Source of the DNA: Alphaproteobacteria bacterium
GTDB taxonomy: Bacteria > Pseudomonadota > Alphaproteobacteria > CAAHEQ01 > UBA3637
DNA length: 64,000 bases
Assembly (NCBI GenBank): GCA_045638265.1
Contig: JAZUBA010000051.1
Location: 30,194-94,193, forward strand
Direction of reading: 5' to 3'
How positions within the stretch are numbered: position 1 is the stretch's first letter; each line of letters begins with the position of its first letter. Below, one piece after another: positions 1-64,000 of the stretch. The translations under genes and the position numbers were made by a program. The notes under the pieces were generated by a model that had not been told where the DNA came from, did not search any database, and saw only the letters and a list, made by a program, of their open reading frames with translations.

Positions 1-494
1 AATTTAAACATACTAATAAAACGCGTTAATTCTTTATTCGGATTGTACGTGCCTTGTTCAACATTTTTTAAATCAATCGGAGCAAATGTATTGTTTGGAC
101 AAGTGCGAGCTTTTTCAGGAAGCCAATCAATACCTGAAATAATCATGCCTGTTTTAAGATAAATTTTTGTTGCCGTAATATATACAAATGCATTTTGTGG
201 GATTTCTTCTTTCTCAACATCAGCAACGGCTGTATTCAAAACGGCATTATATTCATCGGTTAATTTAATAGTTTTTTCTTTTTGAACCGGCTCAACAATT
301 TTGCCATAAGCAATTCTAAAATCCGGTAATGTTTTTAAGCCATCAACAATACCCAAATAAGGCATCATCACAGCAAAATATAATCCAACACTACAAATAA
401 TTCCCATGAAGGCGGCAAATGGCAATATAACTCGCAAGCCGATACCTTGTCCACCAATTACATAACTTGAAAATCTGAATTTTCTATATCCCAT
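1..494 (-). CDS. Hypothetical membrane protein, 5'-partial in window (N-terminal ~164 aa; ORF continues past window start)
   Basis: Reverse-strand ATG at 494..492 gives MGYRKFRFSSYVIGGQGIGLRVILPFAAFMGIICSVGLYFAVMMPY... A hydrophobic TM segment follows and the frame is open to position 1 with no stop. The ORF is absent from the supplied track, presumably because there is no in-window stop. Confidence 0.4.
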   Translation of the reverse strand, partial: MGYRKFRFSSYVIGGQGIGLRVILPFAAFMGIICSVGLYFAVMMPYLGIVDGLKTLPDFRIAYGKIVEPVQKEKTIKLTDEYNAVLNTAVADVEKEEIPQNAFVYITATKIYLKTGMIISGIDWLPEKARTCPNNTFAPIDLKNVEQGTYNPNKELTRFISMFK

Positions 495-548
495 AAAACA
501 TTAACCTCAATCTAAATAAATACAATATATTAAATTAATAATTATCCT

Positions 549-1421
549 TTAATTGTCAAACAAACCCCATTCGTCTTCATCTGAACTCAACCAAGAGTGA
601 TTTTTTTGTGCTGTTTGTGAAGATGGTTGACGATAAACAGTAGATGCTTTACCGTCAAATGCATCTGCAGGTAACATTGTTGCAGAAGACGATTGAACAG
701 TTGGCATTTGATTTGTTTGTGTCACAGGATGATAAATTGTAGAAGCTTTACCATCAAATGCATCTGTAGGAACAGTATAAATGCCGTTCATACCATTATT
801 GATTATTGGCGTTTTGATGGAATGATAGGTCGTGGAAGCTTTTCCGTCAAACGCATCTGCCGGTAATTGATTACCTACAGATTGGATTTCGGAAGCTTTT
901 CCACTTAACTTGTTTTCTTGTATAACAAGAACATCCCCATAGTTTGTATCAGCTTTACCATCAAACGCATCTGCGGGAACTTGTCCACCTGTTGGCGAAT
1001 ATTGTGTCATAAGTGTGTCATCAACCTCATCAAACAACCCATAACCGATTTCTTGTGTTGTTGTATTTTGATTACGAGTCCCAATTTCTGTTATATTGCC
1101 ACCCGTTGATGGAATAACACAGGCCTGACCATCTGCAGACCAAGCAATAACTCGTTCATCTTGTAAATAAAATTTCATGACACAACCACGTAAATAACGA
1201 TACGCCCAATCTTTTTCAATTTCTTGCTTAATATATATCAAAACACGTTCATTTTCAGCTAAACGAGTTGCTTTTGTCGGAGTACCGAAGTTTTCGTATA
1301 AATCGGCAACCGGTTGACCGTAATACACATTGGAACGCGGTTCTGTGGAATGGATGTATTCGTTTGAACCACAAGCACTTAATACAAACGGCAACAATGC
1401 CAAGGCAATTACTTTTTTCAT
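549..1421 (-). CDS. Lipoprotein with four tandem (L/V)P(A/T)DAFDGKA(S/D)TxY repeats
   Basis: MKKVIALALLPFVLSACGS signal peptide with lipobox (LSAC). C-terminal half has 4 copies of a ~40-aa unit containing PADAFDGKAST.Y. Confidence 0.6.
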   Translation of the reverse strand: MKKVIALALLPFVLSACGSNEYIHSTEPRSNVYYGQPVADLYENFGTPTKATRLAENERVLIYIKQEIEKDWAYRYLRGCVMKFYLQDERVIAWSADGQACVIPSTGGNITEIGTRNQNTTTQEIGYGLFDEVDDTLMTQYSPTGGQVPADAFDGKADTNYGDVLVIQENKLSGKASEIQSVGNQLPADAFDGKASTTYHSIKTPIINNGMNGIYTVPTDAFDGKASTIYHPVTQTNQMPTVQSSSATMLPADAFDGKASTVYRQPSSQTAQKNHSWLSSDEDEWGLFDN

Positions 1422-1566
1422 AACAAAAACTCCTTTTTTCTATAAATTAGCACATACAAAATAAAATGTCAAATCTTCTTTTCATTTTTTATGCGTTATG
1501 CTTGACAAATAATGTCAAACAGTTTATAACGCCCTTAACTAACTTGACTATATAGAGAAAAAACAA

Positions 1567-2604
1567 ATGAAAACAGAAATTTTTACTTTTGATATGCCTG
1601 AAAATCTGATTGCTGAAAAACCGGCATTTCCCCGTGATTCTTCTAAACTGATGCACTTATGTCCCGATGGGAGTATTCAACATTGTCATGTATCTGATTT
1701 AGATAAATTATTACGACCGAATGATGTGTTGATTTTTAATGACACAAAAGTCATTCCGGCTCGGTTATACGGTGTGAGAGGTGAAGCTAAAATTGAAGTT
1801 ACGTTGTTTAAACAACTAAATTTGTCCGATTGGGAAACAATGATTAAAAATTCCCGTCGTTTAAAAATTGGTGATATCATTTTATTTTCTGATGATTTTT
1901 CAGCAGAAGTCAAAGAAAAAAAAGAAAGTGGACAAGTTGTTTTGCACTTTAATAAAAGTGGAGCAGATTTGATGGCTACGTTACACGAAATCGGGACAAT
2001 GCCGTTACCACCATATATAAAACGATTGCGAGGCGGAAAAGAATCGGATAAAGCCGATTATCAAACAATCTATGCCAATAAAGAAGGTGCAGTAGCAGCC
2101 CCTACTGCCGGACTGCATTTTACACCGGAGTTGTTTGAAAGATTAGAACAAAAAGGCATTGAAAAACTGTTTTTAACGCTTCATGTAGGTGGTGGAACTT
2201 TTTTGCCGGTCAAAGTGGATGATACAGATAATCACAAAATGCACGCCGAATTTGGTATTTTAACACAAGAAATTGCCGATAAAATCAATCAAGCAAAAAA
2301 AGCGGGACGACGTATTGTAACCGTTGGTACTACATCATTACGTTTATTGGAATCAGCAACGGATAACAACGGCATCGTTCATGCCTTTGAAGGTGAAACG
2401 GATATTTTCATTACACCGGGGTATCAATTTAAAGCCGTTGACGTTATGTTTACAAACTTTCATTTATCCGGTTCAACATTATTTATGTTGGTTTGTGCAT
2501 TTGCAGGCATTAACCGTATGAAAGAAGCTTATCAAACAGCTATTGAAAATCAATATCGTTTTTTTTCATATGGCGATGCCTGTTTAATTGAAAACAACTC
2601 CTAA
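1567..2604 (+). CDS. queA: S-adenosylmethionine:tRNA ribosyltransferase-isomerase
   Basis: 345 aa. N-terminal F-DMPENLIAEKP...R..SKLMHL and overall length match the QueA family. Confidence 0.88.
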   Translation: MKTEIFTFDMPENLIAEKPAFPRDSSKLMHLCPDGSIQHCHVSDLDKLLRPNDVLIFNDTKVIPARLYGVRGEAKIEVTLFKQLNLSDWETMIKNSRRLKIGDIILFSDDFSAEVKEKKESGQVVLHFNKSGADLMATLHEIGTMPLPPYIKRLRGGKESDKADYQTIYANKEGAVAAPTAGLHFTPELFERLEQKGIEKLFLTLHVGGGTFLPVKVDDTDNHKMHAEFGILTQEIADKINQAKKAGRRIVTVGTTSLRLLESATDNNGIVHAFEGETDIFITPGYQFKAVDVMFTNFHLSGSTLFMLVCAFAGINRMKEAYQTAIENQYRFFSYGDACLIENNS

Positions 2605-2723
2605 GGAATAAGGTTCAGATATTGCAGATTTGTTTTTTCCGTAAAAAGACAAAAAAAAGATTGTATTTTAAAAACAAAACTGATATAATATAATAAGTAT
2701 TAATTTGTAATCAGGAGTTTGGT

Positions 2724-3734
2724 ATGAAAAAACTGTTTCTTTTTTTCTTGTCAATCGGTATTTCATTGCAAGCAGTTGCCGGTTATGTTGAAGGCGAAAA
2801 TGCTTTTAACGAACAAAATTACGCTCTTGCATTTGATGAATTTTTGCCGTTAGCCGAAGAAGGAGATTATCGTTCGCAATATTATATCGGTTATTTGTAT
2901 GTCAATGGGTTAGGTGTACAAAAAGACGGGAAAAAAGGTGTTGAATATTTACAAAAAGCCGTTGATCAAAATCATGATATGGCACAAGCATTAATGGGAT
3001 ATTTATATTCAGAAGGTCTGTTTGTTCGGAAAGACAAGAAAAAAGCATTAGAATTATATCAATTAGCAGCTGCCAGTAATAATATTTCAGCTAATTTAAA
3101 TTTAGGGGTTATGTATTACAAAGGAGATTCTGTTCCGCGTGATTATGATATGGCTTTACAGTATTTTAGTAAAGTACCTTTGGAATCCAATCCGATTGTT
3201 TGTCGTTATTTAGGGGATATTTATTATAACAATCCCGCTTTAAAAGATTATAAGAAAGCCAGCCAATATTATGAATTGGCAGCTCGCCAAAATGATTTAA
3301 ATGCTTATTATAATTTAGGTGAAATGTATCGGACAGGTACAGGAACGGAAAAAGATGTCAAAACAGCAATAACTTATCATAAATATGCTGCTTCACAAGG
3401 TTATGTTGCATCACAATATATACTTGGGGTTATTTATGCGAACGGTGAAGGTGTAGCAAAGGATAAATATAAAGCGGTTGCATGGTTGCAAATCGCAAGT
3501 GATCAAGGAATGGAAGCGGCCAAAGAAGCAATGGATAAGCTGACAAAAAATATGTCATTAACCGATGTGCAATCAGTCAGCCGTCAAGTTGTTCTTATTC
3601 AACAAAATGAAATGGGCAAGATTGATCCGCCTTTTGATCCGCAAACAAAAATGGAAGGTGTAGCTGCATTAGAAGGTGTTGCACAACAACCAAGACAAAA
3701 AAGACGGCGTACATTACGCAGACGGAGGAGATAA
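2724..3734 (+). CDS. Secreted Sel1-like repeat (SLR/TPR-like) protein with poly-Arg C-terminus
   Basis: Signal peptide MKKLFLFFLSIGISLQAVAG. Multiple ~36-aa Sel1 repeats (YYIGYLYVNGLGVQKDGKKGVEYLQKA..., LGVMYYKGDSVPRDYDMALQYF..., LGEMYRTGTGTEKDVKTAITYHKYAA...). C-terminal tail is QKRRRTLRRRRR. Confidence 0.8.
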   Translation: MKKLFLFFLSIGISLQAVAGYVEGENAFNEQNYALAFDEFLPLAEEGDYRSQYYIGYLYVNGLGVQKDGKKGVEYLQKAVDQNHDMAQALMGYLYSEGLFVRKDKKKALELYQLAAASNNISANLNLGVMYYKGDSVPRDYDMALQYFSKVPLESNPIVCRYLGDIYYNNPALKDYKKASQYYELAARQNDLNAYYNLGEMYRTGTGTEKDVKTAITYHKYAASQGYVASQYILGVIYANGEGVAKDKYKAVAWLQIASDQGMEAAKEAMDKLTKNMSLTDVQSVSRQVVLIQQNEMGKIDPPFDPQTKMEGVAALEGVAQQPRQKRRRTLRRRRR

Positions 3735-3737
3735 TCA

Positions 3738-4160
3738 ATGGCAAGAAAAAAAACATCACAAGTGGAAACAACGGATAATGTAGCGCAATCAACAGCTCCT
3801 GTTGTTCCAAACAAGTTTGCTATTAAACAAAAATCATCTGGATTTATTGCCCGAAGTTTTAAATTTTTCTTTGGATTTCATGTTATTACAATTTTAGGCT
3901 TTTTTATCGGCTGTATTATTTTTAACATCCAATCCGAAACCAATCCGTTGACAGGCATTGTTTCATCTGGAAAGCTTTATTTCATCGGATTTTTAATGGT
4001 GTTCGTATTGCACTTTTTGTATTGGATTTTTGCAGATAAAGCAACATTCTTTAATATTAAGAATCGTATATTTTTATGTATATGGGATTATATTTTTCTC
4101 ATTTTAACAACATTAAGTACGGTTGGTACGTTGTTTTTATTAAATACATACGTTTTATAA
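3738..4160 (+). CDS. Small integral membrane protein (hypothetical)
   Basis: 140 aa. Three or more hydrophobic helices (FFFGFHVITILGFFIGCIIF, FIGFLMVFVLHFLYWIF, IFLILTTLSTVGTLFLL). Starts 3 nt after the Sel1 gene stop. Confidence 0.45.
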   Translation: MARKKTSQVETTDNVAQSTAPVVPNKFAIKQKSSGFIARSFKFFFGFHVITILGFFIGCIIFNIQSETNPLTGIVSSGKLYFIGFLMVFVLHFLYWIFADKATFFNIKNRIFLCIWDYIFLILTTLSTVGTLFLLNTYVL

Positions 4161-4181
4161 ACAGAGTACTCATTGAAGAAA

Positions 4182-4217
4182 AACCCGTTAACAACCTTGT
4201 TGACGGGTTTGTTTTTG
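4182..4217 (+). terminator. Rho-independent terminator
   Basis: Hairpin aaacccgttaacaa/ttgttgacgggttt followed by GTTTTTGTT. Confidence 0.6.
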
Positions 4218-4333
4218 TTAAAAAGTATTTAAGAGTACTGTTTGAATTTAATTTTTTTGAATGACAGATTGAAGTATAAAAGGTGTTCTTATTGGATTAA
4301 TGATTTTTTTGTAAATAAATCAAGAAAATGCTA

Positions 4334-4361
4334 TTGCAATTAAAGGTACGTTAAATTGCAA
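4334..4361. promoter_or_regulatory. Distal copy of the conserved near-palindromic 28-bp module (TTGCAATTAAAGGTACGTTAAATTGCAA)
   Basis: Near-perfect palindrome. Same module recurs at 4475, 29710, 29841, 51910, 52047, 52113. Adjacent conserved A-rich block gtgaaaaaaaaatgcaaaaa at 4363..4403. Confidence 0.6.
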
Positions 4362-4474
4362 CACTTTTTTTCATATTTTTGCATTTTTTTTTCACTTCTT
4401 ATGATTTTAATATATCGGCTTGTTCAAAATATTTCTCCCGATTCGTCTCTTTTTTGCCCTTGTATGTGAAATCG

Positions 4475-4502
4475 TTGCACATAAACGTACCTTTAATTAC
4501 AA
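4475..4502 (+). promoter_or_regulatory. Promoter/operator module for the pilin-like gene at 4542: -35 TTGCAC, 17-bp spacer ATAAACGTACCTTTAAT, -10 TACAAT
   Basis: Sigma70-like hexamers with exact 17-bp spacing, ending 40 bp upstream of the ATG. The spacer sequence is conserved across all family promoters, which suggests a regulator site inside the promoter. Confidence 0.65.
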
Positions 4503-4541
4503 TGTGGTTATGCTGTATTTATTAGACAATTTGGAGGTATT

Positions 4542-7529
4542 ATGAGATTTAGAACGCATATTAAACAAAACGAACGTGGTCGCTCAATGGTTGAAATCTT
4601 AGGCGTTTTAGCCATTATCGGTGTTTTATCATTCGGTGGTATTCAAGGATACAAGTATGCCATGGATAAACATCGGGCAAATGATATCGTCAATGAGGTT
4701 AATATGCGTGCAACAGATATTTGGCATTTATACCAAGATGGTGAAAAAGAATTGCCTGATTCACCTGAAGCAGATGCATTTCCTGAATATCCTGAAATGA
4801 CGCAAACAGGATTTGAAATTCTGGTAACATCCCATCCTCCTGTTGCATTTCGTACATGGGTGAATAATGTACCGTCTGCTGTATGTCAAAAAGTGTTACA
4901 GGAAAATTTAGACGATGCCGTTCAAGGATTAAAATTTGTACAGGTTGATAATGGTGGTGGATTAATACGCTATACAGGTGATATTGCTATTTGTGGTGAA
5001 AGTGGTACGGAAAATCAGATGGTATTTACATCGTTTCTTGATGAAGATGGTGGAGCTGTTGCCTCTCCTGTTAATCCTGATAATCCAAACACACCGTTAA
5101 TTTATTGTGTAGAACAAGATGATTGCCCGCAAGAATGTGGTGGGGCTGTATGTGAAGAAGATACCATGACATGTCGTGATGCTTGTGCAGGTACGGATAA
5201 ACCGATTTGTATGCGAGAAACTGGAACGTGTGTTGAATGTCAAACAAATGATGATTGTGCGATAGTTGGTGACAACTATGTTTGTAATACGGCAGACTAT
5301 ACATGTCAGGAAGTGCGAAAATGCGTAACGGGAGAATATCGGGCTAAAAGTGGTGCATGTATTCCGTGTGATGATATTAATGCTGTTGAAATCAGTCAAG
5401 AAAAGTTTTTCGACCTAACGTTGAATATTGAAGATGATACAACAGGTGTAGAACAATGTAATGCGTGCAACAATACGCATACAGTAACTGTTGATGAAGC
5501 AACGGGAACAACGTATTGCGGTGTTGGATGCATTAAAGGTGTAACGTATGAATCACTTAATGATGGATGTATCCCTTGTCGTAAAGCCGATGGTTCTTTA
5601 AATACGGAACCACATCGGATTAATCAAAATAATAATGCTCGAAGTATGTGTGAAGCTTGTGGTTTGATTTGGTGGAATAATTATTATTTGCAGAATACAT
5701 GTGGTTATTTTCCTACGTGTGAAAAAGGAACTTTTTTGTCTGTCGGTAGTAATCCGACCTGTGTTGATTGTAATTCTAATACTCAATATCGTGTTTCTGG
5801 ATGGGAAGGTGGCGGATATACACCATATTTTGGGTCAAGTAGTTGGAGTTCAGAAAAAATTAATGCAATATGTACTGACAATTGTCGCGATGAAAACGGT
5901 AATCCGACGCGAGAATTAGGTTCTGGTGCATTATGTAAGCCACTCTGTCAACAACCTGATGAAGATGCTTCTATTACAGCTTGTACGGATAAAGATGATT
6001 CAACCGTTTGTAATCGTCAATTCCGAAGTGGCGGAGTATGTTATGCGTGTAGTACATCAACAAGTAAATCTATTGCGACAGGAGGGACTGAGGAAATTGA
6101 TACTTATGAAGAACAAGTTTGTGTTAATTGTGGTAGAACGGTTAAAAACGGATATTGTATTATTGAAAAAGAACCTCAATTAGGGCAATTTAGGGGTAAA
6201 GACGGCAATTTATATAATTGCACGGTTAACGGAGCAGATATTGTTTCTGAAGAAGATTCTGGCTGCATAGCAAATTGTCGTCAGAAAAACGGTAAATATA
6301 GTATGGATGCAGATGCAACACCAATTCGTTGGATTCATACTTATTCAGACGGTAGTCAAAAATGTTTTAAAACATGCCCATCAAATAAATGGCAAAGTAC
6401 GGCAGGTATGTGTATGGATTGTTCACAAGATAATGGAACATATGCAACGTATTATAATATACGATTAAACGCGGATACTTGTGAAAAAGCTTGTCAAAAC
6501 ACGGATTATCCTCGTGAAAATCTTAATGGTTATTGTGTGTTACAGACTTGTCCAAATGATACGGATGGTATGGTAAAATACAGAGGAACCATGGGAGATT
6601 GTCTCCGATGTGATTATACCGGTCAGCCTGATAGGGGTGTTTCCTCAAACTCAATGATAACATCGGCTCAATGTGCCAGATGTAATAATCGAGTAGCAGT
6701 GAGAACTTGGGATTCTTGGGCTGTTTGTGCTTTAATTAATCCAGGTAGTAGTGGTGTTTGTAACAGTAAAAATGTTCAACTTCCTGAAAATATGCCGACA
6801 GAATTAAAAGCCAAAGTTCAGCCATATGTTAACGGAGATTATGATGGTCAAATGTTCCGTGATAATTCTGGGTATTGTCATGAATGTACAACATCTGCTG
6901 CACCAAGTACTTCTGCAGAGCAATGTAATATGTGCAATATTGATAAAATGCAACGTACTTATACAAACGGTGTTTGCTCGTTAGGTGGTTGTCAAACAGA
7001 CGAATTTATGAATAATACCCCAAATTGTGTCAAATGTAAGCCATCCACTGAACCGAGTTCTTATATTTCATCAACATATCAATTAAAAGCAGGTCATACA
7101 TCTTCTTGTACACAATGTGGTAATCGTCAGATTATGACAATCGGTTCAACAGGTTTGCAATATTGCGTACCGAATGATTGTATTCAAAATGCTGATTGGC
7201 AATCCGTTGCGAATGGTAAATGTCAAGATTGTACGGCAGATAATAATGTGCGTGAAATCGGTACGGAACTTGTTTATCGTCAACTGTGTGAAGCTTGTAA
7301 TCGTGTTGCATTTAGTAAGAAAAATGGTGATAATGTCAGTTGGTATTGTTCAAAAATTGTAAATGACGGTTATTTTGTTGATGCTTCTGGTGCGATACAA
7401 AGTTGTTCTTCGGCATCAGATACGATGATACCTAATACGTCAAAAGCCATTTCAGCTTGTGAAGCGGCCTCTTGCAATAGGGTCACAGAAACAGACAGAG
7501 ATGGTCAAGTTTGGTGTATGAAAAATTAA
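4542..7529 (+). CDS. Type IV pilin-like N-terminus fused to a 940-aa cysteine-rich extracellular region (giant pilin-like protein, family member 1)
   Basis: MRFRTHIKQNERG|RSMVEILGVLAIIGVLSFGGIQGYKYAM: Gly(-1), Glu(+5), ~20-aa hydrophobic helix, Tyr about +24/+27, as in class III (prepilin) signals. GGAGG SD. Remainder has ~130 Cys in CxxC / C-x-C patterns. Paralogous N-terminus to 52175 and to the fragment at 51594. Confidence 0.7.
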   Translation: MRFRTHIKQNERGRSMVEILGVLAIIGVLSFGGIQGYKYAMDKHRANDIVNEVNMRATDIWHLYQDGEKELPDSPEADAFPEYPEMTQTGFEILVTSHPPVAFRTWVNNVPSAVCQKVLQENLDDAVQGLKFVQVDNGGGLIRYTGDIAICGESGTENQMVFTSFLDEDGGAVASPVNPDNPNTPLIYCVEQDDCPQECGGAVCEEDTMTCRDACAGTDKPICMRETGTCVECQTNDDCAIVGDNYVCNTADYTCQEVRKCVTGEYRAKSGACIPCDDINAVEISQEKFFDLTLNIEDDTTGVEQCNACNNTHTVTVDEATGTTYCGVGCIKGVTYESLNDGCIPCRKADGSLNTEPHRINQNNNARSMCEACGLIWWNNYYLQNTCGYFPTCEKGTFLSVGSNPTCVDCNSNTQYRVSGWEGGGYTPYFGSSSWSSEKINAICTDNCRDENGNPTRELGSGALCKPLCQQPDEDASITACTDKDDSTVCNRQFRSGGVCYACSTSTSKSIATGGTEEIDTYEEQVCVNCGRTVKNGYCIIEKEPQLGQFRGKDGNLYNCTVNGADIVSEEDSGCIANCRQKNGKYSMDADATPIRWIHTYSDGSQKCFKTCPSNKWQSTAGMCMDCSQDNGTYATYYNIRLNADTCEKACQNTDYPRENLNGYCVLQTCPNDTDGMVKYRGTMGDCLRCDYTGQPDRGVSSNSMITSAQCARCNNRVAVRTWDSWAVCALINPGSSGVCNSKNVQLPENMPTELKAKVQPYVNGDYDGQMFRDNSGYCHECTTSAAPSTSAEQCNMCNIDKMQRTYTNGVCSLGGCQTDEFMNNTPNCVKCKPSTEPSSYISSTYQLKAGHTSSCTQCGNRQIMTIGSTGLQYCVPNDCIQNADWQSVANGKCQDCTADNNVREIGTELVYRQLCEACNRVAFSKKNGDNVSWYCSKIVNDGYFVDASGAIQSCSSASDTMIPNTSKAISACEAASCNRVTETDRDGQVWCMKN

Positions 7530-7590
7530 AAACAAATAAAAAAGAGGGCTTTTGCTCTCTTTTTGTTTTTATCGCAATATAAAAAATTCC

Positions 7591-7625
7591 CCTGACAAAG
7601 GAAAAAATGTCAGGGATGATTTTGT
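7591..7625. terminator. Bidirectional rho-independent terminator between the pilin-like gene (+) and mnmE (-)
   Basis: Perfect 8-bp stem ccctgaca/tgtcaggg with A-run upstream and T-run downstream. A second weaker hairpin lies at 7538..7570. Confidence 0.55.
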
Positions 7626-7642
7626 TTTAAAAATGATGTTTT

Positions 7643-8971
7643 TTATTTTCCGATACAGAAATCACGAAAAATAACATCTAGTAATTCGTCTGTTTCAATT
7701 CGTCCCGTTATGCGTCCGATTTGGCGAGCAGCTAAACGCAAATCTTCTGCTTTTAATTCTATTGCGGGCGCAAGCAATGATGTTGATAAATAATGGACAC
7801 ATTCTTTTAAAGCCGTCCGATATCGTTCTCGTGTAATAATGCCGTTGTTTGTCGGAGATAAATGCGTGCGTAAATCTGCTGTAATGTCTTCCCATAAATC
7901 AGCAATGCCTAATCCTGTTTTGGCACTGATGCCCATTCCTGTTTCAATTTTTAAATCCGGATTTTTATCTTTCTTATTCCAGATAATTTTAGCGGGAATA
8001 TGTTGTAATGACTCTGGTAATGGTTCAATATGGGGATAATGAGCTATATCTTGTACATATAAAATCAAATCTGATTCTTCTGCCCGTCGGACTGCTCGAC
8101 GAATACCCTCGGCTTCAATTTCACCGGCTGTTTCCCGTAAACCGGCTGTATCGGCTAAAATCACAGGAAAGCCTGCAACGTCTAAATGTGCTTCTACAAC
8201 ATCTCGTGTCGTGCCGGCAATTGGTGTAACAATTGCAATATCTTTGTTTGTCAGTGCATTCATTAAACTGGATTTGCCGACATTCGGAACGCCGATAAGT
8301 GCTATTTGAAAACCATCACGTAATTTTTGACCACGTCCGTTGTCATTTAAGTGGCTTTCAATTTCAGCTTTTAAATTGAGAATATCTGTATCAATTTGAG
8401 CTTCTTTTTCTGGGGGTATATCTTCTTCAGGAAAGTCAATAAAGGCTTCTAAATAGGCCATGTGACGTACTAAAAGTTTCCGCCAATGTTCATATAGTTC
8501 ACCCAGTTTACCTGCCGTTTGTGCAACGGCTTGACGTCGTTGTTGATCGGTTTGTGCATCAATTAAATCCATAATTCCTTCGGCAGCAGTTAAATCCATT
8601 TTGCCGTAGACAACACCTCGTCTGGAAAATTCACCTCGTTCAGCTGGACGAACACCTTTAAAATCACTTAATCGTTTAAAAACGGCTTCAATAACACTTA
8701 ATCCGCCATGAACCTGAAATTCGGCAACATCCTCACCCGTAAAACTATGTGGATTTTTAAAATATAATACAAGAGCATAATCCAACACATCACCCTTACC
8801 GTCTTTTAACGGTTTAAAGTAGGCATATCGTGGGGTAGGGTTATCTAATCCGGCAATTTCTTTTAATAAATGCAAAACTTGATTGCCGGAAATACGAATA
8901 ACGGCAACACCGCCTTTTCCAGCTCCTGATGAGAGGGCATAAATGGTATCCGTTAAACAATATTGACTCAT
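7643..8971 (-). CDS. mnmE: tRNA uridine-5-carboxymethylaminomethyl modification GTPase MnmE (TrmE)
   Basis: 442 aa. G-domain motifs (GVPNVGKSSLMNAL, DTAG). Invariant C-terminal CIGK tetrapeptide. Confidence 0.9.
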   Translation of the reverse strand: MSQYCLTDTIYALSSGAGKGGVAVIRISGNQVLHLLKEIAGLDNPTPRYAYFKPLKDGKGDVLDYALVLYFKNPHSFTGEDVAEFQVHGGLSVIEAVFKRLSDFKGVRPAERGEFSRRGVVYGKMDLTAAEGIMDLIDAQTDQQRRQAVAQTAGKLGELYEHWRKLLVRHMAYLEAFIDFPEEDIPPEKEAQIDTDILNLKAEIESHLNDNGRGQKLRDGFQIALIGVPNVGKSSLMNALTNKDIAIVTPIAGTTRDVVEAHLDVAGFPVILADTAGLRETAGEIEAEGIRRAVRRAEESDLILYVQDIAHYPHIEPLPESLQHIPAKIIWNKKDKNPDLKIETGMGISAKTGLGIADLWEDITADLRTHLSPTNNGIITRERYRTALKECVHYLSTSLLAPAIELKAEDLRLAARQIGRITGRIETDELLDVIFRDFCIGK

Positions 8972-8973
8972 AA

Positions 8974-9633
8974 TTATAATCCTTTAAAAATTTTGACGAA
9001 TTGTGCACGAACAGATTCAATGCCAAGGTTTTTTTCAGCACTGGTTAAAATAATTTCAGGATAACAGGCAACGTGTTTTTGAGCCGTTTCACGTGTTGCA
9101 TTTAAAACGGCCGTTGCTTGTTTTTGTGAAATTTTATCGGCTTTGGTTAAGATTAATTGATAACTGACAGCAGCAGAATCCAACATTTTCATAATTTTAA
9201 CATCAACATCTTTTAGGCCATGTCTGGAATCAACTAATAAAAAGACTCGACTGAGTTGAACACGACCACGTAAATAATCATGAATTAACCGAGTCCAACT
9301 TTGAACGACTTTTTCAGGTGCAGCAGCATATCCATATCCCGGTAAGTCAACAATATAAAAATCATTTGGTGATTCAAAGTAGTTAAGTGATTGTGTTCGA
9401 CCGGGTGTATTGGAAGCTCTGGCTAATCCTTTAACACCTGTAACGGCATTAATAAGGCTGGATTTGCCGACATTAGACCGTCCGGCAAAGGCAAATTCTT
9501 TTTTATTGCCGACAGGAAGTTGGTCTACGGCATTGACACTCAACCGATATTCCGGTTTTTCTTTGAACAATAGGTTGCCTTCTGCAATTAATTCTTTTGT
9601 TGTGTCTTCGGGGGTTAAATGTATAATTGTCAT
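8974..9633 (-). CDS. engB: Ribosome biogenesis GTP-binding protein EngB/YihA
   Basis: 219 aa. FAFAGRSNVGKSSLINAV P-loop, DLPGYGYA, LTKADK motifs as in YihA/YsxC. Confidence 0.85.
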   Translation of the reverse strand: MTIIHLTPEDTTKELIAEGNLLFKEKPEYRLSVNAVDQLPVGNKKEFAFAGRSNVGKSSLINAVTGVKGLARASNTPGRTQSLNYFESPNDFYIVDLPGYGYAAAPEKVVQSWTRLIHDYLRGRVQLSRVFLLVDSRHGLKDVDVKIMKMLDSAAVSYQLILTKADKISQKQATAVLNATRETAQKHVACYPEIILTSAEKNLGIESVRAQFVKIFKGL

Positions 9634-11309
9634 TATTTAACTCCTACTTTTTTCATAATATATTTTTGTTGTGCAATAGACAAAATGTTACTCCATGTCC
9701 AGTATAAGACCAAGCCAGCTGCGAATCCGCCTAACATGAATGTAAAGACAATTGGAAACCATTTCATCATTTTGGCCTGTGTCGGATCAGCCGGTGCCGG
9801 ATTGAGTTTTTGTTGTACATACATGGTAATACCCATCAAAATCGGTAAGACGCCTAAGTTTAAGAATGCCGGGATAGGCCAATCTAAATAGCCGAATGCC
9901 GTGAAGACAGAAGAGGGATCCGGCATAGATAAATCGTTAATCCAACCATAAAACGGTGCCTGACGCATATTGATTGAAACAGATAACACTTTATACAAAG
10001 CATAAAAGACTGGAATTTGTAAGAATAAAGGCAAACAACCGGATGCAGGATTGACTTTTTCCCGTTTGTATAAATTCATCATTTCAATTTGTAATCTGGA
10101 ACGATCATCTTTATACCGTTCTTGTAATTGTTGCATTTTTGGTTGAATTTTACGCATTGTTGCCATGCTGGCATATGATTTTGTAGCAATCGGCAATAAA
10201 AGTAAACGGATGAGTGTCGCAAATACTAAAATGGCAATACCCATGTTCCCTAAAATATCGTATAAGAAGTTTAAGAGATACAAAAACGGTTTTGTGAATA
10301 CATAAAACCAACCAAAATCAATTGTTAAGTCAAATTTGGGAATGTTGTATTCGTTTTCGTATTTCGTCAATAAATTAATATCTTTGGCACCTGTAAATGT
10401 ACGACCTGTTCGGGTGTAACTACCCCCGGCAGGAATCGTTACTTCTTTACCTGTAAAAGTTGCAGTATATAAGTTTGGTTCCTGATATTCAAATTGTACG
10501 GTTCCTTGTTCTCGTTCATCTAAAATAAGGGCTGTTTGCCAATATTTATCTGTAAAACCAAGCCAACCGCCTTTTGCCTTGTCAGAATAAGATTCTTTTT
10601 TAATATCAGCATATTCTTCTTCAATTAAACGATCTTTTAAAACAGCAATGAATCCTTCATGGACAACGGAAGTTGCCGGCATTTTATCTAATTGACGCAC
10701 AACTTCACCTGTAAATGTTATTCTGATGGGTTTATCAGTTACGTTTGTAAATGTATCGGTTGTTGTTGTTAAATAATCATTATCAACTGATAATTTACGT
10801 TCCCATTTAAGCGATTCGTTTTGACCATTGATAATGACGGGTGTTTGAGGAGATAACGTTGCATAATCTTGTGCGGCAGTCAGTGTCGGAATTTTTGCAT
10901 CCGGACTGGTCCATCTTGTTTGTGTGTAATATGCATCGGATAATAAAGTAACTGCAGGACTGTTTTTATCCAAAGTTTCCTTATATTTTAATAAACGAAC
11001 ATCATTCATTTGTCCGGATTGAACATTTAATGTTGCTGATAAAGAATCGTTTTGTATAATAATGTGTTGTTCAGGCATTGCATTATCAATAACTGTTTCT
11101 GTTATTGTTGTTTCTTGCTTTGTGGATTCGGTATCAGGTTGTGTTGATGTATTAACTTGTTCCGCAACAACTTCTATTTGTTGTGGTTGTACGAAAGGTT
11201 TTTTAGGTTGCGTCGGGAAAAAGTAATTTCCTACCCATAAAACGCCTGCCGATAAAATGGCAACAAGTAATAATCTCTTTCTGTCCGTTTGTTCAAAATC
11301 AGGTTTCAT
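9633..11309 (-). CDS. yidC: Membrane protein insertase YidC
   Basis: 558 aa. N-terminal TM, large periplasmic domain, C-terminal 5-TM core. Conserved position after yidD/rnpA/rpmH. Confidence 0.9.
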   Translation of the reverse strand: MKPDFEQTDRKRLLLVAILSAGVLWVGNYFFPTQPKKPFVQPQQIEVVAEQVNTSTQPDTESTKQETTITETVIDNAMPEQHIIIQNDSLSATLNVQSGQMNDVRLLKYKETLDKNSPAVTLLSDAYYTQTRWTSPDAKIPTLTAAQDYATLSPQTPVIINGQNESLKWERKLSVDNDYLTTTTDTFTNVTDKPIRITFTGEVVRQLDKMPATSVVHEGFIAVLKDRLIEEEYADIKKESYSDKAKGGWLGFTDKYWQTALILDEREQGTVQFEYQEPNLYTATFTGKEVTIPAGGSYTRTGRTFTGAKDINLLTKYENEYNIPKFDLTIDFGWFYVFTKPFLYLLNFLYDILGNMGIAILVFATLIRLLLLPIATKSYASMATMRKIQPKMQQLQERYKDDRSRLQIEMMNLYKREKVNPASGCLPLFLQIPVFYALYKVLSVSINMRQAPFYGWINDLSMPDPSSVFTAFGYLDWPIPAFLNLGVLPILMGITMYVQQKLNPAPADPTQAKMMKWFPIVFTFMLGGFAAGLVLYWTWSNILSIAQQKYIMKKVGVK

Positions 11310-11310
11310 T

Positions 11311-11619
11311 TTAATTATCCTTTTTTTCTTCTTTTGTTAATTGTTTGGGTGGAACGGGATCATATCCATAACTACCCCACGGATGACACCGCAAAATTCG
11401 TTTGAGCGTGAGAATAGCACCTTTTTTTATTCCATGCAACAAAAAAGCTTCTTTGGCATAAGCAGAGCAGGTTGGTGTAAAGCGACAACTTGGTGTTTTG
11501 AGCGGAGATAATACTTTTTGATAAATCCATATTAGAGATAAACATATCAATAATATGGATTTTTTTATGCTTGTTTTTAAAATATTTATTGCTTTTTGAA
11601 AAAAAAACGACATAGGCAA
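11311..11619 (-). CDS. yidD: Membrane protein insertion efficiency factor YidD (true start may be an internal Met)
   Basis: Contains [14 protein letters not shown]...[12 protein letters not shown], the hallmark of YidD. The ORF is longer than the usual ~70-85 aa, so a downstream start is possible. Confidence 0.8.
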
Positions 11620-11623
11620 TCCG

Positions 11624-12085
11624 TTAAATAAATGAATTCGTTGTTGCTAATTCATTGTTTAGTGTTTGAATTGCTTCTGTTTCATTGTCGATTTCGTCAT
11701 TTGTTGTATCCGATTCGGACGCTGTTTCGGGTTTGAGTGATTTTTTAAATTGACGCAATACGTAAAGCATATCTTGCTTTAATAAATCCATTTCTCTGGT
11801 TTCTGTAGCAGAGCGACCGATAAAAACATAATCATATCCGATAGGGGCTTTTGGTACAAATGTCAGACGAACAGCCTCACGCAAACGACGTCTGATTTTA
11901 TTGCGAATAACGGCACATCCTAGTTTTTTTGTTGTTGTAAAACCAACACGAACCGTTTCTTTTTCATTAGGAATAACTTGCAGAATAACACCAGAGGCAA
12001 CAAATTTTCGTCCATTATGGGTTGCTCTCATAAAAGTTTTGCGTTTTAAAATTCTTTCCGGTAATGAAAAATTGTGTTGTGTCAT
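11624..12085 (-). CDS. rnpA: Ribonuclease P protein component RnpA (with acidic C-terminal extension)
   Basis: Basic core ...[13 protein letters not shown]... typical of RnpA. Immediately downstream of rpmH. Confidence 0.85.
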
Positions 12086-12112
12086 AACGGTTATTTTGTC
12101 TGCTTTATATTA

Positions 12113-12145
12113 AAAAAGAACGCAATGATGTCGCGTTCTTTTATT
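12113..12145 (-). terminator. rpmH-rnpA intergenic hairpin (attenuator/partial terminator)
   Basis: Minus-strand hairpin aagaacgc/gcgttctt followed by T-run. In the position of the known rpmH-rnpA attenuator in other gammaproteobacteria. Confidence 0.45.
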
Positions 12146-12173
12146 CTATCTTAAACGTCTTAATACTTTCAAA

Positions 12174-12308
12174 TTAAGCACTTAAAACTTTACGACCTTT
12201 ACGGCGACGTGCGTTTAAAACTTTACGACCACCGACAGTTGCCATTCTGGCACGAAAACCATGACGGCGTGTGCGAACGAGTTTGCTTGGTTGATATGTG
12301 CGTTTCAT
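12174..12308 (-). CDS. rpmH: 50S ribosomal protein L34
   Basis: Hand translation of the reverse strand gives [44 protein letters not shown]. Not in the supplied ORF track (<60 aa). Confidence 0.92.
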
Positions 12309-12539
12309 AATACTTCTCCATAAAAATACAATTAAAAAATGAAAGATGATAAGCTTATACCTAAAAATTTTTAAAAAGTCAAGTACTTTTTTTAAAAATG
12401 TTATGATTAATCTTTTAGCATGTTTGTTTATTGGTATGTGATATCATTTTGTAGATGATAGATTGTTTTATTTGAATATAAATTTTTATTATTAATCCAA
12501 TTTTCAAGATATTTTAATCAATAAGGTGTTTAAGATAAA

Positions 12540-12575
12540 AAAATACGCCTGATATGTATCAGACGTATTTTATTA
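12540..12575 (-). terminator. Rho-independent terminator after the 12582..13361 gene
   Basis: Minus-strand hairpin aatacgtctgata/tatcaggcgtatt followed by TTTTTTT. Confidence 0.55.
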
Positions 12576-12581
12576 GTATCC

Positions 12582-13361
12582 TTATTTCATGGCCGGAATT
12601 TTGATTTCAACAAAGTGTCCGGCAGGAATGCGTTGTTTTGCATATTGCGGATTAACCATTTGAATTGAATAATTTTGCATACCGGTTAATTCGGCTGCTT
12701 TTTTGAAAAACTTTTCGGCTGTTTCATCATATCGACTGGTATTCATGATGTATAAAAGACAAGCTTGTCCCCTATCGGTACGACCACATAATGGCATACG
12801 ATTGGTAATATCTTTATTACGAATGACTAATTTTTCAAATCCGCTACATTGTGTTTTAGGTTGTGAGCTACTACCTCCCCCCATCATTAAGCCTAATAAA
12901 AGTCCTAACATTACTGCACCACCTAATGCAATAGCAATACCTTTCATTGTTGTTAAAAAAGGCGGGATGTTATTTGCATTGGCTTGTTGTGCGTTTATTA
13001 TTTGATGAACAGGTTGAGATGCATGATGGCTGTGCATAGATTGTTGTGCTTGTTCATTTTGATATGGAACTTGTCCGCTTTGATGAGATTGAACACCTGC
13101 TGGACGAGGAGTTTGTCTCATTGGTTGACGTGGCACTTGTCCTTGACGAGAAGTTTGTCCCATTGGTTGATGTGGTGCTTGTCCTTGACGTGGAGCTTGC
13201 CCCATCGGTTGACGGGGTGCTTGTCCTTGACGAGGAACTTGTCCCATCGGTTGACGAGGTGCTTGTCCATGACGAGGTGGAATACCTGTCGGACGCGGTG
13301 CTTGATTGGAATTAAACTGTTGCGATCCATTTCCTGATGGATTTTGATTAGATTGATTCAT
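12582..13361 (-). CDS. Bitopic protein: Gln/Pro-rich repeat N-terminal region, single TM, ~90-aa C-terminal domain (hypothetical)
   Basis: Tandem GQ(A/V)PRQPMGQ(A/T)PRQ repeats, then TM GIAIALGGAVMLGLLLGLMMGGG, then a C-terminal globular region. Last gene of the co-oriented cluster 19394..12582. Confidence 0.5.
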   Translation of the reverse strand: MNQSNQNPSGNGSQQFNSNQAPRPTGIPPRHGQAPRQPMGQVPRQGQAPRQPMGQAPRQGQAPHQPMGQTSRQGQVPRQPMRQTPRPAGVQSHQSGQVPYQNEQAQQSMHSHHASQPVHQIINAQQANANNIPPFLTTMKGIAIALGGAVMLGLLLGLMMGGGSSSQPKTQCSGFEKLVIRNKDITNRMPLCGRTDRGQACLLYIMNTSRYDETAEKFFKKAAELTGMQNYSIQMVNPQYAKQRIPAGHFVEIKIPAMK

Positions 13362-13364
13362 TGA

Positions 13365-14546
13365 TTATTTCCCCCCGATTAAACGAATCAGCTTTAATTT
13401 CATAACCACTAATAATTCTGAACCGAAGCCCATTTGATCCGGAATACCGATAACGGCTAATTCATCATCAATGGCTGTATTGACACGGAATGTTGATAAT
13501 TCACCATTAGCCGAATCAATGGTAACTTGTGTGTTGATTGTATCATCATCTCTTAAATATGGGTACAATAAAACGGCTAATTGATTTTGCATATAAGGAC
13601 CTTTGGCACAACGACCAATATCAAATCTCATTTTCCAACCGTTTGGAACAACGGCAGTTCCTTCACTGATTAATGTTGGTTGATAATATTGACTGATTGT
13701 GTTTAACAATGCTTTTGAATTTTTTTGGTGCCCCATAGCAATTAATTTGCCCATTAAACCGCTTGTAGATGAATGAACTTTATCAACGCCGAATGATTGA
13801 ATAATTTGTCCCCAATCACCACCGTTAGCAATAGATGCAATGGAGTAAATTTGTGTGTCAGAAACAAGCATGCGTCCGTCTTTAACAATTTTTTCTATCA
13901 ATTCTTTAACACGAATTTCTTCCTGACGTGTTAATGTGAGTGATAATACACTGGCGCCCCAGTTTGGATTAACATTTTCAATACCAGCCCCGCGTAAGGC
14001 ATCTAAAATACCTAATATTAAAGTACGATTATTTGGTAATTTTAATTCAAAATTTCCCCGTCTTGACAGATTTAAACGTTTTTTACTGTCATCATATTTG
14101 TAATAGGTGTCACCTGCTTTTGTTAATTCATCAACAACAACGGATAGTTCGCCATAAACGTCTTTTGCGTTAAATGTAACATACGATTCGTCGTCGGTAA
14201 AGACTTCAATTTTAGCTTCTTCAAGCAATTTTTGAAGAGCAATATCCAATGCCATATTATCAAATGTATAACCATTGACTTCATAACGAGGTAATTCATC
14301 AATTTTATCAATATACGTTAATTGAAAATCATCTTTTTCATATTTAACAGAGGTAATAATCCGTTGATCTGACAAATCATCCGTTTGGCAACGATAAGGT
14401 GTTTCTATGTTTAACAATGTAACCGACTGATTTGGTTCGGGTACTGCTTGATAGAACGGATAATAATTGTAAAATTGTGCGTTTGCAACACTTGTAGCCA
14501 ATACAACGGGTAATGCAAATGTAAAAAGATGTTTCAACTGTATCAT
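13365..14546 (-). CDS. Secreted/periplasmic protein (hypothetical)
   Basis: 393 aa. Cleavable signal peptide MIQLKHLFTFALPVVLATSVANA. Start is 4 nt after the preceding gene's stop, so it is part of the operon. Confidence 0.5.
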   Translation of the reverse strand: MIQLKHLFTFALPVVLATSVANAQFYNYYPFYQAVPEPNQSVTLLNIETPYRCQTDDLSDQRIITSVKYEKDDFQLTYIDKIDELPRYEVNGYTFDNMALDIALQKLLEEAKIEVFTDDESYVTFNAKDVYGELSVVVDELTKAGDTYYKYDDSKKRLNLSRRGNFELKLPNNRTLILGILDALRGAGIENVNPNWGASVLSLTLTRQEEIRVKELIEKIVKDGRMLVSDTQIYSIASIANGGDWGQIIQSFGVDKVHSSTSGLMGKLIAMGHQKNSKALLNTISQYYQPTLISEGTAVVPNGWKMRFDIGRCAKGPYMQNQLAVLLYPYLRDDDTINTQVTIDSANGELSTFRVNTAIDDELAVIGIPDQMGFGSELLVVMKLKLIRLIGGK

Positions 14547-14658
14547 AATTTGTATCCTCTTTTTGTTAAATTGTTTTATGTTAATAAAACCTTCTATATA
14601 TTGTCATACATCATTTTTAAGTGATTGTGAAGTCTTTTTTTATTTTTTTGTCCTTTTT

Positions 14659-15897
14659 TTATGAATCATAAGGATCATCAATCATCTCAAAACCATCCGG
14701 AGCCGGTCCAAGATATTCCCTACGACTACTTGTATCTACCATACCTAACAGACGGCGAGCTTCATCTACGTCCATTTCGTCGGCAATTAATGAAGTTACG
14801 TCTGATGGAGAGTTTGCATAAGCAACTTCTAAATCTTTTTCTAACACAATTAAGCTATTTTTTAAAACATTTAAGCCGTCTTGTCTCACTTCTTCTAAAG
14901 CAGGATAATAGGTAGGTGATGATAAAACTTCTTGAATGTCTTTTTTTGCTTGTTCCATAGCATCAATTAAAAAGCCGTAATATTTATATTTGTAAATTTC
15001 AATATTGCCTAACGAAATACAACGAGCATCAATCCATGTATGAACGATATTGACAAAATCTAATTGTCTAAATGCACGCATAGCCATGAAATGTTCTTTT
15101 GTTTCAGGATGTTGTGGTTCCATAATTGGTAGTGGTTCTGCGTATTGAGATGTATTTTCATCGTAATAGGTGTCGGACTGATTGGAAAATTCAGGATGTA
15201 CATCTCCGCCTTCACCATAGTACGATTGAGCAGAGCCGTCATCAATATAGGAAGAAACGTCTTCATCATAATCATAATTATTATATTGGTCGTAATTTTC
15301 ATCAGAGGATGATGTATTCTCGCTCATTTCACCATTATCATAAGCATATCCGTCATTAGGATTATAATAGTCTTGTGTCGGAATTTCCGGATTTTGTGGC
15401 AAATCAGGAACAATGTCATAATCTGGTAAATCAGCATTTTGAGGTATTTCATCTATATCTAATGCCTGAGGTTCATCAAAGTCATCTGATTGAGGTTCTT
15501 GCTGCATCGTTTCAGGAGATGTATCATATTGTTCCATTAATGATTGTTGACGTATTTTTTCCTGTAACTGGTTGATAATATCCAATCCTGCTTGACCAAA
15601 AAAGTTTAACCAATATTCAAGTGTAGGTATCCGTTCGGATATATCAGAAACATTAAGAGGTTCTGTTTGTGCTAAATATTCCTGAACTTCACCCCATGAG
15701 AGTGTTGCACCGTAATAATGATAAGCGTGATCCAACCGCTCCTTCAATTCCGGTGTTAAATTGGGAAGAGCATCATAAATAGATGAAATCCAATTTTCAC
15801 CTAATTCTTCTGATGCAACAGTTGCAAATGAGGTAAGAGATTCTTGTTCGCCAGTATAGGCATTAAGTGCTTGAATGAGTTTTGCTGTATCTGTCAT
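14659..15897 (-). CDS. Highly acidic protein, hypothetical (start revised to the Met with an AAGAGGA RBS)
   Basis: The track ORF starts at 15951 and overlaps the upstream gene by 44 nt. The Met at 15897 (MTDTAKL...) has AAGAGGA 6 nt upstream and lies 10 nt after the upstream stop. D/E/Y/N-rich low-complexity centre. Confidence 0.5.
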   Translation of the reverse strand: MTDTAKLIQALNAYTGEQESLTSFATVASEELGENWISSIYDALPNLTPELKERLDHAYHYYGATLSWGEVQEYLAQTEPLNVSDISERIPTLEYWLNFFGQAGLDIINQLQEKIRQQSLMEQYDTSPETMQQEPQSDDFDEPQALDIDEIPQNADLPDYDIVPDLPQNPEIPTQDYYNPNDGYAYDNGEMSENTSSSDENYDQYNNYDYDEDVSSYIDDGSAQSYYGEGGDVHPEFSNQSDTYYDENTSQYAEPLPIMEPQHPETKEHFMAMRAFRQLDFVNIVHTWIDARCISLGNIEIYKYKYYGFLIDAMEQAKKDIQEVLSSPTYYPALEEVRQDGLNVLKNSLIVLEKDLEVAYANSPSDVTSLIADEMDVDEARRLLGMVDTSSRREYLGPAPDGFEMIDDPYDS

Positions 15898-15907
15898 TTT
15901 GTCCTCT

Positions 15908-18391
15908 TTATTCATCTGTATCAGCAGTTGTAGTTGGTTTAATTGGGGCAAATGGTGCTTTTGATGGTGTTGGCATTGGTTTTATACCGGCAGGTGGTTG
16001 CATTTTGAAAGATGGAACACCTGTTGGCATTTTAGGCATATTACCTTTAGGAGGTAATGGAGCCGATTTAAAAAGAGGTTTGGCCGAAGGCATTTGTGGC
16101 ATACTGAACGACGGTGGTGTTGTTGGTATTGGCATCGGCATTGCAATAGGTGTCGGAATAGGATGGTTTTCTATTGGTGAAATATTTTGTTCTTCATTAT
16201 CGTAAAATTCTTCTTCTGTTTCTTCAATTATAGGTAAATCATCACCAAACAAGACTTCGTCCATTGTTGGTTCTTCATCAAAGTCGTTAATAACGGAAAG
16301 TTGGTCATCGGCAACCGGTTCTTCATCAAAGTCGTTAATGACAGAAAGTTGATCATCGGCAACCGGTTCTTCGTCAAAGTCGTTGATGACAGAAAGTTGA
16401 TCGTCGGCAATTGGTTCTTCATCAAAGTCGTTAATGACAGAAAGTTGATCATCGGCAACCGGTTCTTCATCAAAGTCGTTAATGACAGAAAGCTGATCAT
16501 CGGCAACTGGTTCTTCGTCAAAGTCGTTGATGACAGAAAGTTGATCATCAGCAATCGGTTCTTCATCAAAGTCGTTAATGACAGAAAGTTGATCGTCGGC
16601 AATTGGTTCTTCGTCAAAGTCGTTGATGACAGAAAGTTGATCGTCGGCAATTGGTTCTTCATCAAAGTCGTTAATGACAGAAAGTTGATCATCGGCAATC
16701 GGTTCTTCTTCTGTTGGCATGTCGTCAGGAAGAGCTTCAAATGTAACAGCCGGTTCTTCTTCTGTTGGCATATCGTCAGGAAGTGACTCAAATGTAACAG
16801 CTGGTTCTTCTTCTGTTGGCATGTCGTCAGGACGAGCTTCAAATGTAACAGCCGGTTCTTCTTCTGTTGGCATGTCGTCAGGAAGTGTTTCAAAGGCAAC
16901 AGCCGGTTCTTCTTCTGTTGGCATGTCGTCAGGAAGAGCTTCAAATGTAACAGCTGGTTCTTCTGTCGGCATATCGTCAGGAAGTGCTTCAAATGTAACA
17001 GCCGGTTCTTCTTCTGTTGGCATGTCGTCAGGAAGAGCTTCAAATGTAACAGCCGGTTCTTCTTCTGTTGGCATGTCGTCAGGAAGTTGTTCAAATGTAA
17101 CGGCTGGTTCTTCTTTTGGCATGTCGTCAGGAAGTTGTTCAAATGTAACGGCTGGTTCTTCTTCTGTTGGCATATCGTCAGGAAGTGTTTCAAATGTAAC
17201 AGCTGGTTCTTCTTCTGTCGGCATGTCGTCAGGAAGTGTTTCAAAGGCAACAGCCTGTTCTTCTTCTGTTGGTATATCGTCAGGAAGTGCTTCAAATGTA
17301 ACAGCCGGTTCTTCATCTGTCGGCATATCGTCAGGAAGTGTTTCAAAGGCAACAACTTGTTGTTCGGGTAACGTTTGTTCAGGAATTGAAGTTGTATCTG
17401 TTTGGGTTACAGCAACTGTTGGAACTGTAACCACTTGAACTTTTGCTTCAGCAATTTTATCAACAACAGATGTCATTAACCGTTCAACTGTACTGTTTTG
17501 AGCTTGCATCATTGAAGCAATTAAATTTTCCTGAGAAGCTTGCCATTTTGCAAAATCATCGGCAGAAAGAGTTGGAACAGGGGAAACGGATTGCCCGTTT
17601 TCGGGCATAACAACTGGTTGAGCTTGAACTTTTGCTTCGACAATTTTGTCAACAACAGATGTCATTAAACGTTCAACAGTATTATTTTGAGCTTGCATCA
17701 TTGAAGCAATTAAATTTTCCTGAGAAGCTTGCCATTTTGCAAAATCATCCGCAGAAAGAGTTGGAACAGGGGAAACGGATTCTCCGTTTTCAGTAACAAC
17801 AGTAGGTTGAGTAATACGCTCGGATATATGTTGCATATGGGATTGCATTTCTTTCAAAGTTTGTTGCATCATTTCCGTTTGTTGACGACTGTTTTCCTGC
17901 AAAACCGTTAATGCTTGTAATAATACTTCATATTGTTTGTTATCAGTTTGCGGAATAACAATTGGGGCTGAATCGCTACCGCTGGAAACAACAGAATTGT
18001 ATGGAACAAATGGCATATCTTCATCGGGTGAAGGTAAATAACCGCTTTTTGATTCTGTTTTGACAGAGCTGTTGCTTTCTTCAGTGTTTTCTTCTGTTGT
18101 ATCAGGTGTGTTATTTCCTTTGGCGGCGACTAAATATTCGTAATATTGACGTACAGTAGGTCCCCCGACAATATCATTCATCATCATACGCACATCATCA
18201 TCGGATGCTAACAGCATTTTGTTGTATTCAGCAACAAATTCTGGCTTTAACACATAGAGTTGGCGAAACATATTAACCAACTTTTGTGCAATAAGCATTA
18301 ATGTATTATCCTGCGTTTTTTTACGATGAATAAAACTATGTAATATTTTGCCGTCTTCGTCTAATTCCGTTGCGGTATCCATTTTTGCCAA
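15908..18391 (-). CDS. 827-aa acidic protein with three classes of tandem repeats and a Pro-rich C-terminus (hypothetical)
   Basis: 9 copies of EEPIADDQLSVINDFD (48 bp). About 13 copies of EEPAVTFE(A/T)LPDDMPT (45-48 bp). 2 copies of a 63-aa unit (PENGQSVSPVPTLSADDFAKWQASQENLIASMMQAQN.TVERLMTSVVDKI.EAKVQ). C-terminal PxxP-rich tail. Confidence 0.6.
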   Translation of the reverse strand: MAKMDTATELDEDGKILHSFIHRKKTQDNTLMLIAQKLVNMFRQLYVLKPEFVAEYNKMLLASDDDVRMMMNDIVGGPTVRQYYEYLVAAKGNNTPDTTEENTEESNSSVKTESKSGYLPSPDEDMPFVPYNSVVSSGSDSAPIVIPQTDNKQYEVLLQALTVLQENSRQQTEMMQQTLKEMQSHMQHISERITQPTVVTENGESVSPVPTLSADDFAKWQASQENLIASMMQAQNNTVERLMTSVVDKIVEAKVQAQPVVMPENGQSVSPVPTLSADDFAKWQASQENLIASMMQAQNSTVERLMTSVVDKIAEAKVQVVTVPTVAVTQTDTTSIPEQTLPEQQVVAFETLPDDMPTDEEPAVTFEALPDDIPTEEEQAVAFETLPDDMPTEEEPAVTFETLPDDMPTEEEPAVTFEQLPDDMPKEEPAVTFEQLPDDMPTEEEPAVTFEALPDDMPTEEEPAVTFEALPDDMPTEEPAVTFEALPDDMPTEEEPAVAFETLPDDMPTEEEPAVTFEARPDDMPTEEEPAVTFESLPDDMPTEEEPAVTFEALPDDMPTEEEPIADDQLSVINDFDEEPIADDQLSVINDFDEEPIADDQLSVINDFDEEPIADDQLSVINDFDEEPVADDQLSVINDFDEEPVADDQLSVINDFDEEPIADDQLSVINDFDEEPVADDQLSVINDFDEEPVADDQLSVINDFDEEPTMDEVLFGDDLPIIEETEEEFYDNEEQNISPIENHPIPTPIAMPMPIPTTPPSFSMPQMPSAKPLFKSAPLPPKGNMPKMPTGVPSFKMQPPAGIKPMPTPSKAPFAPIKPTTTADTDE
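16269..16700. repeat. 48-bp tandem repeat, 9 copies (encodes EEPIADDQLSVINDFD)
   Basis: Nearly identical 48-mers ggttcttcatcaaagtcgttaatgacagaaagttgatcatcggcaacc in direct tandem. Confidence 0.85.
16701..17360. repeat. 45/48-bp tandem repeat, ~13 copies (encodes EEPAVTFEALPDDMPT)
   Basis: Units ttcttcttctgttggcatgtcgtcaggaag.gcttcaaatgtaacagccgg repeated with minor variants. Confidence 0.85.
17434..17810. repeat. ~188-bp direct tandem duplication (2 copies)
   Basis: cttgaacttttgcttc.gcaattttatcaacaacagatgtcattaa.cgttcaac...gcagaaagagttggaacaggggaaacgga present twice back to back. Confidence 0.8.
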
Positions 18392-18404
18392 CCCCTTATA
18401 TTAT

Positions 18405-19394
18405 TTAAGCAAACACAATCATAACAACACGATGTAATTTTTCAAATTCTTTTTTATGTAGCGTAAATGTTTCTGCCCGAATCGGACTTAATACAGAAAT
18501 TTGTTCCGTTGTATCGTCTAAAACAGATACTGGTAAAAATTCGTCTTCTGATGTTTGCAGTAAAGCAATATCGCCTTTTTTAGGAGCAGAGCAGGGAGAA
18601 ACAACTAAGACAGAATCAAGCGGAATAATCGGTCCTAATGCTTGAACTTTCATCCGAACGGCATACATTTGTGTATCAAATGACATGTTTGACGGACATA
18701 AAACAGAACCGATGGATTGCTCTTTGTCAATTTTGATAGCTCCGTTATCCCGTGGAAAGCCATAAATAGGAACAGTAACTTCTTGCGAATCGGCTGCTCG
18801 AATCATAAAACGACTGACCGGTAAATCATTATATCCGCCTTTGCTGGTAAAAATACCACTTTTACCTTCACTTTGTTTTAATTCGTCCAAGGCTCCGGAC
18901 ATATCTAATTCATAAATTTTAATTTGCAAGTCTTCAGGTGAAAAACCTAAGGCGTGAGCAATGTCTTTAAACGTTTTTTCATCAACTTCCCGTTGGCCCA
19001 TTTCAATACGGTGATAAACGGACAAGGTCATTTTTGCCCCTTTTGAAACCGTTTGTAATGTTAAGTTTTTTTGTCCGCGCAAATAACGTAAACCGGCCCC
19101 CATTGTTTTTAATCCGCTACCGGAGTTAATTTTGCGACGTCTGTCTTGTTCTCGTTTCCAAGCTTTAACAACTTCCGGCTGTGATGATTTTTCAGAAACA
19201 AACAGTGCTTCGGGAGGACAATCTAAAAATTTTGAAATTTTAATTAATTGGTCTTCATCTACACGACGATACCCTTTTTCAATTTTGCTGATAGCTGATA
19301 GACTTAAACCCAACATATCTGCCAAGCTCTTCATTGTTTTGCCTCGTACACGGCGAAACATTCTAATCTGATTCGGGAAAATAATTTCTTCCAT
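18405..19394 (-). CDS. Transcriptional regulator: two tandem XRE-type HTH domains plus a LexA/S24-like C-terminal beta-domain lacking the catalytic Ser motif
   Basis: HTH1 KSLADMLGLSLSAISKIEKGYRRV, HTH2 LTLQTVSKGAKMTLSVYHRIEMGQREV. C-terminal ...MYAVRMKVQALGPIIPLDSVLVVSP... resembles the S24 fold but has no GDSM. Stop is 13 nt upstream of the repeat-protein start. Confidence 0.6.
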   Translation of the reverse strand: MEEIIFPNQIRMFRRVRGKTMKSLADMLGLSLSAISKIEKGYRRVDEDQLIKISKFLDCPPEALFVSEKSSQPEVVKAWKREQDRRRKINSGSGLKTMGAGLRYLRGQKNLTLQTVSKGAKMTLSVYHRIEMGQREVDEKTFKDIAHALGFSPEDLQIKIYELDMSGALDELKQSEGKSGIFTSKGGYNDLPVSRFMIRAADSQEVTVPIYGFPRDNGAIKIDKEQSIGSVLCPSNMSFDTQMYAVRMKVQALGPIIPLDSVLVVSPCSAPKKGDIALLQTSEDEFLPVSVLDDTTEQISVLSPIRAETFTLHKKEFEKLHRVVMIVFA

Positions 19395-19640
19395 GTCTAA
19401 ACTCCTTTAATTAATTTATCATTTATGAATACGGATACTATACACCGCTTTTTTTATTTTGAAAATAGACAAAATGCAAAAAAAACGATTTTTTTTGAAA
19501 AAAATGAAAAAAAAGCCTCTTTTTTGACTAAACTCACTCAAATTTTTTCTCAAAAAGCATCAAATTTATCAAAAATTGCTAATTTTTTATTAACAAGTCA
19601 AGCTAAAAAGCGAATCACATTGTTTGTTTTTTGTCAAAAA

Positions 19641-20579
19641 TCATTCCGGACGTAAATTTTGATAAGGCTCATTCCAGCTTTCTATAAAATTAGTAAGAAC
19701 TTCATTTTTTTGTGTTGGAAGAACAATATTAAGTGTTACCAATAAGTCACCTTTGTCCTTGACCCCTTTGCCTTTTAAACGCATTGTTTTTCGGGTGTCT
19801 GCATAGGGTGGAACATTCATTCGAACGGCTCCATAAGGTGTCGGAACAGTTATTTTGCTACCTAAAACGGCTTCTTTTAAGGAAATGGGCAGTGTAATCA
19901 AGACATCGTTACCTGAACGTGTATATTGATTGCTTTCCTGAACGGTTAATCGGATAAGTGCATCTCCTTTTTTGCCTGTTCCGATTGATTCTCCTTGTCC
20001 TTTTAGCCGTAAAGTGGAATCGGTTGTTACTCCGGCAGGAATTTTGACTTTTAAACGTTTTCCATTGGATAATGCCAATGTCGTTTCACCGCCTGTAACG
20101 GATAAATCAAATGGTATGGTTAAGTTGTAGGAAACATCTTGTCCTTGCGGTGTTCTTGTTCGTGAAGTGTGTCCACTTCCCATACCGAATAAGTCTGAAA
20201 AATCAAATCCGCCGAATCCGCTTTGATTACCTCCATGAAATGCTCCGCCAAACATAGAAGCCAAATCTTCGGGATTAATATTGTGTGTGGAATATCCCTG
20301 ACGGCTGTACCCGTTTGAGTTGCCATACCCACCGCTATAACCTCCACCGAAAGGAGTCGGATTCCCTTCGCCGTCTATTAATCCTGAATCATATTGTTGT
20401 CGTTTTTCGGGATTAGATAATAATTCATAAGCAGATGTAACAGCTTTAAATTTATCGGCAGATTGTTTGTCAGGATTAACATCCGGATGTAATTTACGGG
20501 CTAACTTTCGATAAGCTTTTTTAATTTCATCAGCTGTTGCCGTTTTAGATACACCAAGTAATTCGTAAGGGTTAGACAT
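19641..20579 (-). CDS. cbpA: Curved DNA-binding protein CbpA (DnaJ homologue without zinc finger)
   Basis: N-terminal J domain ([32 protein letters not shown]), G/F-rich linker, DnaJ C-terminal domains, no CxxCxGxG repeats, 312 aa. Confidence 0.75.
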
Positions 20580-20840
20580 AAAAAAACACTCCTTATTATA
20601 TCGCTCATAAGATGATATATAATATAGTTGTCTTTGTTTAAAAAATCTATGGAAAAATAAAAAAAATGTATTTTTTAAACATAAAACCGATAAAAAAAGA
20701 AAATTTGAATTGAAAAAAATCCATAAAAAACAAAGATAAACTCTTTTTTTGAAAAAAAATGGGTCGGATGAACAAAAATGATTGAAAAGGATTTAAAAAA
20801 GCGGTAATATACAAAAAAACAAGTCATAAACAGGGGACAA

Positions 20841-22415
20841 ATGATTTTATATAATCAAACCGAGATTGTTCAGGCTTTGCTTAATCCACGGATATATCCG
20901 GTTAGTTGGCACGTCTCGGAAGTTGAAATGATTCAATCTCATATCGCCATGCTGTTTTTAGCTGGCGATTATGCTTTTAAATTAAAACGAGCGGTTCTTT
21001 CGCCCGGTACTGATTTTTCAACACCTCAAAAACGGAGAGTCGCTTGTGTACGAGAAATGCGTCGTAGTACGGTTTATGCTCCTCATTTAGTTGTTGGTGT
21101 GCGTTCTGTCAGACGATTGCCGAATGGTCGTATTTGTATCGGCGGTCGGCTAGGGGAAGAAATTGATACGTTGTTGGTTATGCGTCGTCTTAAAAAAGCC
21201 GATATTTTAGGTTCTTTTTTGCCTTGTGAAACATTTGACAGATTTGAAGTAATGGATTTGGCTGAGCAGTTGGCAGATTTGCATAATAAAGCCAAAACGT
21301 TTCGGACAAAATGGACGGCTGATGATATTGAAAATATTATTACGGAAAATGAACGTGTTTTGTATCAATTTGCCGAGTCGTTTATAGAACAAGAAAAAAT
21401 AAAAGAATTAACAACGGTCAGTCATCGGTTTTTATCGCAAAATATGTCATTGATTGCCTTGCGTCAAAAAAGTGGGCGTATTCGTAAATGCCATGGCGAG
21501 TTGTTGTTGTGTAATATTGCTCGAAAAGAAAATAAGTATTTGTTTTTTTCTCCCGTTGAATATAATGAAACATTAGATTGTATTGATACGTTGTATGATT
21601 TGGCTTATTTGCTTATGGACATGGAGATGCGAGGAATGCGTCGTTTGGCAAATATGTTGTTTAATCACTATTTGGCGTATACAAACGATATGACAGGTTA
21701 TCCGTTGTTGCCGTTGTATCAATCTATGCGTGCTTCATCAAGAGCAGGCGTGTGTGCGAAAAAGGCTGTGCTTCTTGATGGGGAAGAAAAAGCAGAAGCT
21801 GAACAAACTGCCCGAGACTATTTTGATTTGGCTTTACATTTCTTAAAACATAATAAACCGGCACTGATTGCCTGTGGTGGTTTATCCGGTAGTGGTAAAT
21901 CTCGTGTTGCTCGAGAATTAGGCGGACGCCTTAATCCGCCACCGGGTGCCGTTATTTTACAAGAAGATGTGGTCAAAAAACAAATGGCTGGCTGTCCTTT
22001 AAATGAAAGATTGGATTCGTCTTTTCATACACCGGCTTATGAACGGGTGGCTTACGATGTTTTACGTCAACAGGCTCGTATGGCGTTAAGTGTTGGTTCC
22101 AGTGTTATTATTGATGCGTTATTTTATAATGAAAAAGAACGAAAGGCTGTTGAGGAATTAGCCAAAGAATTGAATATTCCTTTTGTCGGTGTTTGGATTG
22201 AAGCACCGTTAGACATTCGGGCAGAGCGGGTCTATTCACGAATCCGTAATACATCAGATGTTCACGAAAAAGCAACACTTGAAACTCAAATGCAGTTGCA
22301 TACGGGCCATATTACATGGAATCGTATTGATACGGATAGAACACGGGAAGATACTATCCATCAGGCATTAGATATTTTAAAGAAAAACAATATTGATGTT
22401 TACATAAAAAAATAA
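20841..22415 (+). CDS. Two-domain kinase: N-terminal phosphotransferase (APH/choline-kinase-like) domain fused to C-terminal P-loop (AAA_33/zeta-like) kinase domain
   Basis: C-terminal IACGGLSGSGKSRVAREL Walker A with ...VILQEDVVKK.... N-terminal ~330 aa matches the architecture annotated as bifunctional aminoglycoside phosphotransferase/ATP-binding protein; the domain call is from memory. Confidence 0.5.
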   Translation: MILYNQTEIVQALLNPRIYPVSWHVSEVEMIQSHIAMLFLAGDYAFKLKRAVLSPGTDFSTPQKRRVACVREMRRSTVYAPHLVVGVRSVRRLPNGRICIGGRLGEEIDTLLVMRRLKKADILGSFLPCETFDRFEVMDLAEQLADLHNKAKTFRTKWTADDIENIITENERVLYQFAESFIEQEKIKELTTVSHRFLSQNMSLIALRQKSGRIRKCHGELLLCNIARKENKYLFFSPVEYNETLDCIDTLYDLAYLLMDMEMRGMRRLANMLFNHYLAYTNDMTGYPLLPLYQSMRASSRAGVCAKKAVLLDGEEKAEAEQTARDYFDLALHFLKHNKPALIACGGLSGSGKSRVARELGGRLNPPPGAVILQEDVVKKQMAGCPLNERLDSSFHTPAYERVAYDVLRQQARMALSVGSSVIIDALFYNEKERKAVEELAKELNIPFVGVWIEAPLDIRAERVYSRIRNTSDVHEKATLETQMQLHTGHITWNRIDTDRTREDTIHQALDILKKNNIDVYIKK

Positions 22416-22556
22416 TTATATATATTGTTATATTTTTTAACTTGTTAATTTTTTTGAGTTAATTAATTTTTATTCATTTCTAATCAAAAAAATGAACTTT
22501 TTTCATAGTTGTTTCGTTTTTAGTTTTGTCAGAACAAAATAATAAGGAGTAATAAA

Positions 22557-23036
22557 ATGAAAAAAGGAAATAAAATCATTACATCAGTTGTCGCTTTGGC
22601 ATTTTGTTTTAGCGTTGTCTCACCGGCATCGGCCGGATATAGAACAGTTTATGTGCCAAATAGTTACAATACAACCGGGCAGACTATTATTTATCAAAAT
22701 ACATCAACACAACCGATTGTTGTGCAACAACCGACACAAACGATTGTGGTACAGGAACAACAACCGGTTCAAACGGTGTATGTTAATGAAACAACGACTT
22801 ATTCGGATGATGCTTTATGGGCAGCCGGTATCGGGACACTTGTCGGAGGTGTTATTTTAGGTAGTATTTGGCATCATGACCATAAAAAAAGTCATTATAA
22901 ACCACAACCGCCAAAGCATAGTAATAAACATCATATCGGAGGAAAACCAAACGGAAATAAGCATCATGCAAACAATAAGCCAAAAGGTTCTAAACCAAGT
23001 GGTAATAAACCGAAAGGAGATAAAAAACACAAATAA
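22557..23036 (+). CDS. Secreted/membrane-anchored protein with Q/V/T-rich repeats and His/Lys-rich C-terminal tail (hypothetical)
   Basis: Signal peptide ...VVSPASAG. Repeats QPIVVQQPTQTIVVQEQQPVQTVYV. TM AAGIGTLVGGVILGSIW. Tail HHDHKKSHYKPQPPKHSNKHHIGGKPNGNKHHANNKPKG... Confidence 0.5.
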   Translation: MKKGNKIITSVVALAFCFSVVSPASAGYRTVYVPNSYNTTGQTIIYQNTSTQPIVVQQPTQTIVVQEQQPVQTVYVNETTTYSDDALWAAGIGTLVGGVILGSIWHHDHKKSHYKPQPPKHSNKHHIGGKPNGNKHHANNKPKGSKPSGNKPKGDKKHK

Positions 23037-23081
23037 GTAATCAATGTTTTATGAATGGAACTCTTTTAAATATTAAAAAAA

Positions 23082-23119
23082 ACATCTTTGTAATTGATTT
23101 TACAGAGATGTTTTTTTTA
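23082..23119. terminator. Bidirectional terminator between convergent genes
   Basis: Hairpin aacatctttgtaa/ttacagagatgtt flanked by AAAAAAA and TTTTTTTT. Confidence 0.55.
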
Positions 23120-23131
23120 TTTTAATAAAAG

Positions 23132-23446
23132 CTATTCTTGATATTGATGTGCTTTTTGTAATTCTTCAATTGTTTCTTCTTCACCGTATTGATAAGCTTT
23201 GGCATCTTCGGGGGATAGAATTTCCAATAATTTCATTAATCCGCCAACATGATGTTTTTCATCAAGGGCGATTTCTGCTAAAACGGTATGAATTTGAGGA
23301 TTATCTGTGCTTTCGGCAATTTGTTGATAAATTTGAATAGCCTCAAATTCAGATGATATAGCAAATTTAATGGCACGTAAAATTTCGGTATCAGATAATT
23401 TTGTACGTGGTGAACATACGCAATTAATTTGAGCAAAATCAGTCAT
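23132..23446 (-). CDS. Small ferritin-like/rubrerythrin-like diiron-motif protein (hypothetical)
   Basis: 104 aa. ...SSEFEAIQIYQQIAE... and ...ALDEKHHVGGL... (E..E..H-type ferritin-like motifs). Confidence 0.4.
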   Translation of the reverse strand: MTDFAQINCVCSPRTKLSDTEILRAIKFAISSEFEAIQIYQQIAESTDNPQIHTVLAEIALDEKHHVGGLMKLLEILSPEDAKAYQYGEEETIEELQKAHQYQE

Positions 23447-23645
23447 TTCTTTCTCCTTTCTTTATACATAAATGAGATAAAGCAGTTTGAACAAAAAACA
23501 AGTTTCTTTTAGTCTGTGTTGTTTAATTTTTATATGAAAAAACGAAAAATATAAAAAAGATAAAAAAAATGTTGAAAAACAAGAATGGATATGGTAAAAT
23601 CAAATCCGTAATTATTATCAGCACTTTTTATAAGGAGTCATTTTT

Positions 23646-23942
23646 ATGAAAAAAATTTTTGCATTAACAGTTGCTTGTACTGTACTTGCCGGGTGTTCTT
23701 ATTTGGGCCAACCGGAAGCTTATACGGTTATTGATGAAGAAACAGCTCAAATCCCAGAACCGGTCAAAGTTGAAGCTCCGGCTCCGAAACCGGCTCCGGT
23801 TATGACTCCGTGTGGCGGTGTTTATTGTGCTCCAGCTCCGATTAAAACATGTGGTTGCACACAAGCTCCATGTCAAATTAATCCTGGTATGAAAGAACCG
23901 TTGGTTATTCAATTGCCGGGTCAACCAATTGTTGTACAATAA
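23646..23942 (+). CDS. Small Pro-rich lipoprotein
   Basis: MKKIFALTVACTVLAGCSY lipobox. PAP/KPAP-rich. Cys-containing C-terminus. Confidence 0.5.
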   Translation: MKKIFALTVACTVLAGCSYLGQPEAYTVIDEETAQIPEPVKVEAPAPKPAPVMTPCGGVYCAPAPIKTCGCTQAPCQINPGMKEPLVIQLPGQPIVVQ

Positions 23943-23963
23943 GTAACTTGTCAGCAAGTTGTT

Positions 23964-23990
23964 AAAATATAAAATCCGCTTTCGGGCGGA
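23964..23990 (+). terminator. Rho-independent terminator
   Basis: aaaatccgctttcgggcggatttttttt. Confidence 0.7.
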
Positions 23991-24118
23991 TTTTTTTTGT
24001 TTTGTTTATAAAATAAAAGTGTAGTTTTTCATTGAAGTTCAATATAAAATATTTGACTTAATAAAAAAATGTGATAAAATAAGTACATATCGTACAATTT
24101 AAAGAAAAGGAATAAGAG

Positions 24119-24787
24119 ATGACCGTAATCCCTGAAAAAAATTTAAGACAATCCGAACGAATGGTGGATTGTCGATTAAGGTTAGGTTGTCGTGATGCGA
24201 TGGATTTTTATAAGAAATACAGTCAAAACGGGCAATTATTTTCTTATCCGAAATATCAAAAACACGAAAGGGGAGAGCGTCCGTTGAATGAAAAATCAGC
24301 AATGACATATGCTAAAATTTTTAATGTGAATTGGATGTGGTTGCTGTATGGTACGGAAGATTTAACGGAACAAACTGTATCGTTAGATGTGGTGGATACT
24401 GTGGCGTGTTGCGGGAATGGACGTGTTAATTTTGATTCTCATATTATCGGACAACAAATGCTTTCTTTGAAAGCTTTTCATCAAATTACACTCATTCATC
24501 CGAAAAATATCAAGATATTAAAAGTTGTTGGTGATAGTATGGAGCCTACTATCAGTAATAATGATTTTGTGTGGGTGGATATTTCATGTAAAACACCGAC
24601 GGGAGATGGAATTTATATGTTTTGTATTGGAGATAGATTGGTTATTAAACGAGTGCAGATTAATCCGTTTGATAATTCATTAAAAATTTTATCCGATAAT
24701 CCGAAATACGAACCGATAACGGCAGAACGCTATCAGGATGTACAAACGTTAGGGCGGATTATTTCTTTCACAAAAATGATTGGATAA
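24119..24787 (+). CDS. Phage CI/LexA-like repressor with S24 self-cleaving peptidase domain
   Basis: N-terminal HTH region ending ...AKIFNVNWMWLLYG. C-terminal S24 with catalytic Ser (VVGDSMEPTI) and Lys (LVIKRV). Confidence 0.7.
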   Translation: MTVIPEKNLRQSERMVDCRLRLGCRDAMDFYKKYSQNGQLFSYPKYQKHERGERPLNEKSAMTYAKIFNVNWMWLLYGTEDLTEQTVSLDVVDTVACCGNGRVNFDSHIIGQQMLSLKAFHQITLIHPKNIKILKVVGDSMEPTISNNDFVWVDISCKTPTGDGIYMFCIGDRLVIKRVQINPFDNSLKILSDNPKYEPITAERYQDVQTLGRIISFTKMIG

Positions 24788-24793
24788 GTTAAA

Positions 24794-25600
24794 ATGGAAA
24801 AAATACGTCAATTTATTTTGCTTTGTATTTACACATTTGCACCCCCTGTGTACATGATGAGTGTGGTTTATTTGTTGCGCTTATATCGGGATAATGATAA
24901 TTTCGGACAGTTTGATTTACTACCTATTTTTTGGGAAACAGTATGGGTGCCTGCGTTGTTGGGAATGATATGTAATCATTGTTTACGTCAATATCGTAAA
25001 AAACATTTACAACCGAATGAAAAAGTGCGTGATTATCCGTTGATTTTTGTCTTGCTTTATTCGCTTTATTTTTTGATATTGGGTAAAATTTCGTGGGGAA
25101 CAGATTGTTTGTACAGTGGTCTTTGTGGTTTGCTTTTAGTCTTTTTCGTATTGATTTTTAGAGAAGGAACGAAGCGATATGTTGAATATTTGCCGTTAAC
25201 GGAAAAATTTTATTTTTATTTAGTTGCTTTTTTATATCCGATATTCATTTTAATTGTAGTTGACTGTATTGCTATTATAGAAAATTACCCTTTTCATATG
25301 GCAATCTTACTGGCACCGATTTCGTATATTGCCGGTATATCCGTTTTTATCGGATACGGTATTTGCTTAAAACTATATAGTATTATAAATAAAATTGCTT
25401 TACGAAAAATTGTGTTACATTTGCCACAAGCTATTTTGTTATTGTTAATTGGTGATTTAATCGGGTGTTTGTATTTGATACCGTATTTGGGAAATTTGGT
25501 ATTTTTTATTGGTTTGTTAATGTGTTTTGTCCTATATATTTTTGAATTGATTTATGATGGTATCCGTAAATACAAACGCTGTAAATTATCTGTTAAATAA
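24794..25600 (+). CDS. Polytopic integral membrane protein (hypothetical)
   Basis: 268 aa with ~7 hydrophobic helices. Starts 7 nt after the repressor stop. Confidence 0.5.
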   Translation: MEKIRQFILLCIYTFAPPVYMMSVVYLLRLYRDNDNFGQFDLLPIFWETVWVPALLGMICNHCLRQYRKKHLQPNEKVRDYPLIFVLLYSLYFLILGKISWGTDCLYSGLCGLLLVFFVLIFREGTKRYVEYLPLTEKFYFYLVAFLYPIFILIVVDCIAIIENYPFHMAILLAPISYIAGISVFIGYGICLKLYSIINKIALRKIVLHLPQAILLLLIGDLIGCLYLIPYLGNLVFFIGLLMCFVLYIFELIYDGIRKYKRCKLSVK

Positions 25601-25730
25601 AAGATAAAATTTTTTATTAGATTGTTTTATAAAAATACGAAAAATCTTCTAAAAATGGGATTGCATTTTTAGTGTAATACCTTTTTTTGAATTGATGATA
25701 CATGAAGATGTAGCGTAGTACATTACAATA

Positions 25731-25766
25731 AAGAGATGTTTTTTTTTGTAAAACATCTCTTTAAAT
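25731..25766. terminator. Bidirectional terminator between convergent genes
   Basis: Perfect stem aaagagatgttt/aaacatctcttt with T-rich loop. Confidence 0.6.
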
Positions 25767-25795
25767 GATTTACTATTTTATGATGATATCGGATT

Positions 25796-28700
25796 TTATT
25801 GACAATCTGAACTATCATCAGATCCGGCAACCGATGTTGTACCGCTCGGACACTTTAATGCGGTTGTCATTTTTGTTTCAGGACAATAATATCCTTTGGG
25901 ACAAATAGTTGCTGTTGTCATTGTTGTATTTGGACAATAATAACCGACAGGAGAATCTTCACAACTTGATTGACCTGTATTGGGATTAAATGTTCCTTTT
26001 TCACAAGCCTTACAGGCACTTGAAGTTGTTTGTTCTGTCATTGGATTATATTTGCCGGCCGGACAAGCAATCGGATAATCTGATTTTGCCGGACAGTAAA
26101 ATCCTTTTGGACATTTTTCTTGCATATCACCCTTACTGGCATCGGGACAAGTATATCCTGCTGTACAAGGAGTACAGGTAGTAGCTCCGACATCACTATA
26201 TGTTCCGGCACTACAAGGCCCTGCTGTTGATAAACCTGTTGTGGGACAATAATATCCTTTGGGACAAATAGTTGCTGTTGATAAACCTGTTGTGGGGCAA
26301 TAATATCCTTTGGGACAAGTTGTTGCGGAAGTTGCTCCTTCTAACGGACAGTAAGCCGTCATTGGACAAATGGTTCCTGCTGACATACCGGTTGAAGCAC
26401 AATAGGTGCCTGCTTCACATTTTTTACATGCAGATGAATTGTCTTGTCCTTCTTGATTGTTATATGTTCCTTTGGGACAAGATGTGCAATCTGTCTTGGC
26501 ATCAGATCCTGGATTTGAATTATACGTGCCAACCGGACAGGGTATTTGTTCAGCTGAACCAGTAGGACAATAAGTTCCTGCTTTACAAGTGATACACGCA
26601 TCAATACTGGTTGCTCTCTCTTTCGGATTGTATGTTCCTGCTTTACATTTTGTACAATAACTTACGCTTATTTGTCCTGTTTTGGTATTATATGTACCGG
26701 CAGGACAGGGTATTTTATCGGCTGAACCAGCAGGACAATAAGTTCCTGCATCACAAATTGTACATACATCAGCACTGCTTTGTCCTTCAGTCGGATTATA
26801 GGTTCCGGCTTTGCATTTTGTACAATAACTTACACTTGTTTGTCCTGTTTTGGTATTGTATGTTCCTGCTGGACAAGGTATTGGTTCAGCAGAGGCTGTT
26901 GGACAATAATGACCAATTTCACATTTTAAACAAGCTGTTGATTCTGTTGCTCCCTCTGTTGGATTGTAAGTTCCGGCTGGACAAGCTTTTTTTGTTTTTC
27001 CGACACAGTAATAGCCTTTTGGACAGGTGCCACTATCAGTAGAGCCTGCCTCACAATATGAATTTTCAGGACAAGGTTTACAAGATTCTAATCCTTCTTC
27101 ATCACCATAAGTACCTTCCGGACAAATAGTAGGTGTTTTGGATGTTTTGGGGCAATAATATCCTTTCGGGCAAATAATTTCTTCTGTTGTTTCTTTGGGG
27201 CAGTAATGTCCGGCGGTGCAGTTTTGACCACTAAACGTTGTAGACCCTTCCGGACAATAATATCCTGCCGGACAACTGCTTAGTTTGTGGATGTAGCCAC
27301 AATAAAATCCTACCGGACATTTTGCTTTAACCGTAGATCCGGCTGGACAATAATCTCCTTTTTCACAAGGCAAACAATCGGTTGTTGCACCTTTTCCTTC
27401 CTGTGAATTATAGGTGCTGTGAGGACAAACGGTTGCTGTTCCAACACCAGCAGGACAATAAGAACCGGCTGGACAAATAATCGGTTCAACAGATCCTTTC
27501 GGACAATAGTATCCTATTGGACAAGCTAAACAAGCCGATGAAGCAGTTGTTTTGTCATTTGGATTATATTTACCGGCAGGACAAGGCGTAACGGCTTTTG
27601 CTGTACAATAAGAACCTGCTGGACAAGTGATACATTCCGTTGCGCCTGTATTAGGGTTGTATGTACCGCTGGGACAAGTTAAACATGCTGTTGATTCCGT
27701 TGCGCCCATTGTTGGATTATATGTTCCTATTGGACAAGCTGTTTGTTTTGTCGCTGTACAATAATAACCGGCCGGACAAATGCCATTGGTAACGGAGCCT
27801 TCTGGACAGTAAGCATCAGCCGGACAGGTAATGCAATCAGTTTTAGAGGATTTTCCTTCATTGGGATTATAAGTGCCTGTTGGACATTTTGTTGCGCCTA
27901 AAAATGAATTTTCAGGACAATAATGACCGGCAGGACAAATAACAGGTTCTGTTTGATTGGTCGGGCAATAATAACCTGCAGCACAAGAACTTGCTTTTGC
28001 CATACAAATATCTGATCCAGGTATTTTTTTATAAAAATTAATATATAAATTACCGCTACCATGGTCGTATTCATTCGCCATTCTGATTCGGTGAATGCCT
28101 TTTTTTAAATCCAGAGAGAATGTTGTGCCTGTACGGGCATAATAAGAAACATCATCAATAATATATGTTAAACCTATATCTCCATCGGAAGATTTAATGC
28201 TCCCCTGGAAATCATAAGGCATAATGAATACAGAATCTTGGCAGTTGACTAAATTGGTAACATTTCGTTCGTGAGAGTTATAAAATTTGTTTGTGTAGAC
28301 ATATTGAGAATAATTATCACTATCCCAGCGAAATTTTTCACAGTAAATTGCCCGAATAGGAAAACCCATTTCATCGCAATCCAACTTTTGACAAGTGCGA
28401 TTATTGCAATAATAGTAATCGGCGCAATCATTATTTTCTAAACATTCTACACACACATTTTCATCTTCAACATAAATATAATTGTTAGGACAAACGCAAT
28501 CGCCGTTGATGAGTTGTCGTGGTGCGTCGCAAACACATTGAGGTTCTATGCAACTGCATTTTTTTAAAACATCATCGAATGTTAATGGTTCTTCACAACA
28601 CACACATTGGTCGTCAACTTCTTTGCAATCAGGTCCGCAAATGCATTTTTCCAAAGTTGCGTCGTATGTATTTGGTTCAGGGCAAGGTTGACATTTGCCG

Positions 28701-29674
28701 TTGATTAACTTTAACGGTTCTTTACAGATACATTGTTTGATTTTTTCATCATAATATTTATCAGATTCTTTAGCAACACATTTGCCGTCTTTTTTTTCTG
28801 CACAAGATGGGCAGTCAGGTACACATTCAGTACCGTCCCAAACTTCATTTTCATGACAAATAACACAATCTGTACCGTTATAATGAGCTTCATTCGGACA
28901 ACATTTGTTAATATCTACTTCCGTTTGACCTGTCGGACAAGCACATTTACCTTCTGATTCACTCCAACGAGTATAAGGTGCTGCATAGCAACATTCACAA
29001 ATGCCATTTCCTCGGTCACATTTTTGTTTACAGACACATTCTCCGTTGACAAGCACTTCATTTTTGATACAAGTATGTGGATCATCTAAATTGGGGTCAA
29101 TCGGAATATAAATTTTGTCGTCTGATGTGTCTGTTGGAATTGGTATTTTGAAATAAAATTCCATAGAAACATCGCCTTCTTCACCACAGTTTATTATATT
29201 GTCGGGTGACATTGTAATTCCTGTTTTGGCATCTTCATTATCAGAGGAGGCATACAAAGATTGACGCAATACAATTTTTTCGCAAACATCATGTGTTACG
29301 GTTGTTTTGATAACAAATTCTTTACAAACTCTGCCGTTATAACAAGGAACTTCTGACGAGGAAACACTGTTTTCTACATCAGCAATCGGTCCATTATTAA
29401 TGGCACGAACGAGTGTTGATTTACTGGCAACACGATAATCCGCTTCAACGGCAAGTTTGCCTTTCAACACGGTATCCATAATACTGGTAGCACGATATGT
29501 ATCAAATGCTGTTTTGTATCCGATAACACCGGCAATTGAGAACAAACCAATCAACACCAACACGCCTATCATTTCCACCATAGAACGTCCACACTCATGA
29601 AAGACTGATAATCGGGGGGTAAAAAGTGGTTGATATGTTTCTTTTGTAACGCTTTGATTTTGTTTGTTTTTCAT
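25796..29674 (-). CDS. Giant pilin-like protein, family member 2 (1292 aa): pilin-like N-terminus, ~150-aa domain shared with 29911, Cys-rich region, and C-terminal ~730 aa of ephrin-receptor/GCC2-GCC3-like CPxGxYC repeats
   Basis: ...ECG|RSMVEMIGVLVLIGLFSIAGVIGYKTAF... AGGAG SD. C-terminal half is dozens of CP(A/T/K)G(Y/T)YCP... and TAC..CP.GTYNP..GAT.ST.C..C units. Confidence 0.7.
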   Translation of the reverse strand: MKNKQNQSVTKETYQPLFTPRLSVFHECGRSMVEMIGVLVLIGLFSIAGVIGYKTAFDTYRATSIMDTVLKGKLAVEADYRVASKSTLVRAINNGPIADVENSVSSSEVPCYNGRVCKEFVIKTTVTHDVCEKIVLRQSLYASSDNEDAKTGITMSPDNIINCGEEGDVSMEFYFKIPIPTDTSDDKIYIPIDPNLDDPHTCIKNEVLVNGECVCKQKCDRGNGICECCYAAPYTRWSESEGKCACPTGQTEVDINKCCPNEAHYNGTDCVICHENEVWDGTECVPDCPSCAEKKDGKCVAKESDKYYDEKIKQCICKEPLKLINGKCQPCPEPNTYDATLEKCICGPDCKEVDDQCVCCEEPLTFDDVLKKCSCIEPQCVCDAPRQLINGDCVCPNNYIYVEDENVCVECLENNDCADYYYCNNRTCQKLDCDEMGFPIRAIYCEKFRWDSDNYSQYVYTNKFYNSHERNVTNLVNCQDSVFIMPYDFQGSIKSSDGDIGLTYIIDDVSYYARTGTTFSLDLKKGIHRIRMANEYDHGSGNLYINFYKKIPGSDICMAKASSCAAGYYCPTNQTEPVICPAGHYCPENSFLGATKCPTGTYNPNEGKSSKTDCITCPADAYCPEGSVTNGICPAGYYCTATKQTACPIGTYNPTMGATESTACLTCPSGTYNPNTGATECITCPAGSYCTAKAVTPCPAGKYNPNDKTTASSACLACPIGYYCPKGSVEPIICPAGSYCPAGVGTATVCPHSTYNSQEGKGATTDCLPCEKGDYCPAGSTVKAKCPVGFYCGYIHKLSSCPAGYYCPEGSTTFSGQNCTAGHYCPKETTEEIICPKGYYCPKTSKTPTICPEGTYGDEEGLESCKPCPENSYCEAGSTDSGTCPKGYYCVGKTKKACPAGTYNPTEGATESTACLKCEIGHYCPTASAEPIPCPAGTYNTKTGQTSVSYCTKCKAGTYNPTEGQSSADVCTICDAGTYCPAGSADKIPCPAGTYNTKTGQISVSYCTKCKAGTYNPKERATSIDACITCKAGTYCPTGSAEQIPCPVGTYNSNPGSDAKTDCTSCPKGTYNNQEGQDNSSACKKCEAGTYCASTGMSAGTICPMTAYCPLEGATSATTCPKGYYCPTTGLSTATICPKGYYCPTTGLSTAGPCSAGTYSDVGATTCTPCTAGYTCPDASKGDMQEKCPKGFYCPAKSDYPIACPAGKYNPMTEQTTSSACKACEKGTFNPNTGQSSCEDSPVGYYCPNTTMTTATICPKGYYCPETKMTTALKCPSGTTSVAGSDDSSDCQ
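29375..29593. repeat. Inverted repeat arm (5' coding region of the minus-strand pilin-like gene), ~95% identical to 30001..30220
   Basis: Reverse complement of this segment matches 30001..30220 almost base for base (e.g. gacgttctatggtggaaatgataggcgt.ttggtgttgattggtttgttc...gatacaaaacagcatttgatacatatcgtgctaccagtattatggatac). Confidence 0.7.
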
Positions 29675-29709
29675 ATGCTTCTCCTAATGCTGAAATAATC
29701 CTAATCCCA

Positions 29710-29737
29710 TTGTAATTAAACGTACCTTTATTTGCAA
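29710..29737 (-). promoter_or_regulatory. Promoter/operator module for 25796..29674 (minus-strand reading: -35 TTGCAA, spacer ATAAAGGTACGTTTAAT, -10 TACAAT)
   Basis: Ends 36 bp upstream of the ATG at 29674. Same module as the other family promoters. Confidence 0.65.
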
Positions 29738-29840
29738 CGATTTCACCAAAAATCCACTTTTTACGCTAATATGACAATAACCATAAGAAACCTGCCGTTA
29801 GATAAAAATAAAAAAAAATGCAAAAAAGTGAAAAAAATTG

Positions 29841-29868
29841 TTGCAATTTAACGTACCTTTAATTACAA
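29841..29868 (+). promoter_or_regulatory. Promoter/operator module for 29911..39015 (-35 TTGCAA, spacer TTTAACGTACCTTTAAT, -10 TACAAT)
   Basis: Ends 42 bp upstream of the ATG. Preceded by the conserved block ATGCAAAAAAGTGAAAAAAATTGT (29818..29840), also present upstream of 52175. Confidence 0.65.
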
Positions 29869-29910
29869 TCATATTAGCTATGATTATTATGTTAAAAAAA
29901 AGGGGTTTTT

Positions 29911-32900
29911 ATGTTTAACATATTTAAAAATAAAGATTTTTTGTGTTTTAATGCCGATTCGGAAAATGCTCAAAGCAAATCGGATATGACAACCAAACAG
30001 GAATGTGGACGTTCTATGGTGGAAATGATAGGCGTATTGGTGTTGATTGGTTTGTTCACTATTGGCGGCGTTGTCGGATACAAAACAGCATTTGATACAT
30101 ATCGTGCTACCAGTATTATGGATACAGTGTTGAAAGGCAAACTTGCCGTTGAAGCGGATTATCGTGTTGCTGGCAAATCAACGCTTGTTCGTGCGATTAA
30201 TAACGGACCAATTGCCGATGTAAATGATAAAGTGGAATATTATACCGAGGTTGCTTGTGGTAATCGCCAATGTAAAGAATATGTTATTAAAACCAAAGAA
30301 CCGGCTGGTGTTTGTGAAAAAATTGTATTGCGTCAGTCTTTATATAATTCTTCCGATGAATCCGATAATACCCCTGAAATTTATATAACCCCGAATAATA
30401 TAGAGGATTGCGGAGAAGAGGGTGAAGTAGATATGACATTTACTTTTCAAATACCCATGCTAAAAGCGGGAGATGGCAGTGATGTATATGAACCGGTTGA
30501 CGGTACCTTGCAAGAATCTACTTGTCCCGCCGGACAAATTATTATAGATGGTGTTTGTCAGTGTAGACCGGCGTGTGATAGGGGAGAGGGTGTTTGTGTT
30601 TGTTGTAATACGGGATATGAATATGATAATGAGACAAAGTCTTGTATTTGCCCTGCCGGTACACATGATACCGGCAGTGACTGTATTACGTGCGAAAATG
30701 GTACAAAATGGGATGAAACTAAAAAACAATGTGAAAACCCTTGTACAGATGGTAAAATCTGGAACGGTACGACTTGTATAGACCTTTGTTCAGGCGGAAA
30801 AGAATGGGATAGTTCAGCCAATACCTGTGTTTGTCCGGAAGGGACAAATGATAACGGAGAAAGTTGTGTAACGTGTTCAGCTCCGAAAACACATTGGGAT
30901 AACGAACTTAATAAATGTACTTGTCCGACGGGATTTGTTGAACGAAACGGAACGTGTGAACGCAAACCGACTTGCACAGAACCACGAACAGTTTATGATG
31001 AAGCAAGCAATACGTGTCAATGTCCGTCAGAAAGACCGGAATATGATGAAGATAAGAATACATGTAATTGTCCGGAGGCAACACCTTATTGGGATTCAAC
31101 AAAAAATCAATGCGTTACTTGTGTTGTAGGTAACAGTAATACACCGGTTTGGAATGGAACAAGCTGTGTCAGTTGTGCGGGTGCGGATAATACAAAACCT
31201 TATTGGAATGGTACGGAATGTATCAGTTGTTATGCTAATAATCCAACAACCCCTTATTGGAATGGTACAAATTGTACGACTTGTCCGAATACAACACCGG
31301 TATGGAATGGGACGGCTTGTGTCAGTTGTGCAGAAGCCGATAGTACAAAACCTGTTTGGAATAGTACGGAATGTGTGGCTTGTCCGACAGAAACGCCGTA
31401 CTGGAACGGAACAAGCTGTGTCAGTTGTTACGATAATAATCAAACAACACCGTATTGGAATGGTACAAATTGTACAGTATGTCCGGATGCTAAATTGTGG
31501 AATACGGAATCAAACCAATGTGTTCAATGTTTAGATAACGAAAATTGTAGTGGTTCAACGCCTGTTTGTAATGATAATAATGTGTGTGAATCTTGTCCGG
31601 ATGTAATGCCTATTTGGCATACGGATATGAAACAATGCGTCCAATGTTTAGAAAATGAAGATTGTAATGATAACGCAACTCCTGTTTGTAATAATAGCAA
31701 TATGTGTGAATCTTGTCCGGATGCAATGCCTGTTTGGCATACGGATATGAAACAATGTGTTCAATGTTTGGAAAATGCTGATTGTCCGACAGGAACACCT
31801 GTTTGTAACGCCACGAACGCTTGTGAACCATGTCCTGATGAAACACCAATTTGGGTAGCAGAAACAGGTAAATGTATTGCCAGCGATGGTCCGAGTGGAG
31901 ATGGTTCTTGTAATGACAACAGCGATTGCAGTGTGGGCGAATATTGTGATATTACAACATGGGGAACAAGTAAAGACTATTGTACGACAGATACAAGCAA
32001 TATGAGTGGTACATGCCGAAATGCAACTGATGATATCCAATCACCGAATAGTGGCACAACCCCAGCATTTGTAATATCCAACAGACCAATGTATTGGTGG
32101 AGTGCCAATAATTTCTGTCAGGCCTTGGGTAAAGTATTGGCAGAAGTAAGCGATTTTGAATGTGCTCATACAATTTGTCCGGAATGTTCATCAGGAACTT
32201 GTCCGGACGGATGTGATGGTTATTATGGCTATTGTCATCAAGATGATTCATTGGGATTAACAACAAGTGATGGTGTTAACATATCTCCAATCGTTGTTCA
32301 AATGACTAATGCCTACGGAAATTTATGGGGTTGGTTAAATACAAAATATAATGATTGTATGGCATATGATATCAGTTTGCAAAGCGGGGAAGTTAATCGC
32401 TATAACAGAAAGGGTACAAACCCAGCTATTTGTAAAGACCGACCATCCTGTCCAATTGAAACACCGTATTGGAATGGCACAGAATGTACAACTTGTCCAA
32501 TTGAAACACCGTATTGGAACGAAGAAACGGATCAATGCGAAGTTTGTCCGGCTGAAACACCGATTTGGGACGGTACAACATGTATTGAGGGTTATGTTTG
32601 TAAAGGTACTACAAGCGAATGTCAAACAAATAATGATTGTACTCAATTGTATGGTAGTGGATATTATTGTAATATAGAATGTTTTACTGATCATTGTTCA
32701 ACAGAAACGACAAGTCTTGGTGGTTCATGCCGTAAAGCAATTAGTGACGTCAAAGAACCAAACTCAGGAACAACTCCCCCGTTTGTGATGTCCAGTGAGA
32801 AAATGTATTGGTGGAGTGCGAAGAACTTCTGTCAGGCATTGGGACAACGTCTTGTAGATGTAACCGATTACGAATGTGCACATGCAATTTGTCCTGATGA

Positions 32901-35900
32901 TAATTGTGATAATGCATGGGGTTTTTGTCATGCAGATACATCACATAGCGTAGTTGGTGGAAATACAACTAATATATCTGCCAAAATAGCTGCAATGAAA
33001 GAGGCTTATGGCTCTTATTATTGTTGGGTGGATATGGATTATAATTCTTGTAGACCGTATTTTACTAATTTCAACCAAGGACTTGTAACTTTTGGTTATA
33101 GAAATAACAGATATTACGCTGTATGTGAATCTGTTTGCGAAGGCGATACCCCTGTTTGGAACGGTACGGCTTGCGAAGCATGTCCGACGGGAACACTCTG
33201 GAATGAAGCAACAGGTGAATGTGTTGCTGCTCTTTGTAAAGGTGTTGTATATGAATGTAATGACAATGCCGATTGTGATGCAGGTGAATATTGTAATATT
33301 ACATGTTATAATGATACTTGTACGAAAGATACGAGTGGTATGGGGGGAACTTGTCAAAATGCAAATGAACGCATTCAACCACCCGAGAATGGAACGAAAC
33401 CACCGTTTATAATGTCAAATCAACCAATGACATGGTGGAATGCAAATAATTTTTGTGAGGCATTAGGTACAACACTTGTAGAGGTCAGTGATTATGCATG
33501 TGCACATAGTATATGTCCAAGCGGATGTGACGCTACATATGGTTATTGTCATGCGGATCCATCGCAATCAGTGACATTATCCTTTGCCACAAATGATCGA
33601 ACAGCGAAACTACAAGCGATGTATGAAGCCTATGGTAGTAATATTAGTTATGGGTGGACAAATACGGATACTGACGACCTTTGTTACGCATATAACGTTA
33701 GCTTCTATCAAGGTGGTATGTTTAATGGTCTTCGGTATAGTAGCGTTGTTAATGCTGTATGTAAACCAGATTGTGCAGCGACTGATGTAACAAAACCATA
33801 TTGGACAGGTACATCTTGTGAAGCTTGTCCGACAGATACATTTTGGGATGCAGAAAAAGGCGAATGTGTTGACATGCCAATTTGTGTGTTGAATAATTGT
33901 CGCTGGACCGGTTGGATAGATAGATCTCAGCCGGAAAGTGATAATACTGGTGGTGACTATGAAACATTAGATGGTCTTTGTGTAAGTGGTAAAATACAAA
34001 ATATTTCTTGTCGTTCAGTGTGGTTCCCGAATACATCTCTTGATGATTTGGATCAAGTTCTTGAAAGCTGCGATACAGTAAATGGTTTAGTTTGTCTTAA
34101 TGAGAAAAATTATGTTTCTGAACCAGGAGGGCCTAGACCTCCGGGTATGGCTTGTTACAATTATGAAATCAATGTTTTTTGTTGTAGTAATTGTAAAGAA
34201 TGTACGGCCAATACAGATTGTCCTGGTGATTACCCATATTGCGATAGTGGTGTTTGTATGCCGTGTCCAACGGGAACACCTGTTTGGAACGGAACATCTT
34301 GTGAAGCTTGTCCAATGGCAACACCGATTTGGGATTCTGAATTAGGTCAGTGTGTCACTTGTGCCGAAGCCGATAGCACAAAACCAGTTTGGAACGAAGA
34401 AACGAACCAATGTGAGGCTTGTCCTACTGAAACTGTTTGGGATGATGAAGCAGGAGTATGTATCGTACAACAGTGTAAGGGGGTTGTATATGCCTGTAAT
34501 GATAACAATGATTGTGGTGCAGGAGAATATTGCGATATAACATGCTATGATAATCATTGTACGGAAGATATGAGTGGTATGGGTGGAACATGTCGGAACG
34601 TACAAGATGATTTAAATGATAAGTCAGAAGAGGAACCATTCTGGGTTTCGGATAGATATATGAATTGGTGGAGTGCTAAAAACTTCTGTCAAGGGTTAGG
34701 GAAACAAATGATATCCCTTGATGATTTAGAGTGTGCACATCCAATGGAGCTTCATGGATATTGTCATGAAGATACATCAACAGATGTTATTTATTATAAT
34801 CCATTAAACATATCAGACAAAGTATCGAGAACATTTAATGCTTACGGTTCTATTTGGGGCTGGATGGAAAGTGATAGCTATGCTCCTGACAATTGTTATA
34901 CTCGTATGGTTAATTTTAGTAATGGATACGTTCGGTTCCATTTGAGATATATTGTTGGCGGATACGCTATTTGTAAAGACCGACCTGCTTGCCCGACAGA
35001 AACACCGTATTGGGATGGTTCAGTTTGTGTAGCCGAATGCCCGAGTGATAAGCCTGTAATTGGTGAAAACAACGTTTGCGAAGCCTGTCCAGCTGATAAA
35101 CCTGAGTGGACAGGTACAGAGTGTATATATTGTCCTGATACATCTACATGGGATGAAGAATGGAATGCTTGTACATTTACGATTGAATTGGAATCTTATT
35201 CTGCATGTAATAATGATTGTGGGGCTTCGCAGGTTGTAGAAAAATTTTCAGTAAGCAATTTAGAAGCATCGTATGATACTTATTTTACAGGATATGCTGA
35301 CGACTGGTTCTGGATTTGTGAATCATATTTAAGTAATTTAGATCCGAAAAATGAATGTATGAAATACAAATATAATATGGGCTTGAGAGCAGGCGGAACC
35401 AAAACAAACATGTTTATGGGTATAACTTATGCAGGAGAAGGAGCTACAAAAGGATATTGGCACTCATATCAAGGTATTATGAGAATTAATGGAACAATGA
35501 CGTTTGTTTATAATCCAGATATTAAAATGGGAGAATATTGTCCGGTTGGTTATTATTGCTCGTCGGATGGTAACTCAGTTGCAACACAGTGTATAAATGA
35601 AACCATTACAGAAAATATTGCTGAAACTGATTGTCACGTTTGTGATATCCGTTTCTGGAGAGAGGATGATGGTTCTTGTATCTACTGTGAAACTGAAGAT
35701 ACTCAAACCAAGATTGAACAATCCGAATGTAATCGTTGTACAAATAGATTCTGGAAGGATAATAACTATTGTTACCATTGTTCAATTTCGGGAGTGCAAT
35801 CAGGTATCATGCAAAATGAATGTGAACGGTGTAGCAATAGATATTGGCTTGAAACAAATGCAGAAACACATATTGGTTCTTGTACTCTCTGTCCGGATGG

Positions 35901-38900
35901 ATTGACACGGGATAATGCAACAGGGCTTTGTGTTTGTGATGAAGGATTGGTTTTCAATCTTGGTACTAAAAAATGTGTCTCCTGTACCGAAACAACGGGA
36001 AATTTCTCATCAACAGAATTGTCAACGGAACAAAGCTGTCCAGCAACACGATTCTATGCAAATGATGAAAAATCATATTTGTGTAGTGGCACGGGAACAT
36101 ATCCAGTAACAACAGAAGAAAACTGTATGGTTTGCGGTGATGATGTAAATCGTTTCTGGAAGAGTAAAAATGGCTATTGTATCAGTTGTAATTATTCCAC
36201 AGCTGTTGCAGAAACAACCAAAGAAGAATGTTTAACTTGTGTTAACAGATATTGGACAGAAACCAATGCGACAACAGGGATTGGTAAATGTACGAAATGT
36301 GCTGTTGGTCAAGTAGTCAATGCTGATGGTACGGCTTGTGTCAGTTGTGCAGAAGCAGACAGCACAAAACCGGTTTGGAATGGTACGGCTTGTGTCAGTT
36401 GTGCAGAAGCTGATAGCACAAAACCAGTCTGGAATGGCACGGCTTGTGAAGCATGTCCGACGGACAAACCTACTTGGAGTGGTACAGAGTGTTATAACGA
36501 AGCAACAGCACAAAATTGTCAAACAGCGATGACATCAGCCGGATTTAGCACTTCCAAATTCACAATGGATGGAACAACTATTAAATACACAGGCGATATG
36601 ACTCTTTCAAAAGATTTGGATATTTCAGCTTGTAATTTAGATGTTGTCGGTACATTAAAGGTAAATTCGGGTAAAACATTGAAAGTTAATAATGTCAAAG
36701 CTGAAAGTACTGGTATTTATAGCATATTTAACAGCGGCACAATTGAAGTAACAAATATAACGGGAATAGCAACGGGAACAGCATCTTATGGCATCCATAA
36801 TACTTCTGGCACAATAGAAGCAACGGGTGATGTGATGGGAACGGGAACTGCTACTGGTATAAATAACTATGGTGCAATAACAGCAACAAATGTGACGGGA
36901 TCGGGATCGGCTTATGCTGATGGCATCTCTAACGTTGGCACAATAACAGCAACGGGCGATGTCACTGGAACGGGAAATTATGGCATCTATAACAATAGGT
37001 CAGGCAAAATAACAGCAACAAATGTGACGGGAACGGGAATTGGAACTAATGGCAATGGTTCTGGCATTCAGAACACTGGCACAATAGAAGCAACAGGCGA
37101 TGTGACGGGAACAGGAACAGGAGTTTTTTATGGCATCTATAATTCTGGCACAATAGAAACAAGGGATGAAGTGACGGGAACAGGAAATCAATATGGTATC
37201 ATGAATACTGGCACATTAGAAACAACAGGTGATGTGACGGGAACTTCAACGGGAACAGGAAGCTATGTTTATGACATATCTAACAGTGGCACAATGTCTG
37301 CAATTAATGTTTACTATTGTAGAGCGATTAAAAATACTGGCAAAATCATTGGTCATATCCAATGTAAATGTCCTGAAGGCATGTCATGTCCGGCAACAAC
37401 AATTACACAATGTACGGCACCGACACCAGTCTTGTCAGGCAATTTGACAACTTGTGTGGCTTGTGCAACGGCAGACAGCACAAAACCAAACTGGAATGGT
37501 ATGACTTGTGAAGCATGTCCGACAGAAACTCCTGCTTGGAACGGCACGGCTTGTGAAACATGTCCTGCAGAAACTCCTGTTTGGAACGGCACGACTTGCG
37601 AATCTTGTCCGTCGGGTACGTCTTGGAGTGGTACAGAATGTATTGATATGAATGCGTTCAATTGTCAAACAGCGATGACCTCGGCTGGATTTAGTACTTC
37701 TAACTTTACAATGGAAGGAACAACCATTAAATACACTGGTGATATGACTGTTGCAACAGATTTAGATATTTCGGGCTGTAACTTGGATGTTGCCGGTACG
37801 TTAACGGTTAATGGTACTTTGGAAGTTAATAATATCAATGCAGAAAGTTCCGGTGATAAAGGTATTGATAACTATGGTAGAATAATTGCAACAGGTAACA
37901 TCACGGGAACGGGAACCAGTGAGGGTGTATATAATAATGGTGGACAAATTGAAGCACAAAATATTACAGGAACGGGAACCAACTATGATGGTATATATAA
38001 TGCTGGTGCTATGGATGCTCAAAATATTACAGGAACCGGCGGTATGTATGGTATAGAGAACTTTGGTGGTTTTATAACAGTAACAGGAGATATCTCTGGA
38101 ACGGGAAATTATGATGGCATCTATAACTGGATTGGCACAATGTCTGCAACAAATGTTTATTATTGTCAAACGATTAACAGTACTGCTGGTCAAATTATAG
38201 GTAATGTTGCTTGTGGATGTTCTGATAGTTCAAGTTGTACGTCAGACGTAATGCAATGTACTGCGCCGACACCAATTTTGATAGGTCTTGAATCTTGTAT
38301 CAGTTGTGCAGATGCTGATAGTACAAAACCATATTGGAATGGTACGTCTTGCGAAGCATGTCCGACGGACAAACCTACTTGGAATGGAACAGAGTGTGTT
38401 AATGAAGAAATAATAGCACAAAATTGTCAAACAGCGATGACATCAGCCGGATTTAGTACTGATGACTTCACAATGGACGGTATAACCATTAAATACACAG
38501 GCTATATGATTGTTTCAACAGATTTGGATATTTCTGCTTGTAATTTAGATGTTGACGGCACGTTAATTGTTAATTCAGAAACGACATTGAAAGTTAATAA
38601 TGTCAAAGCTGAAGGTGAAGGTTCAGACCGTGGCATCAGTAACTATGGAGGCACAATCAAAGCAACAAATGTGATGGGAAGTGGTAATAATTTTGGCATC
38701 TATAATGGTGAAAGAGGCACAATAGAAGCAACAAATGTGACGGGAACGGGAACCAATGTTAATGCTGATGGCATCTCTAACGATGGCACAATCAAAGCAA
38801 CTGGCGATGTAACGGGAACGGGAACGGGAACTGATAGTAAAGGCATTAATAACGATGGTACAATAACAGCAACAGGTGATGTGACTGGAATAGGAAATGA

Positions 38901-39015
38901 TTTTTTTGGCATCGATAATGATGGCACAATAACAGCAACAAATGTTTATTATTGTGCAACGATTTATAATAGTGGAACAATTAATGTAACGCCTCAATAC
39001 TTGTGTCCTCAATAA
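29911..39015 (+). CDS. Giant pilin-like protein, family member 3 (3034 aa): pilin-like N-terminus, shared ~150-aa domain, WNGT-rich Cys repeats, four C-type-lectin-like modules, EGF/CxC-rich regions, three C-terminal beta-helix-like TGTG-repeat units
   Basis: ...ECG|RSMVEMIGVLVLIGLFTIGGVVGYKTAF... Uninterrupted 9105-nt ORF. Repeats CxxCP..TP.WNGT.C x~40. Modules with YWWSA.NFCQALG...ECAH...GYCH...AYG...WGW...A(I/V)CK x4. Three units starting QNCQTAMTSAGFST and filled with (I/V)TGTG..YGI.N.GTI.AT repeats. Confidence 0.7.
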   Translation: MFNIFKNKDFLCFNADSENAQSKSDMTTKQECGRSMVEMIGVLVLIGLFTIGGVVGYKTAFDTYRATSIMDTVLKGKLAVEADYRVAGKSTLVRAINNGPIADVNDKVEYYTEVACGNRQCKEYVIKTKEPAGVCEKIVLRQSLYNSSDESDNTPEIYITPNNIEDCGEEGEVDMTFTFQIPMLKAGDGSDVYEPVDGTLQESTCPAGQIIIDGVCQCRPACDRGEGVCVCCNTGYEYDNETKSCICPAGTHDTGSDCITCENGTKWDETKKQCENPCTDGKIWNGTTCIDLCSGGKEWDSSANTCVCPEGTNDNGESCVTCSAPKTHWDNELNKCTCPTGFVERNGTCERKPTCTEPRTVYDEASNTCQCPSERPEYDEDKNTCNCPEATPYWDSTKNQCVTCVVGNSNTPVWNGTSCVSCAGADNTKPYWNGTECISCYANNPTTPYWNGTNCTTCPNTTPVWNGTACVSCAEADSTKPVWNSTECVACPTETPYWNGTSCVSCYDNNQTTPYWNGTNCTVCPDAKLWNTESNQCVQCLDNENCSGSTPVCNDNNVCESCPDVMPIWHTDMKQCVQCLENEDCNDNATPVCNNSNMCESCPDAMPVWHTDMKQCVQCLENADCPTGTPVCNATNACEPCPDETPIWVAETGKCIASDGPSGDGSCNDNSDCSVGEYCDITTWGTSKDYCTTDTSNMSGTCRNATDDIQSPNSGTTPAFVISNRPMYWWSANNFCQALGKVLAEVSDFECAHTICPECSSGTCPDGCDGYYGYCHQDDSLGLTTSDGVNISPIVVQMTNAYGNLWGWLNTKYNDCMAYDISLQSGEVNRYNRKGTNPAICKDRPSCPIETPYWNGTECTTCPIETPYWNEETDQCEVCPAETPIWDGTTCIEGYVCKGTTSECQTNNDCTQLYGSGYYCNIECFTDHCSTETTSLGGSCRKAISDVKEPNSGTTPPFVMSSEKMYWWSAKNFCQALGQRLVDVTDYECAHAICPDDNCDNAWGFCHADTSHSVVGGNTTNISAKIAAMKEAYGSYYCWVDMDYNSCRPYFTNFNQGLVTFGYRNNRYYAVCESVCEGDTPVWNGTACEACPTGTLWNEATGECVAALCKGVVYECNDNADCDAGEYCNITCYNDTCTKDTSGMGGTCQNANERIQPPENGTKPPFIMSNQPMTWWNANNFCEALGTTLVEVSDYACAHSICPSGCDATYGYCHADPSQSVTLSFATNDRTAKLQAMYEAYGSNISYGWTNTDTDDLCYAYNVSFYQGGMFNGLRYSSVVNAVCKPDCAATDVTKPYWTGTSCEACPTDTFWDAEKGECVDMPICVLNNCRWTGWIDRSQPESDNTGGDYETLDGLCVSGKIQNISCRSVWFPNTSLDDLDQVLESCDTVNGLVCLNEKNYVSEPGGPRPPGMACYNYEINVFCCSNCKECTANTDCPGDYPYCDSGVCMPCPTGTPVWNGTSCEACPMATPIWDSELGQCVTCAEADSTKPVWNEETNQCEACPTETVWDDEAGVCIVQQCKGVVYACNDNNDCGAGEYCDITCYDNHCTEDMSGMGGTCRNVQDDLNDKSEEEPFWVSDRYMNWWSAKNFCQGLGKQMISLDDLECAHPMELHGYCHEDTSTDVIYYNPLNISDKVSRTFNAYGSIWGWMESDSYAPDNCYTRMVNFSNGYVRFHLRYIVGGYAICKDRPACPTETPYWDGSVCVAECPSDKPVIGENNVCEACPADKPEWTGTECIYCPDTSTWDEEWNACTFTIELESYSACNNDCGASQVVEKFSVSNLEASYDTYFTGYADDWFWICESYLSNLDPKNECMKYKYNMGLRAGGTKTNMFMGITYAGEGATKGYWHSYQGIMRINGTMTFVYNPDIKMGEYCPVGYYCSSDGNSVATQCINETITENIAETDCHVCDIRFWREDDGSCIYCETEDTQTKIEQSECNRCTNRFWKDNNYCYHCSISGVQSGIMQNECERCSNRYWLETNAETHIGSCTLCPDGLTRDNATGLCVCDEGLVFNLGTKKCVSCTETTGNFSSTELSTEQSCPATRFYANDEKSYLCSGTGTYPVTTEENCMVCGDDVNRFWKSKNGYCISCNYSTAVAETTKEECLTCVNRYWTETNATTGIGKCTKCAVGQVVNADGTACVSCAEADSTKPVWNGTACVSCAEADSTKPVWNGTACEACPTDKPTWSGTECYNEATAQNCQTAMTSAGFSTSKFTMDGTTIKYTGDMTLSKDLDISACNLDVVGTLKVNSGKTLKVNNVKAESTGIYSIFNSGTIEVTNITGIATGTASYGIHNTSGTIEATGDVMGTGTATGINNYGAITATNVTGSGSAYADGISNVGTITATGDVTGTGNYGIYNNRSGKITATNVTGTGIGTNGNGSGIQNTGTIEATGDVTGTGTGVFYGIYNSGTIETRDEVTGTGNQYGIMNTGTLETTGDVTGTSTGTGSYVYDISNSGTMSAINVYYCRAIKNTGKIIGHIQCKCPEGMSCPATTITQCTAPTPVLSGNLTTCVACATADSTKPNWNGMTCEACPTETPAWNGTACETCPAETPVWNGTTCESCPSGTSWSGTECIDMNAFNCQTAMTSAGFSTSNFTMEGTTIKYTGDMTVATDLDISGCNLDVAGTLTVNGTLEVNNINAESSGDKGIDNYGRIIATGNITGTGTSEGVYNNGGQIEAQNITGTGTNYDGIYNAGAMDAQNITGTGGMYGIENFGGFITVTGDISGTGNYDGIYNWIGTMSATNVYYCQTINSTAGQIIGNVACGCSDSSSCTSDVMQCTAPTPILIGLESCISCADADSTKPYWNGTSCEACPTDKPTWNGTECVNEEIIAQNCQTAMTSAGFSTDDFTMDGITIKYTGYMIVSTDLDISACNLDVDGTLIVNSETTLKVNNVKAEGEGSDRGISNYGGTIKATNVMGSGNNFGIYNGERGTIEATNVTGTGTNVNADGISNDGTIKATGDVTGTGTGTDSKGINNDGTITATGDVTGIGNDFFGIDNDGTITATNVYYCATIYNSGTINVTPQYLCPQ
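30001..30220. repeat. Inverted repeat arm (5' coding region of the plus-strand giant gene), partner of 29375..29593
   Basis: See partner arm. Together they flank a ~410-bp spacer containing both promoters. Confidence 0.7.
36510..39012. repeat. Three tandem, diverged, in-frame repeat units (~1140, ~760, ~590 nt), each starting QNCQTAMTSAGFST...
   Basis: Unit starts at ~36510, ~37655, ~38420 with >85% nt identity over the first ~150 nt. Each unit ends with VYYC..I.N. Confidence 0.7.
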
Positions 39016-39070
39016 GGAGGTTTATTTTCTGTTTTATTGTAAATAGAAAAATTCGTCATTAAATCAAAAA

Positions 39071-39105
39071 ATCCTTGTTATAATAAACAGGGATTTTTTT
39101 GCTTA
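39071..39105. terminator. Bidirectional terminator between the giant gene (+) and mutY (-)
   Basis: aaaaaatccttgtt ataataa acagggattttttt hairpin (one G-U pair) flanked by A- and T-runs. Confidence 0.55.
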
Positions 39106-39127
39106 AATACAGTAATCAATATACAAA

Positions 39128-40195
39128 TCATTTCTTATCAATCAATTTAATCACTTTTTTCATCAGTGTTGAAAAAGCGTAATTTTTGAATTGATTGATA
39201 GGTACAAATTGTCCGTTTGTTAATGGACATATAGAACGTGTTGTTTTTAATTGAACAATGTATAACGTTAGTTGAAAATGTGTAAATGTGTGTTTAATGC
39301 TTTTTTCTGTTTTTATCCAATCTGATGAGGGATATAAAGGATATGTTTCTTGATTTTCTTGCCATGGAAATTCATATAAGCCAGACAGTAATCCTTTGCC
39401 TTGTCGCTTTTCTATATAATATGCTCCTGTTTCGTCTTGAATGAGATAAATATATCCTGTTTTTATCTTCTTTTGTGGTTTGTTAATCAGCGGTATTTGC
39501 TCAGCAATGTTTTTTTGATGAGCTATGCAAAATGTTTGCCATGGACAATCTGTACATTTCGGTTTTTCCGGTGTGCAAACAGTAGCGCCTAAATCCATAA
39601 TAGCAGAGGCATAATCTGCTCCATGATTTTGAGGCGTAATTTTACATGCAAGATCATAAATTTCTTCTTTTGTAACGGCGTGTGTTAATCCATATAATCG
39701 TGCAATGACTCGAATGACATTCCCATCTACAACCGTTTCAGGCAGATTAAATGCAAAGGCACAAATGCTGGATGCGGTATAAGGTCCAATCCCAGGTAAT
39801 TTGAGTAATTCATCACGATTGTTGGGTATGATGCCATTATATTTTTGCATAATTAATTGAGCACATTCGTGAATTTTTTTTGCTCTTGTATAATAGCCCA
39901 AACCTTGCCAACAATGAAGCACATCATCTATATCAGCTTGTGCCAGTGCTTCAATGGTTGGAAAGCGTTGCATCCATCGGGGAAAATAATCCAGAACCGT
40001 TTTCACCGTTGTTTGTTGGAGCATAATTTCGCTAATCCAGACGGCATAAGCATTCTCATGTGCTTTACCTTTTACACGCCATGGCATGTCTCGACCGTTT
40101 AGAGTAAACCATTGTAATAAACAATCTGCCAAAACAGATGTATTATTCTGTCGGCAGATTGTTTGTGTGGTTTGTATGTTTTTTTTATCAGCCAT
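39128..40195 (-). CDS. mutY: A/G-specific adenine DNA glycosylase MutY
   Basis: 355 aa. HhH-GPD motifs (VWISEIMLQQTTV, LPGIGPYTASSI). 4Fe-4S cluster Cys (CTPEKPKCTDCPWQTFC). C-terminal NUDIX-like domain. Start overlaps the upstream stop. Confidence 0.85.
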   Translation of the reverse strand: MADKKNIQTTQTICRQNNTSVLADCLLQWFTLNGRDMPWRVKGKAHENAYAVWISEIMLQQTTVKTVLDYFPRWMQRFPTIEALAQADIDDVLHCWQGLGYYTRAKKIHECAQLIMQKYNGIIPNNRDELLKLPGIGPYTASSICAFAFNLPETVVDGNVIRVIARLYGLTHAVTKEEIYDLACKITPQNHGADYASAIMDLGATVCTPEKPKCTDCPWQTFCIAHQKNIAEQIPLINKPQKKIKTGYIYLIQDETGAYYIEKRQGKGLLSGLYEFPWQENQETYPLYPSSDWIKTEKSIKHTFTHFQLTLYIVQLKTTRSICPLTNGQFVPINQFKNYAFSTLMKKVIKLIDKK

Positions 40196-42063
40196 TATTT
40201 TGCTTGTTTCGGACGTTTTTCCTTTTTAGGTGTTGCACGTTTTACTTCTTTTTCTTCTGTATTGGCAGAAGTTTTTATTTCGGCTGGTTTTTCATCTTTT
40301 GGTTGTGCATTTTGAACAGAGCTTTTTGTGTAAATCTGTAATTTGCGACCTGTTTTATCTACATTCAAAAATACTTCTTGTCCGGCTCTGATTTTATCTT
40401 GCATAATTAAGAATGATAATGGGTTTTCTACCTGATTTTGAATAAGACGTTTTAATGCACGTACACCGAATTTTGATGTAAAGACTTCATCAACAAACCA
40501 ATCTTTAGCTTGATCGGCAACAGTAATATGATAACCGGCAACTTGGGCTCGTTTGAGTAATTTGTTGAGGTGAATATCCACAATTTTGCGTAAATCTTCT
40601 TCGTTTAATTGGTGGAAAGATACAATATCATCCAAACGGTTTAAAAATTCAGGACGGAAATATTCGCTCAAATGTTCAGTTCGTTGATAACTTGGCATAT
40701 TTGCACCAACGTTAGAGGTTAAAATGATAATGGTGTTTCTGAAATCAACCGTAACCCCTTTACTGTCTGTCAAACGACCTTCATCTAATAATTGTAACAT
40801 TAAGTTTAAAATATCTAAATGGGCTTTTTCAATTTCGTCAAACAAAACCACTTGGAATGGTTTTAAACGGACCGCTTCTGTTAACAAACCACCAGCTTCA
40901 AACCCAGGCATACCGGGAGCAGGACCAATCATACGGGCAACGGAAGTACGTTCCATATATTCGGACATATCTAAACGCAATAATGCCGTTTCATCATTAA
41001 ACATAAAGTCTGCCAACGATTTGGCCAATTCTGTTTTACCGACACCGGTTGTACCGATAAAGAGGAATGAACCAATCGGACGATTTGGATCCTGTAATCC
41101 GGAACGAGCTCTGCGTAACGCATCAGCAACCACTTTGACAGCATTATCTTGACCGATGACCCGTTTGCGTAAGTGAATTTCGGCATTTGCCAAACGTTCT
41201 CTGTCTTCGGCATCAACTTTGTCAACAGGAATACCTGTCCAATCAGCAATGGTACGGAAACAATATCTAGGTGATACAACCATATTCATGGCTTCGGGCA
41301 GGCCTTTTTCTTTATCCATAACGAGTAAACTGGTAGCATCATCTAATAAATCTAATGCCTTTGATGGAAAATAACGTTGTTTAATATAACGATGCGTTAA
41401 TTGACATGCTGTTCTGACTGTTTCTTCGGGAATGCTGACTTCGTAATGGTGTTCAAATGTGCGTTTGCGTGAACGAACAATAGCAATGCTTTCATCTAAT
41501 GTCGGTTCTTCAATCATTAACGGTTGAATTTTGGACATAACCGTATTGTCCTTTTCCATATAAGAAACAAAAGAAATGGTATTTGTTTCTACAATACAAG
41601 TAATTTCATCAGCAGCTAAACAGAGTTTTAAAAATTTAGCAACTTCTTTGTTTTCCGGGTTCGTATCAACGTGAACCAATAAGCTAATGTCTTTGAGATA
41701 CAAAATTTTTTGTTTGCGACTGCTGACAATTACTTGAATGAGTTGTTTTAACAATTCAGCATATTCAGCTTCGTTTTTAGTATCTAACATGACTTGGGGA
41801 ATGTTAATACCGATGACTTCTTTTTCTTGTAAATAAGCTGGAGCCCCTGAAGAAGCCATAAAATTAATCAACCCTTCTACCAATGCCGTCTTGCCGATTC
41901 CGTTTGCTCCGATAATAGCTGGATTGCTTTTGGTACTACGCATTAAAATATGAATTAATCGATCTAATTCTTCTACCCGACCGACCATACTGACCAATCG
42001 GCGTGAACGTGCCATTTCGGTATAGTTAATTAAATATTTGTATACATTAATTCCGTCAATCAT
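40195..42063 (-). CDS. Clp/Hsp100-family AAA+ ATPase lacking the N-domain, with degenerate first nucleotide-binding domain and Lys-rich C-terminal tail
   Basis: D1 has a P-loop (GANGIGKTALVEGL) but no DE Walker B (KILYLKDISLL). D2 is intact (FLFIGTTGVGKTELAKSLA...VVLFDEIEKAH). 622 aa, versus ~760 for ClpA. Confidence 0.65.
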   Translation of the reverse strand: MIDGINVYKYLINYTEMARSRRLVSMVGRVEELDRLIHILMRSTKSNPAIIGANGIGKTALVEGLINFMASSGAPAYLQEKEVIGINIPQVMLDTKNEAEYAELLKQLIQVIVSSRKQKILYLKDISLLVHVDTNPENKEVAKFLKLCLAADEITCIVETNTISFVSYMEKDNTVMSKIQPLMIEEPTLDESIAIVRSRKRTFEHHYEVSIPEETVRTACQLTHRYIKQRYFPSKALDLLDDATSLLVMDKEKGLPEAMNMVVSPRYCFRTIADWTGIPVDKVDAEDRERLANAEIHLRKRVIGQDNAVKVVADALRRARSGLQDPNRPIGSFLFIGTTGVGKTELAKSLADFMFNDETALLRLDMSEYMERTSVARMIGPAPGMPGFEAGGLLTEAVRLKPFQVVLFDEIEKAHLDILNLMLQLLDEGRLTDSKGVTVDFRNTIIILTSNVGANMPSYQRTEHLSEYFRPEFLNRLDDIVSFHQLNEEDLRKIVDIHLNKLLKRAQVAGYHITVADQAKDWFVDEVFTSKFGVRALKRLIQNQVENPLSFLIMQDKIRAGQEVFLNVDKTGRKLQIYTKSSVQNAQPKDEKPAEIKTSANTEEKEVKRATPKKEKRPKQAK

Positions 42064-42094
42064 AAAATCCCCCGTTTTTGAGTGTAGCGTTTAT

Positions 42095-43255
42095 TTATTC
42101 TTCATCTAATTCTTCGTCTTCTTCCGCTTCTTTCAGTTCAGCCAAAGCTTCTCGTTCTTCGGCTACGACGGAATTTGCTTCATCATATTCAGGTAATACT
42201 TTACCTGTCAAAGTAAACGGTGTATGTTGACGCAATGTCTTGAAATCGTTTTGTGCAGCATCATAATCTTGATCTTGCAACAATTTGTCTTCCATAACAA
42301 CGTAGGCATGATATGCAGATCCAGTCATAAATGCTTTCATATAACGTGTGTCTTCATCACCCCAAAGTAATTTGGTGTTATCATCAGGTAAACCGTAAGT
42401 TTTGAACATCAAATTCCAGAAATCATCACGTCTGCGAATTTTTTTAGCCATATTAATACGACTGGAATTTAATGATGTATCTCCTCTGTTTTCATAGACA
42501 ATCATATAAGTAACATTGTCTGTTTCAGGTGTAGAATAAGAAACCTGTACCGTTTCACGTGATTGCGGACGTTTATAGGTTTCTCTGAAAACATAATGCA
42601 TTTCGTCTGCTTCGGCATAATTTAAGACACAATTACGAATGTCAGAAGCAATTTTGAATCCTTTTTCACGACAGGCATTATTATAATATGTTGTACGGTG
42701 TAAAGGAATGGATTTTTCTACTTTTGTTAATGTGTAGCCTAAATCACTTAATGTTTCATTGACAGTTTCCGAATCGTCTCCAAATGCCAAACCGACGATT
42801 TTGAATTTACTGACGTCATGACGTTGCAAATCAGTTGCCGATATGGAATTAGATGAAATAGCACCAGATTTTTTTTGTTCGGCTTCTGTAATATTAAGTG
42901 ATTTATCTCGTTTAATGACTTCCGATTCGGTAATAACCGATTCGTTAAATTGCTTTTCCGGTGTTTTCTTTTTAGGTGTATCATCCGGATTGATGTTAAT
43001 CGTAAAAGGTATATTCGGAATAGGTTCTAACACAAACTGGGATAATGGTTGTGCGTTTCGTCCGATACGAGGCATAGATGAATTTGATTGTGTTGAAATT
43101 GCAGGTTGTTGATTTTTAACGTTTTTATCTGTTTGTTGCATTCCTTGTGTAGGCGTTGTTGAATAGGTGTCATCACTAAACAAAGGGATTGCTTCTTGTG
43201 CAACGGCAGTGCCGGACATTAAAATCAAAGCGAATGTATATACAAATTTTTTCAT
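42095..43255 (-). CDS. Secreted protein with acidic C-terminus (hypothetical)
   Basis: Signal peptide MKKFVYTFALILMSGTAVAQEA. Tail EEREALAELKEAEEDEELDEE. First gene of the X-clp-mutY string. Confidence 0.5.
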   Translation of the reverse strand: MKKFVYTFALILMSGTAVAQEAIPLFSDDTYSTTPTQGMQQTDKNVKNQQPAISTQSNSSMPRIGRNAQPLSQFVLEPIPNIPFTININPDDTPKKKTPEKQFNESVITESEVIKRDKSLNITEAEQKKSGAISSNSISATDLQRHDVSKFKIVGLAFGDDSETVNETLSDLGYTLTKVEKSIPLHRTTYYNNACREKGFKIASDIRNCVLNYAEADEMHYVFRETYKRPQSRETVQVSYSTPETDNVTYMIVYENRGDTSLNSSRINMAKKIRRRDDFWNLMFKTYGLPDDNTKLLWGDEDTRYMKAFMTGSAYHAYVVMEDKLLQDQDYDAAQNDFKTLRQHTPFTLTGKVLPEYDEANSVVAEEREALAELKEAEEDEELDEE

Positions 43256-43363
43256 GCTCTATCCTTACATTTTAACTTGACCTTTTAAGATTATACGATA
43301 TTATATATATCATATTTGTATAACAGTATTCAATAAAATAAAAGGAAAAGCAAGGAAAAAATA

Positions 43364-43981
43364 ATGAAAACACCAAATTCTGTTGCAGTTTTTTGCGGAG
43401 GCAGTCCGGGACGGAAGGCAATTTATATGCAAGAAGCTCATCGTATGGGCGAAATTTTGGCTCAAAACGATATTAAATTAATCTATGGTGCCGGTACAAC
43501 CGGTTTGATGGGTGCTGTTGCCGATGGTTCATTTTCGGAGAACGGATATGTTATCGGAGCAACCATTCGTGAGTTGTATAATATTGAAAAACCGGAAGCT
43601 ATTGCAGAACGGGCAAGTAAATTTGAAGTATGGGATTTGATGGCAGACAGAAAAGTGTCTATGGTCAGTCAATCAGATGCTATTTGTATTCTTCCAGGTG
43701 GATTCGGTACGATGGATGAATTGTTTGAAGTCTTGACATTGCGGCAATTAAACCTTATTAAAGCTCCTATAGTTGTTGTCAATATTGACGGTTTTTACAA
43801 TACGTTAGAACAATTTTTATATGAAATGATAGGGGAGGGCTTTGCAAAACCATATCAAATTAAATTGTTGCGTTTTGTCAAATCCGTAGACGAGGTTTTG
43901 CCGGCTATTTCCGAGGAATTGGAGTTAATTGAATCGGTTGAAGCTGCCAAAGCACTTGCACACCAAAAGGAAGTTAAATGA
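43364..43981 (+). CDS. LOG-family (lysine-decarboxylase-like) cytokinin riboside 5'-monophosphate phosphoribohydrolase
   Basis: AVFCGGSPG...KLIYGAGTTGLMGAVADG...LPGGFGTMDELFEVLTLRQL motifs. Confidence 0.8.
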   Translation: MKTPNSVAVFCGGSPGRKAIYMQEAHRMGEILAQNDIKLIYGAGTTGLMGAVADGSFSENGYVIGATIRELYNIEKPEAIAERASKFEVWDLMADRKVSMVSQSDAICILPGGFGTMDELFEVLTLRQLNLIKAPIVVVNIDGFYNTLEQFLYEMIGEGFAKPYQIKLLRFVKSVDEVLPAISEELELIESVEAAKALAHQKEVK

Positions 43982-44769
43982 ATTTAAGTCGTTGTCTTTT
44001 TTGTCTCTTGTGTGTTGGTTTGTTTTTAACATCTGGTTGTTCGTGTCATCGTACGCCGGAAGAATTGGCGTATATTGAACAGACAAAAGATCCGTACGAA
44101 TCGTTTAATCGTAAAGTTTTTGCGTTTAATATGGCGTTTGATAAATATATATTAAAACCGACGGCACAAGTTTATCGTTTTGGGACAACGCAAACCATGA
44201 GAACTGGTGTAACCAATTTTTATGATAATTTATCGGAAACACGCAATATATTAAATGGTGCTTTACAAACAAACGGAACAAAAACATCTAACGCAACTAA
44301 ACGGTTTTTAGCTAATACGTTTTGGGGGTTTTTTGGTTTGTTTGATGTGGCAACAGATATGCAAGTGCCAAAATATGATAATGATTTTGGGCAAACATTG
44401 GCTGTTTGGGGGTGGGAAACAAGTGATACATATATTGTGTTGCCGTTTTTCGGATCCTCTAATCCAAGGGATATTGCCGGTACGGTGGGAGATATTTCAA
44501 CTCCGCCCAGTTTGTTAATTGCGTTGACAACACCGTGGACATCTTATCCGTTATCAGCAGTTAATTATGTACAAATGCGTGAACGGTCTATTGAATTTAT
44601 TGATAATTTACATCATTCATCAACTGATTTTTATGCAACCGTTCGTACAATGAGTCAGCAAAATCGTCAAAAAGTGATTGCCGATGCACTTGGTAAATCA
44701 AATACCGAAACAACGGCAAATTATGATTTTGATATGGATTTTGAAGATTTTGAGGATTTTGAAGAGTAA
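43978..44769 (+). CDS. mlaA: Outer-membrane lipoprotein MlaA (VacJ)
   Basis: Lipobox LTSGCS. DPYESFNRKVFAFN...LPFFGSSNPRD matches MlaA (DPLEGFNRTMYNFN...LPFYGS). Confidence 0.7.
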   Translation: MNLSRCLFCLLCVGLFLTSGCSCHRTPEELAYIEQTKDPYESFNRKVFAFNMAFDKYILKPTAQVYRFGTTQTMRTGVTNFYDNLSETRNILNGALQTNGTKTSNATKRFLANTFWGFFGLFDVATDMQVPKYDNDFGQTLAVWGWETSDTYIVLPFFGSSNPRDIAGTVGDISTPPSLLIALTTPWTSYPLSAVNYVQMRERSIEFIDNLHHSSTDFYATVRTMSQQNRQKVIADALGKSNTETTANYDFDMDFEDFEDFEE

Positions 44770-44784
44770 GTAAGGAGTATCAAA

Positions 44785-45390
44785 ATGAAAAAAATAATTG
44801 CTTTGGTTTTAGGCTTGTTTTTAATCACTAAACCGGCTGTATCGGCAACTGATCCGGCCGTTGATTTTGTCAGTCAGTTGGCAAATGAGATGATTTCAGA
44901 TGTATTGGCAACCGAAAAACCGATGACTGAAAAATTGGATTTGTTTCGTTCTAAATTTCAAAATGCATTGGATTTGAAATATATCGGTCAATTTGTTACA
45001 GGTGTTTATTGGCGTAAAGCAAGTGAAGCCGATAAAAAGGCATTCTTAGACGCATTTATGGAATTTACAACAAAATCATGGGCGGATAAGTTTAATATGT
45101 ATACAGGGCAAACCATTGTATTTAAAGGAACCCGTAATGCACAAAAAGGTCAATTGTTTGTTGATAGTGTTATTCAAAATGAACCGCCAGCAGAAGTGAT
45201 TTGGCGTATTCGTGAAAAAGACGGATCTTACAAAATTGTAGACATCATTGTTGAAGGTGTCAGTATGGCAATGAGTTACCGAAATGAATATAGTGCTTAT
45301 TTACAAGCAAATGGTGGTAGTTTGAAAAAATTAACGCAAACCTTAAAGGAAAAAAGCGAATCGTTTAAATTTTCAGACGAAAAGAAATAA
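44785..45390 (+). CDS. mlaC: Periplasmic phospholipid-binding protein MlaC (Ttg2D family)
   Basis: Signal peptide, ~200 aa, ...FVTGVYWRKASEADKKAFLDAFMEF...YKIVDIIVEGVSMAMSYRNEY... typical of MlaC. Confidence 0.65.
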   Translation: MKKIIALVLGLFLITKPAVSATDPAVDFVSQLANEMISDVLATEKPMTEKLDLFRSKFQNALDLKYIGQFVTGVYWRKASEADKKAFLDAFMEFTTKSWADKFNMYTGQTIVFKGTRNAQKGQLFVDSVIQNEPPAEVIWRIREKDGSYKIVDIIVEGVSMAMSYRNEYSAYLQANGGSLKKLTQTLKEKSESFKFSDEKK

Positions 45391-45413
45391 GCTTTTTTGT
45401 TTGACGTAATTAT

Positions 45414-45460
45414 TCCCCGAAAATTGCTTTTTCAATCTTCGGGGATTTTTTTTATTTTGT
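45414..45460 (+). terminator. Rho-independent terminator
   Basis: tccccgaaaattgctttttcaatcttcggggattttttttatttt. Confidence 0.65.
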
Positions 45461-45634
45461 AGTGTTTCTTTGTTTTGTTTTCGGATATGAGAACGAGCTT
45501 GAGCAGTAAAATGATGTGTATGAAAGTGGTAAAAAATTTTACAGAGATTTAATTTTTTTAAAAGTGTTGTAAAAAATTAAAAAAAAGTGTATTATATTAT
45601 AAATTTGATTTTTATACTGAATATGAGGTAAAAA

Positions 45635-64000: not shown

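Follow-up and report, generated by a model that had tools for sequence, protein, structure and literature searches.

A gene family predicted to encode giant type IVb-like modular pilins in gut Alphaproteobacteria

Our analysis of a 64-kb stretch of alphaproteobacterial DNA (hereafter the window) revealed four open reading frames encoding very large proteins, p995, p1292, p3034 and p764, which begin with a pilin-like N-terminus (Table 1). A sequence-only reading of the same DNA had listed these ORFs, and their coordinates, strands and sizes (995, 1292, 3034 and 764 aa) proved exact; the truncated copy that it had also reported is present on the minus strand. The leaders are 11, 13, 29 and 33 aa long, and not up to 35 aa as claimed there, and that of p3034 would be 8 aa if an internal Met serves as start. 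All four ORFs carry G↓RSMVE and, after a run of ~16 residues that are hydrophobic or small, GY; the invariant positions include G-1, R+1, S, M, V, E+5, G, V, L, G14 and Y24. Of the N-terminal motif as originally proposed, G-1, E+5, the hydrophobic helix and the Tyr stand, whereas p3034 has a Thr at a motif Ser. A degenerate DNA pattern for GRSMVE(I/M) matched four sites, exactly these ORFs (0.11 expected by chance), and no further pilin-like N-termini were found in the 64-kb window. The Cys content of the giant proteins is 7.8-10.1%. The remnant copy shows 60-65% identity to the N-termini of p995 and p764 in tblastn. Its leader ORF lies in a different frame, it reads EHD followed by RSMTEMLGILAVIGVLSIGGVQGYRYAMNKYH and then a stop, with Asp replacing Gly at -1, and it ends after ~50 residues.

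Table 1. Features of the giant pilin-like genes in the 64-kb window (nucleotide positions of the window).
Feature	Position	Strand	Details
Putative promoter/operator module upstream of p995	4333..4503		arms 4333-4362, 4474-4503; 111-bp spacer
p995, modular pilin, 995 aa	4542..7529	+	leader M1-G13
p995 pilin module	4542-5036	+	to ~residue 165; then ~830-aa Cys-rich region
p1292, modular pilin, 1292 aa	25796..29674	-	29-aa leader, pilin module, Cys-rich region
Ephrin_rec_like Cys-rich repeats, p1292	25799-27997	-	~residue 560 to end; Pfam
Inverted repeat of p1292/p3034 5′ coding ends	29252..30345		29252-29599 vs 29998-30345; blastn
Putative shared module p1292/p3034 (divergent)	29709..29869		arms 29709-29738, 29840-29869
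p3034, modular pilin, 3034 aa	29911..39015	+	33-aa leader, pilin module, further modules
Predicted C-type-lectin-like module 1, p3034	31906-32445	+	aa 666-845; small Cys knot precedes
Predicted C-type-lectin-like module 2, p3034	32617-33129	+	aa 903-1073; small Cys knot precedes
Predicted C-type-lectin-like module 3, p3034	33253-33765	+	aa 1115-1285; small Cys knot precedes
Mucin-2-type WxxW domain, p3034	33904..34182	+	aa ~1332-1424; Pfam PF13330
Predicted C-type-lectin-like module 4, p3034	34492-34980	+	aa 1528-1690; small Cys knot precedes
Gly/Thr-rich, putative beta-helix-like module x3, p3034	36508..39012	+	aa ~2200-2480, 2585-2770, 2835-3034; Cys-rich linkers between; read from translation
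Truncated, frameshifted pilin-gene remnant	51594..51874 (about)	-	divergent from p764; tblastn, ORFs, translation
Putative shared module remnant/p764	51909..52141		arms 51909-51938, 52039-52068; third arm 52112-52141
p764, modular pilin, 764 aa	52175..54469	+	11-aa leader, pilin module, Cys-rich region
Tandem array, 477 bp (159 aa), p764	53060-54310	+	2.6 copies, 82% matches

Fold and profile evidence predict that the N-terminal ~165 residues form a type IVb pilin module, so that the pilin nature suggested by the sequence-only reading holds for a whole module and not merely for a signal. The features of a class III signal (leader ending in Gly, Glu+5, hydrophobic tract, Gly14, Tyr24) are found in all four ORFs and hold across 229 family members. 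The predicted structure, like all structural evidence presented here a prediction, is an alpha1 helix of ~50 residues (~52) that packs against a head formed by an antiparallel beta-sheet, in which two Cys are conserved. It is this whole head, and not the helix alone, that is conserved and confidently predicted, and in sequence and predicted fold it lies nearest to type IVb major pilins and not to GspG-K or Flp. In a profile comparison the giant-type profile matched that of short paralogues at 99.9%. These short paralogues carry the Pfam domains PF05307 (Bundlin) and PF08805 (PilS) and match 1ZWT with an E-value of 9e-17. Neither Pfam domain directly matched the window proteins, whose kinship to bundlin and PilS is transitive, solely via the short paralogues. 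The Pfam N_methyl model (PF07963), which the earlier reading had named as a check, was missed at its curated cut-off of 21.2 bits by p995 (14.8 bits) and p764 (11.7 bits) and had no match in p1292; NCBIfam returned PRK10506 alone on the window proteins (E 0.024).

Downstream of the pilin module the four proteins continue into Cys-rich, adhesin-like regions, as had been proposed. In p1292 the Pfam family Ephrin_rec_like was detected in 8 stretches (E 9.8e-19) along with a 168-bp tandem periodicity and a weak match to EphB2 in the PDB. The longest protein, p3034, shows Cys-rich "PxWNGTxC" repeats after the pilin module, followed by four C-type-lectin-like modules (CTLDs), assigned by predicted fold and spanning 31906..34980. 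It also has a full-length match to the Mucin2_WxxW domain, which scored 52.6 bits (cut-off 22.4; E 7.5e-14). Its C-terminal Gly/Thr-rich repeats follow the pattern "GTG..GI.N.GTI.ATGDVTGTG" and might adopt a beta-helix-like fold, which we infer from the translation; they had no sequence match in Pfam or the PDB. The ~830-aa Cys-rich region of p995 matched no family. Segments searched in isolation, namely the CTLD module, the beta-helix-like module, the repeats of p995 and p764, p3034 aa ~1755-1884 and p1292 aa ~443-574, all lacked a Pfam match, and a PDB sequence search of the C-terminal parts of p764, p1292 and p3034 gave nothing significant. A minimal relative consisting of pilin module, linker and CTLD is present in a related locus (L080). 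In these proteins a pilin module is fused to domains not specific to pilus biology, which is how modular pilins are defined (PMC8179133). Judging by their C-type-lectin-like and WxxW modules, these proteins may bind host mucus or glycans directly, which would make the giant pilin genes candidates for gut colonisation by this lineage.

The divergent neighbours p1292 and p3034 had been described as almost identical over their first ~150 aa. This was overstated, since near-identity extends for only ~75 codons from G-1, with 68 identical residues and 58 identical codons. Their 5′ coding ends form an inverted repeat of 84% identity over 351 bp, within which the 75-codon core reaches 89-95% at the nucleotide level. 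Beyond the core, identity drops to 57-76% and to ~30% past alignment column 150; the leaders are unrelated, and overall identity is 42% over ~415 aa. The same codon is used at 58/68 conserved residues in this pair, as against 7/22 to 17/30 in other paralogue pairs, and this codon-level identity supports the earlier suggestion of gene conversion between the two 5′ ends.

Paired 30-bp arms lie 100-111 bp apart upstream of the genes at all three loci (12 matches vs 0.01 expected). Upstream of p995 the two arms are inverted and near-palindromic, and the gene-proximal arm reads TGCACA-16-TACAAT. Between p1292 and p3034 each arm reads outward as TTGCAA-17-TACAAT, and the asymmetric 101-bp spacer has an A-tract on the p3034 side, while the third arm between the remnant and p764 presents TTGCAA-17-TACAAT pointing towards p764. 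A similar arm pair, ~134 bp start to start, occurs in other MAGs. The conserved promoter, of which each gene has its own copy, contains a palindromic AAASGTACSTT site in its spacer, and this suggests a common regulator of the giant pilin genes. Rfam detected no RNA family over the whole window, and known riboswitches or leaders are thereby excluded for the conserved upstream module. We also considered the arms as simple inverton repeats and rejected this, since each arm is near-palindromic and contains an outward sigma-70-type promoter; a divergent promoter pair with operator accounts for the data without inversion. None of the annotated window ORFs contained a Pfam recombinase domain, and searches with a loose resolvase motif had no match in the window or in the related loci examined. 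Single genes with either module orientation exist in different genomes, which loss of the partner gene explains equally well. A metagenome scan for the promoter arm TAAASGTACSTTWAWDTGCAAC yielded four unrelated contigs with no pilin genes.

The giant genes belong to a very large, unannotated family with thousands of clusters (at least 6246 at 50% identity), whose members are annotated "hypothetical" or unnamed. Exact-sequence look-ups with p995, p1292 and MnmE returned no entry. It is almost limited to MAGs of gut Alphaproteobacteria, with many copies per genome and at least 16 in one MAG, and apparently provides an uncultured lineage, widespread in animal and human guts, with its main repertoire for surface variation. 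Mature lengths form a continuum from ~115 to >1100 aa: short GRSMVE paralogues of canonical size (115-260 aa) coexist with giant genes in the same genomes, and relatives of 880-1117 aa are common in metagenomes. Orthologues of p995 in two MAG loci (L008 and L011) match at both the pilin and the C-terminal end, and 17 of 107 family genes are truncated at contig ends. In the window and in five homologue contexts the pilin genes are orphans among housekeeping genes, with no compact assembly operon. While Gly-1 and Glu5 are invariant in a 34-sequence alignment of giant-type N-termini, the Arg at +1, earlier noted as an oddity of these genes, turned out to be a near-invariant family hallmark (228/229 members). 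To our knowledge Arg at +1 has no characterised precedent, and for this reason G↓R cleavage is a prediction only. The G↓RSMVE signature, missed by curated pilin models, offers a simple annotation handle and points to a testable peptidase specificity. A literature search on the GRSMVE motif and on pili in this lineage returned nothing.

The sequence-only reading had placed the assembly machine elsewhere in the genome. In line with this, the 64-kb window contains no prepilin peptidase, ATPase or platform protein. Related genomes do possess a conserved A24 prepilin peptidase and a conserved T2SSE ATPase, both encoded by orphan genes; a platform protein, however, was not found. Specifically, searches of ~1.15 Mb of related loci with motifs and with tblastn using E. 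coli HofB and HofC revealed a single peptidase (L073), a single ATPase (L068) and, with the HofC query, no platform protein. No secretin was seen either, the check for it being limited to a loose motif, and the 64-kb window contains no short major pilin. The peptidase of this clade is short (228-236 aa) and consists of the A24 domain alone. Some homologues of the ATPase are named TadA by the NCBI pipeline, a name that would agree with a Tad system; the usual pilins of such systems are tiny Flp proteins. Four ORFs of unassigned function at 12582-18391 were considered as pilus machinery and rejected, as no match supported this.

Sequence or prediction shows the ORFs with their motif, a pilin fold, the identity of the domains, how large the family is and where it occurs, the promoter module and 5′ gene conversion, whereas cleavage, filament assembly, tip location, adhesion and co-regulation are inferred. 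The reading that we consider moderately probable is that the giant proteins are type IVb-like modular pilins of gut Alphaproteobacteria, processed at G↓R and located as adhesins at the tip of a filament. A class III signal peptide would put each giant pilin into the inner membrane, and a family-specific A24 prepilin peptidase would cut Gly(-1)↓Arg(+1) to yield a ~52-residue alpha1 helix (Glu5, Gly14, Tyr24) and a beta-sheet head with two conserved Cys. This module would dock in a type IV filament of short (115-260 aa) GRSMVE pilins, with assembly powered by the T2SSE-type ATPase of the clade. Since disulfide-rich chains of 600-2850 residues cannot pack in the filament body, the giant pilins are most likely of low abundance and tip-located. 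There they would bind host or microbial glycans and proteins, and the numerous paralogues per genome would represent alternative tips, each giant gene being transcribed from its own copy of the TTGCAA-17-TACAAT promoter. Several points count against this reading: the window lacks assembly genes and a short major pilin, the related loci yielded no platform protein, some ATPase homologues are named TadA, the N_methyl, Bundlin and PilS models are missed, Arg+1 is without characterised precedent, and a folded, disulfide-rich chain of ~320 kDa would have to pass through a secretin.

Alternatively, the N-terminus might be a relic that serves as a pilin-derived anchor without any filament, either uncleaved or cleaved but nonpolymerising, with the giant Cys-rich chains periplasmic or reaching the surface by another route. 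The N_methyl scores under the cut-off, the very large cargo and the lack of any clustering of giant genes with pilus machinery would agree with this, and Arg-Gly-Arg plus a hydrophobic helix is also compatible with a positive-inside signal anchor. We nevertheless regard it as improbable, since the entire pilin head including its Cys pair is conserved and confidently predicted, and since an invariant Glu5/Gly-1 (34 sequences) together with an Arg+1 in 228/229 would hardly be expected unless a specific peptidase acts and the helices pack against each other. Short paralogues of canonical size in the same genomes speak against it as well, and there is little reason for lectin, mucin and ephrin-like modules to reside in the periplasm. 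It is also conceivable, though unlikely, that after A24 processing a T2SS- or Tad-like pseudopilus and not long type IVb pili displays or secretes these proteins, the machine exporting them as self-carrying substrates or showing them on very short fibres. The orphan ATPase with its TadA-named homologues, the short A24-only peptidase and the dispersal of the machine genes, unlike type IVb operons, fit this reading, but the pilin head is nearest to type IVb major pilins and not to GspG-K or Flp, and the abundant bundlin-like short paralogues could build a real filament.

It appears highly improbable that the giant ORFs arose as repeat chimeras during assembly, or that they are pseudogenes or relics without expression. 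The remnant copy is clearly a pseudogene, and genes of this repeat-rich family often break assemblies, as in the 17/107 truncated at contig ends. However, unbroken ORFs of 2.3-9.1 kb at 35% G+C are unexpected by chance, the p995 orthologues match at both ends, each gene has an intact promoter-like site, three starts are preceded by a purine-rich ribosome-binding-like stretch, and domain boundaries and Cys patterns are intact. A bolder proposal, of which we are rather doubtful, would be an undescribed type IV filament with a dedicated G↓R peptidase, dozens of giant, eukaryote-like pilin-adhesins across the genome and divergent pairs switched by rearrangement, so that a single pilus machine would display, phase-variably, one out of many tips of up to ~320 kDa; switching may then involve inversion of the ~100-bp A-tract segment between the arms, or recombination of the homogenised alpha1-coding ends.

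The favoured reading as tip-located modular pilins can be compared with several known systems. The R64 thin-pilus PilV adhesins (shufflon) and the sap system of Campylobacter fetus (promoter inversion) involve paralogous surface proteins whose 5′ or N-terminal part is conserved while the C-termini vary. The loci described here resemble them in that oppositely oriented paralogues flank a promoter region (p1292/p3034, remnant/p764), but no recombinase, alternative locus orientation or sfx-like intragenic sites were found, and the likeness is architectural only. The best relatives of the N-terminal module in sequence and predicted fold are BfpA, TcpA, CofA and PilS, which share with it a +1 residue other than Phe and a variable leader length but, at 150-200 aa, comprise a single module. 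The type IVb minor pilins CofB of ETEC and TcpB of V. cholerae (~400-520 aa) occur as one copy inside a pilus operon, whereas the window genes are 2-6x larger, multi-copy, scattered among housekeeping genes and equipped with eukaryote-like Cys-rich modules. A recent study by Herrou et al. (2025, PMC12075869) described interchangeable minor-pilin "Tips" that alter the target specificity of the Kil (Tad) pilus of Myxococcus xanthus. That a single type of pilus can expose alternative variable domains at its end is likewise proposed here; the Kil tips, however, are multi-protein complexes of moderate-size minor pilins on an Flp filament of a predator (PMC12075869), whereas here each variable unit would be a single giant polypeptide of a gut alphaproteobacterium, known from sequence.

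The class of modular pilins, in which adhesive modules are grafted onto a pilin, is well established: Raynaud et al. surveyed >1200 of these proteins with 264 architectures in 2021, defined by the IPR012902 motif, and the most extreme multi-domain case named has 860 residues (PMC8179133). The earlier statement that a giant pilin-like protein has no precedent was therefore too strong, all the more as the 880-1117 aa relatives are common, and the 3034-aa pilin is a size extreme and not a new principle. Streptococcus sanguinis PilB (vWA module) and PilC (lectin module) likewise combine a pilin module with a C-terminal adhesive module, and presentation on the filament, probably at the tip, was predicted for the surveyed proteins as it is proposed here (PMC8179133). 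If displayed at a pilus tip, the window proteins would extend the concept far past the 860-residue protein of that survey, and one pilin could bear lectin, mucin-type and receptor-like modules in a long series. Compared with the surveyed set (PMC8179133), they miss the Pfam motif cut-off, measure 764-3034 aa, comprise as many as a dozen modules or more, and belong to a multigene family with Arg+1, a type IVb-like head and at least 16 copies in one MAG.

The sequence-only reading of the window, which has a G+C content of ~35%, had proposed four giant type IV pilin-like genes, and all four were present with exactly the boundaries it had given. The encoded proteins (p995, p1292, p3034 and p764, named by their length in aa) contain 7.8-10.1% Cys and start with a hydrophilic leader of 13, 29, 33 and 11 residues, respectively, that ends in Gly. 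Alignment of the four N-termini revealed that this Gly is always followed by RSMVE(I/M)(L/I)GVL..(I/V)G(V/L)(L/F)(S/T).(G/A)..(Q/I/V)GY. With the residue after the leader Gly as +1, Glu falls on +5, Gly on +14 and Tyr on +24, the canonical positions in type IV pilins such as Neisseria PilE. A degenerate DNA pattern for GRSMVE(I/M) occurred at exactly four sites in the window, compared with 0.11 expected, and a general search for N-termini of the form G/A/S-x4-E-hydrophobic yielded no further pilin-like genes there. A fifth copy, divergent from the p764 gene, was identified by tblastn with the N-termini; since its leader ORF lies in a different frame, Asp replaces Gly-1 and a stop follows after ~50 residues, it is a remnant.

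Coordinates of features in the window and in loci (L-numbers) of related gut Alphaproteobacteria MAGs
Feature	Position	Strand	Details
p995 gene	4542-7529	+	995 aa
p1292 gene	25796-29674	-	1292 aa
p3034 gene	29911-39015	+	3034 aa
p764 gene	52175-54469	+	764 aa
Remnant	~51594-51874	-	
Promoter/operator module	4333-4503		
Promoter/operator module	29709-29869		
Promoter/operator module	51909-52141		
S24 peptidase-domain protein	24119-24787	+	~1 kb past p1292 3' end
Double HTH_3 protein	18405-19394	-	further upstream than S24 protein
P(V/Y)WNGT.C repeats of p3034	31100-31500, 36300-36500		
Four consecutive mTERF genes	46549-51451	+	281/436/480/432 aa, E 6.5e-6 to 1e-27
Sel1-repeat protein	2724-3734		
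Ankyrin protein	61509-62249		
Four ORFs in a row	12582-18391	-	259/393/430/827 aa
Repeat arrays of 827-aa protein	16269-17354		48- and 51-bp arrays
Locally higher G+C	16001-18000		0.416
751-aa ORF	59098-61353	-	
Tandem repeat of 751-aa ORF	60412-60903		144 bp, 3.4 copies, 97% matches
Peptidase_A24 protein	L073, 2966-3670		234 aa, E 1.6e-14, 6 kb from pilin-like gene
A24 prepilin peptidase, second locus	L092, 10001-10711		
T2SSE ATPase	L068, 16431-18314		PF00437, E 2.7e-28, 6 kb from pilin-like gene
T2SSE ATPase, further loci	L094 and L095, from 10001		
Short modular relative	L080, 918-2189		423 aa

The match to Pfam N_methyl that the same reading had put forward as a check did not materialise: isolated N-termini of p995 and p764 scored 14.8 and 11.7 bits, below the cut-off of 21.2 bits, p1292 gave nothing, and whole proteins as queries matched no pilin families. 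Residues 1-170 of p995 retrieved 146 relatives, many of which are ordinary-sized proteins of 150-270 aa that share the GRSM(V/I)E start; these short relatives carry precomputed Pfam domains of the type IVb pilin families Bundlin (PF05307) and PilS (PF08805). A profile of giant-type N-termini (A3) matched one of the short proteins (A4) with 99.9% probability (E 4.5e-36) over 110 columns, through the head domain up to a conserved Cys. Compared with structures, the short-protein profile matched bundlin (1ZWT, E 9e-17) and TcpA (8e-6), with weak scores for PilS, CofA and other pilins (E 0.003-0.13), and the giant-type profile by itself hit TcpA weakly (E 0.93). AlphaFold modelled residues 1-176 of p995 (pLDDT 82.6, pTM 0.72) with a helix of 52 residues (14-65) and, after it, a five-stranded sheet. 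From prediction and remote homology we conclude that the first ~165 residues probably constitute a type IVb-like pilin module.

Adhesin-type modules, arranged in chains, make up the C-terminal parts. In p1292, 8 stretches match the ephrin-receptor-like Cys-rich repeats (PF07699, E 9.8e-19), and p3034 has a full-length match to the Mucin-2 WxxW domain (PF13330, E 7.5e-14), together with long 'PxWNGTxC' repeats and three beta-helix-like blocks rich in Gly and Thr, for neither of which a family match was found. An N-x-T sequon occurs in nearly every unit of the 'PxWNGTxC' repeats. The remaining two, p995 and p764, are made of unclassified Cys-rich repeats, in p764 including a 477-bp tandem array.

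Searching 1.84 billion cluster representatives with a profile yielded 6246 proteins at E<=1e-3, 5299 at E<=1e-10 and 565 at E<=1e-30, many of the best 150 being 880-1117 aa long. Arg follows the leader Gly in 228 of 229 family proteins retrieved, whose leaders have a median length of 11 residues. Scanning one genome per species gave at least 571 related stretches, nearly all in uncultured Alphaproteobacteria MAGs of animal or human guts. The window belongs to this lineage; its queA region shares 74% DNA identity with two of the MAGs, and L008 and L011 hold orthologues of p995 that match both its pilin end and its C-terminal end. In the best 80 loci plus seven others, mature lengths of 90 complete genes run continuously from ~115 to 1143 aa, besides one 61-residue fragment, and 17 further genes extend past contig ends, one of them exceeding 1633 aa. 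One MAG can hold many copies (SIG53 has at least 16), with short and long forms side by side. A 423-aa relative consisting of the pilin module, a mucin-like linker rich in Thr, Glu and Pro, and one C-type-lectin-like domain shows the modular logic in minimal form, and this compact construct is suited to experimental tests. Neither motif nor family was mentioned in the literature searched.

According to Pfam annotation, the other window genes encode only housekeeping and eukaryote-like proteins, including queA, mnmE, yidC, rnpA, dnaJ, mutY, a ClpB-like protein, MlaA, MlaC, four mTERF proteins and Sel1 and ankyrin proteins; none of them was annotated as a peptidase, an ATPase, a platform protein or a secretin. 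The mTERF family is typical of eukaryotic organelles; with the Sel1 and ankyrin proteins nearby, it suggests a host- or protist-associated lifestyle. Four ORFs on one strand have no Pfam match; the 827-aa product has highly acidic tandem repeats of 16-17 residues, and the 393-aa product a hydrophobic N-terminus that by eye resembles a secretion signal. A 751-aa ORF with a near-perfect tandem repeat has no family match.

Family members elsewhere, short and long, are likewise orphan genes amid housekeeping genes. The Peptidase_A24 protein of L073 is a member of a conserved 228-236-aa family in related MAGs, where the gene order is always A24-rodZ-prfA-prmC. The T2SSE ATPase, some homologues of which are named TadA by NCBI, likewise forms part of a conserved family, whose genes all lie divergent from rimP-nusA-infB. 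Both a prepilin peptidase and a type IV filament ATPase are therefore present in the lineage, as single genes surrounded by housekeeping genes and dispersed like the pilin genes, a layout that is unusually dispersed for a type IV filament system; no platform protein was seen in the related loci examined.

Every copy is preceded by a conserved module in which two near-palindromic 30-bp arms, ATTRYAATTAAASGTACSTTWAWDTGCAAC, stand in inverted orientation at a distance of 100-111 bp, and the arm pattern has 12 matches versus 0.01 expected. In the outward direction an arm reads as a sigma-70-type promoter, TTGCAA-17-TACAAT, whose spacer contains the palindrome AAASGTACSTT. The divergent pairs p1292/p3034 and remnant/p764 each have one module in common, and the ~100-bp segment between the arms is asymmetric, its A-tract adjoining the p3034 and p764 promoters. 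Similar promoters and paired arms precede family members of other MAGs (L017, L030, L045-L047, L051, L055, L077, L080, L081), single genes included. The module may act as a looping operator or be invertible. Both orientations occur before single genes, which is compatible with inversion, and a fixed divergent promoter/operator with loss of the partner gene explains this equally well. A metagenome scan for the arm, as a direct check on inversion, gave four unrelated contigs that carry no pilin genes. No window ORF has a recombinase Pfam domain. The arm core appears to resemble the B. fragilis Mpi repeat consensus. Either the S24 protein (LexA/CI repressor protease family) or the double HTH_3 protein could be a regulator of the palindromic site.

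Gene conversion at the 5' end, one of two processes proposed in the sequence-only reading, was borne out in part, for a block of 75 codons from Gly-1. Here p1292 and p3034 have 68 identical residues, 58 of them with identical codons, compared with 7/22 to 17/30 in other paralogue pairs; outside the block the leaders are unrelated and downstream identity drops to ~30%. Together these features indicate that the alpha1-coding block was recently converted between the inverted copies.

We consider it fairly probable that the giant proteins are modular type IVb-like pilins, that the A24 peptidase of the lineage cuts them between Gly and Arg, and that they enter a filament of short GRSMVE pilins via their own pilin module. 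Because of their bulk they would sit at the tip or be of low abundance, acting as lectin-type adhesins, and the many paralogues would provide alternative tips. Less probably, they may be non-polymerising, pilin-derived anchors or may take a Tad- or T2SS-like pseudopilus route or, least probably, their genes may be in decay; these alternatives keep some probability mainly because the remaining machine parts were not seen and the evidence comes from sequence analysis and prediction.

That favoured reading agrees with modular pilins, an established concept (PMC8179133), with the tip-located type IVb minor pilins CofB and TcpB and, regarding alternative tips, with the idea of interchangeable tips (PMC12075869). 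The kind is already known; novel are the extreme protein size and number of modules, the eukaryote-like set of modules, the near-invariant Arg+1 signature missed by curated pilin models, the dispersed multi-copy organisation and the dedicated promoter module.

Follow-up and report, generated by a model that had tools for sequence, protein, structure and literature searches.

Two genes encoding modular pilin-like proteins lie head-to-head in the window, i.e. the whole 64-kb stretch of DNA that was analysed. P1 (1292 aa) is encoded on the minus strand at 25796..29674 and P2 (3034 aa) on the plus strand at 29911..39015, each by an uninterrupted ORF recognised from its translation. P2 is identical to P0004, a database protein with NCBI as its listed source. 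The region between them (29701..29877, not assigned to a strand) contains mirrored 43-nt elements at 29701-29743 and 29835-29877, supported by consensus matches only. Each element carries TTGCAA-17-TACAAT, one being directed into P1 and the other into P2. An invertible-promoter switch between the two genes was considered and rejected: because each gene is preceded by its own mirrored promoter-like copy, inversion of the intergenic region would change little. A tRNA and Rfam scan of the 64-kb window returned nothing useful for its placement.

Pilin modules and Cys-rich repeats of P1 and P2

Both proteins start with a pilin module of about 170 residues. It is located at 29105..29617 on the minus strand in P1 (aa 20-190; 146 bits with a local HMM derived from profile A4) and at 29977..30492 on the plus strand in P2 (aa 23-194). 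After a leader, the module continues with the motif G|RSMVEM and a long hydrophobic helix, and then with a small, four-stranded globular part. The class-III-like signal of P1 has the junction G29|R30 and the P2 N-terminus has G33|R34, both with a Glu at +5. With a leader that ends in Gly and some 20 hydrophobic residues behind it, the N-termini have the features of the class III signal of type IV pilins. The Gly, Arg, Ser and Glu(+5) residues are invariant in 27 aligned N-termini. An Arg at +1 is unusual for a pilin signal. Profile A4 matched type IV pilins of the PDB (fimbrial protein, TcpA, PilA), in alignments that keep the register of the mature N-terminus, and the fold predicted by modelling is that expected of a pilin, with a beta-sheet against which the long N-terminal helix packs. 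By structure as well as by profile, the pilins matched are of type IVb. The pilin scaffold proposed in a preliminary description, made from the sequence alone, is upheld by the conserved signal and by these profile and predicted-fold matches.

The N_methyl and TIGR02532-type prepilin models of Pfam/NCBIfam gave no match at E <= 1, either with the whole proteins or with their N-terminal segments. Proteins of the P1/P2 type are not detected by standard pilin models and are therefore invisible to InterPro-based surveys. The pilin motif is carried by four window ORFs, making four pilin-like paralogues in 64 kb, and many are present per lineage. The two ORFs other than P1 and P2 displayed no Pfam domain, even in a tiled scan. 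The 64-kb window and the neighbour loci L010 and L013 showed none of the filament machinery looked for: prepilin peptidase, assembly ATPase, platform protein and secretin. Signal processing and display of P1 and P2 on a filament are inferred.

The C-terminal part of P1 (aa 564-1292, 729 aa; 25799..27985, minus strand) is an uninterrupted array: about 41 half-units, each 16-20 aa long and of one of two types, CPxGxYCP or CPxGTYNPxxGxxxxxxCxx. The array region contains 84 Cys in 738 aa, and the form CxxGxY[CN] is found in 31 of the 41 half-units, which meets the criterion of regular Cys spacing. The Pfam model PF07699 (GCC2_GCC3/Ephrin_rec_like) scored 67.3 bits on the whole of P1 and 104.1 bits (E 3.2e-30, 12 stretches) on aa 555-1292, for a gathering cut-off of 23.1 bits. 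A weak direct match to the EphB2 ectodomain was also obtained. The array is a member of the GCC2_GCC3/Ephrin_rec_like family. Both earlier claims concerning P1, a continuous Cys-rich array over the C-terminal ~730 aa and its assignment to GCC2_GCC3, were confirmed, the second by a Pfam score above the PF07699 threshold.

In P2, short Cys-rich repeats with the pattern C..C....P.WNGT.C come after the pilin module (30553..31896, plus strand; repeat families D1, D3 and D8), and additional copies are dispersed through the protein. Their only Pfam matches, to DUF4215 and Myxo_Cys_RPT, were sub-threshold. The C-terminus consists of three repeats of about 280 aa each (36493..39012, plus strand; repeat families D2, D4, D6 and D7) rich in G(I/V)xNxGTIxATGDVTGTG units. 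Neither this threefold repeat nor the region around aa 1750-1880 of P2 had a Pfam or PDB sequence match, and no similarity was detectable between the two. A stretch equivalent to the latter region is present in P1 at aa 430-560.

CTLD-fold modules and a mucin CysD domain in P2

Four modules with a C-type-lectin-like domain (CTLD) fold, each with a Cys-rich knot of some 35 aa in front of it, are located on the plus strand of P2. Including the knot, they span 31897..32439 (core 32008-32439), 32611..33132 (core 32722-33132), 33235..33768 (core 33346-33768) and 34468..34980 (core 34585-34980). The cores measure 132-144 aa, and the knot brings the length to 171-181 aa. Identity between the modules is 44-52%, and their alignment, knot included, contains 41 invariant columns, among which M.WW.A.NFC..LG, CAH, G.CH.D, AYG, W and A.C in the core. 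The knot motif C.DN.DC..GEYC[DN]IT is exact in three of the four copies, the second being the variant CQTNNDC...GYYCNIEC.

The structure of module 3 was modelled with AF2 (pLDDT 83, pTM 0.80). The predicted model meets the criterion for a CTLD fold, i.e. a strand, two helices, then strands, with CTLDs as the nearest structures; a Foldseek search of the PDB with this model gave weak E-values but all top matches were CTLDs. A conserved Cys/His-rich insert, CAH...GYCH.D, is placed between the two helices. Searching the PDB with a profile of 50 module sequences gave C-type lectin domains in 33 of 36 matches, aligned on the W..A...C...G..L motif, whereas a profile of the four P2 sequences returned noise only. 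The matches of the larger profile are called weak because their E-values range from 2e-4 to 2.4.

At the level of sequence families, Pfam searched at E <= 10 returned only noise for the four modules and no Lectin_C (PF00059) match, and none of 50 family members matched Lectin_C at E <= 1. Weak matches to Lcl_C/DUF1566 (PF07603) were seen in four of these 50 members (best E 0.0075), none of them in the window modules, and to Xlink in three, all below threshold. Motifs associated with calcium and sugar binding are scarce in 59 family modules: WND and QPD are absent from all 59 and EPN occurs in two. The EPN of a window module sits in its N-terminal segment, out of register with the calcium/carbohydrate site. 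Beyond the last Trp there remain a median of 36 residues, forming short-turn strands, and this short stretch was read as the absence of a long loop. The P2 modules are compact CTLDs at the fold or superfamily level, devoid of canonical calcium/sugar motifs and outside Pfam Lectin_C. Glycan binding is not implied for modules lacking these motifs. Since Lectin_C does not match and the family is bacterial, neither lectin activity nor a eukaryotic origin of the modules is shown.

The modules belong to a new, previously undescribed family of bacterial pilin-associated CTLD-fold domains comprising at least 315 cluster representatives and frequently linked to pilins. The pilin motif was present in 50 of the 152 family sequences examined, many of the others being fragments. 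Most full-length modules (91/124) end five residues or fewer from the protein C-terminus, the position of an exposed end module. The size of the family was revealed by an exhaustive HMM search, far more sensitive than a word-indexed protein search, which recovered only three homologues. The preliminary description had placed four C-type-lectin-like modules of ~200 aa at nt ~32010, 32730, 33340 and 34580, each behind a small Cys knot. The positions agree with the cores to within a few bases and the knots are confirmed, with the variant noted above. The lectin-like assignment holds at the fold or superfamily level, the PF00059 HMM check being negative, and the length was overestimated.

An additional domain, absent from the preliminary description, lies between the third and fourth modules. 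Residues 1326-1426 of P2 (33886..34188, plus strand) form a mucin CysD (WxxW) domain. PF13330 (Mucin2_WxxW) matches this segment over profile positions 1-88 of 88 with 52.5 bits (E 8.1e-14), and scores 48.1 bits in a 360-aa tile, for a gathering cut-off of 22.4 bits. In phmmer, the domain is 44% identical to that of Mucin-2 (8s03_A; E 1.1e-18), and the CysD of a strain variant reaches 50.5% identity to Mucin-2 CysD (E 1e-31). The CxWTGW motif is present as CRWTGW and the Cys columns align with those of MUC2, MUC5B and MUC5AC. At the sequence level, the conserved cysteines of the five-disulfide CysD domain are present. In a small tree, bacterial CysDs cluster with one MUC2 CysD type. A word-indexed protein search found nothing for the CysD, whether the query was one sequence or an alignment. 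The whole-protein Pfam scan of P2 likewise gave zero matches and PF13330 surfaced only with segments or tiles; that a 52-bit domain can be overlooked in a whole-protein scan and found when the segment is scanned alone is a methodological warning.

Strain variation, proposed function and alternatives

Comparison of strains shows the P1/P2 locus to be a mosaic hot spot. A strain with 97% identical flanks carries a single giant of 2070 aa replacing P1 and P2, with a different module order, and the region of CTLD-fold module 2 is 97% identical at the DNA level to L010 13608-14352. The same architecture was found again in independent samples (P0005, P0078, L012). A recent transfer visible in base composition was rejected: with GC3 values of 0.22 for the CysD and 0.21 for the GCC array, both regions are at the level of housekeeping genes (0.24-0.29). 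Relatives sit in genome bins of uncultured Alphaproteobacteria, one of which has a rabbit-derived name. A neighbouring locus encodes pyruvate formate-lyase, which is consistent with an anaerobe.

The reading that we favor, by a modest margin, is that P1 and P2 are giant modular type IVb-like pilins by which the cell adheres to mucus or to a host. The domain identities and the mosaicism of the locus are shown; the function, the ligands and the host are inferred, and there are no binding data. The pilin module would insert the proteins into a type-4 filament or at its tip, or would at least anchor them in the envelope. The disulfide-rich repeats, i.e. the GCC2_GCC3 array of P1 and the C..C..P.WNGT.C repeats of P2, would form stalks pushing the binding modules out from the cell. 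In P2, the putative binding modules are the four compact C-type-lectin-like-fold domains and the single mucin-type CysD. The latter may dock on mucin CysD domains by the kind of non-covalent contact that mucin CysDs make among themselves, and the CTLD-fold modules may bind other ligands, protein or glycan, via a calcium-independent surface. The bacterium would thereby be fastened to mucus or to a glycoprotein surface of an animal host. The host mimicry suggested in the preliminary description is strengthened by the presence of a mucin CysD 44-50% identical to that of Mucin-2, although binding remains an inference. Running counter to the pilin-adhesin reading, the 3034 aa of P2 far exceed the 860 aa of the most extreme multi-domain pilin of an InterPro survey (PMC8179133).

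A bolder reading can be formulated, which is less likely than not. A vertebrate MUC2-type CysD would have been captured by a probably gut-associated Alphaproteobacterial lineage, grafted onto type IVb-like pilins and used to plug into the host mucus network via the CysD-CysD cross-linking of mucin, the same proteins carrying the undescribed CTLD-fold family and being reshuffled between strains. If true, this would be an animal-to-bacterium domain transfer by which a 'molecular mimic' anchors the cell in mucus. How commensals are retained in mucus is an open question, and the presence of mucin's own cross-linking domain on a bacterial protein points to a possible new anchoring mechanism that is directly testable.

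Among the alternatives, the one that survives best, and remains possible, is that P1 and P2 are surface or envelope proteins outside any pilus. Their pilin-like N-terminus would only be an export signal or a membrane anchor (e.g. a relic of a T2SS-type pseudopilin) and the proteins would form a fibrillar coat or matrix. In its favor, no filament machinery was found near any copy inspected, the number of paralogues in the window and per lineage is above that usual for pilins, P1 and P2 are extremely large and standard pilin HMMs do not match them. Against it, the signature of Gly, Glu(+5) and hydrophobic helix is strictly conserved, the predicted fold and the profile matches point to genuine pilins, and the globular pilin domain, superfluous for a mere anchor, is kept.

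A second, unlikely alternative is that the target is not an animal host but other cells (gut protists, other bacteria, prey), the CTLD-fold and GCC2_GCC3 modules having the role that such modules play in protist surface proteins or in a protein of the Bdellovibrio Bd2740 type. GCC2_GCC3 repeats are plentiful in the surface proteins of protists. The window also encodes mTERF and Sel1 proteins, a typical trait of bacteria that live alongside eukaryotic cells. Against this alternative, the nearest relative of the bacterial CysD is one vertebrate MUC2 CysD type; moreover, according to one paper on CysD, descriptions of the domain are confined to animal mucin-type proteins and it is traced to early Bilateria, which points to animal mucus.

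Two further explanations are all but excluded. The eukaryote-like parts could be an artefact, i.e. a chimeric assembly with host DNA or a chance Cys-rich similarity, given that host mucin DNA does turn up in metagenomes (L011) and that Cys-rich repeats attract spurious matches; however, the modules lie within uninterrupted ORFs of 1292 and 3034 aa with GC3 at the housekeeping level, their architecture recurs in independent samples and the HMM scores surpass the curated cut-offs by a factor of 2-4. Variable proteins of diversity-generating retroelements usually have the CTLD fold as their scaffold, but a reading of the P2 modules as such variable regions was rejected, with no reverse transcriptase domain among the window ORFs scanned and no template/variable repeat pair in the window, the module copies having in common only 96 nt, at 65-80% identity.

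Comparison with known systems

The preferred reading, P1 and P2 as modular pilin adhesins, rests on an established concept, that of modular pilins with grafted adhesive modules (PMC8179133). These grafted modules are not pilus-specific, and exposure at the tip of the filament is presumed for them (PMC8179133). With Streptococcus sanguinis PilB (vWA module) and PilC (lectin module), ETEC CofB and Vibrio cholerae TcpB, P1 and P2 share an N-terminal pilin module bearing grafted binding modules; CofB and TcpB are minor pilins of type IVb pili, to which the P1/P2 pilin-module matches also belong. Contrary to described modular pilins, which measure about 400-860 aa, P1 and P2 reach 1292 and 3034 aa and have many modules in series, their N-terminus is not recognised by IPR012902/N_methyl-type models and no machinery genes were found nearby. 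GCC2_GCC3, compact CTLD and mucin CysD are not among the module examples given in the relevant sections of PMC8179133. The modular-pilin concept is in this way extended to multi-kilobase, bead-on-a-string subunits.

The CTLD-fold modules share their compact fold with the C-terminal domain of Bdellovibrio Bd2740, the C-terminal domain of Legionella Lcl (Lcl_C/DUF1566), the D-terminal domains of intimin and invasin and the animal Link module, without any significant sequence match to them. In common with the bacterial compact CTLDs, they have a short region after the WIGL-equivalent strand, no canonical calcium site and a placement at the adhesin end. Unlike all of these, they possess their own CAH...GYCH.D insert and their own preceding Cys knot, and they define a new bacterial structural family of the CTLD fold.

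The P1 array has in common with ephrin receptors, SCUBE and protist surface proteins an above-threshold PF07699 match and the CxxGxY Cys spacing. It differs from the eukaryotic GCC2_GCC3 proteins in being bacterial, in running without interruption for an unusual length (729 aa) and in its fusion to a pilin module.

Finally, the P2 CysD shares with those of MUC2, MUC5AC and MUC5B a full-length HMM match, the CxWTGW motif and the Cys positions throughout. MUC2 CysD forms non-covalent dimers (PMC3195396) and added CYS domains become integrated into mucus (PMC6861317). In contrast with mucins, the P2 domain is carried by a bacterial pilin-like protein, is flanked by Cys-rich repeats or T/E-rich linkers instead of glycosylated PTS regions, and has a fully bacterial codon composition.

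The GCC2_GCC3 array and the mucin CysD domain

The two giant pilin-like proteins P1 (25796..29674, minus strand, 1292 aa) and P2 (29911..39015, plus strand, 3034 aa) are encoded head to head with 236 bp between them and are rich in cysteine (10.1% and 7.9%, respectively). The C-terminal part of P1 (aa 564-1292, nt 25799-27985, minus strand), delimited from the translation, the unit list and PF07699, consists of some 41 half-units in an array without breaks. Each half-unit is 16-20 aa long and follows the pattern CPxGxYCP... or CPxGTYNPxxGxxxxxxCxx, and a count over 738 aa gave 84 cysteines. Whole P1 matches a single Pfam family, PF07699, now named Ephrin_rec_like (E 9.8e-19, 67.3 bits for a cut-off of 23.1 bits, 12 stretches), and the array scanned alone reaches 104.1 bits (E 3.2e-30). 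The scores of TNFR_c6 and NCD3G on the array were far under their cut-offs in the Pfam scan. The only PDB match found by phmmer was the EphB2 ectodomain, at a weak E-value of 0.0038. The array belongs to the GCC2_GCC3/Ephrin_rec_like family; this assignment, already made in the preliminary description, held in the Pfam check with a score well above the cut-off. No comparable array occurs in any other protein collected with the C-type lectin-like domain (CTLD) modules of P2 (33 core motifs in P1, at most 4 in the next best).

P2 contains a mucin CysD domain (aa 1326-1426, nt 33886-34188, plus strand) that was absent from the preliminary description. It covers model positions 1-88 of 88 of PF13330, Mucin2_WxxW (E 8.1e-14, 52.5 bits, cut-off 22.4). 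This match was missed by the whole-protein Pfam scan, found on the segment alone and confirmed by a tile scan. Against the PDB, phmmer retrieved Mucin-2 (8s03_A, E 1.1e-18, 44% identity), then other MUC2, MUC5B and MUC5AC CysD structures. P0005, the giant protein of a variant locus on a contig from another sample (L010), has a CysD that aligns with the same Mucin-2 domain over 95 residues without gaps (E 1.3e-31, 50.5% identity), including WTGWLDSGKP and NYEI.V.CC. A third copy is found in the 508-aa protein P0078, whose pilin module is followed by a T/E/D-rich linker, the CysD, a knot and a CTLD; its stored Pfam annotation is likewise PF13330. The fourth copy, on contig L012, is broken. There, the span 5053-6290 holds a bacterial pilin-like ORF that continues through a T/E-rich linker into a CysD with two interruptions, a TGA in the very position of the Trp in CRWTGW and a frameshift inside seven consecutive G. 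This may be a pseudogene, a phase-variable tract or an error of sequencing, and we do not decide among them.

CysD domains were described in animal mucin-type proteins and their appearance was traced to early Bilateria (Lang et al., PMC4948705); no report of a bacterial CysD was found in the literature searched. In a neighbour-joining tree of 9 sequences (200 bootstraps), the four bacterial domains cluster with the MUC2-8s03 type and a host mucin fragment, apart from MUC2-6tm6, MUC5B and MUC5AC (split in 87.5% of bootstraps). Their identities are 47-59% to the former group and 34-46% to the latter. With so very small a sample, this grouping is indicative only. The mucin fragment lies at 1-1666 of a metagenome contig (L011), with its CysD between Thr/Pro/Ser (PTS) repeats and 59% identical to that of P0005. 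The CysD and the GCC2_GCC3 array have GC3 values of 0.22 and 0.21, level with those of housekeeping genes (0.24-0.29), and therefore any transfer was not recent.

The CTLD-fold modules of P2

The cores of the four modules start at nt 32008, 32722, 33346 and 34585, share 44-52% pairwise identity with 41 invariant alignment columns, and each has a Cys knot, about 35 aa long, in front of it. The preliminary description was right about the four modules and their knots and wrong about their length, given as about 200 aa and measured at 132-144 aa, or 171-181 aa when the knot is counted. Even with a limit as permissive as E <= 10, the modules matched no Pfam model. When their profile was run exhaustively against 1.84 billion cluster representatives, 315 proteins scored E <= 1e-3, and 86 reached E <= 1e-10. 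One local iteration yielded 124 full-length modules in 105 proteins, the C-terminus lying at most 5 residues from the module end in 91 of the 124. A pilin-like N-terminus as in P1 and P2 is present in 50 of the 152 family sequences examined, many of the remainder being fragments. Specific to the family are the knot in front of the module and, between the helices, an insert rich in Cys and His, CAH..C..GC....GYCH.D. In species-representative genomes, the relatives come almost entirely from uncultured Alphaproteobacteria bins, one with a rabbit-derived name.

The AlphaFold2 model of module 3 (pLDDT 83.2, pTM 0.80, 7-sequence alignment) runs strand, helix, short helix, insert, helix and four strands, with lower confidence in the insert (pLDDT 68-72). 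Its top Foldseek ranks are exclusively CTLDs, yet weak (E >= 0.015, TM 0.35-0.5). When a 50-sequence module profile was compared with PDB sequences, 33 of the 36 matches at E <= 10 were C-type lectin domains, aligned on the strand-1/helix-1 motif f..s..mtW.eA..fC...g..L.s; with best E-values of 2.3e-4 to 3.6e-3, this support is weak but consistent. Single members gave sub-threshold matches to two CTLD-fold families, Lcl_C (4/50) and Xlink (3/50). WND and QPD were found in none of the 59 family modules checked and EPN in two, the case in a window module being out of register in the N-terminal segment. Because the last Trp is followed by no more than about 36 residues, as short-turn strands, the modules are read as lacking the long loop region (Ca2+/sugar site). 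They are thus predicted, with weak profile support, to form a new bacterial family of compact CTLD-fold domains, often linked with pilin-like proteins. They fall outside Lectin_C, and a eukaryotic origin is not demonstrated. The earlier term C-type-lectin-like holds at the fold level only, and the label eukaryote-like is demonstrated for GCC2_GCC3 and above all CysD, not for these modules.

Other repeats were observed in P2. Scattered over 30553-38400 are 22 P.W(N/D/T/S)...C units by regular-expression count, many of them P.WNGT.C with an N-x-T sequon to which no meaning is assigned for a bacterium. The C-terminus carries three repeats, each about 280 aa long (36493-39012, plus strand), which are made of G(I/V)xNxGTIxATGDVTGTG units and each close with (V/I)YYC. 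They match neither Pfam nor the PDB; a beta-solenoid is possible, on composition only.

Pilin-like N-termini in a variable locus

P1, P2 and the ORFs 4542-7529 and 52175-54469 share the motif leader-G|RSMVE(M/I)(L/I)GVLA..G.LS; its G, R, S and Glu at +5 do not vary among 27 aligned N-termini. Standard pilin models did not match the N-termini of P1 and P2. An N-terminal profile found type IV pilins as best PDB matches with the mature N-terminus in register (fimbrial protein 3.6e-4, TcpA 4.9e-4, PilA 4.7e-3, CFA/III pilin 0.053). The AlphaFold2 model of P2 aa 27-215 (pLDDT 82) has a 49-residue N-terminal helix; the small part that follows combines helix with four strands. The long leaders, and a +1 residue other than Phe, are likewise consistent with type IVb pilins. 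The pilin-like scaffold proposed earlier is hence supported moderately but coherently, by inference from sequence and by model prediction; cleavage is inferred. No pilus assembly genes were found in the window or the two neighbour loci inspected (L010 and L013). The products of 4542-7529 (995 aa) and 52175-54469 (764 aa) are also Cys-rich and have no recognisable Pfam domain, tile scans included; the latter is made up of long internal repeats with C..C.NR... units.

The other window genes (MnmE, YidC with periplasmic domain, DnaJ, MutY, ClpB-like ATPase, QueA, MlaA/MlaC neighbours) fit an ordinary diderm chromosome. The 5' ends of P1 and P2 are mirror images (29375-30222), with a 225-nt inverted repeat, 92% complementary, spanning the pilin-module coding region and mirrored upstream 43-nt elements each carrying TTGCAA-17-TACAAT. 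On L010, the left flank is 97% and the right flank 93-97% identical to the window. Between the same flanking genes, the 2070-aa P0005 alone (L010 10001-16213) stands in place of window 25796-39015 and P1 is absent. Its modules run CTLD-CysD-CTLDx3 and are accompanied by two C-terminal repeats, against CTLDx3-CysD-CTLD and three repeats in P2, and conservation is only patchy (for instance module 2 at 97%). Same flanks, a different giant and patchy conservation lead us to read the locus as a mosaic recombination hot spot, which matches the expectation for exposed, selected surface proteins.

Three further features of the window were noted. An ORF run at 46549-51451, kept in L010, has mTERF domains (PF02536) with clear matches at 47397-48707, 48709-50151 and 50153-51451; the mTERF family is typical of eukaryotic organelles. 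A Sel1-repeat protein (2724-3734, 5 repeats, E 3.7e-47) represents a domain type common in host-associated bacteria. A tandem-repeat region (16351-17365) inside the Cys-free ORF 15908-18391 (827 aa, no Pfam match) aligns with L010 in several registers, shifted by about 48-51 nt, and its identity of 74-88% is low beside the 97% of the flanks.

Proposed function and alternative readings

Beyond the domain identities, all is inference, from cleavage and display on a filament to the ligands and the host. The reading with the best support, held as somewhat more likely than not, takes P1 and P2 for giant modular type IVb-like pilins. The pilin module would be the carrier, the disulfide-rich repeats would form stalks and the CTLD-fold and CysD modules would act as binding heads, in the absence of binding data. 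MUC2 CysD domains dimerise non-covalently (PMC3195396) and added CYS domains integrate into mucus and tighten it (PMC6861317), so that docking of the bacterial CysD onto mucin CysDs is conceivable, again without binding data.

It remains possible that the pilin module is used only as an anchor, without any pilus role. Targets other than the host, such as protists or other bacteria, are backed by a Bd2740-like fold match and appear unlikely. An artefactual origin of the eukaryote-like parts was rejected as virtually ruled out, given the housekeeping-level GC3 of the CysD and the array and the presence of CysD in P0005 and P0078. A diversity-generating retroelement (DGR) reading of the CTLD modules was likewise rejected, with hardly any doubt, as the scanned window ORFs gave no reverse transcriptase domain and no template/variable repeat pair is present.

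The preliminary observation is confirmed and its interpretation supported, with the caveats on the two terms. A MUC2-type CysD in bacteria is apparently unreported in the literature searched. Modular pilins and bacterial CTLDs are already known in kind, the modular pilin concept being established for much smaller proteins (PMC8179133).

Follow-up and report, generated by a model that had tools for sequence, protein, structure and literature searches.

Two Divergent Giant Genes and Their Inverted Repeat

The stretch of DNA analysed here, hereafter the window, comprises 64 kb from an uncultured gut alphaproteobacterium, and all coordinates are positions within it. Two huge, divergent genes for putative surface proteins lie head-to-head in this sequence. 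Gene A (25796..29674, reverse strand) encodes 1292 amino acids, with a 28-residue leader, a pilin-like N-domain and a Cys-rich body with ephrin-receptor-like repeats. Gene B (29911..39015, forward strand) encodes 3034 amino acids, with a 32-residue leader, a pilin-like N-domain and a giant, repetitive Cys-rich body. The leaders (A codons 1-28, 29591..29674, reverse strand; B codons 1-32, 29911..30006, forward strand) share 41% nucleotide identity and cannot be aligned with each other.

A repeat search of the window recovered one long inverted repeat, whose 225-nt arms at 29375-29599 (A codons 26-100, reverse strand) and 29998-30222 (B codons 30-104, forward strand) are 92% complementary and lie 398 nt apart. 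It is the sole inverted repeat longer than 135 nt in the window and is far beyond chance expectation. The original prediction of inverted repeats of ~220 bp is thus borne out, but with an identity of 92% and not ~95%: a direct count gives matches at 207 of 225 bases, with 18 positions differing between the arms and exact runs of 52, 44, 32 and 21 nt. Likewise, what had been described as a 410-bp promoter region measures 398 nt, of which ~160 nt codes for the two unrelated leaders, leaving an intergenic part of just 236 nt.

Both arms encode the predicted mature N-terminus of the pilin-like domain and start two to three codons 5' of a conserved Gly, three codons ahead of Gly29 in A and of Gly33 in B. 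The B arm covers a predicted helix (residues 34-87) and the next loop, and homology to the B model predicts the long N-terminal helix in the A arm. The arms align over 75 codons, of which 59 match exactly, 11 show synonymous and 5 non-synonymous changes; amino acid identity in the arm is 95%. Conservation is highest in a core at 30076..30171 (forward strand; B residues 56-87) and its A counterpart at 29426-29521, where the two genes differ at 1 of 96 nt. The sequence 3' of the arms had been considered unrelated; in fact, A and B can be aligned at the protein level up to about residue 245, where they have Cys residues in common as well as motifs, among them VCEKIVLRQSLY and CGEEG.

Further members of the same family reside in the window. 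One, g4542 (4542..7529, forward strand; 995 amino acids), has its own promoter-like element of the class that we call T1 (4475-4503), and an orphan element of a second class, T2, lies upstream of it in the opposite orientation (~4330-4391). Another, g52175 (52175..54469, forward strand; 764 amino acids), has a T2 element at 52048 and an additional T1-like element at 52113-52141. Beside this fourth member we confirmed the expected partial inverted copy. It is a frameshifted, shortened pseudogene of the family 5' module (51594..51874, reverse strand; T1 element at 51909-51937), with a Gly to Asp change at the processing site and a stop after ~58 mature residues, and is 74% identical across 123 nt to the 5' end of g52175. 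A look-up of the mTERF gene neighbouring it (50153-51451) gave no record.

Promoter-Like Elements

The T1 element of A (29709..29737, reverse strand) consists of TTGCAA and TACAAT separated by 17 nt, with the near-palindrome TAAAGGTACGTTTA within the spacer. In the T2 element of B (29804..29869, forward strand), an A-rich upstream block precedes TTGCAA, 17 nt and TACAAT, here arranged around AACGTACCTTTA. Dyad-symmetric elements of 28-29 bp (TTGCAA..sGTACs..TTACAA) occur six times in the window, all adjoining family genes, and a search with the promoter pattern gave 11 matches against 0.01 expected. T1 and T2 are both putative promoters. Both classes are conserved: A shares T1 with g4542 and the pseudogene, and the T2 element of B is also found in strains without A. 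We can thus reject a simple inverted duplication of a promoter and a 5' end as the source of the A/B pair, since the promoters belong to two different classes; the leaders are unrelated as well.

A Strain-Specific Segment Carries Gene A

Six contigs from conspecific strains reach this locus, with flanks 98-99% identical to the window. All six lack a 4203-nt segment (25601..29803) that spans gene A with its 3' flank and T1 promoter as well as the spacer between the two promoters, and have instead an unrelated 82-nt filler, which has no counterpart within the window. Among the data covered, the head-to-head A/B pair is found in this genome only. The segment matches the loci compared through the arm alone. 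Its left junction (25600/25601) falls in unique sequence directly 3' of a stop codon, with no promoter element, and its right junction (29803/29804) falls exactly at the upstream limit of the conserved T2 block.

Could the pair be an assembly chimera made by the repeat? A stands beside B in this assembly alone, and protein A is without record elsewhere: exact look-ups of proteins A and B returned nothing, a word-indexed homologue search matched A to P0014 only and found no match for B residues 1-250, and no orthologue of gene A emerged anywhere in the searches made. Scans of JGI metagenomes with the B N-terminus and with an invariant 32-mer of the arm were both empty. Nevertheless, a misjoin mediated by the repeat would break inside the 225-nt arms, and both junctions lie outside them: unique sequence surrounds the left one, and the right one abuts a T2 block that recurs in the window at only 64-78% identity. 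Moreover, the arms differ at 18 positions and therefore do not represent one collapsed copy. We give almost no credence to a chimeric origin.

The position of the right junction raises another scenario, in which the dyad promoter elements are site-specific or hotspot recombination sites that carry entire promoter-to-gene cassettes from locus to locus and brought A beside B. The exclusive association of these elements with family genes, far above chance, is compatible with this, as is strain L092, whose identity to the window stops just past the T1 -10, with a different family gene and different neighbours beyond; the L092 contig was assembled from a metagenome, however, and may itself be chimeric. 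Moreover, there is no recombinase gene nearby, the left junction is devoid of the element, and any comparison of non-orthologous members would break at the edge of their common sequence. Recombination at the elements is, in our judgement, very improbable as the origin of the pair.

Probable Paralogue Exchange in the Arm

Over the arm, A and B are 92% identical (dS 0.29, dN 0.024), and downstream of it identity falls to 57% (dN 0.50, dS >1.4). The proposed identity at synonymous sites is indeed raised: at conserved amino acids, identical codons number 56/67 (84%) in the arm versus 35/59 (59%) downstream (p = 0.003), a moderate contrast that could partly arise from site-to-site rate correlation. 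A further signal comes from comparing B of this genome (B_win) with an orthologous, divergent strain allele (B_L079). The arm of B_win is closer to A (92%) than to B_L079 (81.5%), and downstream the relation is reversed (57% vs 75%). Site patterns agree, since A groups with B_win against B_L079 at 28 versus 4 sites in the arm and at 34 versus 120 downstream (p = 3.6e-12). Paralogues are thus closer than orthologues over one segment with the opposite pattern in its flank, as expected of recombination or gene conversion, and the conversion signal of the original prediction is upheld. In a third segment, alignment columns 100-130, A groups with B_L079, and the B alleles from different strains are themselves mosaics. 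Alternatively, the incongruence may reflect a third paralogue that replaced the arm of B_L079.

The arms could also be viewed without any exchange, as products of an old A/B duplication whose arm seems young through extreme purifying selection on the helix together with nucleotide-level constraint. The high amino acid identity of the arm, the 59% codon identity still seen downstream at conserved residues, and the retention of the core in the divergent B_L079 (6/96 differences) speak for this; the unusually strong core conservation in B_L079, a contrast that is non-significant (p = 0.81), might stem from nucleotide-level constraint. Yet protein selection cannot explain why A and B_win group against B_L079 in the arm only, and other paralogue pairs with conserved helix residues reach just 22-56% identical codons. 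An RNA element in the arm is ruled out, with no Rfam family matched in the window and a B 5' mRNA whose folding does not surpass that of shuffled controls (z = -0.04). An old duplication left without subsequent exchange is an improbable explanation.

The arms form an island of identity and look like a patch of recombination or gene conversion. Such exchange had been thought very recent or ongoing, which is overstated: dS is ~0.29 in the arm against ~0.05 between strain alleles of B, and by this measure of divergence the patch predates the strain splits. With exact runs of 52, 44 and 32 nt, the arms offer enough uninterrupted identity for RecA-type exchange. We infer gene conversion as the mechanism, and likewise its direction. 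A is known from one genome only, which limits how the direction and timing of the exchange can be read.

Our favored reading, with a probability of about 0.68, is that genes for giant pilin-like proteins, all of one multigene family, recombine with each other and that the repeat is a trace of this. A and B would be paralogues in a large unnamed family of uncultured gut Alphaproteobacteria. A 4.2-kb segment with A and its own T1 promoter sits head-to-head with B in this genome only, and A-type and B-type genes would have traded the part that codes for the mature N-terminal helix by homologous recombination or gene conversion. The exchange would have left a 225-nt island, 92% identical, bordered upstream by unrelated leaders and downstream by the rest of the domain, which is older and diverged; strong protein-level constraint on the helix may preserve enough similarity for more exchange. 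On this proposal, the inverted repeat exists because the A segment lies head-to-head with B and the helix stretch was exchanged between gene types; the repeat would therefore be a by-product of concerted evolution among recombining surface-protein genes and no dedicated switch.

An Invertible Switch?

The geometry of the locus nonetheless recalls known inversion systems. The sapA homologues of Campylobacter fetus provide S-layer antigenic variation through RecA-dependent nested inversion, in which a single promoter is moved between silent cassettes. At both loci, genes with different bodies have a conserved 5' region, and opposed copies of it flank a promoter-bearing segment and therefore form inverted repeats. 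By analogy, the arms could delimit a RecA-dependent invertible segment, where inversion of 29600-29997 would give the A and B bodies each other's promoter class and leader peptide and so alter the regulation of both. Several observations fit: the arms enclose both promoters and contain exact runs up to 52 nt, family breakpoints occur at 5' modules and promoters, and the T1 and T2 classes differ, so that a promoter swap would not be neutral. In contrast to sap, both A and B come with a promoter-like element and a ribosome-binding site of their own, and inversion would hand each gene those of the other; both genes retain a promoter in either orientation and there is therefore no ON/OFF logic. 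Furthermore, the repeated sequence here spans just 225 nt, and inversion, known in sap, is hypothetical for the A/B pair. The arrangement is missing from the six conspecific strains, in which one arm is absent altogether, and head-to-head order as a family rule is ruled out, with 1 other such pair in 90 family loci, at 69% identity. In Moraxella Piv pilin inversion and the R64 shufflon, DNA rearrangement joins a constant region, which codes for the pilin N-terminus, to one of several C-terminal bodies, a likeness to the present family, but these systems use short specific sites and an adjacent dedicated recombinase (Piv, Rci). Among the ORFs scanned throughout the window, none showed a recombinase, integrase, transposase or invertase domain. 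We thus consider an invertible switch unlikely, and recombination among family members remains our preferred reading.

A Family of Giant Pilin-Like Proteins

The family comprises 5879 cluster representatives at E <= 1e-3. Its genome matches are all metagenome-assembled genomes (MAGs) of gut Alphaproteobacteria, and every named member looked up is a 'hypothetical protein'. The common module would be an N-terminal region of ~170-200 amino acids, with a leader whose last residue is Gly, the residues R-S-M-V-E with a hydrophobic run after them, a ~54-residue helix and a small head predicted to be disulphide-bonded, behind which lies a highly variable, often giant, Cys-rich body. In four MAGs (SIG53, RGIG7750, BRZ_CI89 and BRZ_DT56), paralogues at separate loci have common 5' modules (90-98% nucleotide identity) that extend from 0-480 nt upstream to 550-1150 nt inside the gene. 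This lends partial support to the idea of a mobile 5' pilin cassette before different bodies. In SIG53 the bodies past the common 5' module are unrelated, and in the other three MAGs a 3' block of 720-910 nt is also common (79-85% identical).

Type IV pilins are recognized by a hydrophilic leader that has Gly or Ala as its last residue and is followed by 20-25 mostly hydrophobic residues, among which Glu is common at +5 (PMC10191384). The family has this class III signal peptide pattern (IPR012902 / PF07963), with G33 and E38 invariant in 30 aligned members and followed by a hydrophobic stretch of ~21 residues, MVEMLGVLAVIGVLSIGGI; the +1 residue is Arg and the -3 residue Glu. Alignment with the Pseudomonas PAK pilin by hhalign places Gly-1 and Glu+5 in register (E = 2.8e-4, probability 41%). 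The type IV pilin 'lollipop' fold consists of an N-terminal helix of ~50 residues packed on a beta-sheet head; the helix predicted for B has 54 residues. The designation pilin-like stands by motif but falls below curated thresholds: four of five members score 12-18 bits against the PF07963 cut-off of 21.2, the B arm gives no match, and among NCBIfam prepilin models only g4542 produces hits (E = 0.005-0.02). Matches to solved pilins have E = 0.05-0.8, and Foldseek found no significant match in the PDB. The window encodes no prepilin peptidase, assembly ATPase or platform protein. Family members may undergo prepilin-type processing and may have a surface or adhesin role.

Modular type IV pilins number >1,200 proteins in 264 architectures (PMC8179133). 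As in Streptococcus sanguinis PilB and PilC and ETEC CofB, an N-terminal pilin module here bears a grafted, presumably adhesive, body. Unlike those proteins, the family has bodies of up to ~2,850 amino acids, several-fold beyond the longest example cited (860; PMC8179133), dozens of paralogues per genome, Arg at +1 and Glu at -3, PF07963 scores below the cut-off and no pilus machinery in the window.

The repeat itself is an ordinary product of paralogy and gene conversion; what it exposes is an unnamed family of ~5,900 cluster representatives, confined to gut Alphaproteobacteria known from metagenomes alone, whose atypical pilin-type head is joined to giant bodies. Among strains that are 98% identical elsewhere, family genes are present in some and missing from others, alleles are mosaic and bodies are swapped. 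Should the proteins be adhesins displayed at the surface by a type 4 filament, they would be candidate means by which this uncultured gut lineage attaches to its host or to mucus and evades immunity, and the common palindromic promoter would suggest a single shared regulator. A bolder conjecture, to which we attach only a modest chance, is that the family is an unrecognised adhesin or antigen variation system, with dozens of giant genes per genome under a species-specific, dyad-symmetric promoter/operator of 28-29 bp and with 5' modules (promoter and helix) and bodies recombined from locus to locus at these elements; the A/B pair would then be one snapshot, possibly an invertible promoter-swap unit.

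Gene conversion between paralogous surface-protein genes operates in Helicobacter pylori babA/babB and Neisseria pilE/pilS. As there, segment exchange by homologous recombination would here yield mosaic alleles with conserved ends around variable parts. Unlike those systems, the present family has no logic of expression and silent loci, and exchange affects the conserved helix used in assembly and not the variable antigenic part. The BRZ_CI89 paralogues, with both 5' and 3' ends in common, resemble the babA/babB and pilE/pilS genes in this respect.

The Inverted Repeat and Its Origin

The window contains a single long inverted repeat, with arms of 225 nt each (29375-29599 and 29998-30222) that are 92% complementary and spaced 398 nt apart. 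The arms lie near the 5' ends of two divergent putative surface-protein genes, A (25796..29674, minus strand, an ORF of 1292 aa) and B (29911..39015, plus strand, an ORF of 3034 aa), at codons 26-100 and 30-104, respectively. We propose, at a probability of about two in three, that the repeat marks a patch recombined between two giant members of a large pilin-like gene family, made inverted by a strain-specific head-to-head insertion. The original prediction had located the arms correctly and put their identity at ~95%, against the 92% measured here (207/225 bases by direct count, with exact runs of 52, 44, 32, and 21 nt). Aligned over 75 codons, the arms of A and B agree outright at 59; the remaining codons comprise 11 synonymous and 5 non-synonymous differences. 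Nor is everything 3' of the arms unrelated, as had been stated: the protein alignment of A and B extends to approximately residue 245, and both contain the motifs VCEKIVLRQSLY, CGEEG, and CDRG.G.C.CC. A G6 homopolymer lies within the leader-peptide codons of A (29614-29619), short for a slipped-strand phase-variation tract.

The divergence between A and B is strongly discontinuous. The leaders have 41% nucleotide identity and cannot be aligned for dS or dN, the arms have 92% (dS 0.29, dN 0.024), and the next 140 codons 57% (dS > 1.4, dN 0.50). At conserved degenerate residues, codons are identical in 56/67 cases in the arm versus 35/59 downstream (p = 0.003), the values for other paralogue pairs being 22-56%. 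The strongest test of recombination is provided by orthologous B alleles from the related strains L079, L081, and L088, with sites counted over A, the window B allele, and the L079 B allele. In the arm, A and the window B agree against L079 at 28 sites, and the two B alleles agree against A at 4, whereas downstream these counts are 34 and 120 (Fisher p = 3.6e-12). In alignment columns 100-130, A groups with the L079 allele instead. This shift in grouping among the arm, columns 100-130, and the downstream region indicates, from the alignment, that the gene head is a mosaic with at least three histories. Among themselves, the B alleles form block mosaics: that of L081 switches between window-like and L079-like stretches. 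Over 29911-30690, the identity of the window B to the L079, L081, and L088 alleles varies between 98% and 77% despite 98%-identical flanks, and the L079 orthologue is 2070 aa long versus 3034 aa in the window.

With an arm dS of 0.29 between A and B, set against 0.05 for the window B versus the L088 B, the exchange is not very recent. A 96-nt core of the arm, with 1 difference between A and B, may represent a younger tract; its contrast with the flanks is borderline in the A-B comparison (p = 0.05) and not significant against L079 (p = 0.81). In its dynamics, the family comes closest to the conversion-driven surface-protein families bab, pilE/pilS, and sap.

Promoter-Like Elements

A conserved element (TTGCAA, 17 nt, TACAAT) lies upstream of each family gene in the window. 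Its spacer carries the near-palindrome TAAAsGTACsTTTA, and the full 28-29 bp are roughly dyad-symmetric. The pattern has 11 matches at six places in the window, compared with 0.01 expected, and all six places adjoin family genes; dyad-symmetric copies are found at 4333-4361, 4475-4503, 29709-29737, 29841-29869, 51909-51937, 52048-52069, and 52113-52141. This arrangement suggests that one regulator common to the family genes might act through the dyad element. In the form TTGCAA..sGTACs..TTACAAT (28-29 bp), the element is species-specific and adjoins family genes only, being absent at family loci of other MAG genera.

The upstream sequence separates two element classes, T1 (GAAATCG, then the element) and T2 (AAAAAAAATGCAnAAAAGTGAAAAAAA, then the element), which stand back to back at 3/3 window loci, including a pseudogene-only side (51.9 kb) and a gene-less side (4.33-4.39 kb). 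On the latter, the orphan T2 element (4330-4391) is directed away from the intact family gene 4542..7529 and toward a terminator hairpin, with no gene downstream, and may be the relic of a lost divergent partner. The former corresponds to the older partial copy that had been predicted beside the fourth family member (52175..54469). Such a copy does exist, as a pseudogene (51594-51874, minus strand) whose conserved Gly is replaced by Asp and whose reading frame is shifted and stops early; it is 74% identical to the head of 52175..54469 over 123 nt.

T1 is the class that stands ahead of gene A, and T2 the class ahead of B. These different classes, together with leaders that are unalignable at 41% nucleotide identity, exclude that promoter and 5' end were copied as one unit in a simple, recent inverted duplication.

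Comparison among Strains

A look-up of neighbouring proteins yielded contigs from 12 other samples with flanks 98-99% identical, six of which reach the A/B locus (L079, L080, L081, L083, L086, and L088). In 6/6, homology ends at window position 25600, right after the stop of a 268-aa gene, and an 82-nt filler with no counterpart in the window follows; homology is resumed at 29804 in the five that extend, L086 ending within the filler. Among the sampled strains, the segment 25601-29803 (4203 nt, comprising A, its 3' flank, the T1 element, and spacer) is confined to this genome; its GC content of 38.7% is similar to that of B (39.8%). Neither junction of the segment falls within an arm, and this speaks against a misassembly caused by the repeat. 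Near its left end (25662-25693), the sequence TTGCATTTTTAGTGTAATACCTTTTTTTGAAT resembles, by eye, a decayed promoter element with small insertions. In L083, ATT replaces ATG as the start codon of B (~5270), and an A-tract just 5' of the -35 box (window 29831-29837) varies from A7 to A9 among strains; these differences could reflect inactivation and slippage, or sequencing error.

In an alternative scenario, which we regard as unlikely, the arms form a RecA-dependent invertible unit, whose inversion would exchange the T1/T2 control regions and leaders. A and B would, however, retain a promoter whichever the orientation, and no recombinase domain is found in the ORFs scanned over the 64-kb window, even if exact runs of up to 52 nt make such an inversion physically possible and the A/B geometry resembles the sap locus of C. 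fetus or the Piv inversion of Moraxella. A recombination patch inverted by insertion is the reading that we favour.

One 5' Module, Many Bodies

The suggestion that one 5' module is placed before many bodies is borne out as a pattern in other gut Alphaproteobacteria MAGs and in the related strain L092. Five SIG53 genes from separate loci have 91-96% nucleotide identity over the first 210 nt past the conserved Gly; their common block by BLAST runs from about -215 to +600-700, and the bodies beyond are unrelated. Paralogues in BRZ_CI89, BRZ_DT56, and RGIG7750 have ~950-1150 nt of 5' coding sequence in common, in some pairs with up to 480 nt upstream, and also a 720-910-nt 3' block, with a variable middle between. 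At the 4542 locus, L092 6716-9995 set against window 4440-4760 shows no difference up to and including the T1 -10 box; right after it, L092 leads into another family gene (337 aa) and other downstream genes (PMSR/SelR). This difference reflects either genuine rearrangement or a chimeric metagenome contig. The head-to-head pairing falls outside this pattern: among 90 loci it recurs once, with 69% identity.

The interest lies in the family and not in the repeat. Of the cluster representatives recovered by an exhaustive profile search, 5879 pass E <= 1e-3 and 3562 pass E <= 1e-10, and every source name looked up reads "hypothetical protein". The 78 genome loci all derive from MAGs of gut or rumen origin, almost every one of which bears the label Alphaproteobacteria, and a single genome has as many as 25 modules. 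The low GC of the window (35.5%) and its other genes (YidC, MnmE, MlaA/MlaC, and Sel1 plus ankyrin repeats) are consistent with a host-associated Gram-negative.

The Pilin-Like Domain and the Protein Bodies

An N-terminal domain of ~170-200 aa is common to the four intact window genes (A, B, 4542..7529, and 52175..54469) and begins with E-x-G-R-S-M-V-E-[MI]-[LI]-G-V-L-A-x-I-G-V-L-S. In a 30-member alignment, the Gly and the Glu five residues on are invariant and two Cys nearly so. The domain fits the class III signal peptide pattern as defined in PMC10191384, and because of this pattern we term it pilin-like, without classing it as a pilin. With hhalign, Gly-1 and Glu+5 stand in register with PAK pilin (E = 2.8e-4, probability 41%). 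NCBIfam prepilin models match 4542..7529 only (E = 0.005-0.02), and type IV pilins account for 8/10 profile matches to solved structures, with E-values of 0.05-0.8 throughout. Four of five members score 12-18 bits against Pfam PF07963, not reaching the cut-off of 21.2 bits. The best scores in the family (18 bits) belong to P0081 and P0143, stand-alone 158-aa proteins with the pilin-like domain alone, found on many contigs; such proteins could be the major subunit of a putative filament. An AlphaFold2 model of B 1-190 (pLDDT 77) has a helix at 34-87 (54 residues), then four strands and a helix, with no significant Foldseek match in the PDB. The arm is predicted to encode the start of the mature protein together with its long helix and the loop that follows.

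The bodies consist of Cys-rich repeats. That of A matches Pfam Ephrin_rec_like at 1e-18, and that of B has no Pfam match. In the B body, a Cys-rich ~200-aa module with the motif (M/T)(Y/W)WSA.NFC.ALG recurs about five times (31900-35100), and three C-terminal units of ~250-380 aa carry G-T-G-rich repeats (GTI.ATGDVTGTG; 36300-39015). The closest known kind of protein is the modular type IV pilins (PMC8179133).

Other Features of the Window

Three ORFs without a Pfam match carry tandem repeats. The ORF 15908-18391 (minus strand, 827 aa) has long arrays of 48- and 51-nt units in 10-12 copies, some at > 90% identity; 59098..61353 includes a 144-nt unit in 3 copies, 93-97% identical (60412-60922); and 12582..13361 includes a 42-nt unit in 4 copies (13071-13280). 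The mTERF domain is characteristic of eukaryotic organelles and is not known to be common in bacteria. Four tandem mTERF-domain genes lie at 46549-51451 (Pfam PF02536, E = 6.5e-6 to 1e-27), and the same genes are present in L079.
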